DNA from: an uncultured bacterium
GTDB lineage: Bacteria > Patescibacteriota > Patescibacteriia > CAIQCM01
Length of the DNA stretch: 64,000 bases
Direction of reading: 5' to 3'
Assembly: GCA_963708045.1 (NCBI GenBank)
Contig: OY970181.1
Coordinates: forward strand, 779,537 to 843,536
The notes beneath the pieces were generated by a model. The model had not been told where the DNA came from and did not search any database. It saw only the letters and a program-made list of their open reading frames with translations. Positions within the stretch are counted from its first letter, which is position 1. The number at the start of each line of letters is the position of its first letter. The position numbers and the translations under genes are program-made. Shown piece by piece: positions 1 to 64,000 of this stretch.

Positions 1-4
1 ATTT

Positions 5-445
5 ATGAATTCGAAAGATGTGAAGGTCAATCGTTCAGGAGAAGGTGAGCTGGCCTGTGGTTATTTACATGTCATTGCCGGTAAGGATGGAAAATCATTG
101 GATGAAAAATACGATAGTATTTACATTAATCCACAGGGTTTTGGTGGACATGTACTTAGCAAGAAGGGTGCTATTAATATTGTAAACAACAGCACTAATA
201 AAACTGAATTTTTACTACCTTTGACTTCTATTGCTTATCTATCAAAAATTCCCTTTGATCCGAACTCGCAAAATTATAAAACCGCAAATTGGGTCAATGT
301 TTTAAACGCTTCTAACCAAACAGATTTCATTTTAGGTCTGTCAACATTACATCAAGAGGGTTATATAGAAGATGTTTCAATTGCTTATAGGTGTTGGGAT
401 CCAGTCTCTGGAAAAGAAATACAAACCTGTCAATTAGGTTTGTAA
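5..445 (+). CDS. hypothetical protein (146 aa; the ATG lies 4 nt from the window edge, so the N-terminus may be longer upstream)
   Basis: Long ORF on + strand with no competing ORF. No recognisable motif. Confidence 0.4.
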   Translation: MNSKDVKVNRSGEGELACGYLHVIAGKDGKSLDEKYDSIYINPQGFGGHVLSKKGAINIVNNSTNKTEFLLPLTSIAYLSKIPFDPNSQNYKTANWVNVLNASNQTDFILGLSTLHQEGYIEDVSIAYRCWDPVSGKEIQTCQLGL

Positions 446-455
446 AGTTACTTAT

Positions 456-1766
456 TTAACAAATCAACATCCCATTTTGAAAAGTGATATTGCTACGGAT
501 TCCTAAAAGCAGATTTCTTTTTTCCTCCCGCGTTCCTTCTTTTAAAATATATTTGGCGCAGGCGTAAACATCAATTTTTGGAATTTCAGCGGCGATTTTG
601 GCGGTTAATGTATGTCCACCCAAGCTTGTGATCATTTTTTGCATTCGGTCGATTTCTTCTTTTATACGTTCAATCGCGGTTAGCTTGTCGATCTTGATTT
701 TATCGACCATTTTATAAAGTTGGTTTAGCAATTCTTCTTCGCGTATATACGGCTGTTTGCATTTGGTCTCCCACCGCTTACAGCAACCATAATATACATA
801 GCGATGTATCGTTCCGTCTTTAAGTCGCTTCATTTTTTCCGTTGCGGTTATACCATATCCGCAACCGCCGCACCGGAACATTTTTATGAACCCGAATTCT
901 TTACTGCCTTGCGGTTGTTTTGGCGACCCTTTCATTACTTCCTGAACGCGGTCAAATATCTCTTGATTGATTAGGGGTTCGTGCTTTCCGGTGAACCATT
1001 TACCACTGCCTTCCGGGAATTCGTAACGCCCGGTATAAAAATGATTATCCATCATTCTATAAATCATGCTTAAGGTAATTTTCTTGCCTTTTCTTGTCGT
1101 AAACTGTTTTTCATCGTCTAACCATCGTTTTACATCTCGCCCTGTCCAACCCTCGTATGCGACCTTTTGAAAGACCTCGCGGATGGCCGGTCCGCGTACA
1201 GGGTCAATAAAGATCAGTTTACCGCCCTTGAGACCGAATTTGTCGTGTAGATAGCCTAAGGGAGCCATTGTCGGCCTATAGCCCATCTCCAGCTTCGCCC
1301 TAAGGCCGCGTTTAACATTTAAGCCCTTGTTATCGTTTTCTAGCTTGGCTTGACTGCAAAGCATCATCAGCATGAACTTGTCGCTTGGCGAATTGGTGAA
1401 TCTGGGGCCGCTGGTTCGAATCTCCTTAAGCAATCCTTGATCCATAAGATCGACCACAGTTCCGAGGTCGCCTGCATTACGACTTATGCGGTCAGCCGCC
1501 CAAGTTAGAATCGCGTTGAACTTGCCAGATCTGATATCTGCCACAATACGATTAAACTCCGGTCGTGAGCCGGAGCTTTTTGCCGAATGACTTTCTTTTC
1601 GGACTTCCGTGATATTCAACCCATCACGGGCGGATTGCTCCAACATCTCCTTAATTTGGCTATCAATCGACAATGCCTGCCGTTCGTCGTCCTCGGTCGA
1701 TTTGCGGGCATAGAGACAGTAGGTAAGGGCTGGTGCGGCGACGGCTGTATTTGCTTGTTCGCTCAT
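456..1766 (-). CDS. large serine recombinase (resolvase/integrase family)
   Basis: ATG start. N-terminal 'YCLYARKSTEDDERQALSIDSQ' carries the catalytic-Ser motif (Y-x-R-x-S-T...Q) and 'DRISRN' of serine recombinases. Central recombinase domain. Cys cluster 'CGGCGYG...YYGCCKRWETKC' is a typical zinc ribbon of large serine recombinases. A coiled-coil tail follows. Confidence 0.9.
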   Translation of the reverse strand: MSEQANTAVAAPALTYCLYARKSTEDDERQALSIDSQIKEMLEQSARDGLNITEVRKESHSAKSSGSRPEFNRIVADIRSGKFNAILTWAADRISRNAGDLGTVVDLMDQGLLKEIRTSGPRFTNSPSDKFMLMMLCSQAKLENDNKGLNVKRGLRAKLEMGYRPTMAPLGYLHDKFGLKGGKLIFIDPVRGPAIREVFQKVAYEGWTGRDVKRWLDDEKQFTTRKGKKITLSMIYRMMDNHFYTGRYEFPEGSGKWFTGKHEPLINQEIFDRVQEVMKGSPKQPQGSKEFGFIKMFRCGGCGYGITATEKMKRLKDGTIHRYVYYGCCKRWETKCKQPYIREEELLNQLYKMVDKIKIDKLTAIERIKEEIDRMQKMITSLGGHTLTAKIAAEIPKIDVYACAKYILKEGTREEKRNLLLGIRSNITFQNGMLIC

Positions 1767-2047
1767 ATTTACGCTTAATTCTTACAAGCCACACACTACC
1801 GCGCCTGTCCCGGGTGCCTAGTCCCAGAAGTAGGCAAGCTGTTGGTAACTAAAACCTTTACATAAAGGCTTTTTATGTTAGTATTCAAATGTCTCTACTC
1901 AACTTAAGCTCGGGCTTTTGCTCGAACCGGATAGCGCGCTTTAAGCGGCATCCGGATAAAACAACTCTTGCACTATCCAGTGCTTTAGTTGGGTAGAGAC
2001 ACCTCCGGGTGTCGCTTTTGTTTTATAAGCACATCCGAATCGAAGAT

Positions 2048-3742
2048 ATGCTTAATGAACAAACGACACAGGAGGCGTTGCTCGTAAAAATTGCCGCGCT
2101 TCAAAACGAAATTAAAAAGCTTAAGAAAAGAAAGAAGTACGGACTCGTGTGGGAAGAAAAACCTGAAGAAGTTGTTTTACAATGTCAAAATAATATTCCG
2201 GTTTTGAAAGAAGTCAAAACCCGAAAAATAATTGGCGGTTCGGGGAATAATATTTTGATAGAGGGCGATAATTATCACGCTCTTTCCGTTCTTAATTATA
2301 CGCACAAGAAAAGCATTGACCTTATTTATATTGACCCTCCGTATAATACGGGTGCTAAAAATTGGAAATATAATAATGACTATATTGATAAGGAAGACGC
2401 TTATCGTCATAGCAAATGGCTTTCGTTAATGTGCCATCGTATTAAGTTGGCCAAAAATTTGCTTAAAGATAATGGGGTGTTAGTTTGTGCCATTGATGAA
2501 AATGAACAAGCGCATTTAGGTGCGCTTATTGAAGAGATTTTTCCAACATACGATCAACATACGATAACAGTGGTGCATAATCCAAAAGGAGTCCAGGGAA
2601 CAAATTTTTCATATACCCACGAATACGCAATTTTTGTCGTACCAAGTAATAAAAAAACTATAGGGGATCGCTCTCTTGTCGAAGATGAGATTTATGTTTC
2701 AAATTTAAGAAATTGGGGGAATGAATCTGAACGAACAGATGCTAAGAATTGTTTTTATCCGATAGTGATATCAAGAGAAAAAATTGTAGGCTTTGGCAAT
2801 GTTGCACAAAATGAATTTCATCCCAAATCAGCAAATGAAAAACAAAAAGACGGCACCATTTGGGTTTGGCCGATTGATGAGAAAGGTGTTGAAAGAAAGT
2901 GGCGTTATGCACGCCAGAGCGTCGAAGAAATAAAAGATATACTTCAGATTAAAGAAACGAGGGGTGGTTTGATTCAGATAATGATTGCCAAAGATTATGG
3001 CACATATAAAACTGTTTGGAATGATAAGAAATATGATGCAAGCGAATATGGAACCAAACTACTTAGAGAAATAATTCCAAATTGCGATTTTGATTTTCCA
3101 AAATCACTTTATACAGTTTATGATTGTATTTTTGCGGTAGTTGGAGATCGTCTTCATGCAAATGTGCTTGATTTTTTTGCCGGGTCGGGAACGACTGGCC
3201 ACGCGGTTCTTGAATTGAATAAAAAGGATGGTGGCAATCGTCAATTTATTCTTTGCACTAATAACGAAAGCAATATTTGCGAAGAAGTAACATACGAACG
3301 CATCAAACGCGTTATCAAGGGATATAAGAACAAGAAGGGCGAAAAAGTTGATGGCCTTGGCGGTAATTTATCGTACTACAAAACAGATTTGGTTAATGTT
3401 GAAAAACTTCATCGCGTTTCGGACGACGCGAAAATCAAGATTACCCATCAAGCCGGTGAGATGATCGCGCTTCGCGAGGATACGCCGAATGAGGTTGAAA
3501 AAACCGATTGGTGGCAGGTCTTTAGCGGCGGCGGAAAAATAACGGCAATCTACTTTAAGGAAGATAAGCAAAAATTATCAGAGTTAGTTAAAAAACTTGA
3601 AAAGGAGCAAAAGCCGACGGTTCTCTATGTCTTTAGCTGGGGGAAGAATGAATATAAAAACGAATTCACCTCAAAGCTTATTCATATCGAGGATATTCCC
3701 GATCCAATTCTTGAGGTTTACAAAGAAATCAACCGCGCTTAA
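2048..3742 (+). CDS. mod: Type III restriction-modification Mod subunit (N6-adenine DNA methyltransferase)
   Basis: 'IDPPYNTG' (motif IV, DPPY) precedes 'DFFAGSGTTGHA' (motif I, FxGxG). This order is the beta-class arrangement of Type III Mod and other N4/N6 MTases. The gene lies immediately upstream of, and is translationally coupled to, a Res-like helicase. The ORF track starts at a GTG at 2009. The first ATG is at 2048. Confidence 0.85.
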   Translation: MLNEQTTQEALLVKIAALQNEIKKLKKRKKYGLVWEEKPEEVVLQCQNNIPVLKEVKTRKIIGGSGNNILIEGDNYHALSVLNYTHKKSIDLIYIDPPYNTGAKNWKYNNDYIDKEDAYRHSKWLSLMCHRIKLAKNLLKDNGVLVCAIDENEQAHLGALIEEIFPTYDQHTITVVHNPKGVQGTNFSYTHEYAIFVVPSNKKTIGDRSLVEDEIYVSNLRNWGNESERTDAKNCFYPIVISREKIVGFGNVAQNEFHPKSANEKQKDGTIWVWPIDEKGVERKWRYARQSVEEIKDILQIKETRGGLIQIMIAKDYGTYKTVWNDKKYDASEYGTKLLREIIPNCDFDFPKSLYTVYDCIFAVVGDRLHANVLDFFAGSGTTGHAVLELNKKDGGNRQFILCTNNESNICEEVTYERIKRVIKGYKNKKGEKVDGLGGNLSYYKTDLVNVEKLHRVSDDAKIKITHQAGEMIALREDTPNEVEKTDWWQVFSGGGKITAIYFKEDKQKLSELVKKLEKEQKPTVLYVFSWGKNEYKNEFTSKLIHIEDIPDPILEVYKEINRA

Positions 3743-3745
3743 ATT

Positions 3746-6076
3746 ATGTTTTCGCTAAAGCCATTTCAAGAACAGACGGTCGCCAAACTGCGTAACGAAT
3801 TTTTATCGTTATGGAAATCGCCACACGATAACATTTCGCTAGTTTTTAAGTCGCCAACGGGTTCGGGTAAGACAATTATGTTGGCGCAATTTTTGCGCGA
3901 TATGGTGGGAGATCCGCGCTTTCAAGGGAACGATGTAGCTTTTGTTTGGTTCTCGTTTAGCGAAGACTCATACGAACAAAGCAAAAAGAAGCTGTTTGAT
4001 TATTACGGTGGCGCTTCGGAGCTTGATTTGCTGGATTTGAATGACCTGTCGCGCGGCAAGCTTAACAAGAACAGCGTTTTCTTTATTAACTGGCAAAAGA
4101 TCAAGGGCAAATCAAAAGAAAGCCGAAAACTGCGACGCGACAATGAATGGGGTTTAACATTCGATAGTTTGATTGAAAAGACGCACGAAGACGGTCGCAA
4201 ACTTGTCGTTATCATTGACGAAGAACATATTGGTTCGGATACAGAGCTGGCTTTTGAGGTTATTAATGGACTTATCAAGCCGAAAATAACTATTCGCGTT
4301 TCCGCGACGCCGAAGTATATCCCTAACGCCGAGGAAATAGGAGAAAAGAAAGGCGGTTTTGTCCAAGCAAAGCGCGACGAAGTTATCGAGGCCGGCCTTA
4401 TTAAAGAGAAAATCGTCTTTCAAACGAAAGAAGATTTGGATTTGAAAGAATTTAAGGAAAAGGATCAAGACGAGATTTTACTTGAACTCGCATATCGCAA
4501 GAGAAATGAGACATCGGCCTTGTATAAAAAACTTGGAGTTTCCGTTAATCCGCTTGTGTTGATTCAGTTGCCGAATGACGACCAAGAGGTAAAAGGCACG
4601 ACGACGGTCAACAAACAAACAATTGTTATTGATTATTTGAAAAGCAAGGGCGTAGGGGAACACGAAATTGCGATTTGGCTTTCGAACGAGAAAATCAATC
4701 TCGAAGAAATAGAAAATAATACTTCGCCAATTTCGTTTTTGCTCTTTAAGCAAGCCGCGGCGACTGGTTGGGATTGTCCTCGCGCCAGCGTACTCGTGAT
4801 GTTCCGCGAGATCAAAAATCCGACCTTTGCCATTCAAACGGTTGGCCGCATTTTACGCATGCCTTTTGGGACGCATTTTGCCAAACCCGAACTCAATATC
4901 GGCTACCTCTACACGAACTATAAGCGTAATGAAGTGCTGGCGGAATACGCCAAGTTGAAGAACGAAAATCGTCCGGCCATTTATCCGAGCTACCGCAAAG
5001 AATCGGTAAAGCCGATTCAAATGGAATCCGTGTTCATGAGCCGAACAGACTATAACGATCTTGGGGACAGCTTCCAAGAAGCGTTTGGCAAAGTCGCAGA
5101 CAAGTATTTTGATATCGGTGAGCGCGATATGGCTTTAACCGCCATTAAGAAAATGGAAAAGGCTGGTTTGAATTTTTCGCCAAAGGTAACAAATGGGATT
5201 ATCGTTGGCGTTGAGATTGACGATTACGATAATTTTACCAACGAGCTATTAAACGAAGGTGGTAGCTACGACCAAGAAATGTCCGAATATGATCTTGAGC
5301 AGCTGTATAACCTTATTTGCTTTAAAGCTATATCAAAGCAAACCGATGAATTAAAGAAGTTTGCGCCTGAACGATCTTGGGGAAAGTTAAAAACTGCGCT
5401 TAATGTTTGGCTTATCAAACGCGCTGCGCAACCGCGTCAAATTATATATCGGGTAATCGTAAACGACTTGTTAAACGCAAACAGCATTTTGGCTCCGCTT
5501 ATCGGCTCCGCGCTCGCCGCATATCGTCCGATACGCGAACATGAGGTTAACAAGCGGTCGGAACGCTCGCGCCGTACCGAGGTTATCGAAATACCGAACG
5601 CATCGCTTTTCTATACCGATCAGTATCGCGTGATGAAAACCGAGCGCTGCGCCATGGAACCGTTCTATATTGAAAAGGATTATCAAGGTGAAGATAACGA
5701 GTCCGCGTTCATTAAATTTATCGATAACCATAAGCGGATTGAGTGGTGGTATAAGAATGGCGACTCGGGTAGCGAATTCTTTTCTATCCCATATTTCAAT
5801 CCCGAAGAAAACAAAGAAAAGCTGTTTTATCCAGACTGGATAATAAAAACCAAAGAGGGGATATGGATCATTGATACTAAAGGCGGCGTTACGGCTGAAC
5901 TCATTGATACTAAGTATAAGGCCGAAGCGCTTCAGGTGTGGCTTAAGGGTAAGAAAGGTTTTGGTGGCGGCATAGCCGTTCAAGACGGTCCCAATGGTTG
6001 GAAAATAAATAATAATGCTAATTATTCATATACCAAATCCCTTAGTGGCTGGAATAATTTAAACGACAGTCTATAA
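3746..6076 (+). CDS. res: Type III restriction enzyme Res subunit (SF2 helicase-nuclease)
   Basis: Helicase motif I 'SPTGSGKT' and DEAH-type motif II 'VIIDEEH'. A large C-terminal region follows. The start lies 4 nt after the mod stop. Confidence 0.85.
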   Translation: MFSLKPFQEQTVAKLRNEFLSLWKSPHDNISLVFKSPTGSGKTIMLAQFLRDMVGDPRFQGNDVAFVWFSFSEDSYEQSKKKLFDYYGGASELDLLDLNDLSRGKLNKNSVFFINWQKIKGKSKESRKLRRDNEWGLTFDSLIEKTHEDGRKLVVIIDEEHIGSDTELAFEVINGLIKPKITIRVSATPKYIPNAEEIGEKKGGFVQAKRDEVIEAGLIKEKIVFQTKEDLDLKEFKEKDQDEILLELAYRKRNETSALYKKLGVSVNPLVLIQLPNDDQEVKGTTTVNKQTIVIDYLKSKGVGEHEIAIWLSNEKINLEEIENNTSPISFLLFKQAAATGWDCPRASVLVMFREIKNPTFAIQTVGRILRMPFGTHFAKPELNIGYLYTNYKRNEVLAEYAKLKNENRPAIYPSYRKESVKPIQMESVFMSRTDYNDLGDSFQEAFGKVADKYFDIGERDMALTAIKKMEKAGLNFSPKVTNGIIVGVEIDDYDNFTNELLNEGGSYDQEMSEYDLEQLYNLICFKAISKQTDELKKFAPERSWGKLKTALNVWLIKRAAQPRQIIYRVIVNDLLNANSILAPLIGSALAAYRPIREHEVNKRSERSRRTEVIEIPNASLFYTDQYRVMKTERCAMEPFYIEKDYQGEDNESAFIKFIDNHKRIEWWYKNGDSGSEFFSIPYFNPEENKEKLFYPDWIIKTKEGIWIIDTKGGVTAELIDTKYKAEALQVWLKGKKGFGGGIAVQDGPNGWKINNNANYSYTKSLSGWNNLNDSL

Positions 6077-6133
6077 AGCCCTGTTGATTGAATTACCCAA
6101 ACAAATAATATAAATTAATTCGTAAAAATAATT

Positions 6134-6592
6134 ATGAATAACAATGCCAATAATCAAGAAGTCTGGGATAAAATCCTAGGCAAAGACGAGAAAGTTAAAC
6201 ACAGTTTTACAATCGGCCCACGGTATCTAAAATACAATCTTATCGCCGGTGCGATAATCTGCGTGCCGTTCGTTTTCGCGTACGGTTTTGGCGTCGTCTT
6301 GTTCTTGATTATTCTGTTCAACTACGGTTTCTACGCTAAGAAGTTGAACATCTACGCCTTTACTGATAAGCGCGTATTAATCCACAAGGGCTGGCTTTCA
6401 ACACACATGACTAGCATCGACTATTCAAAAATTACCGATGTCCATGTTCGGGAACAATTCTTGGATAAAATCGTGTACCATACGGGCGACTTGGCCATTA
6501 ATACGGCCGGAAGTGGACGATTAGAAGTCTTCCTAAGACACATCGAAAACCCGTACGAAGTGAAGAAGATTTTAGACGAACTTAAGGGCTAA
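6134..6592 (+). CDS. membrane protein with bacterial PH (bPH_2/YdbT-like, DUF304) domain
   Basis: Two predicted TM helices ('LIAGAIICVPFVFAYGFGVVLFLIILF') followed by 'YAFTDKRVLIHKGWLSTHMTSIDYSKITDVHV', which is typical of the YdbS/YdbT PH-domain family. Confidence 0.55.
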   Translation: MNNNANNQEVWDKILGKDEKVKHSFTIGPRYLKYNLIAGAIICVPFVFAYGFGVVLFLIILFNYGFYAKKLNIYAFTDKRVLIHKGWLSTHMTSIDYSKITDVHVREQFLDKIVYHTGDLAINTAGSGRLEVFLRHIENPYEVKKILDELKG

Positions 6593-6607
6593 CTCGAGGC
6601 TAATAAT

Positions 6608-6644
6608 AAAAACGCCGTCCATACTTCGCGAACGGCGTTTTTGA
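6608..6644. terminator. bidirectional rho-independent terminator-like hairpin between convergent genes
   Basis: 'aaaaacgccgt' / 'acggcgttttt' form an 8-9 bp GC-rich stem around a 13-nt loop. An A-run lies upstream and a T-run downstream. It sits between the + gene ending at 6592 and the - gene ending at 6646. Confidence 0.55.
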
Positions 6645-6645
6645 T

Positions 6646-8139
6646 TTAGATAAAGTAGACTCGCGGAACGATCGGAGGATTTTCCAAGAGACTATGGACG
6701 ACATTGGCGAAAGCGTCGGCAAGGTCATCGTGTTTTTCAACGCCGAAATGAACGATCTGTTCGATTAGACGTTCCGCCCCTTCGCGCGGGAAGAGAATTT
6801 TTCCGGTCTTAATCATGTTGGCCGTAAGCACCAGCCTACTGCGTTTGTCTTGGACTCCGGGCCTAATCGTCAGCACGCCATCAATGCCTTCATATTTAAG
6901 CTGTTGGGGCAATGCTTTTTGGTAGGCGACATCCTCGATGATCAGTTTGGGGTAATCGTAATCCTCCTTGTAGCTGTTATATAGCGTTTTACACATATCG
7001 ACCGTTTCTGGGAAGGTCATGCGCTTATTTATGATTTTAGGCAAAATATATATGCGGTATCCGTCTTCGAGTTCAAAGAGGACTCCGGGCACCATGGCCG
7101 TATAATCAGCCGCATCACTTGTTGATATGGCTGGATCAATGCCAATCCGTACCTCAAGATGCGACCGGTATCCTTGGAATAGGACAAGTCTTTCGGGAAT
7201 CTTGTCGTAGTATTGAATCCATTCGCGTTGGATGGCTTGGTCTTCGGCCGGAACGATGTTTAGGAGATACTCACGTTGCCAAGCGAATTCGTTGGCGGCT
7301 TTGCTTTTCTCTTCTTCAATTTCGGTCATTGTCGGATATTTGCCCGGCCAAATTATTGCGCCGTCGGTAATTAGGGGATAGGACTTGAAGACGCCGTTAA
7401 TCTTTTTCTTGTCGATGTCCTCTTTAAGGCGCATGAGGAGTGAGTCCTCGTGCAAGAGGTTGCCTATGATAACGAGCCGCGTATTGCGGTCGCCAGCCGG
7501 AACCACTTCTCCAGTCAGCCATTGATAGGTCTTGTTCCGACCCTCGCGTGTTTTGGTGGAGGCCAAGTCTTCAAGGTCATCGCCGATAATAAGGTCGGGA
7601 CGGTGTTGATTATGGCGTAGGCCACGGACGCTTTGTTCGGTGGAAACGGCAGTTATACGGGCATGCAAACTGGAGAAAACGAGCGACGATGCGCCCCATT
7701 CGTTATTTTCTTCTTGGAACGGTCCAAGGTCGTTTTTTAGAAGCGAATTGCTTTCAAGCTCGCGGCGCAGGTTCATCATGTGTTGTTTAGCTTGCGCTTG
7801 CGTTTGGCAAAGGATTAGCACAAACTTTTTCTTTTGCTCGCCAAGAATCGCCCAAACCGGGTATGAGGTCGTGAAGATTGTCAACTTAGCCGAACCGCGA
7901 AACGCCACAATAAACAAGTTTTTAATGTCTTGCCTTTCGCTAAGGCGAAATAGCTCGCGCTGGAATTCTGCGGTAGCATATTTCACATAATGAGCGAAGT
8001 AGAAGTGAAAGAACATGAAATGACTCTGGCGGGTGATGGCTGCGCGAACGGTTCGGTCGCGGAACATTTCGTTTGCCAACTCCGGCGGCATTCCCTTGTT
8101 TTCTTCTTGCGTCGCGTTTTTCTCGATAAAGTTTTCCAT
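6646..8139 (-). CDS. phage terminase large subunit-like protein
   Basis: C-terminal RNaseH-like nuclease motifs typical of TerL: 'GIDPAISTSDAADYTAMV' and a terminal 'HDDLADAF'. An N-terminal ATPase-like region precedes them. The start lies directly downstream of a TerS-like gene. The track start is a TTG at 8199. The first ATG at 8139 leaves a 5-nt gap to the TerS stop. Confidence 0.65.
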   Translation of the reverse strand: MENFIEKNATQEENKGMPPELANEMFRDRTVRAAITRQSHFMFFHFYFAHYVKYATAEFQRELFRLSERQDIKNLFIVAFRGSAKLTIFTTSYPVWAILGEQKKKFVLILCQTQAQAKQHMMNLRRELESNSLLKNDLGPFQEENNEWGASSLVFSSLHARITAVSTEQSVRGLRHNQHRPDLIIGDDLEDLASTKTREGRNKTYQWLTGEVVPAGDRNTRLVIIGNLLHEDSLLMRLKEDIDKKKINGVFKSYPLITDGAIIWPGKYPTMTEIEEEKSKAANEFAWQREYLLNIVPAEDQAIQREWIQYYDKIPERLVLFQGYRSHLEVRIGIDPAISTSDAADYTAMVPGVLFELEDGYRIYILPKIINKRMTFPETVDMCKTLYNSYKEDYDYPKLIIEDVAYQKALPQQLKYEGIDGVLTIRPGVQDKRSRLVLTANMIKTGKILFPREGAERLIEQIVHFGVEKHDDLADAFANVVHSLLENPPIVPRVYFI

Positions 8140-8143
8140 ATAT

Positions 8144-8620
8144 TTATTCAACGGATTTATTATTAAGATTTTCAGGTTGTTTAGAATTTTGGTCGGCAAC
8201 AGTCGGTTCCGTGGGCTGTCTTATGGTCATGGAGGCAAGCCGGAGTGCTTCTTTAACGGTCGCTTCTTGCTCCTCAGTTAGTTCTTCTTGCGGACGAGCC
8301 GCCGCTACTTCCAGTCGGTCGCGGAAGCGTGGACTTCTTTTCCTAAGCCAGAAACTGATTGCGTTAAAGTTTTGTTCTTTTATCGCGGTAATGAGCTTGG
8401 ACTCGGCCATGTCGCTCACCAGTTCGTCGCCCTCGTCGATGGCCGCATCGCAGGCCGTTGCAAAATGCGGATCTTCTTTGCGCCAGCGGTAATATGTGGC
8501 GCGGCTAACACTTGTCTTTTCGCACGAGAGCTGGACGATCGGCGTTTTCTTAAGCTGATCGATGAGTGCGATCTTTTGTTCTTTTTGTCGCTCCAAGGCG
8601 GCTTCGTTAGCGTTTTCCAT
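8144..8620 (-). CDS. phage terminase small subunit-like HTH protein
   Basis: 'CEKTSVSRATYYRWRKEDPHFATACDAAIDE...AISFWLRKRSPRFRD' matches the HTH-containing terminase small-subunit family pattern. Position immediately upstream of TerL. Confidence 0.6.
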   Translation of the reverse strand: MENANEAALERQKEQKIALIDQLKKTPIVQLSCEKTSVSRATYYRWRKEDPHFATACDAAIDEGDELVSDMAESKLITAIKEQNFNAISFWLRKRSPRFRDRLEVAAARPQEELTEEQEATVKEALRLASMTIRQPTEPTVADQNSKQPENLNNKSVE

Positions 8621-9404
8621 AGATGCTGGTCAATTTAACGGCTTTAATTCCTGTATGGTTCTCAATGCGCCTGATGATGGTTCGGCAGTACTCAATATCC
8701 GCCTCGACCATATAACAGCGTCGTTTGGTATCCTCACAGGCGATCATTGTCGAACCAGAACCGCCAAAGCCGTCGTAGACGATTTCATTGACCTTGGTGC
8801 TGTTTAGGATTAGACGGCGTAGCAACCCGACCGGCTTCATCGTTGGATGAAGCTTGCTGGCACTTGGTTTAGGATAAACAAGAATCGACTTGTCCTTTGC
8901 TTTGTGGAATTTATGCCGTCCGAACCAGCCATAGGCGATAAGTTCGTGTTGGGGTAGGTAGTCCATCCGTCCGATTACGGCGTGCGTCTTTATCCAGATC
9001 AGTAGTTGCGTAAACGCGTAGCCGGCTTCGCGCATCGCCTCGCGAAGCGCGAAGATCATCTTGTCGGAGTTGAAGATATAGACGCTGTTGTGACTCGCGA
9101 GAAACGGACGAACAGCCATAAGCCAGTCTTTGGTAAAGGCGCGGTATTCGTCGTCGGTCTGTTCGTGGTCGTTTAGGATTATTTTTTCTTTACCAAGTTT
9201 TTGCTTGAATCCGGACTTGCTTTCAACGTACCCGACGGCGTACGGCGGATCGATAACGACGGCGGCAATCTTGTCTTTTCCGATCAATGTTGCGACCGAT
9301 GACGCGTCAAGCGAACTACCGCACAAGAGGCGGTGTTCGCCGATGGCGAAAATATCGCCTTGATTAACCGATACGGACGGCTTTGTTTTTTGTGAGGGCT
9401 TCAT
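8607..9404 (-). CDS. DNA methyltransferase (N4/N6 class, DNA_methylase_N-4/N-6 domain)
   Basis: 'VVIDPPYAVGY' (DPPY motif IV) near the N-terminus and 'FGGSGSTMIACEDTKRRCYMVE' (motif I) near the C-terminus. ATG start. Confidence 0.8.
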   Translation of the reverse strand: MKPSQKTKPSVSVNQGDIFAIGEHRLLCGSSLDASSVATLIGKDKIAAVVIDPPYAVGYVESKSGFKQKLGKEKIILNDHEQTDDEYRAFTKDWLMAVRPFLASHNSVYIFNSDKMIFALREAMREAGYAFTQLLIWIKTHAVIGRMDYLPQHELIAYGWFGRHKFHKAKDKSILVYPKPSASKLHPTMKPVGLLRRLILNSTKVNEIVYDGFGGSGSTMIACEDTKRRCYMVEADIEYCRTIIRRIENHTGIKAVKLTSIYGKR

Positions 9405-10659
9405 ATCTTTTTATGATTAGGGTACAAAAGACGGGATCGATTTCACACAGAAAGGCGCGGCGCTTCATCTGCTCGCAACAGGAAAGAGTAGAGCCAGAAC
9501 CGCCGAATAAGTCCAAGACAGTATCGCCGGGTTTGGTACAACGGCGCATGGCTTTTTCATGAAGTGTCGTTGGTTTTTCCGTCGGGTGCTCGTAGTCTTG
9601 CGCCGGAAGACGTTTGACGAGCCAGATGTTAAAGAGATCGATAATGTCGTCGATGGCGCGATTACCACTCGCGACTTCTTTATTCAACACCTCGTTAAGG
9701 TTTTGTATGCGTGGTACAAGGAACGGTTTGCCGCGTGTGCCATAGACGCAAGGCTCGTATGCCTTGTTGAACGCGACTTGCGGAGTCATATTAAAGTTAT
9801 TTTTGACCCAAAGGCAGACGCGTCGATTAACAATGCCTAGTTCCTCGTATAAACTCTGAACCAATCCGATACTCGCTTCGTCGCACCAGAAGAAAACATG
9901 CGTATTCGGTTTTGCGACCGCAAGACCATTTTCCATCGCTCGCTTTAAGAATAGGCGATAGTCAGCATGCGTCTTTTTATCGTTTGTTTCACCGCCGTAT
10001 TTTCCTGATGTGCTGATGCCTTTGCTGTAATCAAGGGAAATGTTATACGGAGGGTCGCTGTAGATCATGTCGATTTGGTTTTTGCCTACCAATCGTTTAA
10101 TCAACTTCGGGTCGGTTGAGTCGGAACACAGCAAGGTATGGCTTCCCAGCCGATACATTTCGTCCAGCTTAACGGTTGGTTTTTTAATCGCGGCAAGTTC
10201 CTTTTCAGTATCAAAATCGTCGTCCTCGGCTTCAAGCGAATCGTCCCAGACATTACCCAAGTCGATATCGTCGAAACCAGCATCAAGAAGCATTTCGATA
10301 TCAAACTCCTTGAGCATCTCAAAGTCCCATGATCCGTGAGCGCGATTTAGCGTTAGATTCAACGCCTTTTCTTTTTCGATATTCGGTATGTTCACGAAGA
10401 CCGCCGGAATTTCGGTGATGCCAAGTTCCTTTGCGCAGGCAACCCGCATATGGCCACCGATTAGGACGCCTTTCCGCGCAGGCGCGGAATTGACCAGCAC
10501 AGGATCAACTAACCCGTACTTTAAGATGCTTTCTTTTAACGTCGCCTTTTCGGACTCTGACCATTTTCTGGGGTTATAGATGGCCGGTTGTAACGATCCG
10601 ATCGGGATATATTGAACGGCGATTTTTGTGTCGTCGTGAGTTAGTATATTTTTTGGCAT
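9364..10659 (-). CDS. ParB-like nuclease domain fused to DNA methyltransferase (phage-type ParB-MTase)
   Basis: N-terminal ParB/Srx-like segment 'IPIGSLQPAIYNPRKW...GGHMRVACAKELG'. It is followed by 'MIYSDPPYNISLDY' and 'DLFGGSGSTLSCCEQMKRRAFLCE' MTase motifs. The track start (10725) is a TTG. The first ATG is at 10659. Confidence 0.8.
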   Translation of the reverse strand: MPKNILTHDDTKIAVQYIPIGSLQPAIYNPRKWSESEKATLKESILKYGLVDPVLVNSAPARKGVLIGGHMRVACAKELGITEIPAVFVNIPNIEKEKALNLTLNRAHGSWDFEMLKEFDIEMLLDAGFDDIDLGNVWDDSLEAEDDDFDTEKELAAIKKPTVKLDEMYRLGSHTLLCSDSTDPKLIKRLVGKNQIDMIYSDPPYNISLDYSKGISTSGKYGGETNDKKTHADYRLFLKRAMENGLAVAKPNTHVFFWCDEASIGLVQSLYEELGIVNRRVCLWVKNNFNMTPQVAFNKAYEPCVYGTRGKPFLVPRIQNLNEVLNKEVASGNRAIDDIIDLFNIWLVKRLPAQDYEHPTEKPTTLHEKAMRRCTKPGDTVLDLFGGSGSTLSCCEQMKRRAFLCEIDPVFCTLIIKRYEALTKNKAVRIG

Positions 10660-10701
10660 ATTTTTAGAAGAGATATGAAGAGTAAGCACAGAAATAAAAA
10701 T

Positions 10702-10763
10702 GCCCACCTCGCGGAGATGAGTCAAAATCTAAAAAGACTTTGGTTAATCTCTGCGAAGTGGGC
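10702..10763 (-). terminator. long stem-loop (17-bp imperfect stem) followed by a T-run on the minus strand
   Basis: 'gcccacctcgcggagat' (10702-10718) pairs with 'atctctgcgaagtgggc' (10747-10763) with 2 mismatches. On the minus strand the stem is followed by 'attttta ttt'. It lies between the 149-aa minus-strand ORF and the ParB-MTase gene. Confidence 0.35.
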
Positions 10764-10874
10764 ACGACCGAGGCAAAGCCTCTTCGGCGCGTTTACGCGC
10801 CTTCTACCGCTCGCGGACGGAATTAGCTATACGCCACAATTTGTTACCGAGGAAAAGAACTTAACTCTATTTAA

Positions 10875-11324
10875 TCACATGATGCCCTGTCGTTTCAAGG
10901 CCGCATACTTTTCAATCGCGTCTTTACCTAGAAGTATCGGAAGGTTTTGCGGGATAAATAGACGAACTTTTTTCCCGTTTTTTTCTGCCTTTTCCATCAC
11001 TTCCTTTAGTCCCTCGTCAAAAGGAAATACGAAGGTGAATGTTCTCCCGTCGCTATCTTTCTTTGGCCTAATCGCATTGTTCACATATGTCCTCCCAGGT
11101 CTCCCGGAACGGATTGAACTTTCCAGCCCGCGCGAGAATAATTTCGGGTTACAGACTGGATTAGTATGCAGAGTAATATCAGTTATGAAGATGTGTACTT
11201 CTTTTTCGGTCTCAGTTACGGTAGGACCACTAATTTTATGGTTATCCTTTTGGGGGATTGGGGTCGGGTTTCCCATAGGTATTACGTTCGCGGATTTTTC
11301 CGCCACGATCATGAATAAATACAT
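10875..11324 (-). CDS. hypothetical protein (149 aa)
   Basis: Minus-strand ORF co-oriented with its neighbours. Non-repetitive composition. It overlaps the DUF2188 gene 3' end, so the start is uncertain. The competing + strand ORF 10675..11460 looks non-coding. Confidence 0.3.
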   Translation of the reverse strand: MYLFMIVAEKSANVIPMGNPTPIPQKDNHKISGPTVTETEKEVHIFITDITLHTNPVCNPKLFSRGLESSIRSGRPGRTYVNNAIRPKKDSDGRTFTFVFPFDEGLKEVMEKAEKNGKKVRLFIPQNLPILLGKDAIEKYAALKRQGIM

Positions 11325-11463
11325 CGCCGCCTTGGTTTATCGCGATGTCTTTGGCGATCTCAAACGCTTCTGCCTGAGTATCGGCGACTTTAGTGTCGCG
11401 CGTAGCACCTTCTTTTCGCACCGCCCATCCATCGTCGCGTTGAACCACATGTTGGTTTGACAT
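11242..11463 (-). CDS. DUF2188-family small protein
   Basis: 'NQHVVQRDDGWAVRKEGATRDTKVADTQAEAFEIAKDIAINQGGDVFIHDRGGKIRERNTYGKPDPNPPKG' resembles the conserved DUF2188 pattern (HVVP..DGWAV..EG..R..K.F.TK.EA...A..IA.NQ..EL.IH..DG.I....SYG.DP.PPKD). This is matched from memory, not from a search. Confidence 0.65.
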   Translation of the reverse strand: MSNQHVVQRDDGWAVRKEGATRDTKVADTQAEAFEIAKDIAINQGGDVFIHDRGGKIRERNTYGKPDPNPPKG

Positions 11464-11464
11464 A

Positions 11465-11782
11465 TCAGAGAGTTTTTAGCTGTTCGTTATATTTAGGACT
11501 GAAGCGCCTAATTTCGTTTGCCTCAAGTGCGATTGCTTCAGTAGCTGAACCACAGACCGTGAAATTGAAGTGTGTGACATCTGGCCAGTAATCATCCGTA
11601 AGGTGCTGAAGCAAGCGTCCGCGAATTCCGCCATCGGCAACCGATCTCCCGATGTAGTAAGGGACGACGCCGCTACCATCTCGAATCGGAATTCCGCAGT
11701 AGTAGATGCCGATGGCGCTGGAGTTCCAGTCGGTTAAGGTCTGTTTGTTGTATAAATATGGTCCTTTATAGTGATTTCCCAT
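11465..11782 (-). CDS. GIY-YIG nuclease domain protein
   Basis: 'GIYYCG...PYYIGRS...RLLQH...EANEI' gives the GIY / YIG / R / E order of the GIY-YIG catalytic core. Confidence 0.7.
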   Translation of the reverse strand: MGNHYKGPYLYNKQTLTDWNSSAIGIYYCGIPIRDGSGVVPYYIGRSVADGGIRGRLLQHLTDDYWPDVTHFNFTVCGSATEAIALEANEIRRFSPKYNEQLKTL

Positions 11783-12019
11783 AGAAATGGGGTTAATGTT
11801 AGTCCAACCCCATTTCTACTCGGAGACAAGCGATGTTGTTTAAGAGTAATTTCCGGGGGTGGTATTGGTTATATACTGACTTCGCCCATAAGACCCTTGA
11901 TTGTTTTTCAAGGCTTTGATATTTGGCTAGTTATTATAGATAAAACGTCTTTTCGCTGTGCAACGGCGATTAGGCGGTGGGTAATATTAGAATATATCCT
12001 AGAATGACGCAATATGTTC

Positions 12020-12048
12020 TTGACCTAACTTATCCACAGTGCTATGAT
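12020..12048 (+). promoter_or_regulatory. sigma70-like promoter TTGACC-N17-TATGAT; the predicted TSS lies only a few nt before the ATG (leaderless-type)
   Basis: 'ttgacc' at 12020-12025, an exact 17-nt spacer, 'tatgat' at 12043-12048, and the ATG at 12058. A small palindrome 'ttagctaa' lies between the -10 and the ATG. Confidence 0.5.
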
Positions 12049-12057
12049 TAGCTAATT

Positions 12058-12663
12058 ATGAACAACCTCCACCGAACGCAGTCTAAGCTCTTGGAACTCC
12101 TTAAGGAGAACCAGACAGAGCCATTGACCATGATGGAGCTGAAGGAAGAAATGAGCCTCTCGTCCACGAGCGTGGTTTTTCACCATATACGCCAACTAGA
12201 GAAGAAAGGTCTTTTACGTCGTAACCCGGCAAACCCTAACGACTATCAGGTACTCTCGGAAGACGATAAAGATAAAAAGATTGCTTATTTAAATTTATAC
12301 GGTTTGGCCCAATGCGGTCCTCATGGAACCATCTTAGAAGATACGCCGGTTGATCGAATTCCTATTTCAACACAGATACTTGGTTTTTCGTCCACCGATG
12401 CGTTTTTGGTTCGCGCACGTGGTAACTCGATGGTGCCGAAAATATACAATAACGATCTTGTTATCGTAAAGAAGACTGAAAATATAAACGATGGCGATGT
12501 TGCCGTATGTGTAAATGAAGGTGAGGCTCTAATTAAGAAGGTAAGAAAGATAGACTCAAAAATATTTTTATTTTCTGAAAATCACGAATTTGAATCTTTT
12601 CCAGCGAGCGATGATTTCCGCGTTGTTGGCGTGGTAAGAGGTGTGCTTTCCTACACGATCTAA
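12058..12663 (+). CDS. LexA/CI-like transcriptional repressor (HTH + S24 peptidase domain)
   Basis: N-terminal winged-HTH 'MMELKEEMSLSSTSVVFHHIRQLEKKGLL'. The C-terminal S24 domain has 'GNSMVP' (Ser nucleophile) and a downstream Lys ('LIKKV'). Confidence 0.8.
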   Translation: MNNLHRTQSKLLELLKENQTEPLTMMELKEEMSLSSTSVVFHHIRQLEKKGLLRRNPANPNDYQVLSEDDKDKKIAYLNLYGLAQCGPHGTILEDTPVDRIPISTQILGFSSTDAFLVRARGNSMVPKIYNNDLVIVKKTENINDGDVAVCVNEGEALIKKVRKIDSKIFLFSENHEFESFPASDDFRVVGVVRGVLSYTI

Positions 12664-12676
12664 TAAATTTGTATTT

Positions 12677-13336
12677 ATGTCCTTTGAAAAACCGATTTCG
12701 AAAAAGATAGGGCGTAATGATCCTTGTTTTTGCGAATCGGGCAAGAAATATAAAAAATGTTGTTGGTTAGACGGAATTAAAATTACATCGACAGAAATAG
12801 GTAAGCATGGCCCGCCGCAGTCAATCGAAAAATATGTAGTCGATTTTTGTAAGACTATTTCCAACGATGATCCATTTTACATGGGGGTAGAGTCAGGAGC
12901 CGATGATGAACCGCTGGATTGTTTTAATAACGTTCGAAAATATATAACAAAAAGTGGCGGGGACATGATGCTGGGCTGGCAAATATGGGAATGGTATGGA
13001 TTTATGATTGAGGCAGAGTTCCATGCAGTTTGGAAAACCACCGACGGTGAATTAAAAGATGTGACGCCGAAACCTATACCTTTCGATCGGGTTTTGTTTT
13101 TGCCAGACGCGTCTCTGGAATACGATGAAACTCAAATTAATAATAAACGTTTCGCTCTATCTAAAGATATTCGCGTAACGGAATACATTAACCTGTGCGA
13201 AGAGGAATTTAAAATTAAAAATTTAGGCGAGAGAGCTAAGAAATACGATGGCCTCAATTTTTCTGCAGACGAGATTAAGCGTCTAGAAGAAATATTTCAG
13301 CGTCGTATTGAAATTGAACATGAATTGGTACAATAA
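12677..13336 (+). CDS. SEC-C motif (SecA C-terminal zinc-binding-like) domain protein
   Basis: 'RNDPCFCESGKKYKKCC' is the SEC-C metal-binding motif. The track start (12641) overlaps the upstream gene. The ATG at 12677 ('MSFEKPI') is preferred. Confidence 0.55.
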   Translation: MSFEKPISKKIGRNDPCFCESGKKYKKCCWLDGIKITSTEIGKHGPPQSIEKYVVDFCKTISNDDPFYMGVESGADDEPLDCFNNVRKYITKSGGDMMLGWQIWEWYGFMIEAEFHAVWKTTDGELKDVTPKPIPFDRVLFLPDASLEYDETQINNKRFALSKDIRVTEYINLCEEEFKIKNLGERAKKYDGLNFSADEIKRLEEIFQRRIEIEHELVQ

Positions 13337-13814
13337 AGTCTTAAAAGTTGTAGTCAAGGAACAGGTAACGATAGCGACATTCACAGTTACCGCGTTGTCC
13401 GGCGTACTCACATGGCGGTATGGCTTCCATCATGCTTTCGCATGGCAAAATATTACGCCGATATCCGCACCGGAGCTATTCGAGCGTGTGATTTACAGCG
13501 CATTGGTATTCGTGAGTATCGGGGCTTTTCTTTACTGGGCTAAGTTTTATAAGTGGTTGCATGGGGTAATCGTTATTGGTCTCGAAGACCGATGGCTCTA
13601 CAGGAAAGTAAAGGCGATTATCTGGGGTATCTTGATGCTGGTCATGTATTTTTGGATCGTTCCGACCGTCGTAAATATCTTAAATTTTGTGGTTTCACTA
13701 ATATACAACCTCTTAAACTTTGCGATATATCTTTTCCCGCCAATTGGTTGTGCTGTTATAGTCACCGGTTTGGCGGGTATATTCGTTCTACGTAAGGGGA
13801 ATCTGCACGATTAA
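13308..13814 (+). CDS. hypothetical polytopic membrane protein
   Basis: Three to four hydrophobic helices. No motif. An alternative start lies at 13320. Confidence 0.4.
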   Translation: MKLNMNWYNKVLKVVVKEQVTIATFTVTALSGVLTWRYGFHHAFAWQNITPISAPELFERVIYSALVFVSIGAFLYWAKFYKWLHGVIVIGLEDRWLYRKVKAIIWGILMLVMYFWIVPTVVNILNFVVSLIYNLLNFAIYLFPPIGCAVIVTGLAGIFVLRKGNLHD

Positions 13815-13825
13815 GATATAAGATT

Positions 13826-14545
13826 ATGAAATATTTGAAGAAATTGCACCTATTATGTTTTTCAATAGAAGAAATAAAACAACTTCTAAGTGATGAATTT
13901 AAAAGGATCGTATTTGATGGTCTCGGTAAACAACAGATTGACTTAACCGCTTTTCGCAAAAACCGCAAGGCCATGGAAGATTTTGTTTCCGATTTGGTGA
14001 GAAAGAACAGTAAACGAAAAGAATTCGTCAAACTGTTTTATGCTACTGATTTGGCTGATTCCGTTTATGTGTCTAATGATACCTTGGTCTGTTTTGAATT
14101 AAAGAAAACCATACAACCAAATTCTATTCCAATCCCCAATAATTATCAGGAATTGATTGATATCTTAGAGGAGAATACGCCCGTTGATTTTGCCATCTCA
14201 AACAAAGAGGGGCTTAGGCAATTTCAGTTGAAACAATATAAAGATTTATTAGAAACCGAAAAAGTTGCCGAATTCATAAAGAAAAAGCTCAAGACTTACG
14301 GAAACCTTGGACAAATTAATTTGTTGGTCGTGCTTCAGGGGCGCGATAACGATGGTTCCACAATTGTTCCTGTTAATATTGATTTTGATAAAGTTTATAA
14401 CCACTTAAAAGATGGAAAATTTAAAATAGCCGCGGAAGTCTTAATCGCAATGAACGACCGAAATGAGGAACAGACATTCACTCAAGTTTATCCAAAATTG
14501 AATCGATTCAGAAAAAAGATTTCAATGTCTAGCTCGCGGTGGTGA
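13826..14545 (+). CDS. hypothetical protein (239 aa)
   Basis: Clean ORF with no competitors. No recognisable motif. Confidence 0.45.
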   Translation: MKYLKKLHLLCFSIEEIKQLLSDEFKRIVFDGLGKQQIDLTAFRKNRKAMEDFVSDLVRKNSKRKEFVKLFYATDLADSVYVSNDTLVCFELKKTIQPNSIPIPNNYQELIDILEENTPVDFAISNKEGLRQFQLKQYKDLLETEKVAEFIKKKLKTYGNLGQINLLVVLQGRDNDGSTIVPVNIDFDKVYNHLKDGKFKIAAEVLIAMNDRNEEQTFTQVYPKLNRFRKKISMSSSRW

Positions 14546-14601
14546 AGTTGGGAATAATAAAAATGTTCAAGGTGTAATTAGCTAGATTCTATTAAAAACA
14601 T

Positions 14602-15156
14602 ATGTTCAAAAAAAGAATAATAAAGTATCGGAATATTCTAAAAAAATTACCTCTAATAATCCCTCTTTTTGCAATTGCAATAACACTGATTATAAATATT
14701 TGGAATTCCTATGCGAGTTTTAATGGGAGATTAAAGGTTTTACTTAGTGCTACGGTTTATAATAATGGCATTTTCAATACCGTGGAGTCGAGTATAAAAG
14801 ATGGAAGCTTCAATCAGAAAAATTTTTCTAGTAGTTTTAATATAGATATCTATAAAAATAATCTAGACTTATTAGGTTCGTTACGGGGTGATTGTATCGA
14901 GACATATTTTCAACTAATCGCGCGCATGGATGGTATTAATCGTAAGAATGATAAACTTTGGGATTTATATATACAAGAAGGTCTTATTTTTGAAAGTAAT
15001 CAATGGAAAAATACAAAAGAACGTCAAGAAGGTTTGCAAAATGATTTAAAAAAAGAAGTACTCGAGGTTGTTTCTCTCTTTAATACGATTCACAAAAATT
15101 CAAACTGTGCATTTCGTACAAAAAACTTCCTAGGAATATTTTCCCCGGGATTATAA
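14602..15156 (+). CDS. hypothetical protein with N-terminal TM anchor (184 aa)
   Basis: N-terminal 'LPLIIPLFAIAITLIINIW' hydrophobic segment. No motif. Confidence 0.45.
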   Translation: MFKKRIIKYRNILKKLPLIIPLFAIAITLIINIWNSYASFNGRLKVLLSATVYNNGIFNTVESSIKDGSFNQKNFSSSFNIDIYKNNLDLLGSLRGDCIETYFQLIARMDGINRKNDKLWDLYIQEGLIFESNQWKNTKERQEGLQNDLKKEVLEVVSLFNTIHKNSNCAFRTKNFLGIFSPGL

Positions 15157-15222
15157 TACTAACAAGCGTGGGCAAGAGCTGGGCCATGTTTTTCCGGTGG
15201 CGAGCTGTCTATTATCGGGTAA

Positions 15223-16545
15223 ATGCTATTCATAACAATGCATTTTAAAATTCATATGCCCGGCCACATTGATACCGATATCCAATATTGCCTCTACGCG
15301 AGAAAAAGTACCGAATCGGAAGAACGCCAATCGCTATCAATAGAATCCCAGATTAAAGAAATGACCCGGGTCGCAGAACGTGATCGGTTGGTTATTAAAG
15401 AAATCAAACGCGAAAGCCGGTCGGCAAAATCACACGGCGGTCGTCAGGTTTTTAACGATCTCATCAACGAAATTAGCCAAGGTAAATTTACCGGCATCGT
15501 CGCTTGGTCGCCGGATCGGTTAAGTCGCAATGCAGGTGATTTAGGTGTCTTGGTAGATTTGATGGATGCTGGAAAGCTTTTAGAAATTCGGACTTTTAAC
15601 CAAAGATTTACAAATTCGCCAAACGAAAAGTTTTTACTCATGATCTTGGGTAGCCAGGCCAAACTTGAGAATGATAATCGGAGCGTTAACGTAAAGCGGG
15701 GGATGCGGGCGCGGGTTGAGATGGGGTTATGGCCGGGAGTGTCACCGCTGGGCTATCTTAATCAATACCGAACCGATAAGAAGTGCGAGATTATAGTTGA
15801 TGAAGCTCGTGCACCAATAATCAAGCAGATGTTCAAGAAAGTCGCCGACGAAAAATGGACAACGCGCGATATACATAAATGGCTTAAGGATACCGGTTTT
15901 AAAACTCGTGGAGATAAACCCCTCGCTTATAGCGGTGTGCAGCGAATGCTGACGAACTCTTTTTACTACGGAAGATTTGAATACCCAAGGAACAGCGGCA
16001 AATGGCATACCGGTAAACACGAGCCGATAATTACCAAAGATTTATTCGAACGGACACAACAAAGATACCGCCGCCTTTCTTATAAAAGTAAAGTAAGGGA
16101 ATTTTCATTCGTTCGGCTTTTTACCTGCGGCCTTTGCGGATCTGGAATATCCGCCAGCGAAAAGTTTAAAAATCTCAGCGACGGCACGGTTGCGCGTTAT
16201 ATTTATTACAACTGCAACCTCGGTAAAGATAGGTTTTGTAAAAATACATCTATTAGGGAGGAGGAGCTAATTAAGGAGTTGATTAAGGTTGTCGATACTG
16301 CCGAAATTGACGAACTTGGTATCCGTCATAAATTTGAAAATGAAGTTGAACGATTTGGAAAATTCAACAATTACATTCTCGGAAAACCTACTGATCTAAA
16401 GCCCGAAGAAATTGACATAAATATCCGCGCGTACGCCAAGTATGTCCTCATGGACGGATCAAAAAGCGAAAAACGAGAGCTGCTCGGCCACCTGCGAAGT
16501 CGCTTGGTTTATACGCACAAAAGGTTTAAGCTACTCCCGTCTTAA
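15223..16545 (+). CDS. large serine recombinase, paralog of the 456..1766 gene
   Basis: 'YCLYARKSTESEERQSLSIESQ', 'DRLSRN', and zinc ribbon 'CGLCGSG...YYNCNLGKDRFC'. It aligns by eye along its whole length with the first recombinase (roughly half identical). Orientation is inverted relative to the first. Confidence 0.9.
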   Translation: MLFITMHFKIHMPGHIDTDIQYCLYARKSTESEERQSLSIESQIKEMTRVAERDRLVIKEIKRESRSAKSHGGRQVFNDLINEISQGKFTGIVAWSPDRLSRNAGDLGVLVDLMDAGKLLEIRTFNQRFTNSPNEKFLLMILGSQAKLENDNRSVNVKRGMRARVEMGLWPGVSPLGYLNQYRTDKKCEIIVDEARAPIIKQMFKKVADEKWTTRDIHKWLKDTGFKTRGDKPLAYSGVQRMLTNSFYYGRFEYPRNSGKWHTGKHEPIITKDLFERTQQRYRRLSYKSKVREFSFVRLFTCGLCGSGISASEKFKNLSDGTVARYIYYNCNLGKDRFCKNTSIREEELIKELIKVVDTAEIDELGIRHKFENEVERFGKFNNYILGKPTDLKPEEIDINIRAYAKYVLMDGSKSEKRELLGHLRSRLVYTHKRFKLLPS

Positions 16546-16555
16546 GATCACATAT

Positions 16556-17452
16556 ATGTGTTTGTTATCAAAAGACATAGTAAAATCCGTTTTTAGTGAT
16601 AATTTTCCTTTAGTAAAAACGAATAGAGAATTGGAGGCGCTAATCAATGCGAATACCTGTTTTGATTCATCATATGTTTCATCGGGATGTATTTCAAATA
16701 GAAAAGAAAAAATTGATGCACTCTGGCCTATTTTTAAGCCGTATGCTGATAAAGATTTTTTAAATCAAATACGTTTAGATTTTGATCAAAGGTGTTGGGA
16801 AATGTATTTGGCTAATTTATTTAACGGTCATTTTGACATCTCGGCGAGCAATAATAATCATGGACCAGATTTTATTTTAAATAAACAAATTTGTGTTGAG
16901 GCCACCGTATGTAATCATGGCGAGGGTTCGGACAGGGTTCCTGAGATTCGCATAGCAGATTTTACAAAAGGTGAACATCCAATCGTGCAAACGATTCCAG
17001 AAAAAGAAATGATTTTAAGAATAACCTCCGCGATTAGTGAAAAGTTAACACAATATAGTCGGTGGCTGGGTAGTATCTCGTCAATAAATGAGCAATCGCC
17101 ATTTGTGATTGCGATAAACATGGGTAGTTTGGGGTTTCCAAGTCCGGGAGATTTACCGTTTATTTTGAAACCTTTGTTTGGAATTGGCCATAGGCAGTTT
17201 CAGAAGGACTCCGATTGTTTATTGGATTGTGGTTGGAGTTTCCGTCCAACTACCGTTAAAAAAAATGGCTCGCAAGTTAACACTTGCATCTTTGATGATG
17301 GACAATATGCGGCAATAAGCGCCATTTTATTTTCGGGAACGCGGGTTCTCGATCACCCACAGACTATTGGAACGGATTGCATTGTTGTTCGTAACCTCAA
17401 TGCGAAGAATCCGATTAATCCAGAGATTTTTTCCTTTCTTCGTGTTTATTAA
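16556..17452 (+). CDS. hypothetical protein (298 aa)
   Basis: ATG 11 nt after the recombinase stop (the track start 16442 overlaps the recombinase). No confident motif. Confidence 0.45.
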   Translation: MCLLSKDIVKSVFSDNFPLVKTNRELEALINANTCFDSSYVSSGCISNRKEKIDALWPIFKPYADKDFLNQIRLDFDQRCWEMYLANLFNGHFDISASNNNHGPDFILNKQICVEATVCNHGEGSDRVPEIRIADFTKGEHPIVQTIPEKEMILRITSAISEKLTQYSRWLGSISSINEQSPFVIAINMGSLGFPSPGDLPFILKPLFGIGHRQFQKDSDCLLDCGWSFRPTTVKKNGSQVNTCIFDDGQYAAISAILFSGTRVLDHPQTIGTDCIVVRNLNAKNPINPEIFSFLRVY

Positions 17453-17713
17453 TTTTTTCTTTTAAATCCTTATTTTTTTGATGGTAAGACACTACCCGCG
17501 AGACAGTCAAAACACCCTCGTTCTGTGTCTTTTTTGTCTCACGGTGACCCTCAAAACCGATGAGACCTAGGTGCCTCAAACTCTATCTTAAATACCCCAT
17601 AAAGGTTGAGCAAAATTCGGTTCAGTACCCACCCTGCGAGCCAGGAAAATTTCTTATCGTGCATACCCGCTTGCCCATGGCGACGGGGGTACCCGATTGG
17701 GTCTTGTCCGATA

Positions 17714-17741
17714 GACAAAACCGCCGAAAGGCGGTTTTGTC
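17714..17741. terminator. perfect 12-bp stem / GAAA tetraloop hairpin inside an ORF-free structured region
   Basis: 'gacaaaaccgcc' 'gaaa' 'ggcggttttgtc' is perfectly complementary. It lies within the 417-bp ORF-poor region 17460-17876. Confidence 0.5.
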
Positions 17742-17876
17742 GTATTGTCGTGGCGATTTTTTATACAGTCACCATTTTTTAGGACAAATGCGTGTCTCGG
17801 TTGCGCACGGAAGACGGTTGGGTGATAATGGAAGGGTCGAGAAAAAAATGATAAATACGGACCAGAGCATAAAGTT

Positions 17877-18401
17877 ATGTTAAGCAAAAAGGCATACATC
17901 GCCATGCGGGGTAAATATACACCAAAAAAGATAAGGGTGATTTTTGTTTTGGAGTCACCGCCCGAATCTGGAAAGTATTTTTATAATTTGAACGGAAAAA
18001 TTTCAGAACCCCTTTTTAGAGCAATGATGGGGTTAATCGGATGCAAGTCGTCCGATAAATCTTTAGGTTTGGCTGGATTTGTTAAGAGTGGATTTATTAT
18101 AGTCGATGCGACTTATGTGCCAGTAAATCACAGCAGAAACATAAGAGAACGCAATCAAGTTATATTGGAATCGTATCCAGACCTCGTTAAAGATTTACGG
18201 GCTGTTACTAAGAATAAAAAGACGCCTATTATTTTGGTTAAAGCGAATATCTGCGAACTTCTGGCCAATCCACTCAAGGCAGATGGTTTTAATGTTATAA
18301 ATGATGGAGTCAGAATTCCGTTTCCGGCATCAGGCCAGCAGACAAGGTTTCGAGAACGGGTTGCTGTGGTTTTTAAGAAAGCGGCACTAACCAAAAAATA
18401 A
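17877..18401 (+). CDS. hypothetical protein (174 aa)
   Basis: Clean ORF. 'VIFVLESPPESGKYFY' N-terminal segment. No confident family assignment. Confidence 0.45.
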   Translation: MLSKKAYIAMRGKYTPKKIRVIFVLESPPESGKYFYNLNGKISEPLFRAMMGLIGCKSSDKSLGLAGFVKSGFIIVDATYVPVNHSRNIRERNQVILESYPDLVKDLRAVTKNKKTPIILVKANICELLANPLKADGFNVINDGVRIPFPASGQQTRFRERVAVVFKKAALTKK

Positions 18402-18405
18402 AAAT

Positions 18406-18861
18406 ATGGAGTTAACACAAAGAGATCATGAAATAATCGGCCGAGTTTGGGATATCGTTTATTCGTCAGGCCGTAAGATGCCCGCGCATTTTACCAGCAA
18501 TGGCGATCGTTACATGAGTTTTTGTATTGATTTTGAACCGTTGACTAAAAAGGATGATGAAAATATGGCAGGAGAGGCATGGGGGTCTATAGATCAGTAT
18601 CTTGCCAACAAGCCAGAAATACCAAAGCCGCAGTTTATGGCAATAGTTGTTTGCGGCGAGGATGTAATGATCGGGGCTTACATAATCACGAAACTCGGCT
18701 CAATGAATTTGATTGAAAGCCTGAAAGAAGCGCTCGTGGCTAATACTATAAAATCGTTTCCGACACTAAATGATCTGAATGATGTTTTTGTGTTGCCGTA
18801 TGTTAAAGATTATTTTGACCACTGTATGAAATATGGCGAGCGCACGGCCGATGGACTATAA
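18406..18861 (+). CDS. hypothetical protein (151 aa)
   Basis: Starts 5 nt after the upstream gene stop (operon-like). No motif. Confidence 0.45.
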   Translation: MELTQRDHEIIGRVWDIVYSSGRKMPAHFTSNGDRYMSFCIDFEPLTKKDDENMAGEAWGSIDQYLANKPEIPKPQFMAIVVCGEDVMIGAYIITKLGSMNLIESLKEALVANTIKSFPTLNDLNDVFVLPYVKDYFDHCMKYGERTADGL

Positions 18862-18908
18862 GTTCGGGCACACCTTTATGATGTAAAGTACGTTACTATT
18901 GATAATTA

Positions 18909-19295
18909 ATGGTCGACCCACAAATACTCGCATTCGCAAAATCTTTGCCAAAAATATTTGAAGACGCTTCGTTAGAAGCCGCGTTGATATTTTGGAGTGT
19001 TTTTCTTAATTTCTTAAAAATTAATTGTTTGCTCACTATTGGATTTATATTTGTAGTGTTTGTTGTAGTTGCGATTAAAGCCATGTACGGCAGATGGGGA
19101 AGTTTGGGTAGTTTCCTGTACAAATTTTTCTATTTCGGAACCCTATTAGTGCTCGGTCTCATATTTGGTCCGGGCATCTTCTTGAATGATTGGTTCAATG
19201 CCACATGTGCCGCGATTCTATATCCGGTCTGCTATTGGCTGGTTGGAAGGATATTGGTCAAAACGCGTTTCCTCGAATACACCCAATCGTCATAG
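18909..19295 (+). CDS. hypothetical membrane protein (128 aa)
   Basis: Three hydrophobic helices. Confidence 0.4.
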   Translation: MVDPQILAFAKSLPKIFEDASLEAALIFWSVFLNFLKINCLLTIGFIFVVFVVVAIKAMYGRWGSLGSFLYKFFYFGTLLVLGLIFGPGIFLNDWFNATCAAILYPVCYWLVGRILVKTRFLEYTQSS

Positions 19296-19321
19296 TACGA
19301 TAAGTTTATAAAAACAATAAA

Positions 19322-19516
19322 ATGGAAATATCTATTCATACGATAGATGCGCGTGATAACGTTTTTCTTGAAATAATTAAGAAGAAATTCGGCTTGTCTC
19401 CATCGGCGATGCTTGCTGCTATCCAAAATTTTTTTAATGAAACTGTTAGTGTATTAGAAACTAAAGGGATAAAATATACTGAATTACGTGGCGCATTAGC
19501 TCCAGGCACCGATTGA
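19322..19516 (+). CDS. hypothetical small protein (64 aa)
   Basis: Short ORF in an operon-like position. Confidence 0.3.
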   Translation: MEISIHTIDARDNVFLEIIKKKFGLSPSAMLAAIQNFFNETVSVLETKGIKYTELRGALAPGTD

Positions 19517-19522
19517 AAAGAG

Positions 19523-20437
19523 ATGGTATTAGTTTTTGACAGAACAAAAATTAGTAATTCTTTTTATGGGATGGAAGTATATAAACGTGTTTTACCAGCG
19601 ATCTCTCTCTATTGCCTAGATAGTTCGCACTGTGTTCTGCATGGTGATTATTTGGCAGTCACTGGTCACGAGGTAAAACAAAAGAGTGATTTATTTTCTA
19701 AAATTGTACAGTGCAATACAACAAATTATGTTAGACCGAATCAATATTTTTTGGTTTATATAAATAATTTAACAAAGCACATGTTGGCAGGTATCAATAA
19801 ATCTTTGATGCTTTACGATGCTTATATTGGCTATGCTGATACTTCGACCTTTTCTCGCTTCAAATCGTACTTATCAACTACGCTACCGCAATCTTTTATT
19901 TGGTTTAGAAAAACCGCGTTAATGGCCCATGAGGATGATAGGCCAAACTCAGAAGATGTTAATACACAATGTCTGCCTGAAGAAGGTTTGAAAATACGTA
20001 GCATTCAATCGCTATATTATGGCGTTTTTCTATCATATAAAATTCAAAGACCAGTGTTGTCTTTGCTAGAAGTTGATAATTTGATTTCGTTAAACGCAAT
20101 TAGCGATAAGCCAGTAAGCTTATTGAATTTTGATGTGCGTCTTGAAGAGTCAAAACTTCAATATCTTCTAACGAACAAGAGGGAAAGCCTTGAACGGTTA
20201 GGCCTGGCGAACTCCGATACGAAGAAAATATCTGCCCTCATCAAAAATAGGTTAAATTCCGGATACCTTTATAATCTTAGAATTATCGAGCCGAATGGTA
20301 AAAAAGTGATGCTATTTAATATTCAATTAGAAAAAATAAACGGGGTCAGTTCTGATTTTCGCGCTGTTGTTAGTATAAGCAGACAAAAATTATCTTTTTG
20401 TTATGCAAAAAAATTGTTGTGTGTTAGAGGTGTATAA
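19523..20437 (+). CDS. hypothetical protein (304 aa)
   Basis: Long ORF. No motif. Its 3' end contains the left copy of the REP-like repeat. Confidence 0.45.
   Translation: MVLVFDRTKISNSFYGMEVYKRVLPAISLYCLDSSHCVLHGDYLAVTGHEVKQKSDLFSKIVQCNTTNYVRPNQYFLVYINNLTKHMLAGINKSLMLYDAYIGYADTSTFSRFKSYLSTTLPQSFIWFRKTALMAHEDDRPNSEDVNTQCLPEEGLKIRSIQSLYYGVFLSYKIQRPVLSLLEVDNLISLNAISDKPVSLLNFDVRLEESKLQYLLTNKRESLERLGLANSDTKKISALIKNRLNSGYLYNLRIIEPNGKKVMLFNIQLEKINGVSSDFRAVVSISRQKLSFCYAKKLLCVRGV
20342..20354 (-). repeat. REP-like repeat copy (reverse complement of CAGAACTGACCCC), left flank of the Y1 transposase gene
   Basis: 'ggggtcagttctg' at 20342-20354. It is inverted relative to the copy at 21178. Confidence 0.5.
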
Positions 20438-20497
20438 CAGTTTCATTGAAAAATGAAGATAAAAATTAGATGATGGCATAAATAGTATTTTATTTTT

Positions 20498-21178
20498 ATG
20501 CCTAGACCTCCACGGATCAAAGCTCCAAATTTGTTATTTCACATTATGAATCGTGGAAATGGGCGACAGCGCGTCTTTTATTCTGATAAGGCGTACAAAG
20601 AATTTTATGAGATCATGATCCGTTATAAAAAATTGTTTCCAATCAAAATATTTCACTACGTTTTAATGCCTAATCATTTTCATTTGTTGGTTGAATCGGA
20701 AAACGAGACGGCGATTTCAAAGTTTATGCAACGCGTCACCTTGTCGCATACGCGCCGGTTTAACTTGAAATATCATACAGTTGGCCACCTGTGGCAAGGT
20801 CGATTTAAAAGCATTTTGATTGATTCTGATGAATACTATCTCCAATGCGGACGCTACATTGATCTAAATCCGATTCGTGCGAAATTGGTAGAACATCCGT
20901 CAGAGTGGCGTTGGAGTAGTTATGGGGCTTTGGCGAACGGCGCGAAAGAACAGCTTGTTGATTTTCATCCTCTGTATGTTGCTTTGGGAAATGATAAAAA
21001 TATTAGGCAAAAAAATTACGCGAGATTTGTTAAAATGGAAATAGATGCTTCGCGGTTAAATAATGCGATGCGTTTTTCGGAAAAATATTTTTATGGGAAA
21101 GATGAGTTTATCGAACAGATTAAAGAAAAATATTTTGTAGTCATCCCGCGTCCGAAGGCTGGTAGGCCGCGAAATTAG
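20498..21178 (+). CDS. tnpA: Y1/HUH tyrosine transposase (IS200-like / REP-associated tyrosine transposase family, Y1_Tnp)
   Basis: 'IFHYVLMPNHFHLLVE' is the HUH motif (H-F-H flanked by hydrophobics). 'WQGRFKSILIDSDEYYLQCGRYIDLNPIRAKLVEHPSEWRWSSY' contains the conserved catalytic-Tyr region of the IS200/RAYT family. Confidence 0.8.
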   Translation: MPRPPRIKAPNLLFHIMNRGNGRQRVFYSDKAYKEFYEIMIRYKKLFPIKIFHYVLMPNHFHLLVESENETAISKFMQRVTLSHTRRFNLKYHTVGHLWQGRFKSILIDSDEYYLQCGRYIDLNPIRAKLVEHPSEWRWSSYGALANGAKEQLVDFHPLYVALGNDKNIRQKNYARFVKMEIDASRLNNAMRFSEKYFYGKDEFIEQIKEKYFVVIPRPKAGRPRN

Positions 21179-21191
21179 AACTGACCCCATT
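21176..21191 (+). repeat. REP-like repeat copy TAGAACTGACCCCATT, overlapping the tnpA stop codon
   Basis: Identical core 'GAACTGACCCCATT' also at 21999-22012. A degenerate copy 'gacttgaccccatt' is at 23683-23696. Confidence 0.5.
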
Positions 21192-21246
21192 ATTAAATAG
21201 CCCCGCCGTTGGAAGACGGGCGGGGCTTGTACCATTTAGCGCCGAG

Positions 21247-21268
21247 GACGGAAGTCTCCGTCTTTTTA
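21247..21268 (+). terminator. rho-independent terminator downstream of tnpA
   Basis: 'gacgga' 'agtc' 'tccgtc' followed by 'ttttta'. It is flanked by two further perfect hairpins (21199-21227 with a 9-bp stem; 21292-21313 with a 9-bp stem). Confidence 0.5.
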
Positions 21269-21344
21269 CGCGAGCAGGTCTCGTAGAATTCGCTTGCTTC
21301 GTATGAAGCAAGCCTGTGGTCAAGATACTCTCATTGTTTGTTTG

Positions 21345-21731
21345 TTAGTCGTTTAGCGGCAGGACAAGCGTTGCGACGTAATCACACTCACGTATCAGCG
21401 AACATCCATAGTAACTTCCATGGCGTCCACGTATCTCGGTGGCAGAGGTGAACGTTCCAGAAACTATATAGCCGTCCGTGGGACATTCTGTGCCATCAGC
21501 TCCCCAGCCGTGGACGCAGCTGAATGTTCCGCAGGTCACGCGAAAAAAGGCGGCAATGCCCTCCGAGAAAGTAATTTGCAAAAGTCCGGTGGAGCTATTG
21601 TGAGACAGGTTGAGAGAGAAATCATTATACAAGTAAGTATCGGTGCCTGCGTCCGGTACAAGGGCAGTCATTTTGTAAATACCTGTATTCGGTTTCTCGT
21701 AGCCGCATGTTGCGGGTGTTGTTTTAAGCAC
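21345..21731 (-). CDS. hypothetical Cys-containing protein (128 aa)
   Basis: Minus-strand ORF between the tnpA terminator and the ars promoter region. Several Cys and Gly/Thr-rich segments. No motif. Confidence 0.3.
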   Translation of the reverse strand: MLKTTPATCGYEKPNTGIYKMTALVPDAGTDTYLYNDFSLNLSHNSSTGLLQITFSEGIAAFFRVTCGTFSCVHGWGADGTECPTDGYIVSGTFTSATEIRGRHGSYYGCSLIRECDYVATLVLPLND

Positions 21732-21996
21732 GCCGTCTTTGTCTGTTGCGGGAGAAATACAACCGCAAAAAGAGGCAAAGCATACGTAAATCGAAAGTTT
21801 TGTTCATTTCCTTCTTCCTGTAATTGATAGGCTAGGTCGTTTTTTACGCGTTGTCAATGATAGTCATAAGTAAATGTGGTTAGTTTTAATTTTCACGACG
21901 TTGTAGTATAAACAGACATAAATTATCTTTTTGTTGAAAGTTGTTGAAAGCCGATCGGGGTCAATTAAATTTTTTTTAACATATCACACATCAATC

Positions 21997-22012
21997 AGAA
22001 CTGACCCCATTG
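21997..22012 (+). repeat. REP-like repeat copy CAGAACTGACCCCATT
   Basis: Exact 15/16 match to the copy at 21176. It is preceded at 21953-21960 by an inverted partial copy 'cggggtca' that could pair with it. Confidence 0.5.
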
Positions 22013-22036
22013 TTATGGTTTAATTCACGCTATTTA

Positions 22037-22070
22037 CTATATCAATATATGTTGATATAGTAATCAACAT
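22037..22070. promoter_or_regulatory. candidate ArsR operator: two overlapping perfect inverted repeats directly upstream of arsR
   Basis: P1 is 'ctatatcaa-tatatg-ttgatatag' (9-bp arms, 22037-22060). P2 is 'atgttgat-atagta-atcaacat' (8-bp arms, 22049-22070). The arsR ATG is at 22076. ArsR/SmtB operators are AT-rich imperfect inverted repeats that overlap their own promoter. Confidence 0.45.
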
Positions 22071-22075
22071 AAAAT

Positions 22076-22381
22076 ATGACGCCAAAATGTTGTCTTAACA
22101 AAAGGTCATTTGTTGAGCTTGACGATACGGTCAAATTTTTAAAGGTTGTAGCTGATGAAAATCGGTTAAAAATTTTGTGTATGCTTCGGTCGGGGGAAAA
22201 GTGTGTTTGCGAAATTTGGAAATTTCTTAATCTCTCGCAAAACCTTACCTCGCATCACTTAAAGGTATTAAAATCTTTTGGTTTGGTTTGCGACAGAAAA
22301 GATGGACTTAATGTATATTATTCAATTAACAAAGGTGAAATCGTTAAATACGATTCATTATTAACAAAATTTTTACGATGA
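22076..22381 (+). CDS. arsR: ArsR/SmtB-family metalloregulatory transcriptional repressor
   Basis: Winged HTH 'ADENRLKILCMLRSGEKCVCEIWKFLNLSQNLTSHHLKVLKSFGLV' with the Cys pair 'CVC' at the metal-sensing position of the alpha3 helix. Confidence 0.8.
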   Translation: MTPKCCLNKRSFVELDDTVKFLKVVADENRLKILCMLRSGEKCVCEIWKFLNLSQNLTSHHLKVLKSFGLVCDRKDGLNVYYSINKGEIVKYDSLLTKFLR

Positions 22382-22382
22382 T

Positions 22383-22682
22383 ATGAGCAATAATAAAATT
22401 CAGGTTTTAGGTTCTGGCTGTCATTCGTGCAAGAAGTTGTTTGAACTTACAAAACAGGCAGTGCGGGAGCTGGGGATTGATACCGAAGTTGAATATATTA
22501 CCGACATCCAAAAAATCATAGAGATGGGCGTGATGCAGAGCCCGGTGCTAGCTATAAACGGCAAACCAGTAATGGCCGGATCGGTATCGGACATAGAAAG
22601 AATAAAAGAGCTGATAACTAATCAGCCCAACAGTTCTATATCCAGTAATACACCGTCCTGCAATTGCGGAGGTAATTGTTAG
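22383..22682 (+). CDS. thioredoxin-fold small redox-active disulfide protein (Thioredoxin_3-like)
   Basis: 'KIQVLGSGCHSCKKLFE' CxxC motif in a roughly 80-aa thioredoxin-like protein. This is a common partner of ArsP/DUF318 permeases. The start lies 1 nt after the arsR stop. Confidence 0.65.
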   Translation: MSNNKIQVLGSGCHSCKKLFELTKQAVRELGIDTEVEYITDIQKIIEMGVMQSPVLAINGKPVMAGSVSDIERIKELITNQPNSSISSNTPSCNCGGNC

Positions 22683-22691
22683 TCCAAGTCT

Positions 22692-23669
22692 ATGGATATT
22701 TTTTACCCGATACAATTACTGGCGGATTTCATTAACCGCCTGATCGGCTTAGAAAAAACATCGTATTTTGGGAGTGCAACTAATTTTTTTGTTTACGACA
22801 CGATTAAAATTGGTCTATTACTGGTTGTTATAAATTACGTAATGGCCATCACCCGTTACTATTTCCCGATGGAAAGGGCTAGGAATATTCTAACCAAGAA
22901 ACGCTGGTTCGGGTTAAATTACCTAATGGCCGCCGTGCTCGGCATAGTTACGCCGTTCTGTTCATGCTCGTCAATTCCGCTTTTCATCGGATTCGTGGGG
23001 GCGGGGATACCGATGGGAATAACCTTTGCCTTTTTAATCAGCTCACCCCTCATCAACGAATCGTCGCTATATTTATTTCCGGCGATGTTCGGTTGGAAAG
23101 TGACGATCTTATACAACTTGTTCGGACTGGCGATTGCAATAATTGGAGGCATGATTATTCAAAAACTTAATGTAGAAAAATATATTATTCCAGAATTGTT
23201 GAAATTCAAATCACGATCTCAGATTGAAGCGGAAAACGGTAACAAGAAGCTTTCATTTGAGAAACTTGTTTCATATTTTTGGAAAGACGGAATGAAGATT
23301 ACAAAACAAATTTTCCCTTATGTTATTTTAGGGGTCGGGGTCGGGGCGATTATCCACGGTTTTGTGCCGAGCGGTTTAGTTGAACGCTATCTATCCGCCA
23401 AAGCATGGTGGACTGTGCCCTTGGCTGTTATTTTAGGCGCCCCGCTTTACGCCAACTCAGTAAGTGTAATTCCTATAATGGAGGCGCTCGTTGGGAAAGG
23501 CGCCCCGCTTGGTACGGTTCTGGCCTTTATGACGGCAATAGTGACGCTTTCTATTCCTGAAGCCTTGATACTTAAAAAAGTCATGCGTTGGCAATTGCTT
23601 GCCATATTTTTTGGCATAACCACTATTGGAATAGTGGTTATGGGATATTTGTTTAATGCAATTTTCTAA
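22692..23669 (+). CDS. arsP: ArsP-type (DUF318) permease, putative organoarsenical efflux permease
   Basis: Polytopic membrane protein with the 'TPFCSCSSIPLF' motif (the TPFCSC motif described for ArsP). It is in an operon with arsR. Confidence 0.65.
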   Translation: MDIFYPIQLLADFINRLIGLEKTSYFGSATNFFVYDTIKIGLLLVVINYVMAITRYYFPMERARNILTKKRWFGLNYLMAAVLGIVTPFCSCSSIPLFIGFVGAGIPMGITFAFLISSPLINESSLYLFPAMFGWKVTILYNLFGLAIAIIGGMIIQKLNVEKYIIPELLKFKSRSQIEAENGNKKLSFEKLVSYFWKDGMKITKQIFPYVILGVGVGAIIHGFVPSGLVERYLSAKAWWTVPLAVILGAPLYANSVSVIPIMEALVGKGAPLGTVLAFMTAIVTLSIPEALILKKVMRWQLLAIFFGITTIGIVVMGYLFNAIF

Positions 23670-23756
23670 CAAATACTGGACTTGACCCCATTATTTTGGC
23701 GGTTATAGAATATCGGAGTATGCTTGAAGAAAAATCGTACCTAATTTTATTTCTTT

Positions 23757-24245
23757 ATGAATCATAAACTTCACGACAAAGAAACCAACGAGCACATTAA
23801 ACAATCCATTACCGCCTGCGCATTTATCCATCAGAGTATAGATGAGGTTGAGAAAGTTTTATTGCTTAAACGTGCAGATACAAAAAAGTTCTTACCAGGC
23901 GTATTTGAATTACTTGGAGGACATATTGATTTTGGTGAAGATATAGTTGATGGTCTGAAACGAGAGGTTATGGAAGAAATTGGAATGAGTATTTCCGTAG
24001 GCGATCCTTTCGCTGCATTTACTTATTCAAACGAAATAAAAAAGTCTCACTCGGTTGAGGTTGTTTATTTCGCAAAGTTCAATGACCCGTTGAAAAATAT
24101 AAAGCTGAACCTAAAAGACCATACCGAAAGTAAGTGGGTTACCGAAAGCGAGATAGCGTCAATTTCTCCGATAAGCGATGCGGAACTAATGATTATTAAA
24201 AAAGGATTCAAAATTTTATCCGGCAAACCACTTTTATTAGGATGA
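23757..24245 (+). CDS. NUDIX hydrolase
   Basis: Perfect Nudix box 'GGHIDFGEDIVDGLKREVMEEIGM' (G-x5-E-x7-R-E-U-x-E-E-x-G-U). Confidence 0.8.
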   Translation: MNHKLHDKETNEHIKQSITACAFIHQSIDEVEKVLLLKRADTKKFLPGVFELLGGHIDFGEDIVDGLKREVMEEIGMSISVGDPFAAFTYSNEIKKSHSVEVVYFAKFNDPLKNIKLNLKDHTESKWVTESEIASISPISDAELMIIKKGFKILSGKPLLLG

Positions 24246-24275
24246 AAGTAGTGATAGCGGGTCAAAGCAGAGTAG

Positions 24276-24671
24276 CTATTTGCTGTATTGATTTATAAAA
24301 TCCCTTGCTTCACAAAGAAGTAGTTTTGACGATAGGTTGTACCGTGCTTTGGTTTGTTTATAAAAATTTTGCTTGGCACGACTATAAGCTTCTATCCTAG
24401 TTTTGTCAGAAAAGGTGGCCGGAGAATTGCGGACTGCGCAGGTGCAAATTTTACTTTCATCTGTTTTGGCATCGCTTTGTTGCAAATACGCGGTATCGTC
24501 CATACACGACAGCATATCATTTTTATATTTGCGTTCTAACAAAAGTGGTTGAATAAGGTCTGGACCAATCGCGATTAACGCGATAATGCCAATTATCGAT
24601 CCGCCGATGATCTTATTTTTGAGCGCCTTCTTTTTTATTTTTAAGTCATCTGTCGGTTCGTGAGAATCCAT
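24276..24671 (-). CDS. hypothetical membrane-anchored protein (131 aa)
   Basis: N-terminal TM 'IIGGSIIGIIALIAIG'. No motif. Confidence 0.4.
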   Translation of the reverse strand: MDSHEPTDDLKIKKKALKNKIIGGSIIGIIALIAIGPDLIQPLLLERKYKNDMLSCMDDTAYLQQSDAKTDESKICTCAVRNSPATFSDKTRIEAYSRAKQNFYKQTKARYNLSSKLLLCEARDFINQYSK

Positions 24672-24879
24672 ATAGGGATTATTAGGTATTATGTAATTTA
24701 TTATATAGACGATTTACTGAATTGTATATATAAGTAAACGCGGTTAATCCTTACAACATTGGGCAGAGTACGAACATAATGTCGTAAACAAAGAGCGTAC
24801 CCAAACGGTGAAGAGTGAGTTTGCTCTTTGTCGTTTGGGTACGCGATGCGAAATAGGATGCCTTGAAAACAAGAACTAT

Positions 24880-25275
24880 CTATTTGGTGCAGTCGTTGAA
24901 TTCCATATCGCAGTTGCTTACGCATCTGCTTTGCGCGGAGTAGTCCACTTCTTGGCCGTAAGTTGCCGGATGACAGGCGTTCCAGCACATTTTTCTTCTA
25001 AGGTAACACGAACTGGTATTACGCACTGGCGCTGGCGCGGAATACGACGGTGGAGCGCTGTAGGTGACCGGCGCAGGTGCTGCTTGATTGTTCATGCTGG
25101 CACTTAGCCCGTTGGCGAAGTTGGCGAAAATCATGGCTCGTTGCGCTTCTTCTTGCTGCTCCTGTACCCATTGAGCGCATTTGCCCTGCTCGTATTCCAC
25201 GTTATTCTTTTCGCAAAAAGCAGGCGTGCACCCGCTCGCAGCGATACAAAGCACCAAGATCAATGTACTCTTCAT
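24880..25275 (-). CDS. small Cys-rich secreted lipoprotein (131 aa)
   Basis: Signal peptide with lipobox 'LCIAASGC'. About 11 Cys in the mature part. Confidence 0.45.
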   Translation of the reverse strand: MKSTLILVLCIAASGCTPAFCEKNNVEYEQGKCAQWVQEQQEEAQRAMIFANFANGLSASMNNQAAPAPVTYSAPPSYSAPAPVRNTSSCYLRRKMCWNACHPATYGQEVDYSAQSRCVSNCDMEFNDCTK

Positions 25276-25523
25276 CGGGGGATCCTTTCGTGATTCTTTT
25301 TGTGATTGTTAGTGTCCGAATGAGTCTAATTTATATGCTAAATAAATTATTTTGTCAATGATATGACATGAACCCATCTGGTACAGGGGAGGTTGATTTT
25401 TTTCAAGAAATGTTATATCTTTGCGCTGTCGCATAGCAAATAACCTGCGGCAAGAAGAGGGGGCACGCGAACTGCACCTTTGTCCTTTGTACAATTAACA
25501 CAACACAGTACAGAAAGGTCTCA

Positions 25524-26105
25524 ATGAAAAACATCGGCTTGTTAGTGGCAATGGCATTGACTTTGAATTGCAGTGGTGGCAACAGCGGCAATAACAGCGG
25601 CACCATTCCTTATGGTGGTGACGGTGGAAATTTCGGGGGTGGCGTCGGCAACGAAAGTGAAAATGTAGATAACGAAGCTGCCTTGGCGGCTTTGAAAGCA
25701 CTGGAAGACACTGGTGCTATCCCAAAGTTGGAGCGCACTGACACTGTTCAGGGTGTAGACATTGGTATGAATGGGATTCGTGATGATGTTGAAGAGTATG
25801 TTGTCGCCCATTACAATGTTCCAACTCAACAAAAGGCGGCTTTGCAATTTGCAACGAGCGTGCAGTTGGCACTTCTGGTAGATACGACGGACAGCGAGAG
25901 CGTGCAAAACGCATCCAAAAAGATGGTGTCCGCCGTGAGTTGCATTTATGCAAGGTTTGACACTGGCATAGAACCGGAGACGGTTGTAAGTGAGGTCAGA
26001 TCAATATCGACCAACACAAAGATAAGGCTTCTGGCCTATTTGGCCTTTGGAAGCGCACTTGATGGAACGGTTATGACGTTGCCGGAAGGAGATTCCTGTG
26101 AATAA
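25524..26105 (+). CDS. hypothetical lipoprotein (193 aa)
   Basis: 'MKNIGLLVAMALTLNCSGG' signal peptide and lipobox. Gly/Asn-rich linker. It overlaps the downstream hydrolase gene by 8 nt (operon). Confidence 0.45.
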   Translation: MKNIGLLVAMALTLNCSGGNSGNNSGTIPYGGDGGNFGGGVGNESENVDNEAALAALKALEDTGAIPKLERTDTVQGVDIGMNGIRDDVEEYVVAHYNVPTQQKAALQFATSVQLALLVDTTDSESVQNASKKMVSAVSCIYARFDTGIEPETVVSEVRSISTNTKIRLLAYLAFGSALDGTVMTLPEGDSCE

Positions 26106-27444
26106 GAAACTTTTGTTTGTTGCAGTTGTTGTTTCGTTTTTGGTGGGCATTTCAGAAAATACCTATGGACAAACAGCGGACTCTCCATACGCAAAGTGCC
26201 TAGGTAAAGATGTCGCCTTTCTATACTTTAACGGAATTCACAACGATCCAGCTGTAGCGACAGCAGCGCTTCACGAACTTAGGCGCATACACGGCACCAA
26301 GACTCCAGCTGGAGAGGTGATTGAGTATACGTTGATGTACAACCAAACAAATGGTTTTGCGGATGTTGTTGAGACATTTGAACAACGACTTCTTGAACAG
26401 AGCAAACTCTTGGCAGGAAGATTTGAATTGTTCTTTGAAGTGCTGAACGGAGATGGGCCATGGTGGAACAAAATTGTCGCCTCAATTCCGTCGGCGGCTA
26501 AGACATTGAACGGTATTGCTGACTGGTATCGAGCGGTTGTTAGCATTGTGCTGACAAAACTTTTTGGATACCCGCCAACCGCATTTGACTATGCTCTGCA
26601 TCGATCAATTATTGATAATAAGATTGATGTGGGGAGGAAGCTGCTACTTGTTGCTCACTCTCAAGGAAACTTGTTCGCTAACGTTGCGTATGATTACGCG
26701 AGGAAGCGGCTGGGTTCAAATTCAGTAAAAGTCGTTCATATTGCACCGGCTTCGTCGAGAATAATCGGGAGTCACACGCTTGCCAACCTTGACTTGATAA
26801 TTAACGGATTGCGTGTGACAGGAACGGTCGCGGACAACACCGATGACATCCCTGAATACAAATACAGACCGGCTGGTGTCAATGGGAAGAAGGATATCTT
26901 CGGGCATAATCTCATTGCGATCTACCTAAACCCATACTTGACGACGTCGTTACGAGTTAAGACCCACATTCAGGACGCTTTGGCTAGTCTGGTTTCTCCG
27001 CTAAATCGTGAGGCAATTGGTTTCTTCTCTGCTGCCCATTATAGGGCAACTGCATGTATGGCGGATCCAGCAACGTGCCATGGTATAGACTTAATAGGCG
27101 AGAAAGTAATCACCAACCCAGCTTCGTTGCCACACTGGCGAAGCTGCATGGACACCTACCGCACAGAGATTTCTAGTTCGCAATGGGATTATATAAAATC
27201 CTTCTGTGAATCTCAGATCAAGACGAGCAGTGGCGGATGGTTGCCCGTTAGCGTGAACTTTGATGGTAAGAAAGATGTTGGGTTACTGGGTGACGAAGAG
27301 TCCGGTTGGAATATGTGTGATCCACAGTTGATTTGTGGTGATGTGACCATTTCAATCTTCCCAAAGATGTGCGATGGCGTGAAAGATTGTCCCAATGGCG
27401 TGGATGAAGATCCTGTGCAGTGCCGCTTGCTCGGGAAGCATTGA
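26098..27444 (+). CDS. secreted alpha/beta-hydrolase (lipase/esterase-like, GHSxG nucleophile elbow) with a C-terminal LDL-receptor class A-like module
   Basis: Signal peptide 'MNKKLLFVAVVVSFLVGISENTYG'. 'LLLVAHSQGNLFANVAY' is a lipase-type nucleophile elbow. The C-terminal 'CGDVTISIFPKMCDGVKDCPNGVDEDPVQC' matches the LDLa calcium-cage consensus C-D-G-x-x-D-C-x-x-G-x-D-E...C. Confidence 0.6.
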   Translation: MNKKLLFVAVVVSFLVGISENTYGQTADSPYAKCLGKDVAFLYFNGIHNDPAVATAALHELRRIHGTKTPAGEVIEYTLMYNQTNGFADVVETFEQRLLEQSKLLAGRFELFFEVLNGDGPWWNKIVASIPSAAKTLNGIADWYRAVVSIVLTKLFGYPPTAFDYALHRSIIDNKIDVGRKLLLVAHSQGNLFANVAYDYARKRLGSNSVKVVHIAPASSRIIGSHTLANLDLIINGLRVTGTVADNTDDIPEYKYRPAGVNGKKDIFGHNLIAIYLNPYLTTSLRVKTHIQDALASLVSPLNREAIGFFSAAHYRATACMADPATCHGIDLIGEKVITNPASLPHWRSCMDTYRTEISSSQWDYIKSFCESQIKTSSGGWLPVSVNFDGKKDVGLLGDEESGWNMCDPQLICGDVTISIFPKMCDGVKDCPNGVDEDPVQCRLLGKH

Positions 27445-27642
27445 GCATTCCAGTAGAAATAATTCGTCAAGTAGTTTCGTTTCAAGCCCATGCGACCGAA
27501 TATGGTACATGGGCTTTTTTAATTCTCAAACGAGAAGGGGATATGACCCTTCGTTTTTTATGTATGGAACTAAATTGGAAGTGAAGTAGTTTGCATTAGA
27601 GATTTATTTAAGAGATTGTGCTAACATAAAAAAGATCTAATA

Positions 27643-28113
27643 ATGAATATTTCAAAAAATATGACGGCAATGCCGCGCGGCGAAAGCTCTGAAATTAATC
27701 AAGTTCCACCTCAGGAAAGTGCTGAGAATTTTTCATTGTCTAAACTGTTGGAATGCGTAAATGAACTGGCCGATCGGGATTATGAATTTTTGGAAACTCT
27801 TATTCAAGACGGGACGATTAAGGCCGGCGTTGCGGCAAAAGTCAGAAAAGCCACCGAAGCTTTACTGGACATAAAAAACGCCGCGGATAAAATCGGCACC
27901 CTCAAAAAATATATTCCAAATTTGGTTGATTTTATTTACGCGCGGTGCAAAGTGGATGATCTGATCGGGGAGAAGGGTGTCAATCCAAAGCTGAGCAGTG
28001 CCATCTATAATTTAGTAGACGCGGTTTATAAAGTTGCCTCGGATGATGTTCGTGCCAGCGCCAATGAGGCAATACTTAAAACTGTTGATGAAAATTTTTC
28101 GGTTGACGAATAA
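27643..28113 (+). CDS. hypothetical protein (156 aa)
   Basis: Clean ORF followed by a hairpin. No motif. Confidence 0.4.
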   Translation: MNISKNMTAMPRGESSEINQVPPQESAENFSLSKLLECVNELADRDYEFLETLIQDGTIKAGVAAKVRKATEALLDIKNAADKIGTLKKYIPNLVDFIYARCKVDDLIGEKGVNPKLSSAIYNLVDAVYKVASDDVRASANEAILKTVDENFSVDE

Positions 28114-28149
28114 AACGAAGGGGACATGACTCTTTGTTCTAATCATTTT

Positions 28150-29199
28150 TTATTTTGTAATCGGGTCGCCGATTTTATAGTTGGTAAAAAATACATCAGG
28201 AATATCTTCAACTTTTTTTGCCCAGACTGATCCGTAGTATTTAACGGCAATGGCGGTTGAAGATATCCAACGGAGAGTGCCGTTTTTGTCAACGGCGTAC
28301 ACCTTTGAATCGGTTTGAATTTTAACGAGCTTTACTCCTGGACGATAAGTTACATTTCCGCCCAAACTAATTTTTGCCATATCTTCGGGTGAAATTGTTT
28401 GAACGGTGGAGAAATCTTTGTACCACGTGGCGTAGGTGTTGGCGTTTGGAAAAACATAACGCCGACCGTCTTCGCCGCAATAATATACCGATGCATTTGT
28501 TGCCGTACGAATAAGCGAGCCAGACGCGCAATAAATAATTGTTGAAGGATTAACAACTAATCCTTTGTCGGCGTTAATGGATGGACTCATAGCCTCGGCG
28601 TCGGATACATTATAAGTATATATTTCTAGCGCGGCGTTTAAATATGGATATGGATTAATTGCGACGCTATCCTTAAGGCGGATTTCAAAATGAAGATGCG
28701 AAACGGTGGACTCGGCGTTTCCGGAGTCGCCAACCCAGGCAAGAAGTTGTCCTTGAATCACCGTCGCGCCCGCCTGAATGCCGGGCGCATAAGCATATTG
28801 CGTTCCGCCTGCGCCATCGTCGGTTCCCGGCGTGTCGTTATTAATGTGCACATAATTATATTCATAGCCATCGTCGCCGGCGATTGAAAGATAATATCCG
28901 TAATCCGGTTCGGTGGTTGGTGCAAAAGTAATCGTGCCGCCCCTAGCCGCGATAATCGGTGTCATTTTTGGCGCAATAAGATCGTTGCCGTAGTGCAGTC
29001 GCCCTGTGCTTGCTCCATCGTTAAAGTCGTCGGTAAAGCTCGCGCCTCCTTGAACTGGAAAGATGATACTAGGTGGTCCGGATATGGGAATTTCCGCCGT
29101 ATGGTGCCACCCAAAGTCGGAATAAGACTGCGCCTTAGCCAAAAACGGTGAAAACACGGCCGCAAAAATCAAAATAAATAAGACTATCTGTTTTTTCAT
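28150..29199 (-). CDS. secreted M23-family (LytM-like) peptidoglycan endopeptidase with an extra C-terminal domain
   Basis: Signal peptide 'MKKQIVLFILIFAAVFSPFLAKA'. M23 motifs 'HYGNDL' (HxxxD) and 'SHLHFE' (HxH). The track start (29220) lies 7 codons upstream of this ATG. Confidence 0.8.
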   Translation of the reverse strand: MKKQIVLFILIFAAVFSPFLAKAQSYSDFGWHHTAEIPISGPPSIIFPVQGGASFTDDFNDGASTGRLHYGNDLIAPKMTPIIAARGGTITFAPTTEPDYGYYLSIAGDDGYEYNYVHINNDTPGTDDGAGGTQYAYAPGIQAGATVIQGQLLAWVGDSGNAESTVSHLHFEIRLKDSVAINPYPYLNAALEIYTYNVSDAEAMSPSINADKGLVVNPSTIIYCASGSLIRTATNASVYYCGEDGRRYVFPNANTYATWYKDFSTVQTISPEDMAKISLGGNVTYRPGVKLVKIQTDSKVYAVDKNGTLRWISSTAIAVKYYGSVWAKKVEDIPDVFFTNYKIGDPITK

Positions 29200-29469
29200 A
29201 TACTTGTATCTTACACCCAAACCGGGACAGGACCGCTTATTGACGACATACTGGTATACTGCAAAACAATTCTCTGTGATTTGACTGACTAAGACGCCGT
29301 GAGTGAAAAATTCGCCAAGGCGTCTTTCTTAATTAAAAAATCGCCGGTTTATAAACCGATACTCTGACTTGTCCAGATATTTATCTTGAAGAGAGTGGAC
29401 GAAAATGTTATCTTAAGTAGTGAGCATCAATTAATCGAAAGCCGTATTTATTTGTACATCCAAGTTTCT

Positions 29470-32400
29470 ATGAAAAAAGTTTTTGGGACAATACTCTTGG
29501 TAGTCTTGGTGTTGGTGGGCTTCCTTGAACATGTTCCAAATGCTTCCGCTGCCGTGGACTGGGTTGCGTATAATGACGCCGGAGGGTCAGCCAATTTTGC
29601 ATCAACGGGAAATGTCACCAACTATAGTTTTACGCAAGCAAGCGCGGCTAATTTATTGAAATATGCCGATGGCACCAGCTCTGGCGTCACGGTTGCTTTT
29701 GCCGGAACCAACAATGGAGTGTACGCCGCTGCCGATGGTACTTACGCTAGTCCATACGTAACATCAAGCACGGATGCTTATAATGAATTAGTCGGCGGTG
29801 GAACGCCCATTATCAATTTGGGTTATGCCAGCCAAGTAACAACAACCAACACCATCACCATGACTTTGAGTGGTGTTTCGTCTGCCAAAACTTATGATTT
29901 GGTGATGTTTGGCGACCGTGGCAACAGTACCTATACGACCAGATACACCAAATACACCGTATCGGGCGTTCAAAGCGGGTTTGTGAACGCAAGTTCTACG
30001 GGCGCTACGAAAGCCACAACGACTTTGGCAAATGATTCAACATATTATTGTACAGGGTTCAACTATACTGCGGGTTATGTTGCAAAGTGGACCGGTTTGG
30101 TTCCGACAGGTACCACCATAACGGTCACTATTAAAGGGGTGGATGCAACCGGAGCGAGTGTCAGCATGACCGCTTATCTTAACGCCTTCAAGCTCACCCA
30201 AAATACCCCAACTTCTATCGTCGCGCCGACCGTTACGGCTTCGGCCGCGAGCACTATTACGGCGAACGGTGCTGACTTAAACGGTAATATCACTGTTGAT
30301 GGGGGAGAGTCCGCTACTGCAAGAGGTTTCCATTATGGTCTCACCGCTTCATACGGTTCAACTTCTACCACCTCCGGAACATACGGCACGGGCGCGTATT
30401 CGCAAACTATTTCCGGCTTAACTTGCAACACTCTTTACCATTACAGATCTTTTGCCACGAACTCGGGCGGCACCGGCACGTCGGCGGACGGCACTTTTAC
30501 CACCTCGGCGTGTTCCGCGCCGACCGTTACGGCTTCGGCTGCGAGCACTATCACGACCACTGGTGCTGATTTGAATGGTAATATCACGGCTGACGGCGGA
30601 GCCGCTCCTACCGCCAGGGGTTTTTATTATGGAACCACCGTTTCGTACGGCTCGACCTCTTCCACGACCGGCACATACACCACGGGTACATATTCCCAAA
30701 GCATTACTGGTTTAACCTGCAATACTCTTTATCATTATCAGGCCTTTGCTACTAACTCCGGTGGTACAGGGACCGCGACCGATGGAACCTTCACCACTGC
30801 GGCATGTCCTGTTGCGCCTACTGTTACAGCTTCAGCCGCTAGCTCGATTACGACTACTGGTGCGACCTTGACCGGCAACATTACCGCTACTGGTGGGGAA
30901 AATGCCACTGCAAGAGGTTTTCATTATGGAACCACTGTTTCATACGGTTCAACTTCTACCACTTCCGGTTCGTATGGCACTGGTGAATATACGCAAGACA
31001 TTACTGGCTTAACTTGCAACACTCTTTATCATTACCGATCTTTCGCCACTAACTCAGGCGGTACCGGCACCTCGTCGGACAACACCTTCACCACTGCGGC
31101 ATGTCCTGTTGCGCCAACTGTTACAGCTTCAGCTGCTAGCTCGATTACGACCACTGGCGCGACCTTGACCGGCAACATTACCGCTACTGGTGGGGAAAAT
31201 GCCACCGCAAGAGGTTTTCATTATGGACTCACCGCTTCATATGGTTCAACTTCTACCACTTCCGGTTCGTATGGCACTGGTGAATATACGCAAGACATTA
31301 CTGGCTTAAGCGCCAATACCATTTACCATTACAGGTCTTTTGCTACTAACTCGGGTGGCACCAGCACCTCTTCAGATAATACTTTCACCACCTCGGCTTA
31401 TTCGGTTCCCGGTGCCCCTACCAGCGCGGTCGCAACAGCCGGCAACACGCTAGCGTCCGTTGCTTTCACCGCCCCGGCATCGGACGGCGGCTCGCCCATC
31501 ACCGGCTACACCGTTACTTCAAGTCCGGGAAGTTTTACCGGCACAGGCGGCACTTCGCCGATCGTTGTTTCTGGTCTCACGAACGGCACGGCCTACACCT
31601 TTACGGTAACGGCGACGAATGTGGCTGGCACGGGTTCGGCTTCGACCGCCTCAAACTCGGTGACCCCGGCGCCCGCCGCGGGTTGGGTGGCGTATAACGA
31701 CGCTGGAGGATCGGGTACTTCGCCATCAACGGGCAATGTCACCAACGTCGCTTTTACGACGACGGCGGCAACTAATTTGGTGAAATATTCCGACAACACT
31801 AGTAGTGGTGTCACGGTTGCTTTTGCTAAAAGGGGTACCACTGGGACTTTTCAGTTGGGAGTCGCTGCCGAAGATACAGCTTCCAGCAACAGAGCATCTC
31901 CGTATGTAACATCTGGTACAGACGCCTACAATGAATTTGTCGGTGGGGGAACACCCATCATCAATTTGGGTTACGCGGGCCAAATAACGACAAACGGCAT
32001 TGTTGACATGACTTTGAGCGGCGTTTCGTCCGGTAAATCTTATGATTTAACGCTGGTGGCCTTGCGAGGTTATAACAACGCCAGTTATACAGGCAGGTAT
32101 ACGAAGACTATCGTATCGGGCGTCCAGGCAGGATTCACAAATGCCAGCTCGACCGGAACCACTATCACCACCACGACTTTGACGAACGATACCACGCGAT
32201 ATGTTGGGGGAGATAACTATGCGAACGGCTATGTTGCCAAGTGGACTGGTTTGGTTCCGACAGGCACCACCATATCCGTCTCATTTCAAGGTGTAGATTT
32301 GACTGGCGCAACCGGAGTAACCAACGCCCAAACCGCTTACCTTAACGCCTTCAAGCTCACCGAAAATGGTGCATCTTCAACAACTGTGCCGACCGTTACG

Positions 32401-35400
32401 GCCTCGGCCGCGACTTCGGTCACAGCTACCGGCGCCGCATTGAATGGCAATATCACAGCTGATGGCGGAGTCGCTCCGACCGCCAGAGGTTTTCATTATG
32501 GAACTACAGCTGCATACGGCTCGACCTCTTCCACGACCGGCACATATACCACGGGCACATATTCTCAAAGCATTACCGGCTTGACCTGCAATACCCTTTA
32601 TCATTACCGATCTTTTGCCACCAACTCGGCCGGTACCGCCACCTCGACGGACAGCACCTTCACCACCTCGGCGTGCTCCGCACCGGGAGCGCCGACCAGT
32701 GTTGTTGCGACAGGTGGCAATGCGCAAGCATCCGTCGCTTTCACGGCTCCGGCAAACGACGGTGGCTCGGCAATAACCGGCTACACCGTCACCTCAAGTC
32801 CGGGAAGTTTTACCGGCACAGGAAGTGCTTCGCCAATTGTCGTCACCGGACTCACGAACGGCACGGCATACACTTTCACAGTTACCGCGACGAATGCGAT
32901 CGGTACGGGTGCGGCTTCGACCCCCTCGAGTTCGATTACTCTGTCTACTGGAACAGGACCGCTCATTTCATCGGCGGCATCGCAGATGTTTTTGACGGGT
33001 AGTGCCGCGGCTGCGATTTCTACGATAACCGTAACCGACAATACTCTTACTCCGTACATAACGGCCGCTAACGACATCCGCATCAAAATTCCTTCTGGCT
33101 TCAACATGGTCTGGGATTCGACGGATACCGCCGCCACTATTGGTGGAGCGGCGTCAGCTCATGTATCGGGAACGGTTTCGTACGAAGACGCGGATAAGAC
33201 CCTGGTCATTAATGTCAGCGAAAATTTTGCTGTTAGCGACGTAATAACCATTTCCGGCCTGTCTTTCAAGACCTTCAGCGCGGCGTCCGTGGCCGATAAT
33301 TTGGAATTGGAGGTCAACAATGCCGGCACGACAATCGCCGTGGATGACAAGACGATTTCCATCACCGCAGTGACTGTTTCTTCTGCTGCTAACCAGACAT
33401 TTACCGTCGCAGATCCGACAACCGCGATGTCGCAAATTACCGTCACTGACAGCGCTTCGTCTCCGTATATAACGGCTACCAACGACATCAGGATCAAAAT
33501 TCCAGCCGGCCTCGACATGACTTGGGATGCAGCTGCTTTGGGAAGCGTTGTTATTGGCGGCGCAGCATCGGCCAAGATTAGCACCTCGGGAGGTCTTGAT
33601 TCGCCGTACACGCCGATCGTTAACTTGCACAGGGCGAACTTGCACGGGCATACCACGAATAGCGACGGCGCCCAGACGGCGTTCGGCCTACATGACTTCA
33701 TATTTGAACCTCGGTTATTCGGCGGCCGCCATCACTGATCACGATTATTTCACGCCCAACCCGAGCGTTTCTGGCATTACCCACGTGAGGGGTGTTGAGA
33801 ACACGGCCAATGCCGCCGGTGGAATGGGGGATATGGCTTCGTTTGGCATAACTTCATTTTTGTCGTCAAACAGGCAGACACAGGTCGATACCTATACGAG
33901 CCAAGGAGGTGTTTCTAGCGTCAACCATCCTATCACCGGTTGGACTAACGCCGGCACGGTGAATTTGAATGGCTACACAAATATGGAAGTCTTCAACTCC
34001 CATTACGGGGATTTGGAGCCGTATGTTGACTATGCGTTAAGCAACGGCAAACAGTTTTGGCTTGTTGCGAACGATGACCTTCATACTACTATTCAGATAT
34101 ACCGTGCTTGGAACGAGTTAAACAGCTCAAAGACCGTCGGAAACCTTACCGAAGCCGATGTCGTGAATATAATAAAAAGCGGCGATTTCTATGCTTATGG
34201 CAGAGGGGACAGAAGCAATGCTCCTGCTGCAGATCAACAGTACGGCAGTTTGCCGACCCCAGCTAAGTTTACGGGCATTACGGTGAGTGGTTACGCGGTT
34301 ACCGCTAATATCGATAAGAGCGCCAACATACAATTCATCACGAAAAACGGGACGATTTCGCAAACCAACAATAGTGTGACGACAGCCAGCTATACAGCGT
34401 CGCTCACTGATATTTATGTCAGGGTAAAGGTGTCCTACACTTCCGGGGGAAAAACCGCATACTCATTCAGCAACCCGATTTACATAACGGAGTCGGGCCC
34501 GGCGGCAGTTTCTTTGGAAGACAGCGGCAAGACGCTGGTCATCGATGTTGGAACTAACTTTGTTGCAGGTGACGCAATAACTATTTCGGGATTAAAATTC
34601 AACAACTTTACTACAGCGGGTTCCGGTAATTTGACCTTGTCGGTTAGCGGATCGGGAGCCACGGTAAATGACACTGACGACAAAACGATAACCATTGAAT
34701 CGGGATTACTGACCCCGACCGCTTCCATCACCAACACACCCCGGTCATACAACGGCTCGGCTCAAACCGCGACTGTCGCCTGTACAGGCGGAGGCACTGC
34801 CACGATCGCATCGGGCGGAACCGGAACTGATGCAGGGTCGTATGCGACCACGGTGAACTGCGCCGCGAGCGCTGGCTATGAAGCTGCGACAGGACTTTCA
34901 GCAGGAAACTTTGTTATCTCCAAAGCAACTCCAACTGCCTCCATCACCAACACACCCCGGTCATACAACGGCTCAGCTCAGACGGCGAACGTTGCTTGTT
35001 TAGGTGGAGGCGCCGCTACAATAAACACTGGCGGAACTGGCACCAATGCTGGTTCATACGCAACCACGGTTGATTGCGCCACGAGCACTAACTACTCCGC
35101 AGCAACAGGACTTTCAGCAGGGAACTTTGTTATTGAAAAAATAGCCCCTACTGCTTCCATCACTAATTCGTCTCAGCCATACACTGGCTCAGCGCAGACC
35201 GCGACTGTTGCTTGCTTGGGTGGAGGAACTGCCACGCTTGCGTCAGGTGGAACCGGAACTGATGCAGGTTCGTATGCAGCCACCGTCAACTGTGCCACGA
35301 GCACCAATTATTCCGCAGCTACGGGACTTTCAGCAGGAAATTTCGTTATTGAAAAAATAGCTCCGACTGCTTCTATCACCAACACGCCACGGTCATACAC

Positions 35401-38400
35401 CGGCTCAGCTCAGACGGCGAACGTTGCTTGTTTAGGTGGAGGCGCCGCTACAATAAACACCGGTGGAACTGGCACAAGCGCTGGTTCATACGCAACCACG
35501 GTTGATTGTGCCACGAGCACTAACTACTCTGCAGCAACAGGACTCTCAGCGGGAAATTTCGTTATTGAAAAAATAGCTCCAACTGCCTCCATCACCAACA
35601 CGCCTCAGTCATACAACGGCTCGTCGCAAACCGCGAACGTTGCTTGTTTAGGTGGAGGAACTGCCACGCTTGCCTCAGGTGGAACTGGAACTGATGCAGG
35701 ATCGTATGCAGCCACCGTCAACTGCGCCGCGAGCACCAACTACTCTGCAGCAACAGGACTTTCGGCAGGAAATTTCGTCATTGAAAAAATAACTCCAACT
35801 GCTTCCATCACCAACACGCCTCAGTCATACAACGGCTCGTCGCAAACCGCGAACGTTGCTTGTTTAGGTGGAGGAACTGCCACGCTTGCCTCAGGTGGAA
35901 CTGGAACTGATGCAGGTTCATACGCAACCACGGTTGATTGTGCTACGAGCACCAACTACTCTGCAGCAACAGGACTCTCGGCCGGAAACTTCGTCATTTC
36001 CAAAGCAACTCCGACTGCTTCCATCACCAACACGCCCCGGTCATACAATGGTTCAGCTCAAACCGCGACCGTCGCCTGTACGGGCGGAGGCGCCGCTACA
36101 ATAAACACCGGTGGAACTGGCACAAGCGCTGGTTCATACGCAACCACAGTTGATTGTGTTGCAAGCACAAACTACTCCGCCGCCACGGGACTTTCGGCGG
36201 GTGACTTCGTCATTTCCAAAGCAACTCCAACTGCCTCCATCACCAACACACCCCGGTCATACAATGGTTCAGCTCAAACCGCGACTGTTGCTTGTTTGGG
36301 TGGAGGTGCCGCTACAATAAACACTGGCGGAACTGGCACCAATGCTGGAACATACGCAACCATGGTTGATTGCGCCACAAGCACCAACTACTCTGCAGCC
36401 ACCGGACTTTCAGCAGGGAACTTTGTTATTGAAAAAATAGCTCCAACTGCTTCCATCACCAACACACCCCGGTCATACAATGGTTCAGCTCAAACCGCGA
36501 CTGTTGCTTGTTTGGGTGGAGGTGCCGCTACAATAAACACGGGTGGAACTGGCACCAATGCTGGAACATACGCAACCACGGTTGATTGCGCCACAAGCAC
36601 CAACTATAATGCCGCCACCGGATTATCGGCAGGCGACTTCGTAATCTCTAAGATTGCTCCTACCGCTTCCATCACCAATTCGTCTCAGCCATACACTGGC
36701 TCAGCGCAGACGGCGACTGTTGCTTGTTTAGGTGGAGGCGTTGCCACGCTTGCGTCAGGTGGAACTGGAACTGATGCAGGATCGTATGCAGCTATAGTTG
36801 ATTGCGCCACAAGCACCAACTACTCTGCAGCCACCGGACTTTCAGCAGGGAACTTTGTTATTGAAAAAATAGCTCCAACTGCTTCCATCACTAATTCGTC
36901 TCAGCCATACACTGGCTCAGCGCAGACTGCGACTGTCGCCTGTACAGGCGGAGGCGCCGCTACAATAAACACCGGTGGAACTGGCACAAGCGCTGGTTCA
37001 TACGCAACCACGGTTGATTGTGCCACGAGCACCAACTACTCCGCAGCAACAGGACTCTCGGCAGGAAATTTCGTTATTGAAAAAATAGCCCCAACTGCTT
37101 CCATCACTAATTCGTCTCAGCCATACACTGGCTCAGCGCAGACCGCGACTGTTGCTTGTTTAGGTGGAGGCGTTGCAACGCTTGCCTCAGGCGGAACCGG
37201 AACTGATGCAGGTTCGTATGCAGCCACCGTCAACTGCGCCGCGAGTACCAACTACAATGCCGCCACCGGATTATCGGCAGGCGACTTCGTAATCTCTAAG
37301 ATTGCTCCTACTGCCTCCATCACCAATTCGCCTCAGTCATACAACGGCTCAGCGCAGACTGCGACTGTCGCCTGTACAGGCGGAGGCGCCGCTACAATAA
37401 ACACCGGTGGAACTGGCACAAGCGCTGGTTCATACGCAACCACAGTTGATTGTGTTGCAAGCACAAACTACTCCGCCGCCACGGGACTTTCGGCGGGTGA
37501 CTTCGTCATTTCCAAAGCAACTCCAACTGCCTCCATCACCAACACACCCCGGTCATACAATGGTTCAGCTCAAACCGCGACTGTTGCTTGTTTGGGTGGA
37601 GGTGCCGCTACAATAAACACTGGCGGAACTGGCACCAATGCTGGAACATACGCAACCATGGTTGATTGCGCCACAAGCACCAACTACTCTGCAGCCACCG
37701 GACTTTCAGCAGGGAACTTTGTTATTGAAAAAATAGCTCCAACTGCTTCCATCACTAATTCGTCTCAGCCATACACTGGCTCAGCTCAGACCGCGACTGT
37801 TGCTTGTTTAGGTGGAGGCGTTGCCACGCTTGCGTCAGGTGGAACTGGAACTGATGCAGGATCGTATGCAGCTATAGTTGATTGCGCCACAAGCACCAAC
37901 TACTCTGCAGCCACCGGACTTTCAGCAGGGAACTTTGTTATTGAAAAAATAGCTCCAACTGCTTCCATCACTAATTCGTCTCAGCCATACACTGGCTCAG
38001 CGCAGACTGCGACTGTCGCCTGTACAGGCGGAGGCGCCGCTACAATAAACACCGGTGGAACTGGCACCAATGCTGGAACATACGCAACCATGGTTGATTG
38101 CGCCACAAGCACCAACTACTCTGCAGCCACCGGACTTTCAGCAGGGAACTTTGTTATTGAAAAAATAGCTCCAACTGCTTCCATCACTAATTCGTCTCAG
38201 CCATACACTGGCTCAGCTCAGAACCGCGACTGTTGCTTGTTTAGGTGGAGGCGTTGCCACGCTTGCGTCAGGTGGAACTGGAACTGATGCAGGATCGTAT
38301 GCAGCTATAGTTGATTGCGCCACAAGCACCAACTACTCTGCAGCCACCGGACTTTCAGCAGGGAACTTTGTTATTGAAAAAATAGCTCCAACTGCTTCCA

Positions 38401-41400
38401 TCACTAATTCGTCTCAGCCATACACTGGCTCAGCGCAGACTGCGACTGTCGCCTGTACAGGCGGAGGCGCCGCTACAATAAACACCGGTGGAACTGGCAC
38501 AAGCGCTGGTTCATACGCAACCACAGTTGATTGTGTTGCAAGCACAAACTACTCCGCCGCCACGGGACTTTCGGCGGGTGACTTCGTCATTTCCAAAGCA
38601 ACTCCAACTGCCTCCATCACCAACACACCCCGGTCATACAATGGTTCAGCTCAAACCGCGACTGTTGCTTGTTTGGGTGGAGGTGCCGCTACAATAAACA
38701 CTGGCGGAACTGGCACCAATGCTGGAACATACGCAACCATGGTTGATTGCGCCACAAGCACCAACTACTCTGCAGCCACCGGACTTTCAGCAGGGAACTT
38801 TGTTATTGAAAAAATAGCTCCAACTGCTTCCATCACTAATTCGTCTCAGCCATACACTGGCTCAGCTCAGAACCGCGACTGTTGCTTGTTTAGGTGGAGG
38901 CGTTGCCACGCTTGCGTCAGGTGGAACTGGAACTGATGCAGGATCGTATGCAGCTATAGTTGATTGCGCCACAAGCACCAACTACTCTGCAGCCACCGGA
39001 CTTTCAGCAGGGAACTTTGTTATTGAAAAAATAGCTCCAACTGCTTCCATCACTAATTCGTCTCAGCCATACACTGGCTCAGCGCAGACTGCGACTGTCG
39101 CCTGTACAGGCGGAGGCGCCGCTACAATAAACACCGGTGGAACTGGCACCAATGCTGGAACATACGCAACCACGGTTGATTGTGTTGCAAGCGCTAACTA
39201 CTCTGCAGCTACAGGACTTTCAGCAGGGAACTTCGTCATTGAAAAAATAACTCCAACTGCTTCCATCACTAATTCGTCTCAGCCATACACTGGCTCAGCG
39301 CAGACGGCGACTGTTGCTTGTTTAGGTGGAGGCGTTGCCACGCTTGCGTCAGGTGGAACTGGAACTGATGCAGGATCGTATGCAGCTATAGTTGATTGCG
39401 CCACAAGCACCAACTACTCTGCAGCCACCGGACTTTCAGCAGGGAACTTTGTTATTGAAAAAATAGCTCCAACTGCTTCCATCACTAATTCGTCTCAGCC
39501 ATACACTGGCTCAGCGCAGACTGCGACTGTCGCCTGTACAGGCGGAGGCGCCGCTACAATAAACACCGGTGGAACTGGCACAAGCGCTGGTTCATACGCA
39601 ACCACAGTTGATTGTGTTGCAAGCACAAACTACTCCGCCGCCACGGGACTTTCGGCGGGTGACTTCGTCATTTCCAAAGCAACTCCAACTGCCTCCATCA
39701 CCAACACACCCCGGTCATACAATGGTTCAGCTCAAACCGCGACTGTTGCTTGTTTGGGTGGAGGTGCCGCTACAATAAACACTGGCGGAACTGGCACCAA
39801 TGCTGGAACATACGCAACCATGGTTGATTGCGCCACAAGCACCAACTACTCCGCAGCAACAGGACTTTCGGCTGGAAACTTTGTTATTGAAAAAATAACT
39901 CCAACTGCTTCCATCACCAATTCGTCTCAGCCATACACTGGCTCAGCGCAGACCGCGACTGTTGCTTGTTTGGGTGGAGGTGCCGCTACAATAAACACCG
40001 GTGGAACTGGCACTAACGCCGGGTCATATGCGACCACGGTTGATTGCGCCACAAGCACAAACTACTCCGCAGCAACGGGACTCTCGGCAGGAAACTTTGT
40101 TATTGAAAAAATAACTCCTACAGCTTCCATCACTAATTCGTCTCAGCCATACACTGGCTCAGCGCAGACGGCGACTGTTGCTTGTTTAGGTGGAGGCGTT
40201 GCAACGCTTGCCTCAGGTGGAACTGGAACTGATGCAGGATCGTATGCAGCTATAGTTGATTGCGCCACAAGCACCAACTACTCTGCAGCCACCGGACTCT
40301 CGGCAGGAAATTTCGTTATTGAAAAAATAGCCCCAACTGCTTCCATCACTAATTCGTCTCAGCCATACACTGGCTCAGCGCAGACCGCGACTGTTGCTTG
40401 TTTAGGTGGAGGCGTTGCAACGCTTGCCTCAGGCGGAACCGGAACTGATGCAGGTTCGTATGCAGCCACCGTCAACTGCGCCGCGAGTACCAACTACAAT
40501 GCCGCCACCGGATTATCGGCAGGCGACTTCGTAATCTCTAAGATTGCTCCTACTGCCTCCATCACCAATTCGCCTCAGTCATACAACGGCTCAGCGCAGA
40601 CTGCGACTGTCGCCTGTACAGGCGGAGGCGCCGCTACAATAAACACCGGTGGAACTGGCACAAGCGCTGGTTCATACGCAACCACAGTTGATTGTGTTGC
40701 AAGCACAAACTACTCCGCCGCCACGGGACTTTCGGCGGGTGACTTCGTCATTTCCAAAGCAACTCCAACTGCCTCCATCACCAACACACCCCGGTCATAC
40801 AATGGTTCAGCTCAAACCGCGACTGTTGCTTGTTTGGGTGGAGGCGTTGCAACGCTTGCCTCAGGCGGAACTGGAACTGACGCAGGTTCGTATGCAGCCA
40901 CCGTCAACTGTGCCACGAGCACCAATTATTCCGCAGCTACTGGACTTTCGGCAGGCGACTTCGTTATCTCCAAGGCCACTCCAACCGCTTCCATCACCAA
41001 TACGCCTCAGCCATACACTGGCTCCTCGCAGACCGCGACTGTTGCTTGTTTGGGTGGAGGAGCTGCTACTCTCGTTTCCGGCGGAACCGGCACCAGTGTG
41101 GGGTCGTATGAAGCCTTCGTTAACTGTGCTGCCAGCGCCAACTATAACGCCGCCTCGGGGCTTTCGGCGGGCTTCTTCATTATCGGAACAGTAGCCCCCA
41201 CTGCCTACATTACCAACTCACCTCAGCTATACACCGGTTCAGCACAGACCGCTACGGTGGCTTGCACGGGCGGAGGAGTAGCCACTATCGCTTTAGGCGG
41301 AGTCGGCACTAACATCGGTTCATATCCGACCACTGTGAACTGCGCCGCAAGTCCCGGATACGAAGCGGCTACCGGCCTAGACGCCGGGAGTTTCGTCATC

Positions 41401-44400
41401 TCCAAGGCCACACCCACCGCTTCAATCATCAATTCGCCGCAGGTATACACCGGCTCCTCGCAAACTGCGACTGTCGCTTGTTTGGGTGGAGGAACTGCCA
41501 CGCTTGCCTCAGGCGGAACCGGCACCAATGCGGGAACATATCCTGCAATCGTCAACTGCGCTGAAAGCACAAATTACAATGCAGCCACAGGCCTCTCGGC
41601 AGGAAACTTCGTCATTGAAAAAATAACTCCAACTGCCTCCATCACCAACACGCCTCGGTCATACAACGGCTCGGCGCAAACCGCCACGGTGGTATGTTTG
41701 GGCGGAGGAACTGCCACGCTTGCCTCAGGCGGAACCGGCACCAATGCGGGAACATATCCTGCAATCGTCAACTGCGCCGCGAGCACCAACTATAACACCG
41801 CCTCGGGACTTTCAGCAGGCGATTTCGTAATCTCTAAGATTGCTCCGACCGCTTCCATCACCAATACACCTCAGCCATACACTGGTTCCTCGCAAACTGC
41901 CGCTGTCGCTTGTTTGGGTGGAGGAGTAGCAACGATTGCGACCGGTGGTACTGGTACTGATGCAGGTTCATACGCAACCACGGTTGATTGTGCTACGAGC
42001 ACCAATTACTCCGCCGCCACAGGACTCTCGGCCGGAAATTTCGTCATCTCTAAAGTAACTCCAACTGCCTCCATCACCAACACACCACAGTCATACAATG
42101 GCTCAGCTCAGACGGCCGTCGTTGCTTGTTTGGGTGGAGGCGCCGCTACAATAAACACGGGTGGAACTGGCACAAGCGCTGGTTCATACGCAACCACCGT
42201 TGACTGCGCCACGAGCACCAATTATTCCGCAGCTACGGGACTTTCGTCAGGGAACTTTGTCATCTCTAAAATTGCTCCAACAGCTTCCATAACCAACTCG
42301 CCTCAGTCGTACACCGGTTCGTCGCAAACGGCGGCCGTGTCTTGCTTGGGCGGGGGCGCTGCCACGATTAATACAGGCGGAACCGGAACTGACGCGGGAA
42401 CATATCCGGCCACGGTTGACTGCGCCACAAGCACCAACTACTCCGCCGCTACGGGACTTTCGGCTGGAAATTTCGTCATCTCCAAAGCAACTCCTACGGC
42501 TTCCATCACCAATTCGCCTCAACCATATACCGGCTCAGTTCAGACCGCCATCGTTGCTTGTTCGGGCGGAGGTGTTGCCACGCTTGCCTCAGGCGGAACT
42601 GGAACTGATGAAGGTACATATCCTACAATCGTCAACTGCGCTGAAAGCGCCAACTACTCAGCCGCTACGGGACTTTCGGCAGGTGACTTCGTTATTGGAA
42701 AAATAAACCCGACCGCTTCCATCACCAATACGCCACGGTCATACAACGGCTCAGCTCGAGACGGCGACTGTCGTCTGTACGGGCGGGGGCACTGCTACAA
42801 TAAACACTGGCGGAACTGGAACTAACGCCGGATCGTATGCGACCACAGTTGATTGTGCCGCAAGCGCTGGTTACTTCGCAGCCACGGGACTTTCAGCAGG
42901 AAACTTTGTTATTGAAAAAATAGCTCCAACTGCCTCCATCACCAACTCACCACGGTCATACACTGGTTCAGCCCAAACAGCGAACGTTGCTTGTTTAGGT
43001 GGAGGCACCGCTACAATAAACACCGGTGGAACTGGCACTAATGCGGGAACATACGCAACCACGGTTGATTGTGCTACGAGCACCAATTACTCCGTCGCCA
43101 CAGGACTCTCGGCCGGAAATTTCGTCATCTCTAAAGTAACTCCGACAGCTTCCATAACCAACTCACCCCAAACACACACTGGCTCGTCTCAAACTGCCGC
43201 GGTTTCTTGTTTGGGCGGAGGTGTCGCAACGATAAACACAGGCGGAACCGGAACTAATGCGGGAACATACGCAACCACAGTTGATTGTGCCACGAGCACC
43301 AACCACTCCGCAGCCACCGGACTTTCAGCAGGCGACTTCGTTATCTCCAAGGCCACTCCAACTGCTTCTATCACCAATTCGCCGCAGCTATATAACGGTT
43401 CGGCTCAAACGGCCGTCGTGTCTTGTTTGGGTGGAGGTGTTGCGACGCTCGCATCTGGCGGAACCGGCACTAATGCTGGAACATATGCCGCAGTCGTCAA
43501 CTGCGGCACAAGCACTAACTACTCCGCCGCCACGGGACTTTCGGCAGGAAACTTTGTCATTGAAAAAATAACTTCAACTGCTTCCATAACCAACTCGCCC
43601 CAAACATACACCGGCTCGGCGCAAACCGCGAACGTCGCTTGCTTGGGCGGAGGTGCCGCTACAATAAACACCGGTGGAACTGGCACTAACGCCGGGTCAT
43701 ATGCGACCACTGTTAACTGCGCCACGAGCACTAACTACAGCGCGGCCTCGGGACTCGCGGCGGGCGACTTCGTAATCTCTAAAGCGACTCCGACTGCTTC
43801 CATCACCAACACACCCCAGACATACACTGGTTCCGCTCAAACCGCGAACGTTGCTTGCTTGGGCGGAGGCGTTGCGACTCTTGCCTCAGGTGGAACTGGA
43901 ACTGATGCAGGTTCGTATGCGGCCACCGTCAACTGCGCCGAAAGTGCTAACTACTCAGCGGCTACAGGACTCTCGGCGGGAAACTTCGTCATCGGCGCTA
44001 CCCCAGTGGTAATCAGCGTTGCGGCAATACCCGGAGTCACGATCCCTGTGAGAGCAGTAACTCCAGTGTCAACTATAGCTGACACTGGTGAATACACCGC
44101 GACAATTACATGGTCGCCTGTAAGTAATCCATTTGCAGCAAACACCGTTTATACGGCAACAATTACGATCACGCCCAATGCGGGTTATACCTTAACAGGT
44201 ATAGCAAGTAATTTCTTTACAGTAGCTGGAACAAGTATTCCAGCTACAAATTCAGCAGGATCTGGGGTGGTCACGGCAGTATTTCCGGCGACGGGATCTG
44301 CGCCTTCTAGCGGTGGCGGTGGCGGCGGCGGTGGTGGCGGCGGGTATTATGTTCCACCACCAATCGCTCCGGTTGTTTCTGTTACGCCCCCTGTGTTGAC

Positions 44401-45070
44401 TCCGGCTCCGGTTGTTCCTGTTACACCCACCGAGACTTCTCCAACTCCAACTCCAGCTCCAGCGGTTTCTGATCAGGATAAATTCAAAAAGAATTTAACC
44501 TACCTCACAACGAACTCGGATATACGCGAGTTGCAAAAATATTTTAACGCAAACGGCTTCATAGTTGCATCAAGAGGCGCTGGTTCGCCAGGCAAGGAAA
44601 CGGATTATTTCGGCGATTCAACCTTAAGCACTCTCATTAAATTCCAAGAAGCAAATAAAGATAAAGTTGTTGGATTAATTGATGAAAAAGGATATTTTGG
44701 TCCGATAACTCGACAATTGATCAATACGATAATAATCACAAATCCAACTCCAGCTCCAGCGGTTTCTGATCAGGATAAATTCAAAAAGAATTTAACCTAC
44801 CTCACAACGAACTCGGATATACGCGAGTTGCAAAAATATTTTAACGCAAACGGCTTCATAGTTGCATCAAGAGGCGCTGGTTCGCCAGGCAAGGAAACAG
44901 ATTATTTCGGTGATTCAACCTTAAGCACTCTCATTAAATTCCAAGAAGCAAATAAAGATAAAGTTGTTGGATTAATTGATGAAAAAGGATATTTTGGTCC
45001 GATAACTCGACAATTGATCAATACGACAATAATCACAAATCCAACTCCAGCTCCAGCCCAGCAACCCTAA
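29470..45070 (+). CDS. giant (about 15.6 kb) cell-surface repeat protein gene, reading frame interrupted by four +1 shifts (near 33690, 38222, 38871 and 42757). It is either a pseudogene or an indel/assembly error in the repeats
   Basis: Signal peptide 'MKKVFGTILLVVLVLVGFLEHVPNASA' at 29470. The protein theme then continues without stops across frame 1 (to 33738), frame 2 (to 38287), frame 3 (to 38936), frame 1 (to 42825) and frame 2 (to 45070). Domains: a duplicated roughly 230-aa N-module, five Fn3-like roughly 97-aa repeats plus two Fn3 domains, a PHP domain, about forty 72-aa repeats, a poly-Gly/Pro linker and 2 x PG_binding_1. Confidence 0.7.
30229..31392 (+). repeat. four tandem roughly 291-bp Fn3-like repeats (a fifth copy at about 32383-32676)
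   Basis: Repeated 'PTVTASAAS.IT..GA.L.GNIT..GG..ATARGFHYG.T.SYGSTS.TSG.YGTG.Y.Q.I.GLTCNTLYHYRSFATNSGGTGTS'. Confidence 0.7.
33600..34130 (+). other. PHP (polymerase and histidinol phosphatase) phosphoesterase domain embedded in the giant protein, split by the first frameshift
   Basis: Frame 1 carries 'NLHGHTTNSDGAQT' (PHP motif I, D/N-L-H-x-H-T-x-x-S-D-G). Frame 2 continues 'YLNLGYSAAAITDHDYF' (motif II, AITDHD) with the expected spacing of about 27 aa. Later come 'NMEVFNSHYG' and 'LVANDDLHT' (the G-S-D-A-H-like motif). Confidence 0.55.
34700..43990 (+). repeat. about 40 tandem 216-bp (72-aa) repeats with two conserved Cys per unit (count estimated from length, not counted exactly)
   Basis: Unit consensus 'PTASITN[ST][PS][RQ][SP]Y[NT]GS[AS]QTA[TN]VAC[LT]GGG.AT[IL][NA][TS]GGTGT[NDS]AG[ST]YA..V[DN]CA[TA]STNYSAATGLSAG[ND]FVI[ES]K[IA]'. 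Several subtypes are present. There are long near-identical blocks, e.g. 38221 vs 38870 (period 649 = 3x216+1). Confidence 0.8.
44455..45036 (+). repeat. near-identical tandem duplication (2 x about 291 bp) encoding peptidoglycan-binding (PG_binding_1-like) domains
   Basis: 'PTPAPAVSDQDKFKKNLTYLTTNSDIRELQKYFNANGFIVASRGAGSPGKETDYFGDSTLSTLIKFQEANKDKVVGLIDEKGYFGPITRQLINT' occurs twice with only a few synonymous nucleotide differences. The pattern matches PG_binding_1 (L..G....DG.FG..T..A...FQ...GL..DG..G..T...L). Confidence 0.6.
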
Positions 45071-45095
45071 AACGAAGGGGACATGACCCTTCGTT
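45071..45095 (+). terminator. terminator-like hairpin of a recurring family (AACGAAGGG-GACATGA-CCCTTCGTT)
   Basis: Perfect 9-bp stem immediately after the giant gene stop. Related copies lie at 27527-27560 (with a T-run) and 28113-28140 (degenerate). Confidence 0.5.
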
Positions 45096-45145
45096 CATAA
45101 ACGCACTCATCCCGACGACCATCGGGGCGGTTAATCTTTATAAGT

Positions 45146-45175
45146 AAAAAGCACCACGCAAACGGTGCTTTTTGC
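45146..45175. terminator. rho-independent terminator hairpin
   Basis: 'aaaaagcacc' 'acgcaaac' 'ggtgcttttt' has a 7-bp stem with an A-run upstream and a T-run downstream. Confidence 0.55.
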
Positions 45176-45212
45176 GTAGGTATAAATGTCTCAAACTTTG
45201 GGCGAAGACATC

Positions 45213-45241
45213 TTGACTTTTTGCCGAAAAAATGCTTAAAT
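45213..45241 (+). promoter_or_regulatory. sigma70-like promoter TTGACT-N17-TTAAAT upstream of the GC-rich gene
   Basis: 'ttgact' at 45213-45218, a 17-nt spacer, 'ttaaat' at 45236-45241. The ATG is at 45300. Confidence 0.35.
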
Positions 45242-45299
45242 GCAACTTCTTCTGCCACAGCAATAACGCTCTTTTTATGCGGAAGAAAAAGGAAAAATC

Positions 45300-47126
45300 A
45301 TGATACGTAAAAGTAGCGATGGAAGGCGCGAAATCGTTCGCAGTATTAACGGAACGCCTCATGGCGGTCATTTGGAAACATTGGCCAAATTGGCTTTCGC
45401 GGTCATGCTGGTCGTGAACTTGCTGTCCTGGATGAATCAACGGTCTAAGCACGAGGTAGTCGCGACTCAGCACGGAGACATTGCGGCTTTGCACAAGGCC
45501 GAAGCGGCCTTTCAGACTTTTCAGTCCAAAGGAAATGCTTGGACGATTGATGATCTGGTCAACGTGCGAAACACACTCGTCACGATCCGCGATGCCGAGG
45601 GACACAGCCAGTCCGTAAGCACACGCATTGACGCGCTAGTTCAGGCCTCGGTCGGGAAAACTCTTGATGCGCTCAATAGTGCGGCGGCCGCATCTATTAC
45701 TGTGAAAGAAAGGATCGTTACTCAGGGTCGGGTGGAAAGGGTGCGAAGCGAACTGTTTTCTCACCCCCCATTTCAACCGGTCTTCGCGGGCGGTTTCGGA
45801 CATATTCTTTGGGCGCTGGCCAAGCTGGGCGGCAAGACCTACTTGCTGTTCATGTCGTTTGCGCTTCTCTGTTTTCTGGCGCGGGTATCAAGGAACCGGT
45901 TGTCACTCAGTGACGAATTGATGTTCGGGTTTCGGCGTCTCGCCGTTTCAACGGTCTTTTGGCCGGCTGGGATGTCCGAGTATCCGCGCGATACGGCCTT
46001 CGTGTTGCGTCGCCAGAAGATCGCCAAGGAATATTTGGTGCGGCATGGTAGAAGTGTTTGGGACTCGCTTACTGAAATGGATCAACGCGCCATTGACCGA
46101 CTGGTCATGCAGCCGCTCACTGAACTGCGTCAAAGTCTGGACGCGATTCGCGAACTCCCGTTCCGTCTCGTGCTCAAAGCCCGTCTCGCGTTCTGTGTCT
46201 CAGTGTTCGCGAGTTACATGCTTACGGTGACCACTTTCGGTCGCAGTACGGCTCATGCGGCGGAAAATACCGCGGTTACCGACGTGGCGGCGCAAGTCAC
46301 CACGCCTTCGCAAGATGCGCCGGAGGTTCCCCAACCGCTCAGTCTGAGCGGTTTTACGCAAGTTTCGGCGAACATGGAGAACGGCAACACCAAAGCCGAA
46401 CGCATGTTTATCCGAGGCGTTAGCGGCCCGTTCAAAGGACTAACTGTTAACTTAATGGGCAATGTCGTGAATCCGGCCTTGCTTATTGCTCAGGCAGTTT
46501 ACCGGCGCGGTTCAATTAGTGTCGGCGCCGGACAGATTGTCTACCCATCGGCGCTCCAGGTTCCTTCTCCGGACGGGCAAAGGATTATTGGCGGCCCGCT
46601 GTGTCAAAGTCTGATTCCTTTCTGGGGACTTGGCGCGGAAGTGCTCGGGGATCATGGGGTGGTTAAGTGGGGATTGGCGTATTTGTCCGAAACCGATCTT
46701 GGTGCACCAGGAGTCCGCAAACCGCGTTCGGCTCAAGCAGCGCTCTCTTTGCCAAAATTGGGACCATTTGGTTTACTGGTCACGGCAACCGTTGGCAAAG
46801 ATGACGCAGGAATACATGCCTATTATTCGGCAATGGCAAACCTCCATCTCGGCCCAGTTGATGTGGTTGGCAATGGCGTCCTCAACAAAGACGCGGGCGT
46901 CTTTTCCAAAGGAGTAACGGGTTTCCTCGGCTGGCATTTCACCCCGCATTTAGATGTTACGGGGCAATTCGACCGGCTCGAAGTTCCCAACGCTCCCGTG
47001 AATCAGCGCTTCGGGTTGCAAATCACTGCGCTTGGCTGGACAGATCGTCTGAGACTCGGAATCCTTGGATTCAGAAGCTCAGTCGCCGGCCTTGGTTCGC
47101 TCATGCGCTTGCAGTTCGCATTCTGA
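45300..47126 (+). CDS. hypothetical protein (608 aa) in a visibly GC-richer segment. The C-terminal third has beta-barrel/porin-like alternating hydrophobicity and ends in '...LQFAF'
   Basis: 1.8-kb ORF. Internal TM-like helices ('HILWALAKLGGKTYLLFMSFALLCFLARV'). C-terminal aromatic residue. GC is clearly higher than the flanks by eye (not computed). All competing ORFs are short. Confidence 0.4.
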   Translation: MIRKSSDGRREIVRSINGTPHGGHLETLAKLAFAVMLVVNLLSWMNQRSKHEVVATQHGDIAALHKAEAAFQTFQSKGNAWTIDDLVNVRNTLVTIRDAEGHSQSVSTRIDALVQASVGKTLDALNSAAAASITVKERIVTQGRVERVRSELFSHPPFQPVFAGGFGHILWALAKLGGKTYLLFMSFALLCFLARVSRNRLSLSDELMFGFRRLAVSTVFWPAGMSEYPRDTAFVLRRQKIAKEYLVRHGRSVWDSLTEMDQRAIDRLVMQPLTELRQSLDAIRELPFRLVLKARLAFCVSVFASYMLTVTTFGRSTAHAAENTAVTDVAAQVTTPSQDAPEVPQPLSLSGFTQVSANMENGNTKAERMFIRGVSGPFKGLTVNLMGNVVNPALLIAQAVYRRGSISVGAGQIVYPSALQVPSPDGQRIIGGPLCQSLIPFWGLGAEVLGDHGVVKWGLAYLSETDLGAPGVRKPRSAQAALSLPKLGPFGLLVTATVGKDDAGIHAYYSAMANLHLGPVDVVGNGVLNKDAGVFSKGVTGFLGWHFTPHLDVTGQFDRLEVPNAPVNQRFGLQITALGWTDRLRLGILGFRSSVAGLGSLMRLQFAF

Positions 47127-47140
47127 TAGCGAGTAACTTA

Positions 47141-47195
47141 ATCAGATCTTTAGCCTCCGACTCTCCTCCTAGATAACATCAAAGGGGAGAGTTTT
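47141..47195 (+). repeat. 55-bp direct repeat, copy 1, containing a terminator-like hairpin
   Basis: 'atcagatctttagcctccgactctcctcctagataacatcaaaggggagagtttt' is identical to 47654-47708. Internal stem 'gactctcc'/'ggagagt' followed by T's. Confidence 0.7.
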
Positions 47196-47313
47196 TTATT
47201 TGTTAAAAATGCTAATAATGCTGGCTGGACAAACGCGGGTGGGTAGTTGACAAATGTCATTTAAAATGGTACTAATTTGCCGTGTCGTGTTAGAAAAACA
47301 CAGGAGGTTCCGA

Positions 47314-47601
47314 ATGCGTACGCTCAAAGGTCTTTGTATTTTCTTTGTCGTGTCTTTGTCATTGTTTTCTGGGTGCGGAAGCAGCACCGGGATTGTCAAA
47401 TTGGACGACAATCTTTACATCACCAGTAAGACAGATATGATGGTTGGTTCAGGGACAAAACTCAAGATGTCGCTTTATCCTGGGGCGGTAGATTTTTGCC
47501 AGTCTATGGGCAAAAAGATGGAGGTTGTCTCAACTCAACAAAGCGACATGGATGAGAATAAGTCGTGGGCTGGAGCGGAGTTACAATTCCGTTGCAAATA
47601 A
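47314..47601 (+). CDS. small lipoprotein (95 aa)
   Basis: SD 'aggagg' 6 nt upstream of ATG 47314. 'MRTLKGLCIFFVVSLSLFSGC' is a signal peptide with lipobox. It lies exactly between the two 55-bp direct repeats. Confidence 0.55.
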   Translation: MRTLKGLCIFFVVSLSLFSGCGSSTGIVKLDDNLYITSKTDMMVGSGTKLKMSLYPGAVDFCQSMGKKMEVVSTQQSDMDENKSWAGAELQFRCK

Positions 47602-47653
47602 TCAGCACTATGACTGTCGTGGATTCCTTCACTGTCACCAAATAGTAGTTTCT

Positions 47654-47708
47654 ATCAGATCTTTAGCCTCCGACTCTCCTCCTAGATAACATCAAAGGGG
47701 AGAGTTTT
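47654..47708 (+). repeat. 55-bp direct repeat, copy 2
   Basis: Identical to 47141-47195. Confidence 0.7.
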
Positions 47709-47838
47709 ATATTAATTCTAAATGTCAATAATAGACACGACCCTTTATTTGATAGCTGTTAGCAAAGGCTGACAGCTATTTTGTTTTAAAATACTTACAT
47801 TTTCTTTTTATTCTACAAAAATGTTATAGTTAATAACT

Positions 47839-48774
47839 ATGAAAAAACGAATATTTATTTATTTGTTAACAATTGTACTTTTAGCAACGCCGATTTTATC
47901 TTTTGCGGCGGTTCCAGCGAACACGATTGGTCGTATTCTTTTGCAAGTTCAATCATCTGGCGAAGCTTGGTATGTGAGTCCGGTTACTAAAACGCGTGTC
48001 TACCTTAAAAACGGCGCGATGGCATATGACTTGCTCAGAACAGACGGTTTGGGAATAACAAAAAACGATTTATCTTTAATACCGATTGGGATTGAAGATC
48101 GTTTCGTTGGCTCTGATACTGATACTGACGGCGATGGTTTACCCGACACCCTTGAGCAAGCCATAGGAACGGATCCGAATAAAGTTGATACTGATGGTGA
48201 CGGCTTTTCTGATGGTGTTGAGGTTCGGAGTGGCTATGACCCCGTCGGCAACAAATCCGGCGCCAAAACTATCATCAACGCCGCGCTTACCAAACGTCTC
48301 TCGGGGCGCATTGTTATTGATGTCTCAAGGGTTGGTCAGGCTTGGTATATAAATCCGTCTAATCTTAAACGGTATTTTCTGAAGGATGGAAACGCGGCTT
48401 ACACGATCATGCGATATTTAAGTTTGGGTATCACCAACGCCAGTCTGGCGTTAATACCAATTGCTGCCCAAACGATTTCAGCAACTGGCGTCGCCAGTGT
48501 CCAATTAATATTAGAAGATTTTCGTCAAGCGTTCTTAACTTGCGATATGTCGCTGATTACAAAACACTCAACCGTTGAAACTTCAAAGATTGTATTGTCT
48601 TCATCGGCGCAATGCAAGAAGGCTAGTTCGGTAAAAGTTGAAAGCGTTACCGTAACTTCTAATTCAAATATTGAAGCTGTTTTGCAAATTGAAGGGGAAG
48701 CAAGCGGAAGCAAAGTTTTAATTTTTGTAAACGAAAATGGCGGTTGGAAGTTTGATATTAACGCCACTTATTGA
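47839..48774 (+). CDS. secreted protein with thrombospondin type-3-like calcium-binding repeats
   Basis: Signal peptide 'MKKRIFIYLLTIVLLATPILSFA'. 'DTDTDGDGLPDTLEQAIGTDPNKVDTDGDGFSDGVE' are TSP3-type D-x-D-x-D-G-x-x-D repeats. The duplicated flanking domain contains 'GEAWYVSP' / 'GQAWYINP'. Confidence 0.5.
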   Translation: MKKRIFIYLLTIVLLATPILSFAAVPANTIGRILLQVQSSGEAWYVSPVTKTRVYLKNGAMAYDLLRTDGLGITKNDLSLIPIGIEDRFVGSDTDTDGDGLPDTLEQAIGTDPNKVDTDGDGFSDGVEVRSGYDPVGNKSGAKTIINAALTKRLSGRIVIDVSRVGQAWYINPSNLKRYFLKDGNAAYTIMRYLSLGITNASLALIPIAAQTISATGVASVQLILEDFRQAFLTCDMSLITKHSTVETSKIVLSSSAQCKKASSVKVESVTVTSNSNIEAVLQIEGEASGSKVLIFVNENGGWKFDINATY

Positions 48775-48820
48775 ACGAAGGGGGCGCAACCCCTTAATTA
48801 AAAAATACTTTTTTAATTTT

Positions 48821-49096
48821 TTAAGCGCATTTGCCAAGAAATATTTTAATAAGGTGAATGGAAAGCATCACCACGCCAATCGCCACAAGGACGTTGGAAT
48901 AGCTGCTGCGTTTTTTATTCTTTTTCGCTAGTAATTCGGATGACAAAATAAAACCAATACCAACCGCGGAGGCGAGGGTATTGTGGATTTGCGATGCCGA
49001 ATGGGTTGAAATATTTTCTAGTAAATAAAATTCTTCAAACGATACAATTAACGCGGCGCATGTTGTTGTTGCAATGATGATAATTTTTTTTAGCAT
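48821..49096 (-). CDS. small hydrophobic membrane protein (91 aa); possibly one gene with 49090..49368
   Basis: Two to three TM helices. It overlaps the next minus-strand ORF by 7 nt. Confidence 0.3.
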   Translation of the reverse strand: MLKKIIIIATTTCAALIVSFEEFYLLENISTHSASQIHNTLASAVGIGFILSSELLAKKNKKRSSYSNVLVAIGVVMLSIHLIKIFLGKCA

Positions 49097-49368
49097 AACA
49101 ATCCGCCATTAATCATTCGCAGAATATGGGTTGCAACAATTATTGCCGAAAGCGCAACGGCAATAAGGTAGGGGCTGTACCAATCCTCGGTCATTAGTTT
49201 TTTGGCACTTACCACCCAAACCGTCGTGCCAATTGCGATAACTAGAATATCCTGAAGTCGTTTATATAGATATGCGTCCCAATGAAAATAATAAGCCAAA
49301 AGCGTGTGGCTTAAAAAAACAATAAAGAGAATTGCAAAAAATAATCGTGGTAGGCGTGACAAGATCAT
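49090..49368 (-). CDS. small hydrophobic membrane protein (92 aa)
   Basis: Three TM helices. Adjacent to and co-oriented with 48821..49096. Confidence 0.3.
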   Translation of the reverse strand: MILSRLPRLFFAILFIVFLSHTLLAYYFHWDAYLYKRLQDILVIAIGTTVWVVSAKKLMTEDWYSPYLIAVALSAIIVATHILRMINGGLLC

Positions 49369-49416
49369 TATTTATGATACTATATCTAAACATTATCGCC
49401 TATTTTAGTAATTATT

Positions 49417-50115
49417 ATGAAAGTATTAATTAAAATTTTGTTGGGTTTACTCGCGCTTTGCGCAGTTATTGCTTTGGTTGGGGGATATTTTGGCTTAGTG
49501 CCTGGCGTTTCTTCCATCTTTGGCGCCGACAGGCCGCGAAATCTTGGTATAAAAACCACGGAGGCACTTTATAATTCTACAAACGAAAAAATTTCTTTGC
49601 TCCGAACAGGTAACGCGGCATTGGCCGACAAGCCGATATATTCGGGATCGCGCTCGGTAGATACGGTGTTTACAAGTGAAGAGGTTTCGTCGCTTTTTTC
49701 TCAAGGTAAATGGAAATACAATCCAATTGCGGACGGTTTTCAAATGAAAATTAGCGAAAACGGCGCGGTGGAGGTGTCTGGCATGCTTGATCAAACGCGT
49801 CTTAATGGGTACTTAACAGCAACTGGTTTTGTGGGTGCTAATACGTATCTTGATAAGTTTAATTTTCTTCCTAAAAAAGTTCCTTTTTATCTAAACGGCT
49901 CGGCAGTTGTTGAAAACAATCGTTTAAATTTAAATTTGTCTTCGGCCGAGCTTGGTCGCGTGCCACTACCAACTGATCCTGGAGCAATTAAAGCGGTGGA
50001 GGGTTTTGTTAATGCTAGAATTACCGCTATCCCTGGAATGAACATTAAATCGTTGGATTTTAAAAACGGAAAACTTAATTTAAAAGGAACACTCCCGACG
50101 AAAATGTCTTTTTAG
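49417..50115 (+). CDS. hypothetical membrane-anchored protein (232 aa)
   Basis: N-terminal TM 'ILLGLLALCAVIALVGGYFGL'. No motif. Confidence 0.45.
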   Translation: MKVLIKILLGLLALCAVIALVGGYFGLVPGVSSIFGADRPRNLGIKTTEALYNSTNEKISLLRTGNAALADKPIYSGSRSVDTVFTSEEVSSLFSQGKWKYNPIADGFQMKISENGAVEVSGMLDQTRLNGYLTATGFVGANTYLDKFNFLPKKVPFYLNGSAVVENNRLNLNLSSAELGRVPLPTDPGAIKAVEGFVNARITAIPGMNIKSLDFKNGKLNLKGTLPTKMSF

Positions 50116-50159
50116 TAAAATTTTAATGTTAAAAAAATACAAACCGACCTACCGAAAAT

Positions 50160-51038
50160 ATGAAAGGAATAATAATGGCTGGCGGAAGAGGAACGCGGCT
50201 TTACCCGCTTACTCTCGCGACAAATAAAACGCTCTTGCCGGTTTATGATAAACCGATGGTTTTTTATCCGCTTTCGGTTTTAATGCAAGCTGGCATTAAG
50301 GATATTTTGATTATTTCCACACCCCACGATTTGCCTGGCTTTAAAAAACTTTTAGGCAACGGCGATAATTTTGGCATCAATGTTTCTTATGCCGAAGAGC
50401 CGGAACCAAAAGGTTCGGCGATGGCGATAACTCTTGGCGCTGAATTTATTGGTAGTGACAGTGTTGTTGTTATTTACGGTGACAATATAATTTACGGCGT
50501 CGAGCTTCCAAAACTGTTAAAAGAAGCGGCCAGCAACACCGCTCGTGCGACAATTTTTGGGTATTATGTAAACGATCCGTCCCGCTATGGTGTTGTTGAA
50601 TTTGATGAAAACGAAAAAATTATTTCCGTTGAAGAAAAACCCAGTAAGCCAAAATCCAACTACGCCGTAATTGGTTTATATTTTTATGATAACCGGTCAA
50701 TTGATTTTGCCAAAAAAGTTCAGCCGAGCGTAAGGGGGGAGCTGGAAATAACCGACATAACCCAAATGTATTTAGCGGCCGGGGATCTGGACGTTAAACT
50801 TTTGGGAAAGGGTTATGCCTGGCTTGATACGGGTACGGTTGATTCGCTTATGGAGGCGAATTATTATATTCAAACCATAGAAGAACGCCAAAATACTAAA
50901 ATTGCCGCCCTTGAAGAAATTGCCTATTTAAACGGTTGGATAACCAAAGATAAATTAATTGAAGTCGGCACCAAGTACTCCAAATCTCCTTACGGTCAGC
51001 ATTTATTGCGGGTGGTGGAGGGTAAACTAAAAAACTAG
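50160..51038 (+). CDS. rfbA: glucose-1-phosphate thymidylyltransferase
   Basis: '[16 protein letters not shown]' nucleotidyltransferase signature. Whole-length RmlA-like pattern ('[14 protein letters not shown]', 'GLYFYD'). Confidence 0.85.
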
Positions 51039-51044
51039 TGATAT

Positions 51045-52028
51045 ATGAAAATATTAGTCACTGGCGGGGCAGGATATATTGGGTCGCATACCGTTAATCT
51101 CCTTAAAAAATTGGGAGATTTTGTTGTTGTTTTGGACTCAATGGAATTTGGCCACCAAGAGGCCATCCACGATACGCCGCTTGTCGTGGGGAATGTTAGT
51201 GACAAAGAATTGGTTAAAAAAACCATTGCCGAGCACGGAATTGAGGCTGTCGTCCATTTTGCGGCATATAAAGAGGTGGGGGAATCAATGGCTGATCCAG
51301 CGAAGTATTTTGAAAATAATTTTGTCGGGTCACTTCGTTTGCTTGAAGCGTGTCACGAAGCGGGGATACGCAAGTTTGTATTTTCTTCATCGGCAGCGGT
51401 TTATGGAATGCCGAAAGTTTTGCCGGTAAACGAAGAAGCCAACTTAAACCCGGAAAATCCGTATGGCGAAAGTAAATTGCTCGTTGAAAAAGCTTTGCAC
51501 TGGTTTAGCGAGCGGTTGGGTTTTAAGTATGTTGCGCTTCGTTATTTTAACGCGGCCGGCGCGGCCACGGACGGCGAGAATGGTGAGGATCCGCGCTTTG
51601 TAAGTAATTTAATCCCGCTCGTGATGAAAGTCGCGAGCGGTCGTTTGCCGCAGCTAAAGATTTTTGGAAATGATTATCCAACCACTGACGGCACGTGTGT
51701 GCGTGATTATGTTCACGTGCTCGATCTAGCCTCGGCGCACACGGCGGCGCTCGCGTATTTGGAGGCAAATAATAATTCTAATATTTTTAACCTTGGCACT
51801 GGCAAAGGCGCTTCGGTTACGGACGTTGTAAATCTTGCCCGCGAAATAACGGGCAAAGAAATTCCGGTTGAAATTGTTGCTCGTCGCCCCGGTGATTCAC
51901 CGGCTGCATTGGCAGATAATAAAAAAGCGGTGGCGGTATTGGGATGGAAACCACAATATGGAATAAAAGAAATTATTGAATCGGCTTGGCAGTGGACACA
52001 AAAATATCCGGGTGGATTTGAGAAGTAA
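51045..52028 (+). CDS. galE: UDP-glucose 4-epimerase
   Basis: 'MKILVTGGAGYIGSHT' Rossmann motif. 'YGESK' (YxxxK catalytic motif). 'CVRDYVHVLDLA'. Confidence 0.85.
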   Translation: MKILVTGGAGYIGSHTVNLLKKLGDFVVVLDSMEFGHQEAIHDTPLVVGNVSDKELVKKTIAEHGIEAVVHFAAYKEVGESMADPAKYFENNFVGSLRLLEACHEAGIRKFVFSSSAAVYGMPKVLPVNEEANLNPENPYGESKLLVEKALHWFSERLGFKYVALRYFNAAGAATDGENGEDPRFVSNLIPLVMKVASGRLPQLKIFGNDYPTTDGTCVRDYVHVLDLASAHTAALAYLEANNNSNIFNLGTGKGASVTDVVNLAREITGKEIPVEIVARRPGDSPAALADNKKAVAVLGWKPQYGIKEIIESAWQWTQKYPGGFEK

Positions 52029-52094
52029 GTGTTAGTAGTCTCCTATGTTTAATTTTGGCGACAATTGGTTGGGTATTGTATAGTTAATAACTAT

Positions 52095-52907
52095 ATGAAC
52101 CGACGTGCTTTTACCGTTATTGAACTTCTTGTCGTGATCGCGATTATCGGCCTATTATCCAGTGTAGCTATTGTTGCTTTTAATTCTACTAGAGAAAATG
52201 CGCGCCTGACTTCGGGGAAACATTTTTCGTCAATGATTAATAATAGTATAGGAAGTTATGCTATTGGCTGGTGGAACCTTAATGAATGTTCGGGCACAAC
52301 GGCAAATGATGCTTCGGGTTACGGCAATAATATAACCCTGTACGGTGGTCCGGGTTGGCCTGCTGATTCTCCCACAGATCAAGCATGTTCAATGTCTCTG
52401 AATGGATCGCAATACGGCAGGATTGTCTCCTTGAACGGCCAGCCAATAGGGAATTCCGCGGTTACAATTTCCGCATGGGTGAAGCCAACGGATGTGAGTA
52501 GCTTAAAGACGATTGCCTGCTTGGGAGTAGATAGTGCAGGTGCTACTGCATATGGAATTGCATTAAGAAACTTGCAGTTTACCGCTTTCTTTTCTTCATA
52601 TAACGGCATTGTAACTGGTAGATCATTACCCAAGGTGAACAAATGGTATTTTGTCACCGGCGTATACGATGGGACGAAAAATAGTATTTATGTTGACGGG
52701 CATTTGGATAATAGCGTTGACTATTCTTCGGGCAATCTATCCGCTGGTCAGGCCTCAATCGGACTTTGGTGCGGATATTTATCTGGAAATAATTTTATCG
52801 GCAACGTTGGTGATGTAAAGATTTTTGCGAGTGCCTTGTCAGCCGAAAGAGTGCACAACCTCTACGCAGAGCAAAAAAAATTTTTTGAGTTGGCGTCACA
52901 AAAATAA
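52095..52907 (+). CDS. type IV pilin-like protein (prepilin-type N-terminal methylation domain) with a LamG/concanavalin-like C-terminal domain
   Basis: 'MNRRAFTVIELLVVIAIIGLLSSVAIVAF' is the class III signal / pilin N-terminal helix with the conserved Glu. The C-terminus 'WYFVTGVYDGTKNSIYVDGHLDNSV' is LamG-like. The track start (52065) is a TTG. Confidence 0.7.
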   Translation: MNRRAFTVIELLVVIAIIGLLSSVAIVAFNSTRENARLTSGKHFSSMINNSIGSYAIGWWNLNECSGTTANDASGYGNNITLYGGPGWPADSPTDQACSMSLNGSQYGRIVSLNGQPIGNSAVTISAWVKPTDVSSLKTIACLGVDSAGATAYGIALRNLQFTAFFSSYNGIVTGRSLPKVNKWYFVTGVYDGTKNSIYVDGHLDNSVDYSSGNLSAGQASIGLWCGYLSGNNFIGNVGDVKIFASALSAERVHNLYAEQKKFFELASQK

Positions 52908-52917
52908 CGCATTGCAT

Positions 52918-53322
52918 ATGTCCAATATAATTGCCGAAGTAAAACAACTAGAGTTTCCACTGGGTAAATATTCGGTCGTTGGTAGTGGAGCTTTGTCGGT
53001 TAGAAAAATACGAGAACATAACGATCTTGATATTATCGTTACTGACGATCTTTATGCGCAATTAAAGAATAATGGTTGGGAAGAGAGGCAAAAAAATAAT
53101 GGTCACTTTAATTTATATAAAGAGAATGTAGAAATTGATAAAAATTTTTCAAATATCGCTAATTGCGACCTTAAGACCGAAGCGGTAATCAAAAACTCGG
53201 ACATCATTAATGGCGTACCATTTATGTCATTAAAAGATTTGCTTATTTTAAAACAAGCTCTGGGACGAGAAAAAGATTTTAAAGATATTGAATCAATAAA
53301 TAAGTATTTGGAAAGCCTGTAA
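52918..53322 (+). CDS. minimal nucleotidyltransferase-domain protein
   Basis: 'VVGSGALSVRKIREHNDLDIIV' is a G-S ... D-x-D nucleotidyltransferase-fold motif. The ATG at 52918 follows the pilin stop. Confidence 0.45.
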   Translation: MSNIIAEVKQLEFPLGKYSVVGSGALSVRKIREHNDLDIIVTDDLYAQLKNNGWEERQKNNGHFNLYKENVEIDKNFSNIANCDLKTEAVIKNSDIINGVPFMSLKDLLILKQALGREKDFKDIESINKYLESL

Positions 53323-53392
53323 GATTGCTAATTTAAAAAACGGTTCAAGCCTGATGGCAAGAACCGTCTCGCGGGTGGGTTTCGTTTGGTGG

Positions 53393-53893
53393 TTAGAATT
53401 TGTATTCGGTGTAGAGACAGCGTTGACCGATAAAGAAGCCCATTCTTTGTAATAGGTTGACTCCAAGGCTTTTGCCTTCGGCGATAGCATAACAAGAAAC
53501 CGTGTTTATACCCATTCCCTTGATGGCAGAAAGGCATTCGCGCGTTAGTGCTTTGCCAATTCCTTGTCTACGTTTTTCAGGCAAAACAGCAATCATCATA
53601 AGGTATGCACGTCGGGGCACACATCCGTCTTCTACGGCTTCCTGTTTAGCGTAGATGAAACCGACGGGGCGGCCAGCTTCTACAGCCACAAGAAAGACGC
53701 CAAAGGGGTCAATAATTGCATCCAGAAACTCGTCTGGATCCATAAACACCCTGTTGTTAATTAGCTGTAGCTCGGGTATTGCCAACCCGATTTGGTAAAG
53801 ATCTTTGGTATGGCTAGTTGTTGCCATTTCTATTAAGAACTGCGGTTCGTTCATTTTTTCCTCGCTTTCATTTTTTTGATCGCGACCGTACAT
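53393..53893 (-). CDS. GNAT-family N-acetyltransferase
   Basis: Motif A 'RRQGIGKALTRE' (Q/R-x-x-G-x-G/A) with the surrounding GNAT pattern. Confidence 0.75.
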   Translation of the reverse strand: MYGRDQKNESEEKMNEPQFLIEMATTSHTKDLYQIGLAIPELQLINNRVFMDPDEFLDAIIDPFGVFLVAVEAGRPVGFIYAKQEAVEDGCVPRRAYLMMIAVLPEKRRQGIGKALTRECLSAIKGMGINTVSCYAIAEGKSLGVNLLQRMGFFIGQRCLYTEYKF

Positions 53894-53961
53894 TAACGCC
53901 GTAAGTTAAATTTGTCCAGTTTGTGGTATTATAAATAAGGTAAATATTAATTTCTTAAAAT

Positions 53962-54039
53962 ATGGCCAAAGGCAATAACTCGCAACGCGGCAATAAGAAT
54001 GCGAAAAAACCAAAGAAGGATAAAAAGAAGCAAGCCTAG
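53962..54039 (+). CDS. tiny Lys-rich basic peptide (25 aa: MAKGNNSQRGNKNAKKPKKDKKKQA), speculative
   Basis: ATG with an AT-rich leader. It ends exactly at a very strong terminator hairpin. Absent from the ORF track (too short). Confidence 0.2.
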   Translation: MAKGNNSQRGNKNAKKPKKDKKKQA

Positions 54040-54082
54040 ATACAAAAACATCCTCGCCAAGGCGGGGATGTTTTTGTATCTA
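54038..54082. terminator. strong bidirectional terminator (about 21-bp stem) between the tiny ORF and cspA
   Basis: 'agatacaaaaacatcctcgcc' aa 'ggcggggatgtttttgtatct' has one G-U-type mismatch and T-runs on both strands. Confidence 0.65.
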
Positions 54083-54094
54083 GAAATTCTAGAA

Positions 54095-54295
54095 TTAGAC
54101 GCGGCGAACGTTGGTCGCGCGAGGACCCTTTTCGGATTCCTCGGTTTCAAACGTTACCTTGTCGCCTTCGCGAAGTTGGTCGAAGGAAACGTCAACGAGG
54201 CTGGAGGAGTGAAAAAACACATCCTTAGCGCCGCCGTCTGGGGTGATGAATCCAAATCCTTTTTCGGATTGGATCCGCTTGATAACACCAGTCAT
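54095..54295 (-). CDS. cspA: cold-shock protein (CspA family)
   Basis: 'MTGVIKRIQSEKGFGFITPDGGAKDVFFHSSSL...GPRATNV' carries RNP1 'KGFGFI' and RNP2 'VFFHSS'. The track ORF extends to 54340. The ATG is at 54295. Confidence 0.85.
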   Translation of the reverse strand: MTGVIKRIQSEKGFGFITPDGGAKDVFFHSSSLVDVSFDQLREGDKVTFETEESEKGPRATNVRRV

Positions 54296-54903
54296 AGGTA
54301 TGATAAGTTTACGAATTAGTTCCGCAAATAGTGACCTCATTGCGGAAATTTTCGACGAATCTCCTGTGGGGTGTGATTTGCTTGTCTATAAGCTACCACA
54401 AACGACTAAATTAAGGAAGCCCGGCGGTTGTTTTGTATTAATTGACTTGGAAAGTCGGTTCTAGTAATCTCCAGCTTAGGAGGTTAGCACTTTTGAATCT
54501 AAAACCGCGTTTTCGCAAACGAACCGTCACAAGGAGAACAAAATGGTAGAATGGTCACGGTGGCAAAAAATGTCCAGGAAAGAACGTTGACAGCACTGCA
54601 TCAGTGAGGCTGCGTACTATCTTTCAGAGAAACGGAAAGGGGTGAAGAGTCACGAAACAGATGTCCAGGATTGGCGGGCGGCCGAGCAGCAGGTAGATAC
54701 GGACATCAGGCGTGGCAACATTGAGATCTAGCGCCCGTCATCGTTCCTACTAAGAACGCCGTTCGTTCCTGGTGTAAACGTCTGAATAATATGGGGTAGT
54801 TCCACCTGTTTGTTCAGACGTTTTTAATTAATAAATTTTTTAGCACAGATAATTAATAAAGGTGTATAATTAAAACGTTAACTTTTAATAATTAAAAATA
54901 TTT

Positions 54904-56055
54904 ATGAAAAAACAATATTTTAAAGGATTTGCGGTTTTGGCTTTTGTTTTAGCCCTTGCGCCAAGCATGGCCGTGGCCGCTGAATTTCGCGGCGAGTCAT
55001 CGGGAACAATGAGCGTTAACGAAGCGGTTAACGACGACCTTTATGCCGGTGGCAGCAGTGTGTCGCTTGTGGCGCCAATTGCCGGTGATGCCGTTTTGGG
55101 CGGGGGCAACGTTTTTGTCTCGGGAGAAGTAAAAGAAAGTATTTTGGCGGCTGGCGGAACGGTTGTTGTGTCAGGGAACGTTGCCGATGATGTCCGTGTT
55201 CTTGGTGGAAATATTATTTTGACCGGGGAAGTGGCGCACGATGTTGTCGTGCTGGGCGGACAAATTAATATTTCGCCATCGGCGATGGTGGGAAAGGATC
55301 TGGTTGTTTTAGGCGGAATGGTAACAATAGACGGCGCGGTTAAGGGGAACGTATTTGTGCGGGGAGGGGACGTAGTAATCAACGCGCCAATCGGCGGATC
55401 GGTTAATGCTAAAGGAAAAACAATAACCTTAGGGTCAAAAGCGTCAATCGGCGGAAAATTAATTTATTCCAGCCAGAACGAATTAACTATTGGTAGTGGC
55501 ATAGTTGGCGGCGGGGTTGAATATAATAAAATGATAACCAAAGAGGTAAAAGATGTGAGGGGTGAGTTTGCTGGTTTGTTGTTTGCTGGCTTCTTATTAA
55601 AAATAATCTCACTCCTTGTTTTGGCTCTTATCGTAACAGCCATCTTTAAAAAGCGTTCCCTTGCATTAACGCAAAACGCGCTTAATTCATTTGGTTGGAA
55701 TATTCTCTACGGTTTTGCGGCGATGGTTTTAGTTCCAGTTGCCGCGATTCTTTTACTCATCACACTTATCGGAATGCCGTTCGCGATGATCGCGATGTGC
55801 GTATATTGCATTCTCCTCGCGCTCGCGGGAATATTTGCGCCGGTTATCATTGGCAGCTGGGCGTGGAAACGCATAAGCAAAGCCTCGGCCTATCCAGTAA
55901 ATACCTACTCAATTCTTATTGGTGTGGTTATCTTTGCTATTCTTGGCCTCATTCCGATTATCGGCTGGCTCTTTGGTTTTATCTTTGTACTTGTAGCCCT
56001 AGGCACGCTTACGCGCGCTCTCGCACTTGGTCTTACGGCGGCAATTAAACGCTAA
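54904..56055 (+). CDS. bactofilin-like beta-helix repeat protein with N-terminal signal peptide and C-terminal multi-TM region
   Basis: Signal 'MKKQYFKGFAVLAFVLALAPSMAVA'. Repeated 'VLGG.I.L.GEV..DV.VLGG' is a bactofilin/DUF583-like beta-helix repeat pattern. About 4 C-terminal TM helices. Confidence 0.55.
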   Translation: MKKQYFKGFAVLAFVLALAPSMAVAAEFRGESSGTMSVNEAVNDDLYAGGSSVSLVAPIAGDAVLGGGNVFVSGEVKESILAAGGTVVVSGNVADDVRVLGGNIILTGEVAHDVVVLGGQINISPSAMVGKDLVVLGGMVTIDGAVKGNVFVRGGDVVINAPIGGSVNAKGKTITLGSKASIGGKLIYSSQNELTIGSGIVGGGVEYNKMITKEVKDVRGEFAGLLFAGFLLKIISLLVLALIVTAIFKKRSLALTQNALNSFGWNILYGFAAMVLVPVAAILLLITLIGMPFAMIAMCVYCILLALAGIFAPVIIGSWAWKRISKASAYPVNTYSILIGVVIFAILGLIPIIGWLFGFIFVLVALGTLTRALALGLTAAIKR

Positions 56056-56184
56056 AATTCTTTTTTAAAAAACGCTTGGTTTTTTATACAGCTCGTTTAT
56101 AGGAATGGGCTGTATTTTTTATACACAACCGTGTTGTGGTATTTAGTGTAGCGCGGTAAAATACATTTATTGATATATATTTAA

Positions 56185-57186
56185 ATGAAAAACGACATTC
56201 TTTTAAAAATTGAAAAAGCCGGACTGGTGGGGCGGGGTGGAGCGGAATATCCAACGGCTAAAAAATGGCAAGAGGTTGGTCGCGCTTTGGGCGCGCAAAA
56301 ATTCGTCGTCTGTAACGCGAGCGAAGGGGAGATTGGTCTCTTCAAAGATCTTTATATTTTAAAGACTTATCCCGAAATGGTTGTTAAGGGAGTAATTTTG
56401 GCGCTGGATTTTTTGGGTTCCAAGGACGCGTTTTTTAATTTGAACAAACGATATTTTAAAATGATTGGTTCTAGGCTCGCGCCAATTATTAAAAAATACA
56501 ACCACCAAGGATATAACATTAAAATTTTTGTTGAAGAGCCGAGTTATATTGGTGGCGAAGAAACAGCGCTTCTTAACGCAATAGAAGGCAAGCGTACCGA
56601 ACCGCGTCAAAAGCCGCCGTACCCGTCAAATGCCGGCCTCTATGGCGCCCCAACGCTTATTAACAACGTTGAAACGCTTTACAACATCGCTTGCGTTCAC
56701 GACGGCACGTTTGCGAACAAACGTTTCTATTGTCTTTCTAAAAGCGGAAAAAAAATCGGCGTGTATTATTTGCCCGACAATTGGGATATAGAAAAAATTT
56801 TGAAAGAAACAAAAAATTATCCCAACTATAAATTTTTCGTTCAGGTCGGCGGTAGCGCTTCGGGAATTGTTTTTGACGAAAGCCAGATTAAAGGCAAGCT
56901 CGCAACTGGCGCCGCCGCGCTTGATATTCATAATAAAAATGAAGCCCCAAGAAAGGTTCTTTTAAACTGGCTTAAATTTTACCAGCAGGAAAGTTGCGGT
57001 AAATGCACCCCTTGCCGCGTCGGCACTTTTGAACTTTACGAAATGGTGAAGAAAAATAAAAATATTCCTTGGAAAGAAATGTTTGAAATTTTGGAAACAA
57101 TGGACGCGACTTCGTTTTGTGCCCTTGGCCGTTCGGTTAGCGTGCCGATTAGGTCTTATTATTCCAATGTCTTAAAACTGAAATGA
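56185..57186 (+). CDS. NuoF-like NAD(H)-binding FMN/4Fe-4S subunit (hydrogenase diaphorase-type subunit)
   Basis: 'GLVGRGGAEYPTAKKW', 'VVCNASEGEIGLFKD', 'YIGGEETALLNAIEGKR', 'SCGKCTPCRVG' and 'FCALGR' are all NuoF/HoxF family motifs. It overlaps hydA by 4 nt. Confidence 0.8.
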   Translation: MKNDILLKIEKAGLVGRGGAEYPTAKKWQEVGRALGAQKFVVCNASEGEIGLFKDLYILKTYPEMVVKGVILALDFLGSKDAFFNLNKRYFKMIGSRLAPIIKKYNHQGYNIKIFVEEPSYIGGEETALLNAIEGKRTEPRQKPPYPSNAGLYGAPTLINNVETLYNIACVHDGTFANKRFYCLSKSGKKIGVYYLPDNWDIEKILKETKNYPNYKFFVQVGGSASGIVFDESQIKGKLATGAAALDIHNKNEAPRKVLLNWLKFYQQESCGKCTPCRVGTFELYEMVKKNKNIPWKEMFEILETMDATSFCALGRSVSVPIRSYYSNVLKLK

Positions 57187-58898
57187 AAAAAGTCACAGTC
57201 AGCGTTAACGGCAAAAAGTTTTCTGTTCCGCTAGGCGAAAACATTTTAGCGGTGGCGATTAAAAACGGAATAGATATTCCGCATTTTTGCTATCACGAAG
57301 ATTTACCAATCGGATCAAGTTGCCGAACGTGTTTAGTTGAAGTTAAAAAAACCGGCAAAGTTGTTACCTCGTGTACGCTAAAAGCCGAAAGTGGGCTCGT
57401 GGTTTTTACCGATACGCCCAAGGTTAAGGAGTTGCGCCTAAAAAACTTAGAATTACTGCTCGCCGGACACCAAGAAAAATGCCCCAAGTGCCAAAAGGGG
57501 ATTTATTGCCGCGTTGCCGAACAAATTGGCAAATACGGCGTTTCCACGGTCAAATATTGGCGGCCGGAGATTCAAGAAAAACTTCACAAAATGAGCCAAG
57601 CGGCGCTAATAGATCCTCAACTTTGCATTGGTTGTAATAAATGCGTAGAAATTTGCGATAAGATCGGAATAGGATTTTTGGAAATGAAAGGGAAAAATAT
57701 CCAAACGCACGCCACTTGGACGCGCGATCCTAAAATTGATTGCATTTATTGCGGCCAATGCACGGTTCATTGTCCGGTTGGTTCGGCGCGCGAACAAAAC
57801 GAGATTGAAGATGTTGAAAAAGCTCTTCAAGACAAAAATAAAATCGTCATCGCGCAAATGGCGCCATCGGTTCACGCCAGTCTTGGCGAAGAGTTTGGTT
57901 TGCCAATCGGCACCGATGTGACGGGACGAATTTATACAGCGTTCCGCAAGTTAGGTTTTGATAAAGTTTTTGACGTTAATATGGGCGCCGACATTACAAC
58001 CGTGGTTGAAGCGGCCGAGCTCGCCGAACGGATAAAGGAAAACAAAAATTTGCCGATGTTTACGTCGTGTTGTCCAGCCTGGGTCAAGTTTATGGAGTTT
58101 TATCATCCGGAAATGTTGAGTCATTTAACGACCGCGCGTTCGCCGCAGATTCACTCGGCCGGCGCTTACAAAACTTGGTGGGCAAAAAAGGAAGGAATTG
58201 ATCCGAAAAAAATCGTCATTGTTTCGTTTATGCCGTGCACTTCCAAAAAATATGAAGCGCGGCATAAAAAACTTAAAATTAACGGGATGCAACTCGTGGA
58301 TCACGTTCTTACGACGCGCGAGTTTGGCGCCCTTCTTAAAAAACACAAAATTGATTTGCCAAATTTGAAACCAAGTAAAGTTGATCTTCCGGGAACCTAC
58401 TCAGGCGCGGCGGCGATTTACGGCGCTTCGGGCGGCGTTATGGAATCGGCTCTGCGAACGGCTTATTTTAATATTACGGGCAAGGAATTAAAAAACGTAA
58501 ATTTTAAAGCGGTTCGTGGTATAGAAGGAATCAAAAAGGCGCAAATCAAACTCCCGGGCGGCCGGGTGCTAAAGGTGGCCGTTGCCTCCACCGCCGCCAA
58601 TGCCGAAAAAATAATTCAAGAAATTAAAAAAGATAAAAACGCCTACGATTATCTAGAAGTAATGGCTTGTCCGGGTGGTTGTATTGGCGGCGGCGGTCAG
58701 CCGATTCCGACGACCTTAAACATCGTCGCCAAAAGAATTGAATCGCTTTACAAAATAGATTCAAAAATGAAATTAAGAAAAGCTCATCTTAATCCAGTAG
58801 TGCGCGATTTTTTTGACAATTACATTGCGCGCCTTAGTCCTGCAGAAAAGAAAAAAATTCTTTACACCTCATATTCCCGTAAAAAGAAATTTGAATAA
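57183..58898 (+). CDS. hydA: [FeFe]-hydrogenase large subunit HydA (M3-type with N-terminal 2Fe-2S and 4Fe-4S domains)
   Basis: H-cluster motifs L1 'FTSCCPAW', L2 'MPCTSKKYE', L3 'EVMACPGGCIGGGGQP'. N-terminal 2Fe-2S 'CRTC' and two CxxCxxCxxxCP ferredoxin motifs. Confidence 0.85.
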   Translation: MKKVTVSVNGKKFSVPLGENILAVAIKNGIDIPHFCYHEDLPIGSSCRTCLVEVKKTGKVVTSCTLKAESGLVVFTDTPKVKELRLKNLELLLAGHQEKCPKCQKGIYCRVAEQIGKYGVSTVKYWRPEIQEKLHKMSQAALIDPQLCIGCNKCVEICDKIGIGFLEMKGKNIQTHATWTRDPKIDCIYCGQCTVHCPVGSAREQNEIEDVEKALQDKNKIVIAQMAPSVHASLGEEFGLPIGTDVTGRIYTAFRKLGFDKVFDVNMGADITTVVEAAELAERIKENKNLPMFTSCCPAWVKFMEFYHPEMLSHLTTARSPQIHSAGAYKTWWAKKEGIDPKKIVIVSFMPCTSKKYEARHKKLKINGMQLVDHVLTTREFGALLKKHKIDLPNLKPSKVDLPGTYSGAAAIYGASGGVMESALRTAYFNITGKELKNVNFKAVRGIEGIKKAQIKLPGGRVLKVAVASTAANAEKIIQEIKKDKNAYDYLEVMACPGGCIGGGGQPIPTTLNIVAKRIESLYKIDSKMKLRKAHLNPVVRDFFDNYIARLSPAEKKKILYTSYSRKKKFE

Positions 58899-58904
58899 TT
58901 TGCT

Positions 58905-59861
58905 GTGGCAATGGCAAAGTTTTTAAGAATCATAAAAATTTTTGTCGGCGTGATTGTGCTGGTTTTGCTCGCTGGTTTTTGGTATCTCTATTCGGATGAG
59001 ATTAAAAAAATCGCTGAGATAATTTATGCCAAAGCGCGGCCATGCGATAGGCCGATAACTTATGTCATTGGTACAATTGACCCGCGTTTTGGGCTAACCA
59101 AAGCCGAAGCGCAGAGCCGACTAAAAGAGGCTGAAATGATTTGGGAAGAACCGATTGTAAAAAATTTATTTGAGTATTCGGAAACGGGCGTCTTAAAAAT
59201 AAATTTTATTTATGACGAACGGCAGCAGGCGACGGATGACCTTAAAAAAATTGGCTTAGTTATTGACGATAGTCGGTCGGCCTACGAAGCTTTAAAAGCC
59301 AGACAAGATCAAATGACTGCTTCGTATAATAAAGAAAAGGCCAAACTTGATAAAATGATCGCTGTTTTAAAAACTGATCAGAGTTCTTACGAAAAAGATA
59401 TTGCTTATTGGAACGCGCGCGGCGGCGCACCAAAAATGGAATACACCCTTTTGGAAAATAAACGAACCAATTTAAATAATCAAGTCGCGGCTATTAACCA
59501 AGAACAAGAAAGTTTAAATAAACTGGCGGGAACGATCAATTCGGCAAATATTGTTCTAAATAAAATGATTGATTCGTTAAATTTAAAAATAAACAAATAC
59601 AATACGATTGGTTCGGGAACGGGAAAAGAGTTTAGAGAGGGTGTGTATACGTTAAGCGGGAGCGAACAGTCAATTGACGTCTTTCAATTTAACGACAAAG
59701 ACAAACTAGTGCGGCTGCTTGCTCACGAGTTTGGTCACGCGCTCGGGCTTGAACACGCAAGCGACCCCAAGGCGATTATGTATTATCTAAATGAGGGCGA
59801 AGACGAAAATTTTTCCGCTGCCGACCTTGCTGCCCTAAAAGCAGTTTGCGAAATAAAATAA
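58905..59861 (+). CDS. membrane-anchored metzincin (matrixin-like) zinc metalloprotease with coiled-coil region
   Basis: N-terminal TM 'IFVGVIVLVLLAGFWYL'. 'LAHEFGHALGLEHASDPKAIMYY' contains HExxHxxGxxH and a Met-turn-like 'AIMYY'. Confidence 0.65.
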   Translation: MAMAKFLRIIKIFVGVIVLVLLAGFWYLYSDEIKKIAEIIYAKARPCDRPITYVIGTIDPRFGLTKAEAQSRLKEAEMIWEEPIVKNLFEYSETGVLKINFIYDERQQATDDLKKIGLVIDDSRSAYEALKARQDQMTASYNKEKAKLDKMIAVLKTDQSSYEKDIAYWNARGGAPKMEYTLLENKRTNLNNQVAAINQEQESLNKLAGTINSANIVLNKMIDSLNLKINKYNTIGSGTGKEFREGVYTLSGSEQSIDVFQFNDKDKLVRLLAHEFGHALGLEHASDPKAIMYYLNEGEDENFSAADLAALKAVCEIK

Positions 59862-59914
59862 TAGACGTGGTATAATCAATAAATCTAGCTTTAAACTTGA
59901 CGCGAAAATAAACT

Positions 59915-60304
59915 ATGGAATCAGAAGCTGAAAGACGGGTGGCAGAAAAATTGCGAGAGTATGCCGAGGCGTCAAAAGATAATAAAAAGGTAGACAAGGC
60001 GGCGCTCGCGATTGCGGCTTTGGAAACGCCGATTTTTGAAAATCGCGTTTCTGCCAAGATGAAAAAGTGGGCGTATTTAATTTCGCTCGGTTTGCCACCG
60101 TTTGGGCTTGTTTTTTCCGTCTACTACTATTTTTCAGAAAAATCCGACGGCAAACGGGTCGCGATTATTTGTGCAATTGTTACGCTTATTGGTGTGTTAA
60201 TGTTTTGGCTGGCACTGTCTTCAATCTTTTCCTCCATTCCGAAAGAGTCGCTTGATCAACTAAAAACGCTTCAACCTAACGACATAAACAGTCTTTTGCA
60301 ATAA
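59915..60304 (+). CDS. hypothetical small membrane protein (129 aa)
   Basis: Two TM helices in the C-terminal half. Confidence 0.4.
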   Translation: MESEAERRVAEKLREYAEASKDNKKVDKAALAIAALETPIFENRVSAKMKKWAYLISLGLPPFGLVFSVYYYFSEKSDGKRVAIICAIVTLIGVLMFWLALSSIFSSIPKESLDQLKTLQPNDINSLLQ

Positions 60305-60494
60305 TTTTTTAAACAATGTTTTTAAATCAGAAGAACTGGATCTTGTATTAAAAGTAAGTGTTTTTATGTTGCAAAATTACATATTTTTTGCTATGATTTG
60401 AGCGGTTTAATGTCTTCAAAATTAATTGAGGCATACGTCAAACAATATGAAAAAGATCGTTGAGTTACTGAACCTTGCAAAAAATAAATCAAAA

Positions 60495-61997
60495 ATGAAA
60501 ATCTTGTTTGTTACGAGCGAAGAAGCGCCGTTTGCCAAAGTGGGTGGGCTTGGCGAAGTCATTTTTTCTTTACCGCGCGCGCTTAATCGCCTTGGCCACG
60601 ACGCTAGAGTAATGATGCCGCTTTACGGAACCGTTGATTTAGAAAAATTTAAACTTTCTTATATACACAAAGATTTGCAAGTTCCAACCTCGTCCGAAAG
60701 CGACACGAAAAATTTAGTTTGCAACGTACGACGATACAAACCGAAAGATTTAAGCAAAGATCCGGTCATGACTTATTTTTTAGAAAATAGGGAATATTAC
60801 GAATTGCGGTCAAATGTTTATGGTTATACTGACGACCGTATTCGTTTTGCGCTGCTTTCTCGCGGTTGTCTTGAATTTTTAAACACATCGTCGGAATGGT
60901 TGCCGGACGTTATTGTTTGCGCCGATTGGATGACCGGCTATTTGCTTAATTATTTTAAACTTGAATATAAAGACAGCAAAAAATTGCGCGGCATTGCCAC
61001 GGTTTTGTCCATCCATAATTTGCAAGGGCAAGGAACGGAAAAGCCTCAGCGCTTTATTTCGGAAATGCAAAGAGACGACGGGCACGGACCGATTCCAGAT
61101 TTTTTTGACGACCGCTTGAAAAACATCAATGCGATGAAACGCGGAATTATGTATGCCGACGTTGTGAACACTGTTTCTTCAACATACGCCAAAGAAATTA
61201 CTACCGAAGAATATGGCGAAGGGCTTGAAGATCTTTTGAGCGAAAAACGGGAAAAGCTCTACGGAATTTTAAACGGCATTGACTACGAAACAAACAATCC
61301 GGCGACCGATAAATGCGTTTCTGCTAAATTCACCACGCACAATCTTGAAGATCGCGAAGAAAATAAAGCCGTCCTGCAAAAAAGAATGGGCTTGCCGCAA
61401 AAGAAGGACGCGTTCGTTATGGGTATTGTTTCCAGAATCACCCGGCAAAAAGGTTTTAATCTGCTTCAACCGATTATAGAACCATTTTTAAAGATCACCG
61501 GTTCGCAGCTTATCGTTGTTGGGACAGGGGATCCGGAAATAATGGATTTCTTTATTGCTTTAGAAAAGAAATTTCCTGAGCAAGTGGTCGCATTTATGCA
61601 ATTTGACGCTGAATTGCCGCATCTTATTTATTCCGGCTGCGACGTTTTGCTTATTCCTTCCAAGTTTGAACCCTCGGGTTTGACGCAGATGGAGGCAATG
61701 CGTTTTGGCGCAATACCGATTGCGAGAAAAACCGGCGGCCTAGCCGACACAATTGACGATTTTGATCCAAGTAAGGGAAACGTGGGAACGGGATTTCTTT
61801 TTGAAAATATGGACGCCCAAGAGCTTCTTATTGCGTTAACTAGAGCTTATACCAATTGGCAACATCGGACAGATTGGAAAAAATTGCAAAAACGGGCGAT
61901 GGAAAAAGATTTTTCCTGGGATCATTCGGCTAAAGAATATGCCATTCTGTTTCAAAAAGCGATTAATGGTCTAAAAAATGACAAAACGACGCATTAA
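60495..61997 (+). CDS. glgA: glycogen (starch) synthase
   Basis: 'MKILFVTSEEAPFAKVGGLGEV' matches the GlgA N-terminal signature K-V-G-G-L-G-D/E-V. GT-B C-terminal 'E..G..Q' region ('FEPSGLTQMEAMRFG'). The track start is 60426. The ATG at 60495 is preferred. Confidence 0.85.
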   Translation: MKILFVTSEEAPFAKVGGLGEVIFSLPRALNRLGHDARVMMPLYGTVDLEKFKLSYIHKDLQVPTSSESDTKNLVCNVRRYKPKDLSKDPVMTYFLENREYYELRSNVYGYTDDRIRFALLSRGCLEFLNTSSEWLPDVIVCADWMTGYLLNYFKLEYKDSKKLRGIATVLSIHNLQGQGTEKPQRFISEMQRDDGHGPIPDFFDDRLKNINAMKRGIMYADVVNTVSSTYAKEITTEEYGEGLEDLLSEKREKLYGILNGIDYETNNPATDKCVSAKFTTHNLEDREENKAVLQKRMGLPQKKDAFVMGIVSRITRQKGFNLLQPIIEPFLKITGSQLIVVGTGDPEIMDFFIALEKKFPEQVVAFMQFDAELPHLIYSGCDVLLIPSKFEPSGLTQMEAMRFGAIPIARKTGGLADTIDDFDPSKGNVGTGFLFENMDAQELLIALTRAYTNWQHRTDWKKLQKRAMEKDFSWDHSAKEYAILFQKAINGLKNDKTTH

Positions 61998-62018
61998 TAA
62001 TCAATAAAACAATTTATT

Positions 62019-62663
62019 ATGAAACTGAGAAAATCAGAAGTATTAAATTTGTTGCTTATTGTCATCGCTTTTGGCGCGGCTGCATATTTTTATCCGTCAC
62101 TCCCCGAAAAAGTCGCTTCGCATTGGGATATTAATGGGCAGGTAAATGGTTATATGGGGCGTTTTTGGGGCGCGTTTTTTGTTCCCGTCATTGCCCTCGC
62201 GTTAAATATTTTATTCATTATCATCCCGCGCATTGATCCTAAGAAAAATAATATTGAAAAATTCAGAAAGAATTTTGACTGGTTTGTTTTTTTAATGTTG
62301 CTTTTTATTTTATATATTTACGCCTTAACGCTGTTTTTTGCTTTCGGCTATCGGTTTAATATGAGCCAGCTAATGATTCCCGCTTTTTCGGTTCTGCTTT
62401 TCGCGCTCGCGATGCTTGTTTCTGGCGCCGAACCAAATTGGAGTATTGGCATAAGAACGCCGTGGACGCTTTCAAGCGAAATTGTTTGGCGAAAGACGCA
62501 TCTTTTAGGAAGTAAGTTGTTTACTATCGCGGCGCTAATTACGCTTCTTGGTATGTTTTTTCCGAAGCAGGCGGCTTGGTTTGTTCTTGCACCGATTTTG
62601 TTTAGTATGATATTTTTAGTCGCGTATTCGTATTTTGAATACATAAAAATTTCAAAAAAATAA
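62019..62663 (+). CDS. SdpI/YhfL-family membrane protein (DUF1648 + SdpI-like)
   Basis: 'YPSLPEKVASHWDINGQVNGY' (DUF1648-like) and 'GIRTPWTLSSEIVWRKTH' (SdpI signature). Four to five TM helices. Confidence 0.55.
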   Translation: MKLRKSEVLNLLLIVIAFGAAAYFYPSLPEKVASHWDINGQVNGYMGRFWGAFFVPVIALALNILFIIIPRIDPKKNNIEKFRKNFDWFVFLMLLFILYIYALTLFFAFGYRFNMSQLMIPAFSVLLFALAMLVSGAEPNWSIGIRTPWTLSSEIVWRKTHLLGSKLFTIAALITLLGMFFPKQAAWFVLAPILFSMIFLVAYSYFEYIKISKK

Positions 62664-62713
62664 GTTTTTGGCCGCTCACGTCCCTGAGATGATAATGGTG
62701 ATATAATGTAGTT

Positions 62714-64000
62714 ATGAATTTTAGCGGCTGTAGAAAAATTTTTATTTATGCTATTTTTTCGCTTATTTTAGCAAGCGCAAATTTTTCTTTGGCGCAAACA
62801 ACTGACGAGCAGACCGAGCTGCAAAATCAGCTAAAACAAATTGAAGCGCAAATCAGTCAGTATCAGCAGGATCTTAAAAAAATCGCCAGCCAAAAAAATA
62901 CTTTGCAAAATAAAATAACGGCGCTAAAAAAAGAGCAGGCGGCCGACGAACTTCAGGTTGAAAAGTTGTCGCTGCTTATCATTAGCATCAACACGCAGTC
63001 GCGTCTTACTAGCGATCAAATAGAGACCACTAAAGAATTAATTGCGAAAAGGAAGATTGAACTTGGTGCGCTTGTTCGCGAGTTAAATAAACGCGATGGT
63101 TTTTCGCTTGCTTATGTTCTTGCGTCGGGTAATTTTGTTTCACAAGCGCTCGCCCTAGAACGCGACTATGAACAGGTTGTACAAAATATTGGAAAATTAG
63201 CGAGCGAAGCCGGAGTCGCGCGCGAAGAACTAAAATCCGCCCAACAAAATCTTGAAGAAAAATATTCCGAAGCCGCAAATTATCTTTCATTAAAAATTAT
63301 TGCCCAAAAACAAGTTGCCAATTCGCTTGGCGCGCAAAGTACACTTTTAAAAACAACTAAGGGCAAAGAAAGTTTGTATCAGGCCGAGCTTTCTGACAGC
63401 AAGACACAGGCGGCGGCGATTAAAAATCGGTTGTACCAATTGCTTCAGTCCAGCCAGCAAATAAATTTTGGCCAAGCCGTAACAATTGCCAAGTGGTCAT
63501 CAGGGCAAACTGGCGTTCGTGCGTCGTTTTTGCTTGCGGTAATTACGCAAGAATCAAATTTAGGAAAAAATGTTGGTACGTGTAACCGAAAAGGCGATCC
63601 GCCATCAAAAAGTTGGCGCGTCGTAATGAAGCCGGAGCGCGATCAGCAGCCATTTTTAAAAATAACAACTAAGCTTGGGCGCGACCCAGAAACAACGCCG
63701 GTTTCTTGCCCGATGCGTGACGCTAGTGGCAAACAGGTCGGTTGGGGTGGAGCAATGGGGCCGGCGCAGTTTATTCCGTCGACATGGGTTGGATATGAAA
63801 ACAGAATCTCGGCCGTAACTGGCAAAACCGCCGACCCTTGGGATATTCGCGACGCTTTTCTTGCTGCCGCGATTAAACTGGCCGCTGATGGCGGAACATC
63901 AGTAAGTGGCGAATGGGCCGCGGCAATGCGCTATTTTTCCGGCTCAACCAATCTTGCTTATCGTTTTTACGGTGATAACGTTGTTGCGACCGCCGCTAAA
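62714..64000 (+). CDS. secreted coiled-coil protein with C-terminal lytic-transglycosylase (SLT)-like domain; 3' end truncated by the window
   Basis: ATG 62714 with signal peptide 'MNFSGCRKIFIYAIFSLILASANFSLAQ'. A coiled-coil of about 250 aa follows. 'AVITQESNLGKN...GWGGAMGPAQFIPSTW' matches the SLT catalytic-Glu/GLMQ-type motifs. The frame stays open to position 64000. Confidence 0.55.
   Translation, partial: MNFSGCRKIFIYAIFSLILASANFSLAQTTDEQTELQNQLKQIEAQISQYQQDLKKIASQKNTLQNKITALKKEQAADELQVEKLSLLIISINTQSRLTSDQIETTKELIAKRKIELGALVRELNKRDGFSLAYVLASGNFVSQALALERDYEQVVQNIGKLASEAGVAREELKSAQQNLEEKYSEAANYLSLKIIAQKQVANSLGAQSTLLKTTKGKESLYQAELSDSKTQAAAIKNRLYQLLQSSQQINFGQAVTIAKWSSGQTGVRASFLLAVITQESNLGKNVGTCNRKGDPPSKSWRVVMKPERDQQPFLKITTKLGRDPETTPVSCPMRDASGKQVGWGGAMGPAQFIPSTWVGYENRISAVTGKTADPWDIRDAFLAAAIKLAADGGTSVSGEWAAAMRYFSGSTNLAYRFYGDNVVATAAK

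Follow-up and report, generated by a model that had tools for sequence, protein, structure and literature searches.

A candidate phage-satellite-like island with its own terminase genes, next to a second large serine recombinase unit, in an uncultured patescibacterium

The window analyzed here is a stretch of 64,000 nucleotides from an uncultured member of the Patescibacteriota (contig OY970181.1, positions 779,537 to 843,536). Near its left end lie two genes for large serine recombinases (LSRs), LSR-A (456..1766, minus strand) and LSR-B (15223..16545, plus strand), which face outward as the original prediction had stated. Their products aligned over 418 aa with 49% identity (E = 6e-142; a value of 47% was also obtained). 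Resolvase, Recombinase and Zn_ribbon_recom domains were present in both proteins: PF00239 matched at 2.9e-19 in LSR-A and 1.2e-20 in LSR-B, while PF07508 and PF13408 exceeded the curated cut-off in each, which sets LSRs apart from small resolvases and invertases. Both are thus integrase-type LSRs, and small resolvases are ruled out. The YARKST serine motif was at least 95% conserved across 183 family LSRs. Directly after the LSR-A stop codon we noted a putative terminator-like palindrome with a 9-bp stem (420..444, minus strand; consensus scan and sequence). A leader made of a hairpin and then the box GTTACCAACAGCT (1837..1872, minus strand) precedes the LSR-A start by about 80 nt. Of 190 family LSRs, 28 have this leader box (CCAACAGC) at most 150 nt upstream, and the box belongs to a highly conserved TerL-LSR intergenic region (clade L192-L240). 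Positions 456 and 16545 are the edges of the segment as first delimited, and as boundaries of an element they are putative.

Between the two recombinase genes, a minus-strand operon encodes packaging and methylation proteins. Its first large gene, at a position conserved in the family, encodes a ParB_N-MTase fusion (9364..10725; Pfam), followed by a second N6/N4 DNA methyltransferase (8607..9404; Pfam), the HTH-containing terminase small subunit TerS (8144..8620; PHROGs, 1e-10; family-conserved) and the terminase large subunit TerL (6646..8199; Terminase_6C, Pfam). The second methyltransferase is an optional core gene, found in about half of the family loci and missing from L246, the closest relative of the island. 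The operon opens with two small genes kept in L246, one for a possible GIY-YIG-like protein (11465..11782, minus strand) and one for a DUF2188 protein (11242..11463, minus strand; 4e-24). The former had been called a GIY-YIG nuclease, for which a UvrC GIY-YIG domain gave a weak match (E = 0.006), but Pfam and PHROGs were blank. Absent from the earlier gene list was a conserved small gene directly upstream of the ParB-MTase gene (10875..11324, minus strand). It probably encodes a 133-aa product, which had no match in Pfam, PHROGs and PDB searches, and at least 13 loci have its homologues (P0011/P0012/P0013) at this position. The long plus-strand ORF at 10675-11460 is probably spurious.

The G+C content of the module is 0.49, against approximately 0.38 to 0.42 in the flanks. 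In four close pairs, dN/dS ranged from 0.01 to 0.11 for ParB-MTase, TerS, TerL and LSR (0.02 to 0.04 for ParB-MTase), indicating strong purifying selection, and from these sequence comparisons the core genes appear functional. The Walker A/B and nuclease residues were conserved in 143 unique family TerLs. The TerL of the window has a Ser-to-Leu change in its P-loop (AFRGSAKLT), the only such exception in the family set; it is probably inactivating, and the window copy may therefore no longer package DNA. No replication protein (primase or replicase) was found among the conserved genes of the island.

Beyond TerL, and separated from it by a putative bidirectional terminator hairpin read from the sequence (6607..6641, where the TerL and bPH genes converge), genes run on the plus strand toward LSR-A. 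The first cargo gene adjoining TerL encodes a bPH_2 membrane protein (6134..6592; Pfam), and a bPH gene adjoins TerL also in L054 (60%), L165 (48%) and L246 (83%). The rest of this slot holds a Type III restriction-modification (R-M) system (2009..6076), antiparallel to the core and complete as predicted. It consists of Mod (2009-3742; N6_N4_Mtase) and Res (3746-6076; ResIII/Helicase_C), separated by 3 nt, with PADLOC matches to MTase_III (4e-71) and REase_III (3e-16). Six loci (L002/L045, L038, L158, L187, L191 and L246) carry an equivalent system in the same slot and orientation, with Res proteins 50 to 74% identical to that of the window. At the LSR-proximal edge, a motif of about 140 nt resembles a structured RNA (1887..2026, minus strand; fold z-score of -5.2). 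It occurred four times (window, L027, L084 and L250); the L250 occurrence was independent of the model (106 bits), compensatory changes were seen in 10 of 35 pairs, and an Rfam search gave no match. Across the family, TerL and LSR are about 130 nt apart at the closest; 53 loci have less than 400 nt between them, and 15 have more than 5 kb. A Pfam census of 145 slot ORFs returned R-M enzymes, reverse transcriptases with bAvd (diversity-generating retroelements, DGRs) and DUF4352, and further kinds of defence genes also occupy the slots. The variable slot between TerL and LSR is real.

Opposite the operon, across a divergent control region (11783..12057), lies a repressor arm on the plus strand. 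Back-to-back promoter-like sites in this region (11962..11933, minus strand; 12020..12048, plus strand) are consensus matches only. The arm comprises a LexA-like S24 repressor (12058..12663; Pfam), a SEC-C protein (12641..13336; Pfam) and, at its end, a membrane protein without family match (13308..13814). About 20 loci have a LexA-like gene that diverges from the ParB-MTase operon, and the three genes of the arm are syntenic in L246 (88%, 78% and 69% identity), where homology with the window stops at about 13780. The remainder, 13826..16545 (plus strand), is the LSR-B unit, made of two genes (13826-14545 and 14602-15156) that like the membrane protein gene had been listed as unknown and matched no family, and LSR-B itself. 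With LSR-A, LSR-B and a divergent LexA/S24 repressor, the segment has the integrase and the repressor expected of a phage satellite.

Genes also adjoin the segment on both sides. On the left, the window start cuts the 5' part of a plus-strand gene (5..445, the last 146 codons of 230 aa), whose ORF is 100% identical to protein P0001 (230 aa) and which converges on LSR-A with stop codons 10 nt apart. Its homologues lie in phage- or MGE-like contexts (L244 and L245), and it is thus probably not part of the host backbone. On the right, directly beyond LSR-B, we found a PD-T7-5-like candidate defence gene (16442..17452, plus strand; PADLOC PD-T7-5, 2e-19; phrog_8571) whose true start is probably near 16555. 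Family members typically carry variable defence genes directly after the LSR stop codon. Among 10 window proteins (TerL, TerS and ParB-MTase left out), PADLOC matched only R-M, PD-T7-5/PD-T7-1, PDC-S12 and E2. The expected mixture of defence genes and phage-derived genes was found in the segment. Direct and inverted repeats around the segment did not exceed chance, no tRNA gene or remnant was found in the window, and a search for att sites, an empty site or an excised circle found none, either in the window or among the relatives.

The organization of this segment is not unique to the window. One gene string recurs in approximately 250 related loci, nearly all of them patescibacterial. It consists of a small gene, ParB-MTase, the optional MTase, TerS and TerL, followed by the variable slot and an LSR, with a divergent LexA-like gene as an optional part ahead of it. 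The family includes at least 7673 LSR protein clusters and at least 589 matches among genome representatives, of which the best 80 were almost all Patescibacteria. The CPR-like host, previously deduced from gene content, agrees with this distribution. TerL lay upstream of 50 of the 102 LSRs that were LSR-seeded, unique and had at least 6 kb of upstream sequence, and TerS or ParB-MTase lay upstream of 17 more; a co-oriented LSR followed TerL in 26 of 33 TerL-seeded loci. Only ParB-MTase, TerS, TerL and LSR were conserved families among 1081 ORFs of 82 loci. Hence, it does not hold that everything between the recombinases is accessory, since a large family has these four as its conserved backbone, and the packaging/methylation module, once regarded as cargo, is a conserved core co-inherited with LSR-A. 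About a third of the family LSRs had no packaging genes within 6-10 kb, so that the LSR can exist without the module.

Virion genes were consistently missing. We found no portal, capsid or tail genes in the window island or among the conserved clusters, no capsid or portal matches in the ORFs of L179 and the window, and no structural genes in the 25 commonest Pfam families of the 145 slot ORFs (66 families matched). Cargo and an LSR, not the structural genes of an intact tailed prophage, follow TerL. The suggestion of a phage-satellite-like element agrees with this content, as integrase, repressor and terminase are present and capsid genes are absent. Tandem copies exist in the family, as do several divergent copies on single contigs. 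No perfect circular contig was found among the family members, and the terminal repeat of L043 is only 93% identical, pointing to tandem copies rather than a circle. Genomic neighbourhoods differ among loci; close relatives share both flanks and differ only in their cassettes, with homology breakpoints at the ends of the LSR ORF on both sides. A simple terminal-integrase model does not account for these breakpoints. Full-text literature searches returned no prior description of this very widespread island family, which is apparently undescribed.

The position of tRNA genes suggests what the LSR does. A tRNA gene lies at most 300 nt from the stop codon of 20 of 176 family LSRs, where 2.4 would be expected (P ~5e-13), and the 3' ends face each other in all 20 cases. 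Between 300 and 1500 nt from the LSR stop, 17 more tRNA genes had the opposite orientation and 4 the same, and only 1 was upstream of an LSR. This oriented adjacency designates the LSR end as the integration terminus. It indirectly supports the view that the family LSR acts as a terminal integrase, for which site-specific recombination is predicted.

A single LSR is the usual state in the family, so bracketing by inverted LSRs is not its defining architecture, and LSR-A and LSR-B fall in distant subclades (LSR-B ranks 167th of 182 among the relatives of LSR-A). An origin of the paralogy by local duplication is not supported. L246 shares window positions 4877-13780 and does not have the 13.8-16.5 kb segment. 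In L249, protein P0014 has 95% identity to LSR-B; this locus shares nothing but the LSR-B ORF, and its flanks are unrelated. A 73% relative of LSR-B ends a LexA-led arm in L250/L251. The sequences thus fit better with independent recombinases and separate acquisition of LSR-B, and of the two forms in which the element had been proposed, two abutting units agree better with the data than a single bracketed one.

Overall, the segment is on balance probably a phage-satellite-like integrative island, a member of a capsid-less family spread across Patescibacteria, joined by another LSR unit that was acquired separately. The backbone of the island, followed along the minus strand, would extend from about 13.8 kb to 456 and consist of a LexA-like repressor of the self-cleaving type and a divergent operon of small genes, ParB-domain MTase, the optional second MTase, TerS and TerL, then the cargo slot (bPH, Type III R-M and structured RNA) and LSR-A, its 3' end toward the element terminus. 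The repressor would silence the operon, which would be expressed once the DNA is damaged or a helper phage infects the cell. The LSR would excise and re-integrate the island, and TerS/TerL could package island DNA, or DNA downstream of a pac site, in the capsids of the helper, after pre-protection of this DNA by the methyltransferases. Defence systems carried in the slot, if active, may be the host's reward for keeping the island. No candidate helper phage was identified. LSR-B (13.8-16.5 kb) would occupy the other recurrent position of the family, the end of the LexA-led arm; if it was acquired independently, the outward pair results from modular accretion, as two head-to-head units or a composite, and not from duplication or bracketing.

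Among the other readings, a single composite island of 16 kb with one integrase per terminus, moving as a unit or inverting its interior, is unlikely, although several loci speak for it. At least three loci have an outward-facing LSR pair (L227, the contig with L036 and L054, and the window itself), and an LSR ending the LexA-led arm recurs in L250/L251, L054, L025 and L227. In L250/L251 the packaging arm has no LSR after TerL and the sole LSR is on the LexA arm, so that the roles of LSR-A as the integrase and LSR-B as the stranger could be reversed, or both could be part of one composite. The layout also matches the classical PICI/lambdoid arrangement, in which integrase and repressor are divergent from an operon that ends in TerS. 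However, besides the single LSR of most members, the distant subclades and the lack of the LSR-B segment in L246, LSR-B stands alone amid foreign flanks in L249. The two ends share neither direct nor inverted repeats; in particular, no inverted repeat pairs connect 1-460/1767-2008 with 15157-15222/16546-17000, and the invertible element also put forward for this segment is therefore not supported. On contig 3300014208_000734, which carries L036 and L054, tRNA genes lie beyond both LSRs of a window-like outward pair on the strand opposite each, as expected of two separate integrations.

Two further readings are each improbable in our opinion. The LSR could anchor an integron-like, serine-recombinase platform for cassette exchange, in which sites flanking the LSR ORF swap defence, R-M or DGR cassettes and TerS/TerL export them by transduction. 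Such a platform would explain why close relatives cease to be homologous precisely where the LSR starts and stops, how a 95% identical LSR-B came to lie in entirely different flanks, and why cargo builds up on both sides of the LSR. Alternatively, the locus might be a domesticated, non-mobile device akin to gene transfer agents or lateral transduction, which packages adjacent defence genes in situ for export and uses the LSR for local rearrangement, not for island integration. Cargo lies downstream of TerS/TerL, which by analogy with known pac phages would be the direction of headful packaging, close loci differ in cassettes between common flanks, and empty sites were not found. A non-mobile device nevertheless accords poorly with the tRNA genes next to the LSR end, whose strong and oriented adjacency is the signature of site-specific integration, and with the several divergent copies per contig, the G+C content unlike that of the flanks and the varying neighbourhoods.

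We consider it very improbable that the segment is a decaying prophage remnant with recombinases as functionless relics. The TerL-TerS-MTase genes are of phage origin, structural genes are absent, the P-loop change is unique to the window TerL and many relatives are called viral by IMG/VR. Random decay would not be expected to yield one conserved minimal architecture, yet hundreds of divergent loci have the same five core genes and no structural genes, dN/dS is low and the catalytic residues are invariant. Frameshifts in the majority of copies, which would have spoken for decay, were not seen. Satellites are known to interfere with helper-phage packaging, and defence genes consistently abound around the module. 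By this analogy, the terminase-like proteins and ParB-MTase could serve not for transfer but as an anti-phage system, with terminases acting for example as decoys or by interference, which is extremely unlikely given the conserved TerS and ATPase and nuclease sites that fit genuine packaging, the linkage to integrase and repressor typical of mobile elements, and the lack of other PADLOC matches in the 10 window proteins, TerL, TerS and ParB-MTase not being among these.

The reading we favour, an island plus a separate LSR unit, invites comparison with known satellites. PICIs/SaPIs and capsid-forming PICIs (cfPICIs) are generally also about 10-16 kb in size, with an integrase and repressor arm divergent from an operon ending in TerS; like the island they carry accessory or defence cargo without tail or lysis genes and depend on helper virions, a dependence that the island would share. 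cfPICIs carry capsid, portal and protease genes, and classical PICIs are devoid of TerL, whereas the island has TerL and TerS without capsid, portal and protease genes. It further differs from PICIs by an LSR in place of a tyrosine recombinase, by a LexA/S24-type repressor and no primase/replicase found, by the location of the LSR after TerL at the far end in most members, and by its CPR hosts. The PLEs of Vibrio cholerae are satellites of phage ICP1 with a large serine recombinase as integrase (PMC6002521, PMC9638900). They are about 18 kb in size and resemble the island in having an LSR integrase and no capsid genes, but no sequence relationship was detectable (the best matches of the island LSR in annotated phages are 24-27% identical), and they are confined to one species while the island family is superphylum-wide. 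To our knowledge, PLEs have neither terminase genes nor ParB-MTase.

As for the recombinases, the island LSRs share the Resolvase, Recombinase and zinc ribbon domains, the conserved N-terminal serine motif and the position at an element terminus with known serine integrases (phiC31, Bxb1, A118/TP901-1, TnpX/TndX and CcrAB of SCCmec). Identity to the LSRs of 50,697 phage records was only 22-27%, and the island LSRs are short (430-450 aa) and often beside tRNA 3' ends, the targeting of which is typical of tyrosine integrases. While ccrA and ccrB are adjacent, paired island LSRs are at opposite ends. The nearest annotated relatives of TerL are from Mu-like phages (Mannheimia 3927AP2, SuMu and FP_Mushu), in which an MTase also adjoins the terminase genes; identity is only 25-27%, and portal, head morphogenesis, protease and MCP genes follow TerL there, in contrast to cargo and LSR here. 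The slot can be likened to defence islands, integration hot spots and integrons, as close relatives in the family differ by entire defence cassettes at fixed points beside a recombinase gene. Unlike integrons, it uses a serine enzyme instead of IntI, has cassettes on both sides of the recombinase gene and presented no identifiable attC-like repeats or cassette boundaries.

CPR/Patescibacteria represent a large share of bacterial diversity, with tiny genomes and few CRISPR systems, and we know of almost nothing on how they exchange DNA. If the proposed reading is correct, a capsid-less island that encodes a complete terminase of its own would represent a distinct satellite strategy, and likely a major route of horizontal transfer in these bacteria, as well as a vehicle for the R-M systems and DGRs that characterize them. 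The thousands of compact (~435 aa) serine integrases, with diversified and partly tRNA-directed targets, may offer a resource for genome engineering. Finally, IMG/VR labels many relatives as viral despite the absence of virion genes, and caution is needed where loci of this family are counted as viruses.

The segment is bounded by two large serine recombinases (LSRs), LSR-A (436 aa; 456-1766, minus strand) and LSR-B (440 aa; 15223-16545, plus strand), both with Resolvase, Recombinase and Zn_ribbon_recom domains. A pairwise alignment gave 49% identity across 418 residues (E 6e-142). The outward-pointing, full-length-alignable pair of the original prediction was thus borne out in its ORFs, domains, alignment and orientation. 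Most of the predicted gene content was also recovered. The Type III Mod and Res had Pfam as well as PADLOC matches (MTase_III 4e-71, REase_III 3e-16), and we identified a bPH_2 protein, TerL (Terminase_6C), TerS (PHROGs), an N6/N4 methyltransferase (MTase), a ParB_N-methyltransferase fusion (ParB-MTase), DUF2188, a LexA/S24 repressor and a SEC-C protein. The ORF at 11465-11782, called GIY-YIG, matched the UvrC GIY-YIG domain weakly (E 0.006), and a small conserved gene directly upstream of ParB-MTase (10875-11324, minus strand) had been missed. This gene had no match in Pfam, PHROGs or PDB; a word-index search returned three homologues and its AlphaFold model had a pLDDT of 49. The packaging genes had a GC content of 0.49, against 0.32-0.44 in the surroundings.

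Everything between the recombinases had been regarded as accessory, with the packaging genes as cargo, but in related loci these genes are the conserved backbone. Searches seeded with both LSRs and TerL yielded 76 viral-collection, 80 genome and 80 metagenome loci (L numbers below). There were at least 589 genome matches, and the best 80 came almost entirely from Patescibacteria (Peregrinibacteria, Saccharibacteria, Paceibacterota, Kazan, Berkelbacteria and others), complete chromosomes included. At least 7,673 protein clusters of this LSR family were retrieved by protein search (E <= 1e-100), bearing no names beyond "recombinase family protein" or "Pin-like invertase". When the window proteins were mapped onto the loci, one co-oriented string was kept: ParB-MTase, (second MTase), TerS, TerL, a variable gap and LSR. 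When the 1,081 ORFs of 82 loci were clustered all against all, just four large families emerged, namely LSR, MTases, TerL and TerS, the next-largest cluster having 14 members. Among 102 unique LSRs from the LSR-seeded searches with at least 6 kb of upstream sequence, 50 had TerL upstream, 17 more had TerS/ParB-MTase and 35 had neither. Conversely, a co-oriented LSR lay downstream of 26 of 33 TerLs in the TerL-seeded search (at least 9 kb downstream). Locus L112 was rejected as one without TerL, as a partial TerL sits at its edge. A LexA-like gene was divergent from the packaging operon in about 20 loci, and a homologue of the small gene precedes ParB-MTase in at least 13. One subclade (L012-L015, L019, L074, L087, L091, L096) has a tandem pair of TerL paralogues ahead of the LSR, both about 48-50% identical to the TerL of the window. 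The minus strand of the window, from 12663 down to 456, is exactly the recurrent string, and the packaging module is therefore backbone rather than cargo.

This backbone is phage-derived but carries no virion genes. Portal, capsid, protease and tail genes were absent from the conserved clusters of the 1,081 ORFs and, by Pfam and PHROGs, from the island in the window, and no virion genes occurred in the 25 most frequent Pfam families of 145 ORFs from 57 TerL-LSR gaps. Genes after TerL in L179, whose layout is phage-like, were considered as structural genes and rejected, since PHROGs identified them as metabolic. The closest annotated phage TerLs were Mu-like (25-27% identity); in Mu-like phages the genes after TerL encode portal, head-morphogenesis protein, protease and major capsid protein, whereas here TerL is followed by the variable gap and then the LSR. 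The core is under purifying selection, with dN/dS values in four closely related pairs of 0.02-0.04 for ParB-MTase, 0.02-0.10 for TerS, 0.01-0.11 for TerL and 0.017-0.04 for LSR. Walker A (AFRGS[AG]KST), Walker B (DLIIxDDxED) and nuclease residues were essentially invariant in 143 unique TerLs. With no virion genes seen and the core genes maintained, the element appears to be neither a prophage nor debris. The TerL of the window (6646-8199, minus strand) has the P-loop AFRGSAKLT, with Leu where the family has Ser/Thr after the Walker A lysine, and is alone in this among the 143. Either the Ser-to-Leu change is inactivating or it stems from a sequencing error; barring such an error, the window copy may be packaging-dead.

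The position of the LSR relative to tRNA genes points to a terminal integrase. Of 176 unique LSRs with downstream sequence, 20 had a tRNA gene within 300 nt of their stop, and all 20 tRNAs were on the opposite strand (expected 2.4, binomial P about 5e-13), so that both 3' ends face each other. Between 300 and 1500 nt beyond the LSR stop, 17 tRNAs were in the facing orientation and 4 in the other, and a single tRNA was found within 300 nt upstream of an LSR. The tRNAs near LSR stops were for Ser (most), Arg, Asp, Gln, Glu, Trp and Asn. Judged from sequence, this oriented adjacency is the likely mark of site-specific integration next to the 3' ends of tRNAs, the LSR lying at the element terminus. 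The nearest genome relatives of LSR-B (L144, L130, L136, L162, L024) are all beside tRNA-Ser. A search for att sites came up empty. The window itself contains no tRNA or tRNA fragment, relatives with an adjacent tRNA have no displaced copy of the tRNA 3' end at their far ends, and in L044 the spacer that separates two tail-to-tail LSRs shows no obvious dyad. At the left end of the window, the LSR-A stop lies 10 nt from that of a convergent 230-aa gene (5-445; cut by the window start), whose homologues occur in phage/MGE contexts with phage-like gene strings. A 4-kb contig from a different sample has a radical-SAM/SPASM protein before the 230-aa gene and the LSR-A 3' end after it. In L108, 22 nt that match a tRNA-Ser 3' end perfectly lie between the LSR stop and the tRNA itself (11462-11483; 11622-11711), and L152 has a full tRNA-Arg on either side of 1.4 kb beside an LSR (3774-3848; 5231-5305); these duplications may be att scars or may point to tandem accretion. 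Two further candidates were discarded: L043, the sole contig with a terminal repeat, as a circular form (30 mismatches in 438 nt, indicating a tandem pair), and dnaG-rpoD, which recurs downstream of some LSRs at variable distance, as a target.

The original prediction left open whether the segment was one element or two abutting ones. LSR-A and LSR-B are 47% identical in the family alignment and have different best relatives (L083, 59%, and L144, 64%, respectively). LSR-B ranks 167th of 182 among LSR-A relatives, which rules out local duplication as the origin of what had been called a paralogous pair. L246, the closest relative of the island, shares the LexA (88% identity), SEC-C (78%), TerL (79%), bPH (83%) and Res (74%) proteins, a membrane protein encoded at 13308-13814 (69%), the small genes and TerS. 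Its second MTase is absent, and its region 4865-6229 is 34% identical to the ParB-MTase of the window (9364-10725), compared with 64-88% for the remaining genes, suggesting that the methyltransferase was replaced as an allele inside an otherwise conserved backbone. Nucleotide homology to L246 covers 4877-8548 and 10692-13780 of the window and ends with the gene 13308-13814, beyond which L246 has a different gene; it thus stops before the LSR-B segment. In L249, the LSR is 95% identical to LSR-B, but the common part is the ORF alone (15285-16539 in the window, 2158-3412 in L249; 89% nucleotide identity), with unrelated flanks on both sides. Contig 3300014208_000734, which has an outward-facing pair like that of the window, carries tRNA genes beyond both LSRs, each on the strand opposite to its LSR, as expected for two integrations at neighbouring targets. 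We conclude that the LSR pair probably arose by modular accretion, each LSR unit having been acquired independently; two units that meet at about 13.8 kb are favoured, if moderately, over one composite.

These three comparisons all argue against a single bracketed composite moving as a whole, which we regard as unlikely even though some loci have the arrangement that it would call for. L250/L251 have an LSR 73% identical to LSR-B at the end of an operon headed by LexA; on their opposite arm, ParB-MTase/MTase/TerS/TerL, no LSR comes after TerL. L054, L025 and L227 also have the LSR on the LexA-arm side. The repressor-arm end is therefore a second recurrent recombinase position; in PICIs and lambdoid phages, too, the integrase classically sits there. 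Both recurrent positions are occupied in the window, and the bracketing by two LSRs is a by-product of the modularity of the family. Nothing favoured the invertible segment that had also been suggested: a boundary-repeat search of the window found no repeats above chance, inverted or direct, flanking the segment.

Several independent comparisons (L249 with the window, L061 with L072, and clade L197-L240) place the homology breakpoints at the two ends of the LSR ORF. A plain terminal-integrase model does not explain these breakpoints, which leave room for a role of the LSR in cassette exchange.

Variable defence cargo lies at two points. The first is the gap, or slot, between the TerL stop and the LSR start, which ranged from about 130 nt to more than 5 kb (less than 400 nt in 53 loci, more than 5 kb in 15). 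The 145 ORFs from 57 gaps included R-M methylases and nucleases of Types I, II, IIG and III, DUF4352 proteins and others. In the window, the slot is filled by the bPH, Res and Mod genes, which run antiparallel to the core. An equivalent Type III system has the same place and orientation in L002/L045, L038, L158, L187, L191 and L246, and a bPH gene adjoins TerL in L054, L165 and L246. The second variable point comes straight after the LSR stop. In clade L197-L240 (core 86-92% nucleotide identity), homology stops at the LSR stop codon, followed by 0 to 2.5 kb of differing genes and then a common Type I R-M system. The ORF directly right of LSR-B in the window is PD-T7-5-like, extending the defence cargo past the right boundary originally proposed.

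Reverse transcriptase and bAvd, components of diversity-generating retroelements (DGRs), were found in the slots of 7-9 loci. DGR-bearing slots include those of L002/L045, L003, L017, L038/L042, L068, L219, L238, L241 and others, with RVT_1 in nine ORFs, bAvd in seven and DUF4352 targets in six. Several of these loci contain repeat pairs of about 125-135 nt (86-92% identity), possibly the template and variable repeats. These islands may often carry the DGRs of CPR bacteria; Roux et al. (2021; PMC8144416) treated the latter as cellular, without mentioning an island context of this kind.

At the LSR-proximal edge of the window slot, about 140 nt (1887-2026, minus strand; fold z-score -5.2) form a structured RNA-like motif, with further copies in the post-TerL slots of L027 (2709-2851), L084 (6722-6884) and L250 (1213-1355, minus strand). 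Compensatory changes affect 10 of 35 pairs, G-U pairs favour the operon strand, and every copy is immediately upstream of the next co-oriented gene; the motif matched nothing in Rfam. The window copy precedes a terminator-like hairpin and, beyond that, LSR-A; given this position, it may act as a leader or be riboswitch-like. Separately, the TerL-LSR intergenic region of clade L192-L240 (about 130 nt; e.g., L204 11465-11588) is more conserved than coding third positions. It contains a perfect 22-nt palindrome (TTTCCTTTAATATTAAAGGAAA) and a box (GTTGCCAACAGCTAGC), and a GGAGGC...GCCTCC pair encloses the LSR start codon.

A conserved terminase without capsid genes would imply that capsids are supplied in trans, which is the basis of a satellite-like reading. 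Promoter-like sites stand back to back in 11783-12057, between the LexA-type gene and the packaging operon, and the LexA-type repressor may control this divergent region. Induction would lead to expression of the ParB-MTase/TerS/TerL operon, the LSR would excise and integrate the island, and the terminase would fill helper capsids with the island or with DNA lying downstream of its pac site, with the methyltransferases presumably protecting the transferred DNA. By analogy, the element would work most like a phage satellite (PICI, PLE). The satellite-like character originally proposed holds to the extent of this resemblance; an own replication module, a defining feature of classical satellites, was not found here. 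The element differs from PICIs in its serine integrase and in carrying TerL, from cfPICIs in having no capsid genes, and from PLEs in having terminase genes and in belonging to a family that spans a superphylum. The family LSRs were at most 22-27% identical to LSRs of 50,697 phage records, and full-text searching of the literature found no description of this architecture.

Elsewhere in the window, the stretch at 16.5-21 kb, to the right of LSR-B and made up of uncharacterised ORFs, may be accessory too; an IS200/Y1-transposase-like gene (226 aa) lies at 20498-21178. ArsR, thioredoxin-like, ArsP permease and NUDIX genes follow at 22076-24245. Further right, a block of about 17 kb (29386-47126) has a GC content of 0.51-0.57, against about 0.40 elsewhere, and encodes giant proteins (1450, 1586, 1023, 619 and 608 aa) with fn3, PG_binding and DUF6333-like stretches.

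Follow-up and report, generated by a model that had tools for sequence, protein, structure and literature searches.

Gene content of the locus

The locus lies in a 64-kb window, which is the whole stretch of DNA analysed here and whose housekeeping gene GlgA is Parcubacteria-like. On the minus strand, positions 6646–10659 hold genes for a ParB–methyltransferase (MTase) fusion, a second MTase, a small terminase (TerS) and a large terminase (TerL), with cargo, a divergent repressor and two large serine recombinases (SR1 and SR2) around them:

456–1766 (−): large serine recombinase SR1 (Resolvase, Recombinase and Zn_ribbon_recom domains)
2009–3742 (+): cargo, Type III restriction-modification mod (PADLOC MTase_III, 4e-71)
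3746–6076 (+): cargo, Type III restriction-modification res (PADLOC REase_III, 3e-16)
6134–6592 (+): cargo, bPH_2 membrane protein (Pfam bPH_2, 5e-13)
6609–6643: bidirectional intrinsic terminator between the bPH_2 and TerL genes (sequence read and RNA fold)
6646–8139 (−): TerL, 497 aa (phrog_38, 2e-75; Terminase_6C above its cut-off)
8144–8620 (−): TerS-like small terminase with a helix-turn-helix (HTH) (phrog_4044, 1e-10; phrog_309, 1.5e-7)
8607–9404 (−): second N6/N4 DNA MTase (N6_N4_Mtase, 2.4e-29)
9364–10659 (−): ParB_N–MTase fusion (ParB_N, 2.4e-9; N6_N4_Mtase, 4e-31; phrog_498, 1e-90)
10875–11324 (−): small ORF, 149 aa, filling a slot of variable content that separates repressor and MTase (tblastn hits in 9 related loci)
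11465–11782 (−): 105-aa ORF with weak likeness to GIY-YIG/the UvrC N terminus (NCBIfam uvrC, 2e-4, far below cut-off)
11783–12057: divergent control region between packaging and repressor operons (promoter-like sites on both strands)
12058–12663 (+): LexA-like S24 autocleaving repressor (Peptidase_S24, 7e-21; LexA_DNA_bind)
12641–15156 (+): repressor-side cargo, a SEC-C-motif protein and three unknown ORFs
15223–16545 (+): second large serine recombinase SR2 (49% identical to SR1)

All four packaging ORFs are intact and are separated by overlaps or by 4 nt, a spacing that fits a single operon. Their order had been proposed in a sequence-only reading of this DNA and is borne out by Pfam and PHROG profiles and by the fold of TerL, for whose AlphaFold model the 37 best PDB matches are without exception large terminases or packaging ATPases of phages, including those of PhiV-1 (1.9e-17), D6E, T4 gp17 and HK97. 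The TerS assignment is more tentative, resting on moderate profile scores, with Pfam HTH_Tnp_1_2 at 26.8 bits falling slightly below its cut-off of 27.9. The protein has 503 homologues, some of them labelled ‘phBC6A51 family helix-turn-helix protein’ by NCBI, and consists of an N-terminal HTH, a helical core and a disordered tail (model pLDDT 78); the best PDB matches of the model are the phBC6A51, NV1 and Sf6 small terminases, all non-significant (E ≥ 1). Island and phage TerS have recognition-helix residues in common, of a kind typical of the HTH class regardless of DNA target.

The terminator placed by the sequence-only reading at 6608–6644 is real. It has an 8-bp G+C stem with an A-run on one side and a T-run on the other, is common to TerL and the convergent bPH_2 gene, and folds with a dG of −18.1 kcal/mol (z −3.97), as good a value being reached by none of 200 shuffles. 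Where portal and capsid genes would be expected in a phage, there follow instead the bPH_2 gene, the Type III restriction-modification pair and SR1; neither portal nor capsid genes were found downstream of TerL or among the larger ORFs that were scanned elsewhere in the window. However, the idea that the operon simply stops at the terminator did not survive comparison, as relatives continue, directly or across cargo, into a co-oriented large serine recombinase. SR1, which among NCBIfam profiles comes closest to a CcrB-like one (2e-33, far below the family cut-off), is the integrase and the end of the island. Homology between the window and the related locus L168 ends at the SR1 stop codon (window position 454). 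Type III restriction-modification cargo also fills the TerL-to-recombinase slot of L168, and mod/res homologues (families f20 and f34) occur at L042, L074, L075, L077 and L087.

On the other side of the operon, the 149-aa ORF has no match in Pfam or PHROG, and its C terminus resembles, as judged by eye, family f5, which occupies the same position in 25 loci. Opposite it on the plus strand lies a 261-aa ORF, which is probably not a real gene. The 105-aa ORF has tblastn matches in 2 loci, and the promoter-like sites of the control region, at 11962–11933 (−) and 12020–12048 (+), are consensus matches only. The repressor scores 103.7 bits against TIGR00498 (cut-off 110.95) and retains its autocleavage residues (Cys-Gly cleavage site, GNSM serine and ALIKK lysine), which, together with its divergent position, fits SOS-type induction and not constitutive expression; a LexA-like homologue is found in the divergent position in 40 loci. 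The repressor-side cargo slot holds Thoeris ThsB or SMODS and SAVED genes in relatives. SR2, which with SR1 and the repressor bears out an earlier remark on a repressor and recombinases nearby, is located where the left-end motif of the family would be expected; its membership of the window island is uncertain.

A family of related loci

Relatives of TerL with 54–91% identity are present in at least 586 species-representative genomes, and nearly all of these genomes among the matches listed are labelled as CPR lineages. We compared the architecture of related loci, 103 after removal of redundancy and almost all of them from CPR/Patescibacteria metagenome-assembled genomes (MAGs). The recurring unit comprises a left-end site, reverse-strand cargo, a repressor (usually LexA-like S24, otherwise HTH_3 with M78, or HTH_17), a divergent operon, further cargo and a recombinase. 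The operon consists of a small variable ORF, the ParB–MTase, which is the core methyltransferase of the family, a second MTase in a subset of islands (about 257 aa in loci such as L003, L169, L028 and L044), TerS and TerL. Between TerL and the recombinase lie 0–8 kb of cargo, including restriction-modification systems and metal resistance.

A co-oriented MTase precedes TerL in 85 of the 86 loci with enough sequence, and in 47 of 53 a large serine recombinase follows it in the same orientation at a distance of no more than 10 kb. The gene directly after TerL is the recombinase (30 of 73 loci), a reverse-strand gene (36) or a plus-strand ORF of fewer than 400 aa (7); a portal-sized ORF is found there in none of the 73, and no portal was found among the 103 related loci. 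The window locus thus very probably belongs to a conserved family of capsid-less islands, apparently a new and undescribed one of CPR/Patescibacteria. The lack of capsid, portal, tail and lysis genes is, judged from sequence, a conserved feature of this family and not decay. In phages the layout differs: the nearest bona fide phage TerL (L109; also phrog_38, 38% identity) is directly followed by a 751-aa portal (phrog_2662, 5.5e-130), and more distant phage TerLs by 650–800-aa ORFs and then runs of structural genes. None of the phages found has a motor or portal to match.

The islands measure 6–18 kb, with a median of 9 kb (33 loci). Elements that are about 88–90% identical but sit in differing flanks share DNA from the left edge to the recombinase stop codon, which is the right edge of the island. 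Some MAGs hold more than one copy, and in one pair of loci (L169 and L170) the TerLs are identical while the cargo differs (SMODS and SAVED versus ThsB-TIR). Circularity or terminal repeats were seen on no contig among the loci tested, and no replication gene was recognised in the islands, whose variable small ORFs lack a family match. The listing of loci in IMG/VR is a prediction of viral origin only.

Strong purifying selection acts on TerL and TerS, with dN/dS of 0.02–0.07 for TerL (0.04–0.07 for the window copy against L166 and L168) and 0.05–0.09 for TerS; the recombinase gives 0.016. Pairwise identities of TerL correlate with those of TerS (rho 0.76) and of the recombinase (0.60), pointing to inheritance as a unit; the correlation with LexA is weak (0.24).

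A conserved end motif and the state of the window copy

Most islands carry a 17-mer, AGTGACAAAAGTGACAC, at their far (left, repressor-side) end. It occurs at up to two mismatches in 52 scanned loci, 47 non-redundant sites of which were aligned, always on the TerL strand and, in every island whose map spans both, beyond the repressor-side cargo. Exact matches in metagenomes number at least 120, and most of the 80 examined resemble island left ends. In one phage lineage (L173–L177) the identical 17-mer is found at the first codons of a terS homologue, and in an unrelated phage (L175) where the ParB gene begins, at the junction of endolysin and ParB–TerS–TerL–portal. Junctions of endolysin and packaging module are the usual place of cos or pac sites. 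That two unrelated lineages of phages have it at their ParB/TerS packaging module suggests a packaging site. The motif may instead act in recombination or regulation, since on five metagenome contigs that have no terminase in the vicinity it precedes a recombinase gene by about 150 nt (743 nt in L264).

These terminase-free contigs also favour a capsid-independent spread of the recombinase-mobilised island, for instance through natural transformation, a process reportedly used by CPR bacteria; the terminase would then be a decoy or competitor against phage packaging. No helper phage was identified and no replication module found, and the accessible part of one report describes satellites mobilised by competence (PMC13376191). 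This reading leaves unexplained both the strong constraint on a full ATPase-and-nuclease TerL with its cognate TerS and the match of the end motif to phage packaging modules, and we consider it distinctly improbable.

The 17-mer occurs nowhere in the 64 kb of the window. In addition, the window TerL has GSAKLT as its Walker A motif, residue 86 being Leu (TTG codon at 7882–7884, checked) where all 21 aligned relatives have Ser; the catalytic motifs were reported as invariant over these 22 sequences, with Ser86Leu of the window copy reported separately. The substitution and the missing motif argue against a currently active window copy, which may be disabled.

Both peculiarities bear on the proposal of the sequence-only reading that the locus is either a decayed prophage or a satellite-like element keeping packaging functions. 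In a decayed prophage, structural genes would have been removed through a deletion or when the restriction-modification cassette inserted, and packaging genes would be turning into pseudogenes. The phage-typical gene order and the truncated or missing TerL of a few relatives (L105–L108, L230) are in keeping with this. However, decay is unsupported as the cause of the missing structural genes because about 100 independent loci, from many CPR lineages, share the capsid-less layout including the recombinase, and because selection is strong, with all four window ORFs intact. The cargo moreover occupies defined slots and not random breakpoints, and independent decay is not expected to halt repeatedly at the TerL stop codon. 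We therefore regard a decayed prophage as very improbable; a weaker form of the idea may fit the window copy because of its Walker A change and missing end motif. The satellite-like element is the better of the two readings and is extended by the comparative data.

Other possible roles for the terminase

The MTase–TerS–TerL set could have been repurposed away from packaging, as a restriction-modification-like or anti-phage system on a recombinase-mobilised defence island; the methylase might, for example, shield self DNA while TerS and TerL act as a translocase-nuclease against foreign or concatemeric phage DNA. The one or two MTases before TerS and TerL recall the pairing of M and R, the islands are full of defence cargo, and capsid and replication genes are missing. 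Two tandem TerL paralogues with intact motifs in one sub-clade would be odd for a packaging motor, and contig L230 retains MTase, TerS and recombinase without TerL. Yet TerL has no PADLOC match, and the order ParB/MTase–TerS–TerL is the normal one in true phages such as L175 and L176. The divergent autocleavable repressor is as found in prophage or satellite lytic modules, whereas defence genes are usually constitutive, and the end motif is identical to that at phage packaging modules. On balance, repurposing seems rather unlikely.

We find it scarcely likely at all that the locus is part of a host-domesticated, GTA-like system with capsid, portal and tail genes elsewhere in the genome. Split GTA loci are known in Alphaproteobacteria, structural genes are here not linked to TerL, and the conservation of TerL across CPR classes is on a par with that of a housekeeping enzyme, as judged by the identity ranges of TerL and GlgA. 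However, variable flanking genes, an own recombinase, defined ends and multiple copies in some MAGs are properties of mobile elements, and the larger ORFs scanned in the 64-kb window yielded no structural genes.

Comparison with known elements and proposed mechanism

The closest parallels lie among phage satellites. The cf-PICIs are integrative, inducible islands with TerS and TerL that package themselves independently of the helper terminase and take the remainder of the virion from the helper, while encoding capsid, protease, portal, head–tail adaptor/connector and primase-replicase (PMC10085698). The CPR islands are likewise integrative with their own TerS and TerL, and would share induction and helper dependence, but lack all of these further genes; unlike cf-PICIs, they have a large serine recombinase as integrase, one or two core DNA MTases and CPR hosts. 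Classical PICIs use the TerL of the helper and have a core of int, regulator, primase-replicase and capsid-size redirection genes (PMC10085698). Those with their own TerS, including SaPIs, resemble the CPR islands in size, repressor-controlled divergent operon, defence cargo, lack of structural genes and, putatively, a TerS that redirects packaging; the CPR islands differ in having their own TerL and MTases, and genes for replication or capsid remodelling are not recognisable in them. PLE of Vibrio cholerae and marine VEIMEs are, in the accessible parts of their descriptions, also integrated by a large serine recombinase and in some cases carry TerS homologues and defence genes (PMC6002521, PMC9618062); those parts report no TerL, and gene sets unrelated to ours in Proteobacteria or marine plankton. 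SCC elements (SCCmec) are cargo-carrying and use a serine recombinase, and CcrB is the best NCBIfam match of the CPR recombinases (about 1e-33, far below cut-off), a likeness that does not go beyond the recombinase superfamily. SCC elements integrate at orfX/rlmH and have, to our knowledge, no terminase or methyltransferase core. Phage modules of ParB (with MTase or PAPS-reductase), TerS and TerL match the islands in gene order, homologous TerS (phrog_4044) and the identical 17-mer (L173–L177, L175), but continue into portal and head genes (L175, L109) where the islands have cargo and recombinase.

The reading we favour, and hold to be somewhat better than an even bet, is that the four window genes are the core of a capsid-less, satellite-like island family with its own terminase and borrowed capsids. 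The islands bring a full packaging enzyme together with a recombinase and defence cargo, yet none has a capsid; other phages probably supply the capsids in which they spread. From the gene identities, conserved architecture, boundaries, purifying selection and common 17-mer, we infer a putative packaging mechanism, to which we give at best an even chance. The repressor would be autocleaved and inactivated upon DNA damage, and the packaging operon would then be expressed, with the island excised by its recombinase or packaged in situ and its DNA modified by the methyltransferases. TerS would recognise the end-site repeats, presumably through the 17-mer, and TerL would cut the DNA and pump it into procapsids of a co-infecting or co-resident helper phage, after which the recombinase would integrate the island in the new cell. 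If this is true, the islands would be phage satellites that bring a complete terminase and nothing else.

A packaging operon without structural genes

The minus-strand block at 6646–10659, which a sequence-only reading had taken for a phage late-operon head left by a decayed prophage or a satellite-like element, is borne out by Pfam and PHROG profile searches as four genes that overlap or are spaced by 4 nt:

9364–10659, minus strand: fusion of ParB_N and an N6/N4-methyltransferase (ParB-MTase)
8607–9404, minus strand: second N6/N4 methyltransferase (MTase)
8144–8620, minus strand: TerS-like helix-turn-helix (HTH) protein, 158 aa (phrog_4044, 1e-10; phrog_309, 1.5e-7)
6646–8139, minus strand: TerL, 497 aa (phrog_38, 2e-75; Terminase_6C, above cut-off)
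6609–6643: terminator, common to a convergent bPH_2 gene (dG −18.1 kcal/mol, z −3.97)

With these folding values the terminator proposed after TerL is real, and the lack of structural genes beyond it also held: an opposite-strand Type III restriction–modification pair and then a large serine recombinase (SR1, 456–1766, minus strand) stand there instead. No portal or HK97-fold major capsid gene was found in the window, where the operon, its flanks and the larger ORFs were scanned.

The profile matches and a Foldseek search against the PDB give TerL an ATPase and an RNaseH-like nuclease fold. The 37 best PDB matches of its model (pLDDT 73) are all phage large terminases or packaging ATPases, among them PhiV-1 (1.9e-17), D6E, T4 gp17, T7 and HK97 (E-values of 1e-17 to 1e-10); the TerL profile found no match among PDB sequences, and the large-terminase relation was recovered by the fold search. 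In its model (pLDDT 78), TerS has an HTH at the N terminus, then a long helix and a disordered tail. A fold search with it against the PDB returned nothing significant (E ≥ 1; the top entries were the small terminases of NV1, PaP3 and Sf6 and a phBC6A51 protein), so the TerS assignment draws on profile hits, on where the gene lies and on how it co-varies with TerL. Recognition-helix residues are common to island TerS and phage TerS, which is weak evidence because the motif is generic to the HTH class. At the DNA level, window positions 6000–12000 matched no GenBank phage, an exact look-up of the window's TerL sequence gave no entry in the assembly index, and the window's control region contains no convincing operator-like repeats.

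Conserved architecture of the island family

Related loci (L-numbers hereafter) were sampled from species-representative genomes (80) and IMG/VR (80), with more added by exact protein look-up, and were compared by tblastn, ORF calling and all-against-all clustering. At least 586 species-representative genomes contain a matching TerL. The TerLs of 103 non-redundant island-type loci are 35–91% identical to that of the window, nearly all of them above 47%. A co-oriented MTase lies upstream of TerL in 85 of the 86 loci with enough sequence, with TerS placed between the two. Of the 73 related loci whose sequence runs at least 3 kb past TerL, none has a portal-sized co-oriented ORF there; the next gene is a same-strand serine recombinase (30/73), a reverse-strand gene (36/73) or a plus-strand ORF of less than 400 aa (7/73). 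The recombinase lies within 10 kb of TerL in 47 of 53 loci, starting less than 300 nt after it in 20 of these. The divergently placed repressor is LexA-like in 40 loci; elsewhere an HTH_3 and M78 pair or an HTH_17 protein fills its position. Pfam and PHROG searches of the variable small ORFs yielded no family.

On the IMG/VR contig L109, a phrog_38 TerL of 38% identity is followed directly by a 751-aa portal (phrog_2662, 5.5e-130), and more distant phage TerLs are followed by 650–800-aa ORFs and strings of head genes. The absence of structural genes is a conserved feature of the island family. Random prophage decay, close to one of the two options of the sequence-only reading, is rejected for the family, in which the absence recurs from relative to relative; decay is conceivable only as recent damage to the window copy, and as an explanation of the element we consider it very unlikely.

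A sub-clade carries two tandem TerL paralogues, about 56% identical and with Walker A and B intact in both copies (L093, 1620–4813; L097, 3035–6318; L098, 3809–6938).

Selection, co-inheritance and cargo exchange

Between the window and its close relatives L166 and L168 (TerL identity 89–91%), dN/dS is 0.02–0.07 for TerL, 0.05–0.09 for TerS, approximately 0.06 for the MTase and 0.016 for the recombinase. Walker A, Walker B and nuclease acidic residues are invariant across 22 aligned TerLs, apart from the leucine of the window's GSAKLT. Spread without capsids, with the terminase serving solely for interference, would leave this conservation of a complete motor unexplained, and we regard it as improbable.

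Pairwise identities correlate with those of TerL at ρ = 0.76 for TerS, 0.60 for the recombinase, 0.47 for the MTase and, weakly, 0.24 for LexA, so that the packaging genes and the recombinase are passed on together, whereas regulators are swapped. Islands L169 and L170 have identical TerLs and cores that are 99.8% identical, and differ in the repressor-side slot (L169, 3235–6904; L170, 182–3597), where one carries SMODS and SAVED genes (CBASS-like) and the other ThsB-TIR (Thoeris-like). This slot behaves as a hotspot of defence-gene exchange. The slot between TerL and the recombinase contains Type III or Type I restriction–modification genes, nucleases, P-type ATPases and a copper oxidase, and in L010 a LOOT RNA (12282–12409, minus strand; RF03000, 82.8 bits, E 8.6e-14). 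In the window, PADLOC v2 matched as cargo the island's Type III restriction–modification genes and a PD-T7-5-like ORF beyond a second serine recombinase (SR2); the ParB-MTase matched generic MTase models only, and TerL had no match.

Island boundaries and insertion

Homology between the window and L168 ends at window position 454, the recombinase stop codon. Four loci that are approximately 88–90% identical (L065, L071, L074 and L084) differ in their flanks, yet share DNA from a common left boundary as far as the recombinase stop, which defines a minimal element of approximately 8.6 kb. From a 17-mer at the left end to the recombinase stop, 33 loci span 6.2–17.5 kb (median 9.25 kb). No nucleotide motif other than coding-sequence k-mers is conserved 3′ of the stop, and no terminal repeats or circular contigs were found among the island loci tested. 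A GTA-like system with its structural genes elsewhere in the genome is highly improbable: a GTA would be a host-controlled structural cluster without integrase or defined mobile ends, whereas the island encodes a recombinase, ends at defined points and lies in flanks that vary.

We rejected tRNAs as the integration target, as they are often close yet none abuts the island consistently. A minus-strand tRNA-Gln is found 5–9 kb past the recombinase in eight loci that otherwise diverge (L065 at 18618, L074 at 17780, L084 at 19598, L063 at 20864, L080 at 20510, L001 at 20930, L011 at 21322 and L042 at 15214), which suggests a common chromosomal neighbourhood or an island array. Among L060, L067, L068, L078 and L085, some have a recombinase upstream of the next island's 17-mer and some a second LexA/f5 start past the recombinase, an arrangement that fits islands integrated in tandem.

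A composite site at the left end

The left edge is a composite site centred on the invariant 17-mer AGTGACAAAAGTGACAC, whose two GTGACA repeats are spaced by one helical turn. An inverted GT(T/G)ACA pair follows it after 15–25 nt, a hairpin and CTCGAGC-type repeats precede it, and the region contains no Rfam family. Allowing up to two mismatches, the 17-mer occurs in 52 of the scanned loci, always on the TerL strand, and lies beyond the repressor-side cargo in every island mapped as far as both; 38 of 57 family members carry it and about a third do not. In L169 it sits at the island edge, 110 nt from a host tRNA-Val. A metagenome scan returned at least 120 exact matches, and most of the 80 examined resemble island left ends. 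In L230, a copy oriented by the motif, the 17-mer (5323) is followed by MTase, TerS and a recombinase from approximately 8905, with TerL missing before the recombinase.

Exact matches in IMG/VR comprise 14 contigs, several of them, by our own estimate, possibly chance matches. Two are islands, and six represent one low-GC phage lineage (L173–L177, L184 and L185, with L175 unrelated) in which the 17-mer overlaps the opening codons of a gene for a TerS homologue and the genes run PAPS-reductase-like, ParB, x, TerS, TerL. In the unrelated phage L175, it is found where a ParB-like gene begins, and the genes run endolysin, ParB, glucosyltransferase, TerS (phrog_4044), TerL, portal (phrog_2662), head morphogenesis. 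With respect to terS, the 17-mer points the same way in all cases. As cos and pac sites are usually found at the lysis-to-packaging junction, this placement and constant orientation make the 17-mer a good candidate for a site recognized by this family of TerS proteins or by the ParB domain. PAPS-reductase-like and ParB genes directly before TerS and TerL in L173–L177, presumably resembling an IbrA/IbrB-type pair, parallel the ParB-MTase arrangement of the islands.

In five metagenome contigs (L186, L213, L249, L264 and L265), the 17-mer precedes a homologous serine recombinase gene, by approximately 150 nt in four and by 743 nt in L264, and no terminase module is near; these contigs could be minimal elements or reflect another organization. 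A role of the 17-mer in recombination or in regulation of the recombinase is thus a possible alternative to terminase or ParB recognition.

State of the window copy

The window TerL reads GSAKLT where 21 of 21 aligned relatives read GSAKST, a single TCG-to-TTG transition at 7882–7884. In P-loop ATPases, the Walker A serine at this position coordinates Mg2+. Neither the 17-mer nor the looser GTKACA-N4-GTKACA occurs anywhere in the 64-kb window, which also has no remnants of the left-end region; the expected place is taken by SR2 (15223–16545, plus strand; 49% identical to SR1) and then the PD-T7-5-like gene. Together, the substitution, the missing left end and SR2 suggest that the window copy may be immobilized or rearranged. 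Alternatively, the leucine codon is an assembly error, and absence of the 17-mer is also common in the family. Within 15223–17452, SR2 is co-directional with the LexA operon and is followed by a 336-aa ORF matching PD-T7-5/PD-T7-1 models (2e-19); this segment may represent either another island directly next to the first or a rearrangement.

A satellite-like island model

A satellite-like island is the most economical model, with a well-supported architecture and a plausible mechanism. The LexA-like repressor has an intact Cys–Gly cleavage site and Ser/Lys dyad, and would keep the divergent operon silent until DNA damage triggers its autocleavage. Once the operon is on, the methyltransferases would modify DNA and the recombinase would excise the island, placing the end site just past the recombinase gene, so that a cut there would give a full-length linear copy. 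TerS and TerL would then load island DNA into procapsids of another phage. Packaging could alternatively proceed in situ from the end site toward TerL, taking the whole island and then neighbouring chromosome, which would resemble lateral transduction. Island ORFs tested against Pfam, PHROG and NCBIfam matched no replication family, and a novel initiator is possible; neither a helper phage nor a circular form was found for the islands. Our tentative reading, to which we give slightly less than an even chance, is that of a widespread CPR satellite class (at least 586 species-level genomes) with TerS and TerL, one or two MTases, an SOS-type repressor and a serine recombinase, which lacks capsid, portal and replication genes and loads foreign procapsids from its GTGACA-repeat end site.

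The most serious rival holds that MTase, TerS and TerL have been repurposed for a restriction–modification-like or other defence role. Such a role would accord with the constant methylase partner, the setting among defence genes, the paired TerL paralogues and the TerL-less variant L230, but the core TerL has no PADLOC match, the gene order is the normal phage-like one, control is of the SOS type and the motif is shared with phages; we judge a defence role unlikely.

Comparison with known elements

PICIs and cf-PICIs are closest in working, and their membership tests place the island family outside both. Like cf-PICIs, the islands encode both TerS and TerL; the core components of cf-PICIs in SatelliteFinder include their own capsid, portal and head–tail adaptor/connector genes (PMC10085698), whereas the window and related loci have no capsid, portal or adaptor genes. 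The islands also differ from both classes in having no recognized primase–replicase (PMC10085698) and in having MTases as core genes. They resemble PICIs in combining an integrase with a divergent LexA-like repressor, although the island integrase is of the serine class and that of PICIs is usually a tyrosine enzyme. PLEs and some marine VEIMEs, as far as the sources describe them, also use a serine recombinase but lack a TerL. Likeness to SCC-type (Ccr) cassettes is at the superfamily level only (CcrB model, 115.7 bits against a cut-off of 900). Tailed prophages (Caudoviricetes) have the TerL fold in common, whereas their portal and HK97-fold capsid genes are absent from the island. On this gene content, the family appears to belong with phage satellites or phage-inducible islands and its architecture appears to be new.

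In the searchable literature, whose incomplete coverage precludes proof of novelty, we found no such element described in CPR bacteria; there, CPR prophages are called rare or newly reported and satellites are undescribed.

Host and genomic setting

TerL homologues of 67–91% identity number in the thousands, those with names coming from Paceibacteria, Taylorbacteria, Parcubacteria and other CPR lineages, and some sit on contigs of 380–650 kb. The best named matches of the window's glycogen synthase are in Wolfe-, Giovannoni- and Sungbacteria and the Parcubacteria group, and the remaining genes include large surface proteins, pilin-like proteins and an [FeFe]-hydrogenase, as CPR genomes contain. 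We conclude that the window is a chromosomal segment of a Parcubacteria-type CPR bacterium.

Several other features were observed. An IS200/IS605-type Y1 transposase (20498–21178; Y1_Tnp, 1.7e-16) lies amid what appears to be an extended accessory-gene region. Genes for an ArsR-family regulator, a thioredoxin-like protein, an ArsP-type permease and a NUDIX hydrolase stand side by side at 22076–24245 and make up a small redox or metalloid-resistance cassette. The interval 29000–47000, with a G+C content of 52–55% against approximately 40% elsewhere in the window, encodes proteins of 1450, 1586 and 1023 aa with fn3 domains as well as peptidoglycan-binding and M23 peptidase proteins, and looks like a compositionally distinct surface-protein region. 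At 56185–58898, a NuoF-like flavoprotein adjoins the [FeFe]-hydrogenase large subunit in an otherwise CPR-like genome.

Implications

The presence of TerL does not by itself denote a prophage, a caution for annotation pipelines given that several islands are stored as viral genomes in IMG/VR. If the satellite model is true, a satellite with a terminase alone would bridge PICIs (TerS only) and cf-PICIs (terminase and capsid), imply terminase docking on the portals of unrelated helper phages and amount to a form of hijacking not known before, in which the motor is brought along and the shell stolen. The invariant 17-mer and compact serine recombinase offer handles for experiments and possibly for CPR genetic tools. 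Little is known of the mobile elements and phages of CPR bacteria, and these islands would be the first satellites described in them and a major vehicle of defence genes for their reduced genomes; a conserved and abundant island shuttling restriction–modification, Thoeris, CBASS-like and metal-resistance genes would account for the movement of defence genes among such tiny genomes.

Follow-up and report, generated by a model that had tools for sequence, protein, structure and literature searches.

The region between positions 13308 and 20437 of the window (by which we mean the whole 64,000-nucleotide stretch of DNA from an uncultured bacterium that was analysed) is probably a mosaic of accessory cargo, mostly single genes acquired independently of one another, lying on both sides of the large serine recombinase gene rec2. 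It is likewise likely that rec2 belongs to a recurrent integrative-element family and that no single multi-gene machine is encoded here. In the original prediction, the region held nine consecutive ORFs, which were put forward as candidates for an undescribed accessory system. All nine are found where they had been placed, all on the plus strand; those at 19322-19516 and 19523-20437 are one nonsense-split gene and, therefore, eight genes are present and not nine (Table 1). These eight independently shuffled cargo genes include a putative anti-phage nuclease of known type, a gene with a glycosylase fold and its small partner, as well as a broken gene, and the region is therefore regarded as an otherwise ordinary defence/cargo patchwork containing one lead worth testing. 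The homologies, the fold, the split gene, the absence of conserved neighbourhoods and the related elements are observed, while every biochemical activity and the defence role are predictions.

Table 1. Position of the genes and landmarks in the region, with the evidence for each assignment.
Feature	Position	Strand	Evidence
LexA/S24 repressor, flank of the ORF runs	12058-12663		
o168, multi-pass membrane protein	13308-13814	+	hydropathy, homologues
o239, rare soluble protein, possible PD-(D/E)xK-type (D...QxK) nuclease core	13826-14545	+	
o184, one N-terminal TM anchor	14602-15156	+	hydropathy
rec2, large serine recombinase, landmark between the two ORF runs	15223-16545	+	Pfam Resolvase, Recombinase and Zn_ribbon_recom
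PD-T7-5/PD-T7-1-like single-gene defence protein (putative), RmuC-like / PD-(D/E)xK-like nuclease core	16556-17452	+	PADLOC, PHROGs
424-nt spacer	17453-17876	.	sequence
Putative DNA glycosylase with a UDG-superfamily fold, from a large unannotated family	17877-18401	+	
o151, rare small protein, facultative partner of the UDG-fold gene	18406-18861	+	12 homologues
o128, membrane ORF with about 3 TM segments, putatively coding	18909-19295	+	hydropathy
Single gene, broken by an in-frame TGA, from a widespread solitary family (about 365 aa)	19322-20437	+	
Y1 transposase (IS200-like, REP-associated type), right bound of the run	20498-21178	+	Pfam Y1_Tnp, 1.7e-16

General features of the ORFs

Several properties ascribed to the region beforehand agree with our results. 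General libraries are indeed blank, as Pfam gave nothing above noise for any of the nine ORFs and NCBIfam gave no matches at all. The flanks are formed, as proposed, by a repressor, a recombinase and a transposase, and hydropathy confirmed membrane proteins among the ORFs, multi-pass in o168 and o128 and with an N-terminal anchor in o184. Moreover, the placement of the ORFs at a site where defence genes collect is borne out by the adjoining mobile-element recombinase, the presence of a PD-T7-5-type gene, and the defence cargo carried by related elements. The statement that the ORFs show no recognisable catalytic motifs is wrong for at least two of them (the PD-T7-5-like and UDG-fold genes), and probably for a third (o239). 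Homologues elsewhere were found for six of the eight genes, while o184 and o128 are predicted from ORF length and hydrophobic segments only.

Co-occurrence of the genes in related loci

The gene content of 192 related loci was compared by a pairwise tally over 189 of them plus L190-L192, and by tblastn of all window proteins; the genomic contexts are a sample of loci, and their scoring is partial. No multi-gene combination recurs in these 192 loci, with the exception of the pair formed by the UDG-fold gene and o151 (the 174/151 pair), found in one other lineage, and of one adjacency between o168 and a UDG-like gene. The complete list of tblastn overlaps comprises this pair (L190/L191), o168 with a UDG-like gene (L106), and a UDG-like gene together with RAYT-like matches. 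Conservation of gene neighbourhood, which had been suggested as a check on the single-system idea, revealed no conserved partners apart from the 174/151 pair. The UDG-fold and 365-aa families are both large and solitary, with heterogeneous neighbours: the best neighbour cluster was present in 8 of 80 loci for the 365-aa family (144 neighbours, falling into 129 Pfam families), and in 4 of 74 loci for the UDG family (138 neighbours in 80 families, mostly housekeeping). In addition, DNA homology between the window and L006 is confined to 18388-18863, a gene-sized seam.

A single undescribed accessory or defence system of several genes, made up of all nine ORFs or of one entire run, is scarcely credible on these data, and this reading is already largely refuted. 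It would account for ORFs that are co-directional, closely packed, and located near a repressor, a recombinase and a transposase, and for the missing annotation of most of them. Nevertheless, besides the lack of co-occurrence beyond one pair, each family is distributed in its own way, with sizes that differ gene by gene from 4 homologues up to more than 360 representatives; one member corresponds to a known stand-alone defence gene and another is probably a pseudogene; the runs are split by the recombinase gene and the 424-nt spacer; and GC3 ranges from 0.24 to 0.51 across the genes.

The integrative element and its relatives

Rec2 shares 49% identity with rec1, a second recombinase encoded on the minus strand at 456-1766, and 50-61% with the recombinases of related elements. 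The core order of these elements is ParB-methylase, TerS, TerL, variable cargo slot, and serine recombinase. Between window positions 456-10725 and L010, L090 and L180-L188, identity is 46-61% for the recombinase, 41-60% for TerL, 36-57% for TerS and 30-51% for the ParB-methylase; in L187, the order of the core genes differs and the recombinase is only 37-40% identical. The cargo slots of the related elements are occupied by type III RM, reverse transcriptase, a Dsr1-like gene and DUF4238-Pers. In L181, the same type III Res/Mod is found (74%/53% identity), along with a reverse transcriptase; L185 carries methylases and the Dsr1-like gene, together with an o168 homologue; L010 carries DUF4238-Pers and an o151 homologue; and L090 has a 365-aa gene beside its recombinase. 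Consequently, o168, o151 and the 365-aa gene are found in or beside three different related elements.

With its integrase, its LexA/S24 repressor, packaging genes but no capsid genes in the part that was read, and the RM/defence genes that fill its variable slots, the element resembles phage satellites and cryptic integrative elements (PICI-like, P4-like hotspots). It differs from them in its core of ParB-methylase, TerS, TerL and large serine recombinase, and in the two outward-facing recombinases that bracket the window copy. Elements of this type occur in IMG/VR contigs and in a Ca. Paceibacterota MAG. The analysis detected neither att sites nor an empty site, and the element's right boundary was not located; it is therefore by its context that we infer 16556-20437 to be cargo of the element. 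Alternatively, the genes to the right of rec2 could be ordinary host chromosome genes, with the UDG-fold protein serving in base-excision repair as a housekeeping enzyme and the other genes being lineage-specific. The undefined right end would be in agreement with this, as would the standard stop-codon usage, a GC content similar to that of the downstream host-like genes, and a widespread UDG-like family that is found among metabolic genes at 45-50% identity. However, we consider it very unlikely: the PD-T7-5-like gene starts 10 nt past the recombinase stop, and its exact 298-aa product also adjoins this recombinase in another assembly; o151 and the 365-aa gene recur in or beside related elements; the homology seams are gene-sized and a RAYT/REP insertion lies at the end; and the closest UDG-like relatives sit in restriction/defence contexts.

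The PD-T7-5-like gene and the adjacent spacer

The first gene after rec2 has a significant match to the PADLOC profile of PD-T7-5 (PDLC04110; E 2.1e-19, 67.8 bits), together with matches to that of PD-T7-1 (PDLC04073; E 2.5e-12) and to phrog_8571 (1e-25). PD-T7-5 and PD-T7-1 are single-gene anti-phage systems that came from a selection on the E. coli pangenome. Invariant D..D, W-E, P-D, E-A, R, K and N residues are common to the window protein and four plasmid homologues; the P-D...E-A-T nuclease-like motif and the R/K residues, invariant among these homologues, are kept, and the start at 16556 agrees with theirs. The likeness to PD-T7-5/PD-T7-1 thus includes a profile match across the core, the occurrence as a lone gene on mobile DNA, and an acidic/PD...E motif that fits the RmuC-like nuclease domain predicted for those systems (PMC10270631). 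Regarding the differences, the window protein is shorter (298 aa against about 340-350), matches the PD-T7-5 profile at positions 43-235 of 346 only, and is devoid of the insertion that precedes the C-terminal H-N-P-x-A-K motif in three of the four plasmid homologues; moreover, it comes from an organism distant to that of the reference systems. The protein most likely acts on its own, as a nuclease-type anti-phage effector.

The 424-nt spacer that follows has no Rfam match, and the ORF at 17560-17883, which overlaps it, is unlikely to be genuine. The spacer contains a perfect 12-bp hairpin at 17715-17742; its folding z-score is only -2.0.

The UDG-fold gene and its small partner o151

The product of the UDG-fold gene has the alpha/beta UDG fold, even though the family has no curated UDG membership by Pfam or NCBIfam and its profile has no sequence match in the PDB; hhalign of the family against an E. 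coli MUG sequence gave a probability of 0.1. UDGs have a water-activating loop after strand 1, usually a base-reading Asn after strand 2, and an H/N-P-S loop before the last helix. At the positions judged equivalent, which were drawn from secondary-structure order and not from superposition, the invariants of the present family are E-S-P-P after strand 1, Asp after strand 2, and F-P-S-x-G-Q-Q before the last helix. Thus, in comparison with the uracil-DNA glycosylase superfamily (SMUG1, MUG/TDG, families 4/5, UdgX), to no curated family of which there is sequence-level similarity, E-S-P-P and F-P-S-x-G-Q-Q replace G-x-x-P-G and H/N-P-S, and Asp stands for the usual Asn. The protein is most likely a DNA glycosylase, which would flip a base out of DNA and cut the N-glycosidic bond.

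The genes directly upstream of its closest relatives are OLD-type AAA_15/21 and TOPRIM in L190/L191, type I RM in L192, GmrSD-HNH/MUG113 in L001, and AAA_13 in L111. As the genes of this subclade lie directly behind restriction/defence genes, the protein may be directed at foreign DNA that is modified or contains uracil. At 45-50% identity, members of the family are mostly found among housekeeping genes (e.g., CTP synthase, DAHP synthase, SRAP), so that the gene in the window could be a repair enzyme and not defence cargo.

This gene and o151, proposed beforehand to be translationally coupled, are tightly spaced, with 4 nt between them and no obvious Shine-Dalgarno sequence; the coupling itself is at most putative. 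Alignment of the 12 homologues of o151 revealed an enzyme-like invariant motif (P-A-H-x-T-x-N-G-D-R...S-F-C-x-D-F; G-E; H..C..G), and one Chlamydiota member is a fusion with the end of an ADP-ribosylglycohydrolase domain. The gene is located beside a UDG-like gene in L190/L191 and after unrelated genes in L006, L008 and L010, so that it would be a small partner gene, which accompanies the UDG-fold gene in one further lineage but is found behind other genes elsewhere. In L190/L191, where the surroundings differ, the 174/151 pair is kept as a block, at 79% nucleotide identity over 936 nt, and at least these two genes may therefore form a functional unit.

By analogy with Brig1/Brig2, which are UDG-fold defence glycosylases, the two genes (17877-18861) might be a two-gene anti-phage module, with the other ORFs as unrelated cargo. 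This likeness is drawn from descriptions of Brig1/Brig2 and not from sequence comparison, and we regard the module as unlikely. In it, the glycosylase would strip phage DNA of a modified base, with the partner as a regulator, an immunity factor or a second enzyme. The usual Asn is an acidic residue in Brig1 and the invariant Asp in the present family, and a Brig1 homologue adjoins an ADP-ribosylglycohydrolase, to which one o151 relative is fused. The short gap between the genes, the block in L190/L191 behind an OLD-type nuclease, and the restriction/defence genes directly upstream in five contexts of the closest UDG-like relatives also argue for a module. Nevertheless, o151 is absent from 83 of 85 UDG-like loci, and BLAST detected no UDG-like gene in three of the five distinct o151 contexts; L190 and L191 are probably one lineage; the equivalence of the Asp depends on secondary-structure order; and the 2023 PADLOC library gave no match. 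Furthermore, a defence/mobile-element location like that of Brig1/Brig2 was seen for the window, L190/191, L192, L001 and L111 but not family-wide, where the neighbours are mostly housekeeping genes.

The remaining ORFs

Of the other four ORFs, two are predicted to encode small membrane proteins, one a protein with an N-terminal anchor, and one a rare soluble protein. For o168, hydropathy indicated at least three TM segments, and two relatives with 40-41% identity were found. The one in L185 lies in the divergent arm of a related IMG/VR element, at the same relative position, and the one in L106 lies immediately upstream of a UDG-like gene; judging from these relatives, o168 is a cargo gene common to a related element. 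Since the exact 168-aa product is not on record, its true start may be the ATG at 13320. The soluble protein o239 has only 4 homologues among 5.8 billion proteins, in differing contexts. Its invariant residues are E66, D121-F-A-I and F133-Q-L-K136, and this E...D-F-A-I...F-Q-L-K arrangement, read by eye, resembles PD-(D/E)xK and points to a possible nuclease core.

Regarding o184, its GC content is very low (0.30, with a GC3 of 0.24), and it is a singleton cluster at 90% identity; Pfam, PADLOC, PHROGs and NCBIfam gave nothing, and no relatives were found by phage tblastn or in IMG/VR. The same four libraries gave nothing for o128, which had no phage matches and no homologue in the 192 loci, and whose exact product is not on record.

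The split 365-aa gene and the Y1 transposase

The two last ORFs of the region, which had been described as translationally coupled, share one frame and are separated by a single TGA at 19514-19516; TGA is a regular stop in the window. The 64-aa piece matches residues 1-65 of the 365-aa family at 35-49% identity and the 304-aa ORF matches the rest, the TGA being aligned with a conserved Arg. This family has 367 representatives (E <= 1e-3), with intact ORFs in all 80 genome loci (median 365.5 aa), and its C-termini align as far as 20425. The model obtained with AF2 has a pLDDT of 88.7, and no full-length structural match was found in the PDB or BFVD. The gene would thus be a nonsense-inactivated copy of a solitary family, that is, a pseudogene, or else one that yields an N-terminally truncated product of 304 aa.

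Inverted and direct repeats (I1, I7, D1) lie near the Y1 transposase at 20325-20402, 21172-21195 and 21904-22025. The REP-like core has three copies in 64 kb, all of them local, against 0.7 expected by chance. A protein with a Y1_Tnp domain and short inverted GC-rich repeats on its flanks resembles RAYT with REP; the differences are that there are three repeat copies only, and that part of the 3' end of the neighbouring gene is duplicated on the flank of the cassette, the 3' end of the 365-aa gene having a degenerate second copy at about 21888-21950.

Organization of the block between repressor and transposase

The original prediction had singled out nine ORFs, with no recognisable catalytic motifs and placed between a repressor, a recombinase and a transposase, as candidates for an undescribed accessory system. 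The nine co-directional ORFs and their flanking genes are present as predicted, and the logic of expecting cargo beside mobile-element genes was sound, the region carrying defence-flavoured cargo. A hydropathy scan also backed membrane proteins at 13308 and 18909, together with one N-terminal anchor at 14602. While this raw observation stood, three details of the prediction did not. None of the nine ORFs indeed has a meaningful match in Pfam or NCBIfam, but the product of 16556-17452 is recognisable, and that of 17877-18401 has a UDG fold. Moreover, the translational coupling proposed for 19322/19523 turned out to be a single gene cut in two. Finally, 13308-20437 is made up of stand-alone genes in a mosaic and does not constitute an undescribed nine-gene system; it can be dropped as a candidate of that kind, which saves follow-up effort. 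Only the UDG-fold gene, together with the 151-aa gene as its facultative partner, is a lead with some novelty. No close DNA relatives of 12000-24000 were found by megablast against plasmids.

Features of the block and of the adjoining integrative element
Feature	Coordinates	Strand	Remark
rec1, large serine recombinase	456-1766	-	
Element core	456-10725		order: serine recombinase, type III Mod/Res, bPH, TerL, TerS-like, methylase, ParB-methylase
105-aa ORF	11465-11782	-	GIY-YIG-looking (GIYYCG...YYIGRS...E), between ParB-methylase and repressor
LexA/S24 repressor	12058-12663		
231-aa protein	12641-13336		N-terminal SEC-C zinc motif; body phrog_37148 (1.5e-27)
ORF 1, o168	13308-13814		
ORF 2, o239	13826-14545		
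ORF 3, o184	14602-15156		
rec2, large serine recombinase	15223-16545	+	
ORF 4, PD-T7-5-like gene	16556-17452		298 aa
ORF 5, UDG-fold gene	17877-18401		174 aa
ORF 6, o151	18406-18861		151 aa
ORF 7, o128	18909-19295		
ORF 8	19322-19516		64 aa
ORF 9	19523-20437		304 aa
Y1 transposase (RAYT)	20498-21178		

The UDG-fold gene

The UDG-fold gene has 280 homologues with 43-66% identity in many phyla, all of approximately 170 aa and none with a Pfam domain. Residues E26-S-P-P29, D77-A78, K122, N124, F149-P150 and Q155 are invariant. Its AlphaFold model is confident (pLDDT 92, pTM 0.90). No sequence link to curated UDG families was detected with Pfam, NCBIfam, PDB sequences or hhalign: the family profile returned only noise from the PDB sequences, and hhalign found no similarity to an approximate E. 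coli MUG sequence. The protein is therefore a UDG member by fold only. Judging from the order of secondary-structure elements, E-S-P-P after strand 1 would correspond to UDG motif 1, the invariant Asp after strand 2 to the position of the base-reading Asn, and F-P-S-x-G-Q-Q before the last helix to motif 2. In this way, an unannotated family with more than 280 members becomes assignable to the UDG fold.

The neighbourhoods of the family were evaluated in a metagenome scan that provided 80 further loci, 74 of them with neighbours. The most frequent neighbour cluster occurred in no more than four of these 74, and the 138 flanking ORFs fell into 80 different Pfam families, for the most part metabolic or housekeeping; overall, the family is solitary, without a specific tie to defence. 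Its closest relatives, however, look different in context from the family at large. In the related loci L190/L191 (66% identity), the genes for a DinG/RNase-T helicase and an OLD-type AAA_15/21 + TOPRIM protein immediately precede the UDG-like gene, which lies in L192 (60%) behind a type I RM system with an AAA_15/21 gene, and in L001 (59%) it is preceded by an EcoRI-type methylase, MUG113 and GmrSD-HNH. In addition, an AAA_13 ATPase precedes it in L111, and the PD-T7-5-like gene does so in the window. As the closest members are found behind restriction or defence genes, the family is a cheap candidate for testing, now that anti-phage effectors are beginning to be recognised among UDG-fold and HhH glycosylases. 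A more specific proposal, which we regard as rather unlikely, is that this is a new family within the UDG superfamily, not recognisable by sequence, whose recently mobile subclade forms, with the 151-aa partner, a base-excision module acting against phages. Its target in the invading DNA, a modified base resembling cytosine or another non-canonical base, would be set by the Asp at the base-reading position, and the partner would control or complement the enzyme.

The 151-aa partner gene

The 151-aa protein has only 12 homologues, which share an invariant, enzyme-like block (P-A-H-x-T-x-N-G-D-R..S-F-C-x-D-F, plus G-E and H..C..G) and represent a recurrent unannotated family. An IMG/VR scan found no relatives, and the PDB sequence search with its profile gave noise only. 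In L190/L191 the UDG-like and 151-aa genes lie side by side, as they do in the window, and nucleotide identity to 17904-18838 is 79%; the 151-aa gene is absent from 83 of the 85 UDG-like loci; the pair thus forms a block in one other lineage, yet it is not obligatory. Further copies of the gene are present in L010, whose element is of the window's type, and in L008, where an integrated element lies next to rplJL. In L006, a copy with 88% identity is preceded by genes for an SNF2 helicase and a 132-aa protein. By BLAST, its neighbours in these three loci showed no kinship to each other or to the window, and the DNA common to the window and L006 is confined to 18388-18863 (86.6% identity). By eye only, the 132-aa gene (L006:3840-4238) has the look of a small endonuclease of the Vsr/DUF559 type (VDAWFP...LVLEYHGIQH), and small DNA-repair-type enzymes may be a preferred upstream neighbour of the 151-aa gene.

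A single hint comes from P0132, a partial homologue from a Chlamydiota MAG, whose incomplete N-terminus matches the final 19 positions of an ADP-ribosylglycohydrolase domain (E 9.5e-5), so that it may be fused downstream of the C-terminal end of that domain. A Brig1 homologue has been reported as neighbour of an ADP-ribosylglycohydrolase.

The PD-T7-5-like gene and the first run of ORFs

The 298-aa protein matches the PADLOC models PD-T7-5 (E 2.1e-19) and PD-T7-1 (2.5e-12), both of single-gene defence systems, and phrog_8571 (1e-25); the PDB sequence search gave noise only. A low-probability RmuC-like nuclease domain has been reported for PD-T7-1 and PD-T7-5 (PMC10270631). Solitary homologues of 317-353 aa were found by tblastn in Mesorhizobium, Erwinia, Acinetobacter and Nostoc, on plasmids and on ICE-like DNA, and their alignment, with invariant D..D, W-E, P-D, E-A(-T), R, K and a C-terminal N, also backs the start at 16556. 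The exact 298-aa product is encoded in another assembly, again behind the same recombinase. We have filed the gene as a member of the PD-T7-5/PD-T7-1 family at the level of the core domain only, with a putative defence role.

The 424-nt gene-free spacer that follows (17453-17876) contains a perfect 12-bp hairpin, GACAAAACCGCC GAAA GGCGGTTTTGTC, at 17715-17742, and a 107-aa ORF that is probably spurious. A structured RNA was ruled out there, with no Rfam match and a folding z-score of only -2.

In the first run, o168 has homologues with 40-41% identity in two loci: L185, where it belongs to the divergent arm of a related element, and L106, a groundwater metagenome contig in which the membrane gene lies directly upstream of a UDG-like gene (99-2002); a 163-aa ORF after the latter resembles, by eye, a DEDD-type exonuclease. 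Four homologues of o239 were found in 5.8 billion proteins, in unrelated contexts, and its invariant E...D-F-A-I...F-Q-L-K resembles, and may represent, a PD-(D/E)xK core. IMG/VR scans recovered no relatives of o239 or o184, and the phage tblastn gave nothing for o184, o168 or o128. The lowest GC of the window is that of o184 (0.30, GC3 0.24); being well below that of its neighbours, it suggests that the gene was acquired separately and recently.

The broken 365-aa gene and the transposase cassette

ORFs 8 and 9 share one frame, interrupted by a TGA at 19514-19516. An exhaustive search recovered 367 representatives of the family, typically of 360-370 aa; the 64-aa ORF corresponds to their first 65 residues (35-49% identity), the 304-aa ORF aligns from their residue 70 onward, and the stop aligns with a conserved Arg. 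Since the halves match the family end to end in the same frame, with the TGA at a conserved Arg, they are one broken gene and not a coupled pair, split by either a nonsense mutation or a base-call error. Recoding of TGA or an alternative code was ruled out, as TGA ends 10 of 45 ORFs, tightly packed operon genes included.

The gene is intact in 80 genomes of very diverse phyla (median 365.5 aa). The best neighbour cluster covers 8 of these 80, and as many as 129 Pfam families are represented among 144 neighbours; this widespread unannotated family has no conserved neighbour and is solitary. Neither the solved structures of the PDB nor the predicted viral ones of BFVD gave a full-length match to its model (pLDDT 88.7).

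The adjacent Y1 cassette is bordered by 20325-20437 and 21888-22025, which hold REP-like inverted repeats and, on the right, a degenerate second copy of the final ~60 nt of the 365-aa gene (protein ...FSRRCSINRHKLSFC*). The arrangement looks like that of a cassette inserted at the gene's 3' end. Replacement of that end by the insertion was ruled out by the family C-termini, which align up to 20425, by the strands that AF2 builds there, and by the duplicate itself.

Integrative element and other features

Besides the window, the element core is present in nine IMG/VR contigs (L180-L188), in L010 and in L090, from a Ca. Paceibacterota MAG, with a variable slot between TerL and the recombinase; no capsid genes were found in the stretches read of these loci or of 456-10725. 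The L181 slot holds the window's type III RM (Res 74%, Mod 53% identical) and a reverse transcriptase. Beyond its recombinase, L185 encodes methylases and a Dsr1-like product, and DUF4238-Pers is carried by L010. The context is that of a recurrent integrative element (ParB-methylase, TerS, TerL, serine recombinase) carrying defence cargo in uncultured lineages. rec2, 49% identical to rec1, faces outward, as does rec1, and both bracket the core and the first run of ORFs; either two elements may have come to lie head to head, or a single element may have a second recombinase. No attachment sites of the window's element were located.

The gene for the 231-aa protein overlaps the end of the repressor gene and the start of o168, and its PADLOC matches (PDC-S12, E2) run through the SEC-C motif only. 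The 105-aa ORF has no Pfam match at E <= 0.001. Farther right, 29386-47126 is a block of 50-57% GC in a window of ~40% GC, encoding very large proteins (1450, 1586, 1023, 619 and 608 aa), with an overlap of ~200 nt between its first two ORFs. Immediately right of the transposase cassette lies a compact operon of ArsR, thioredoxin-like and ArsP-type permease genes (22076-23669), followed by a NUDIX gene, and these are probably host genes.
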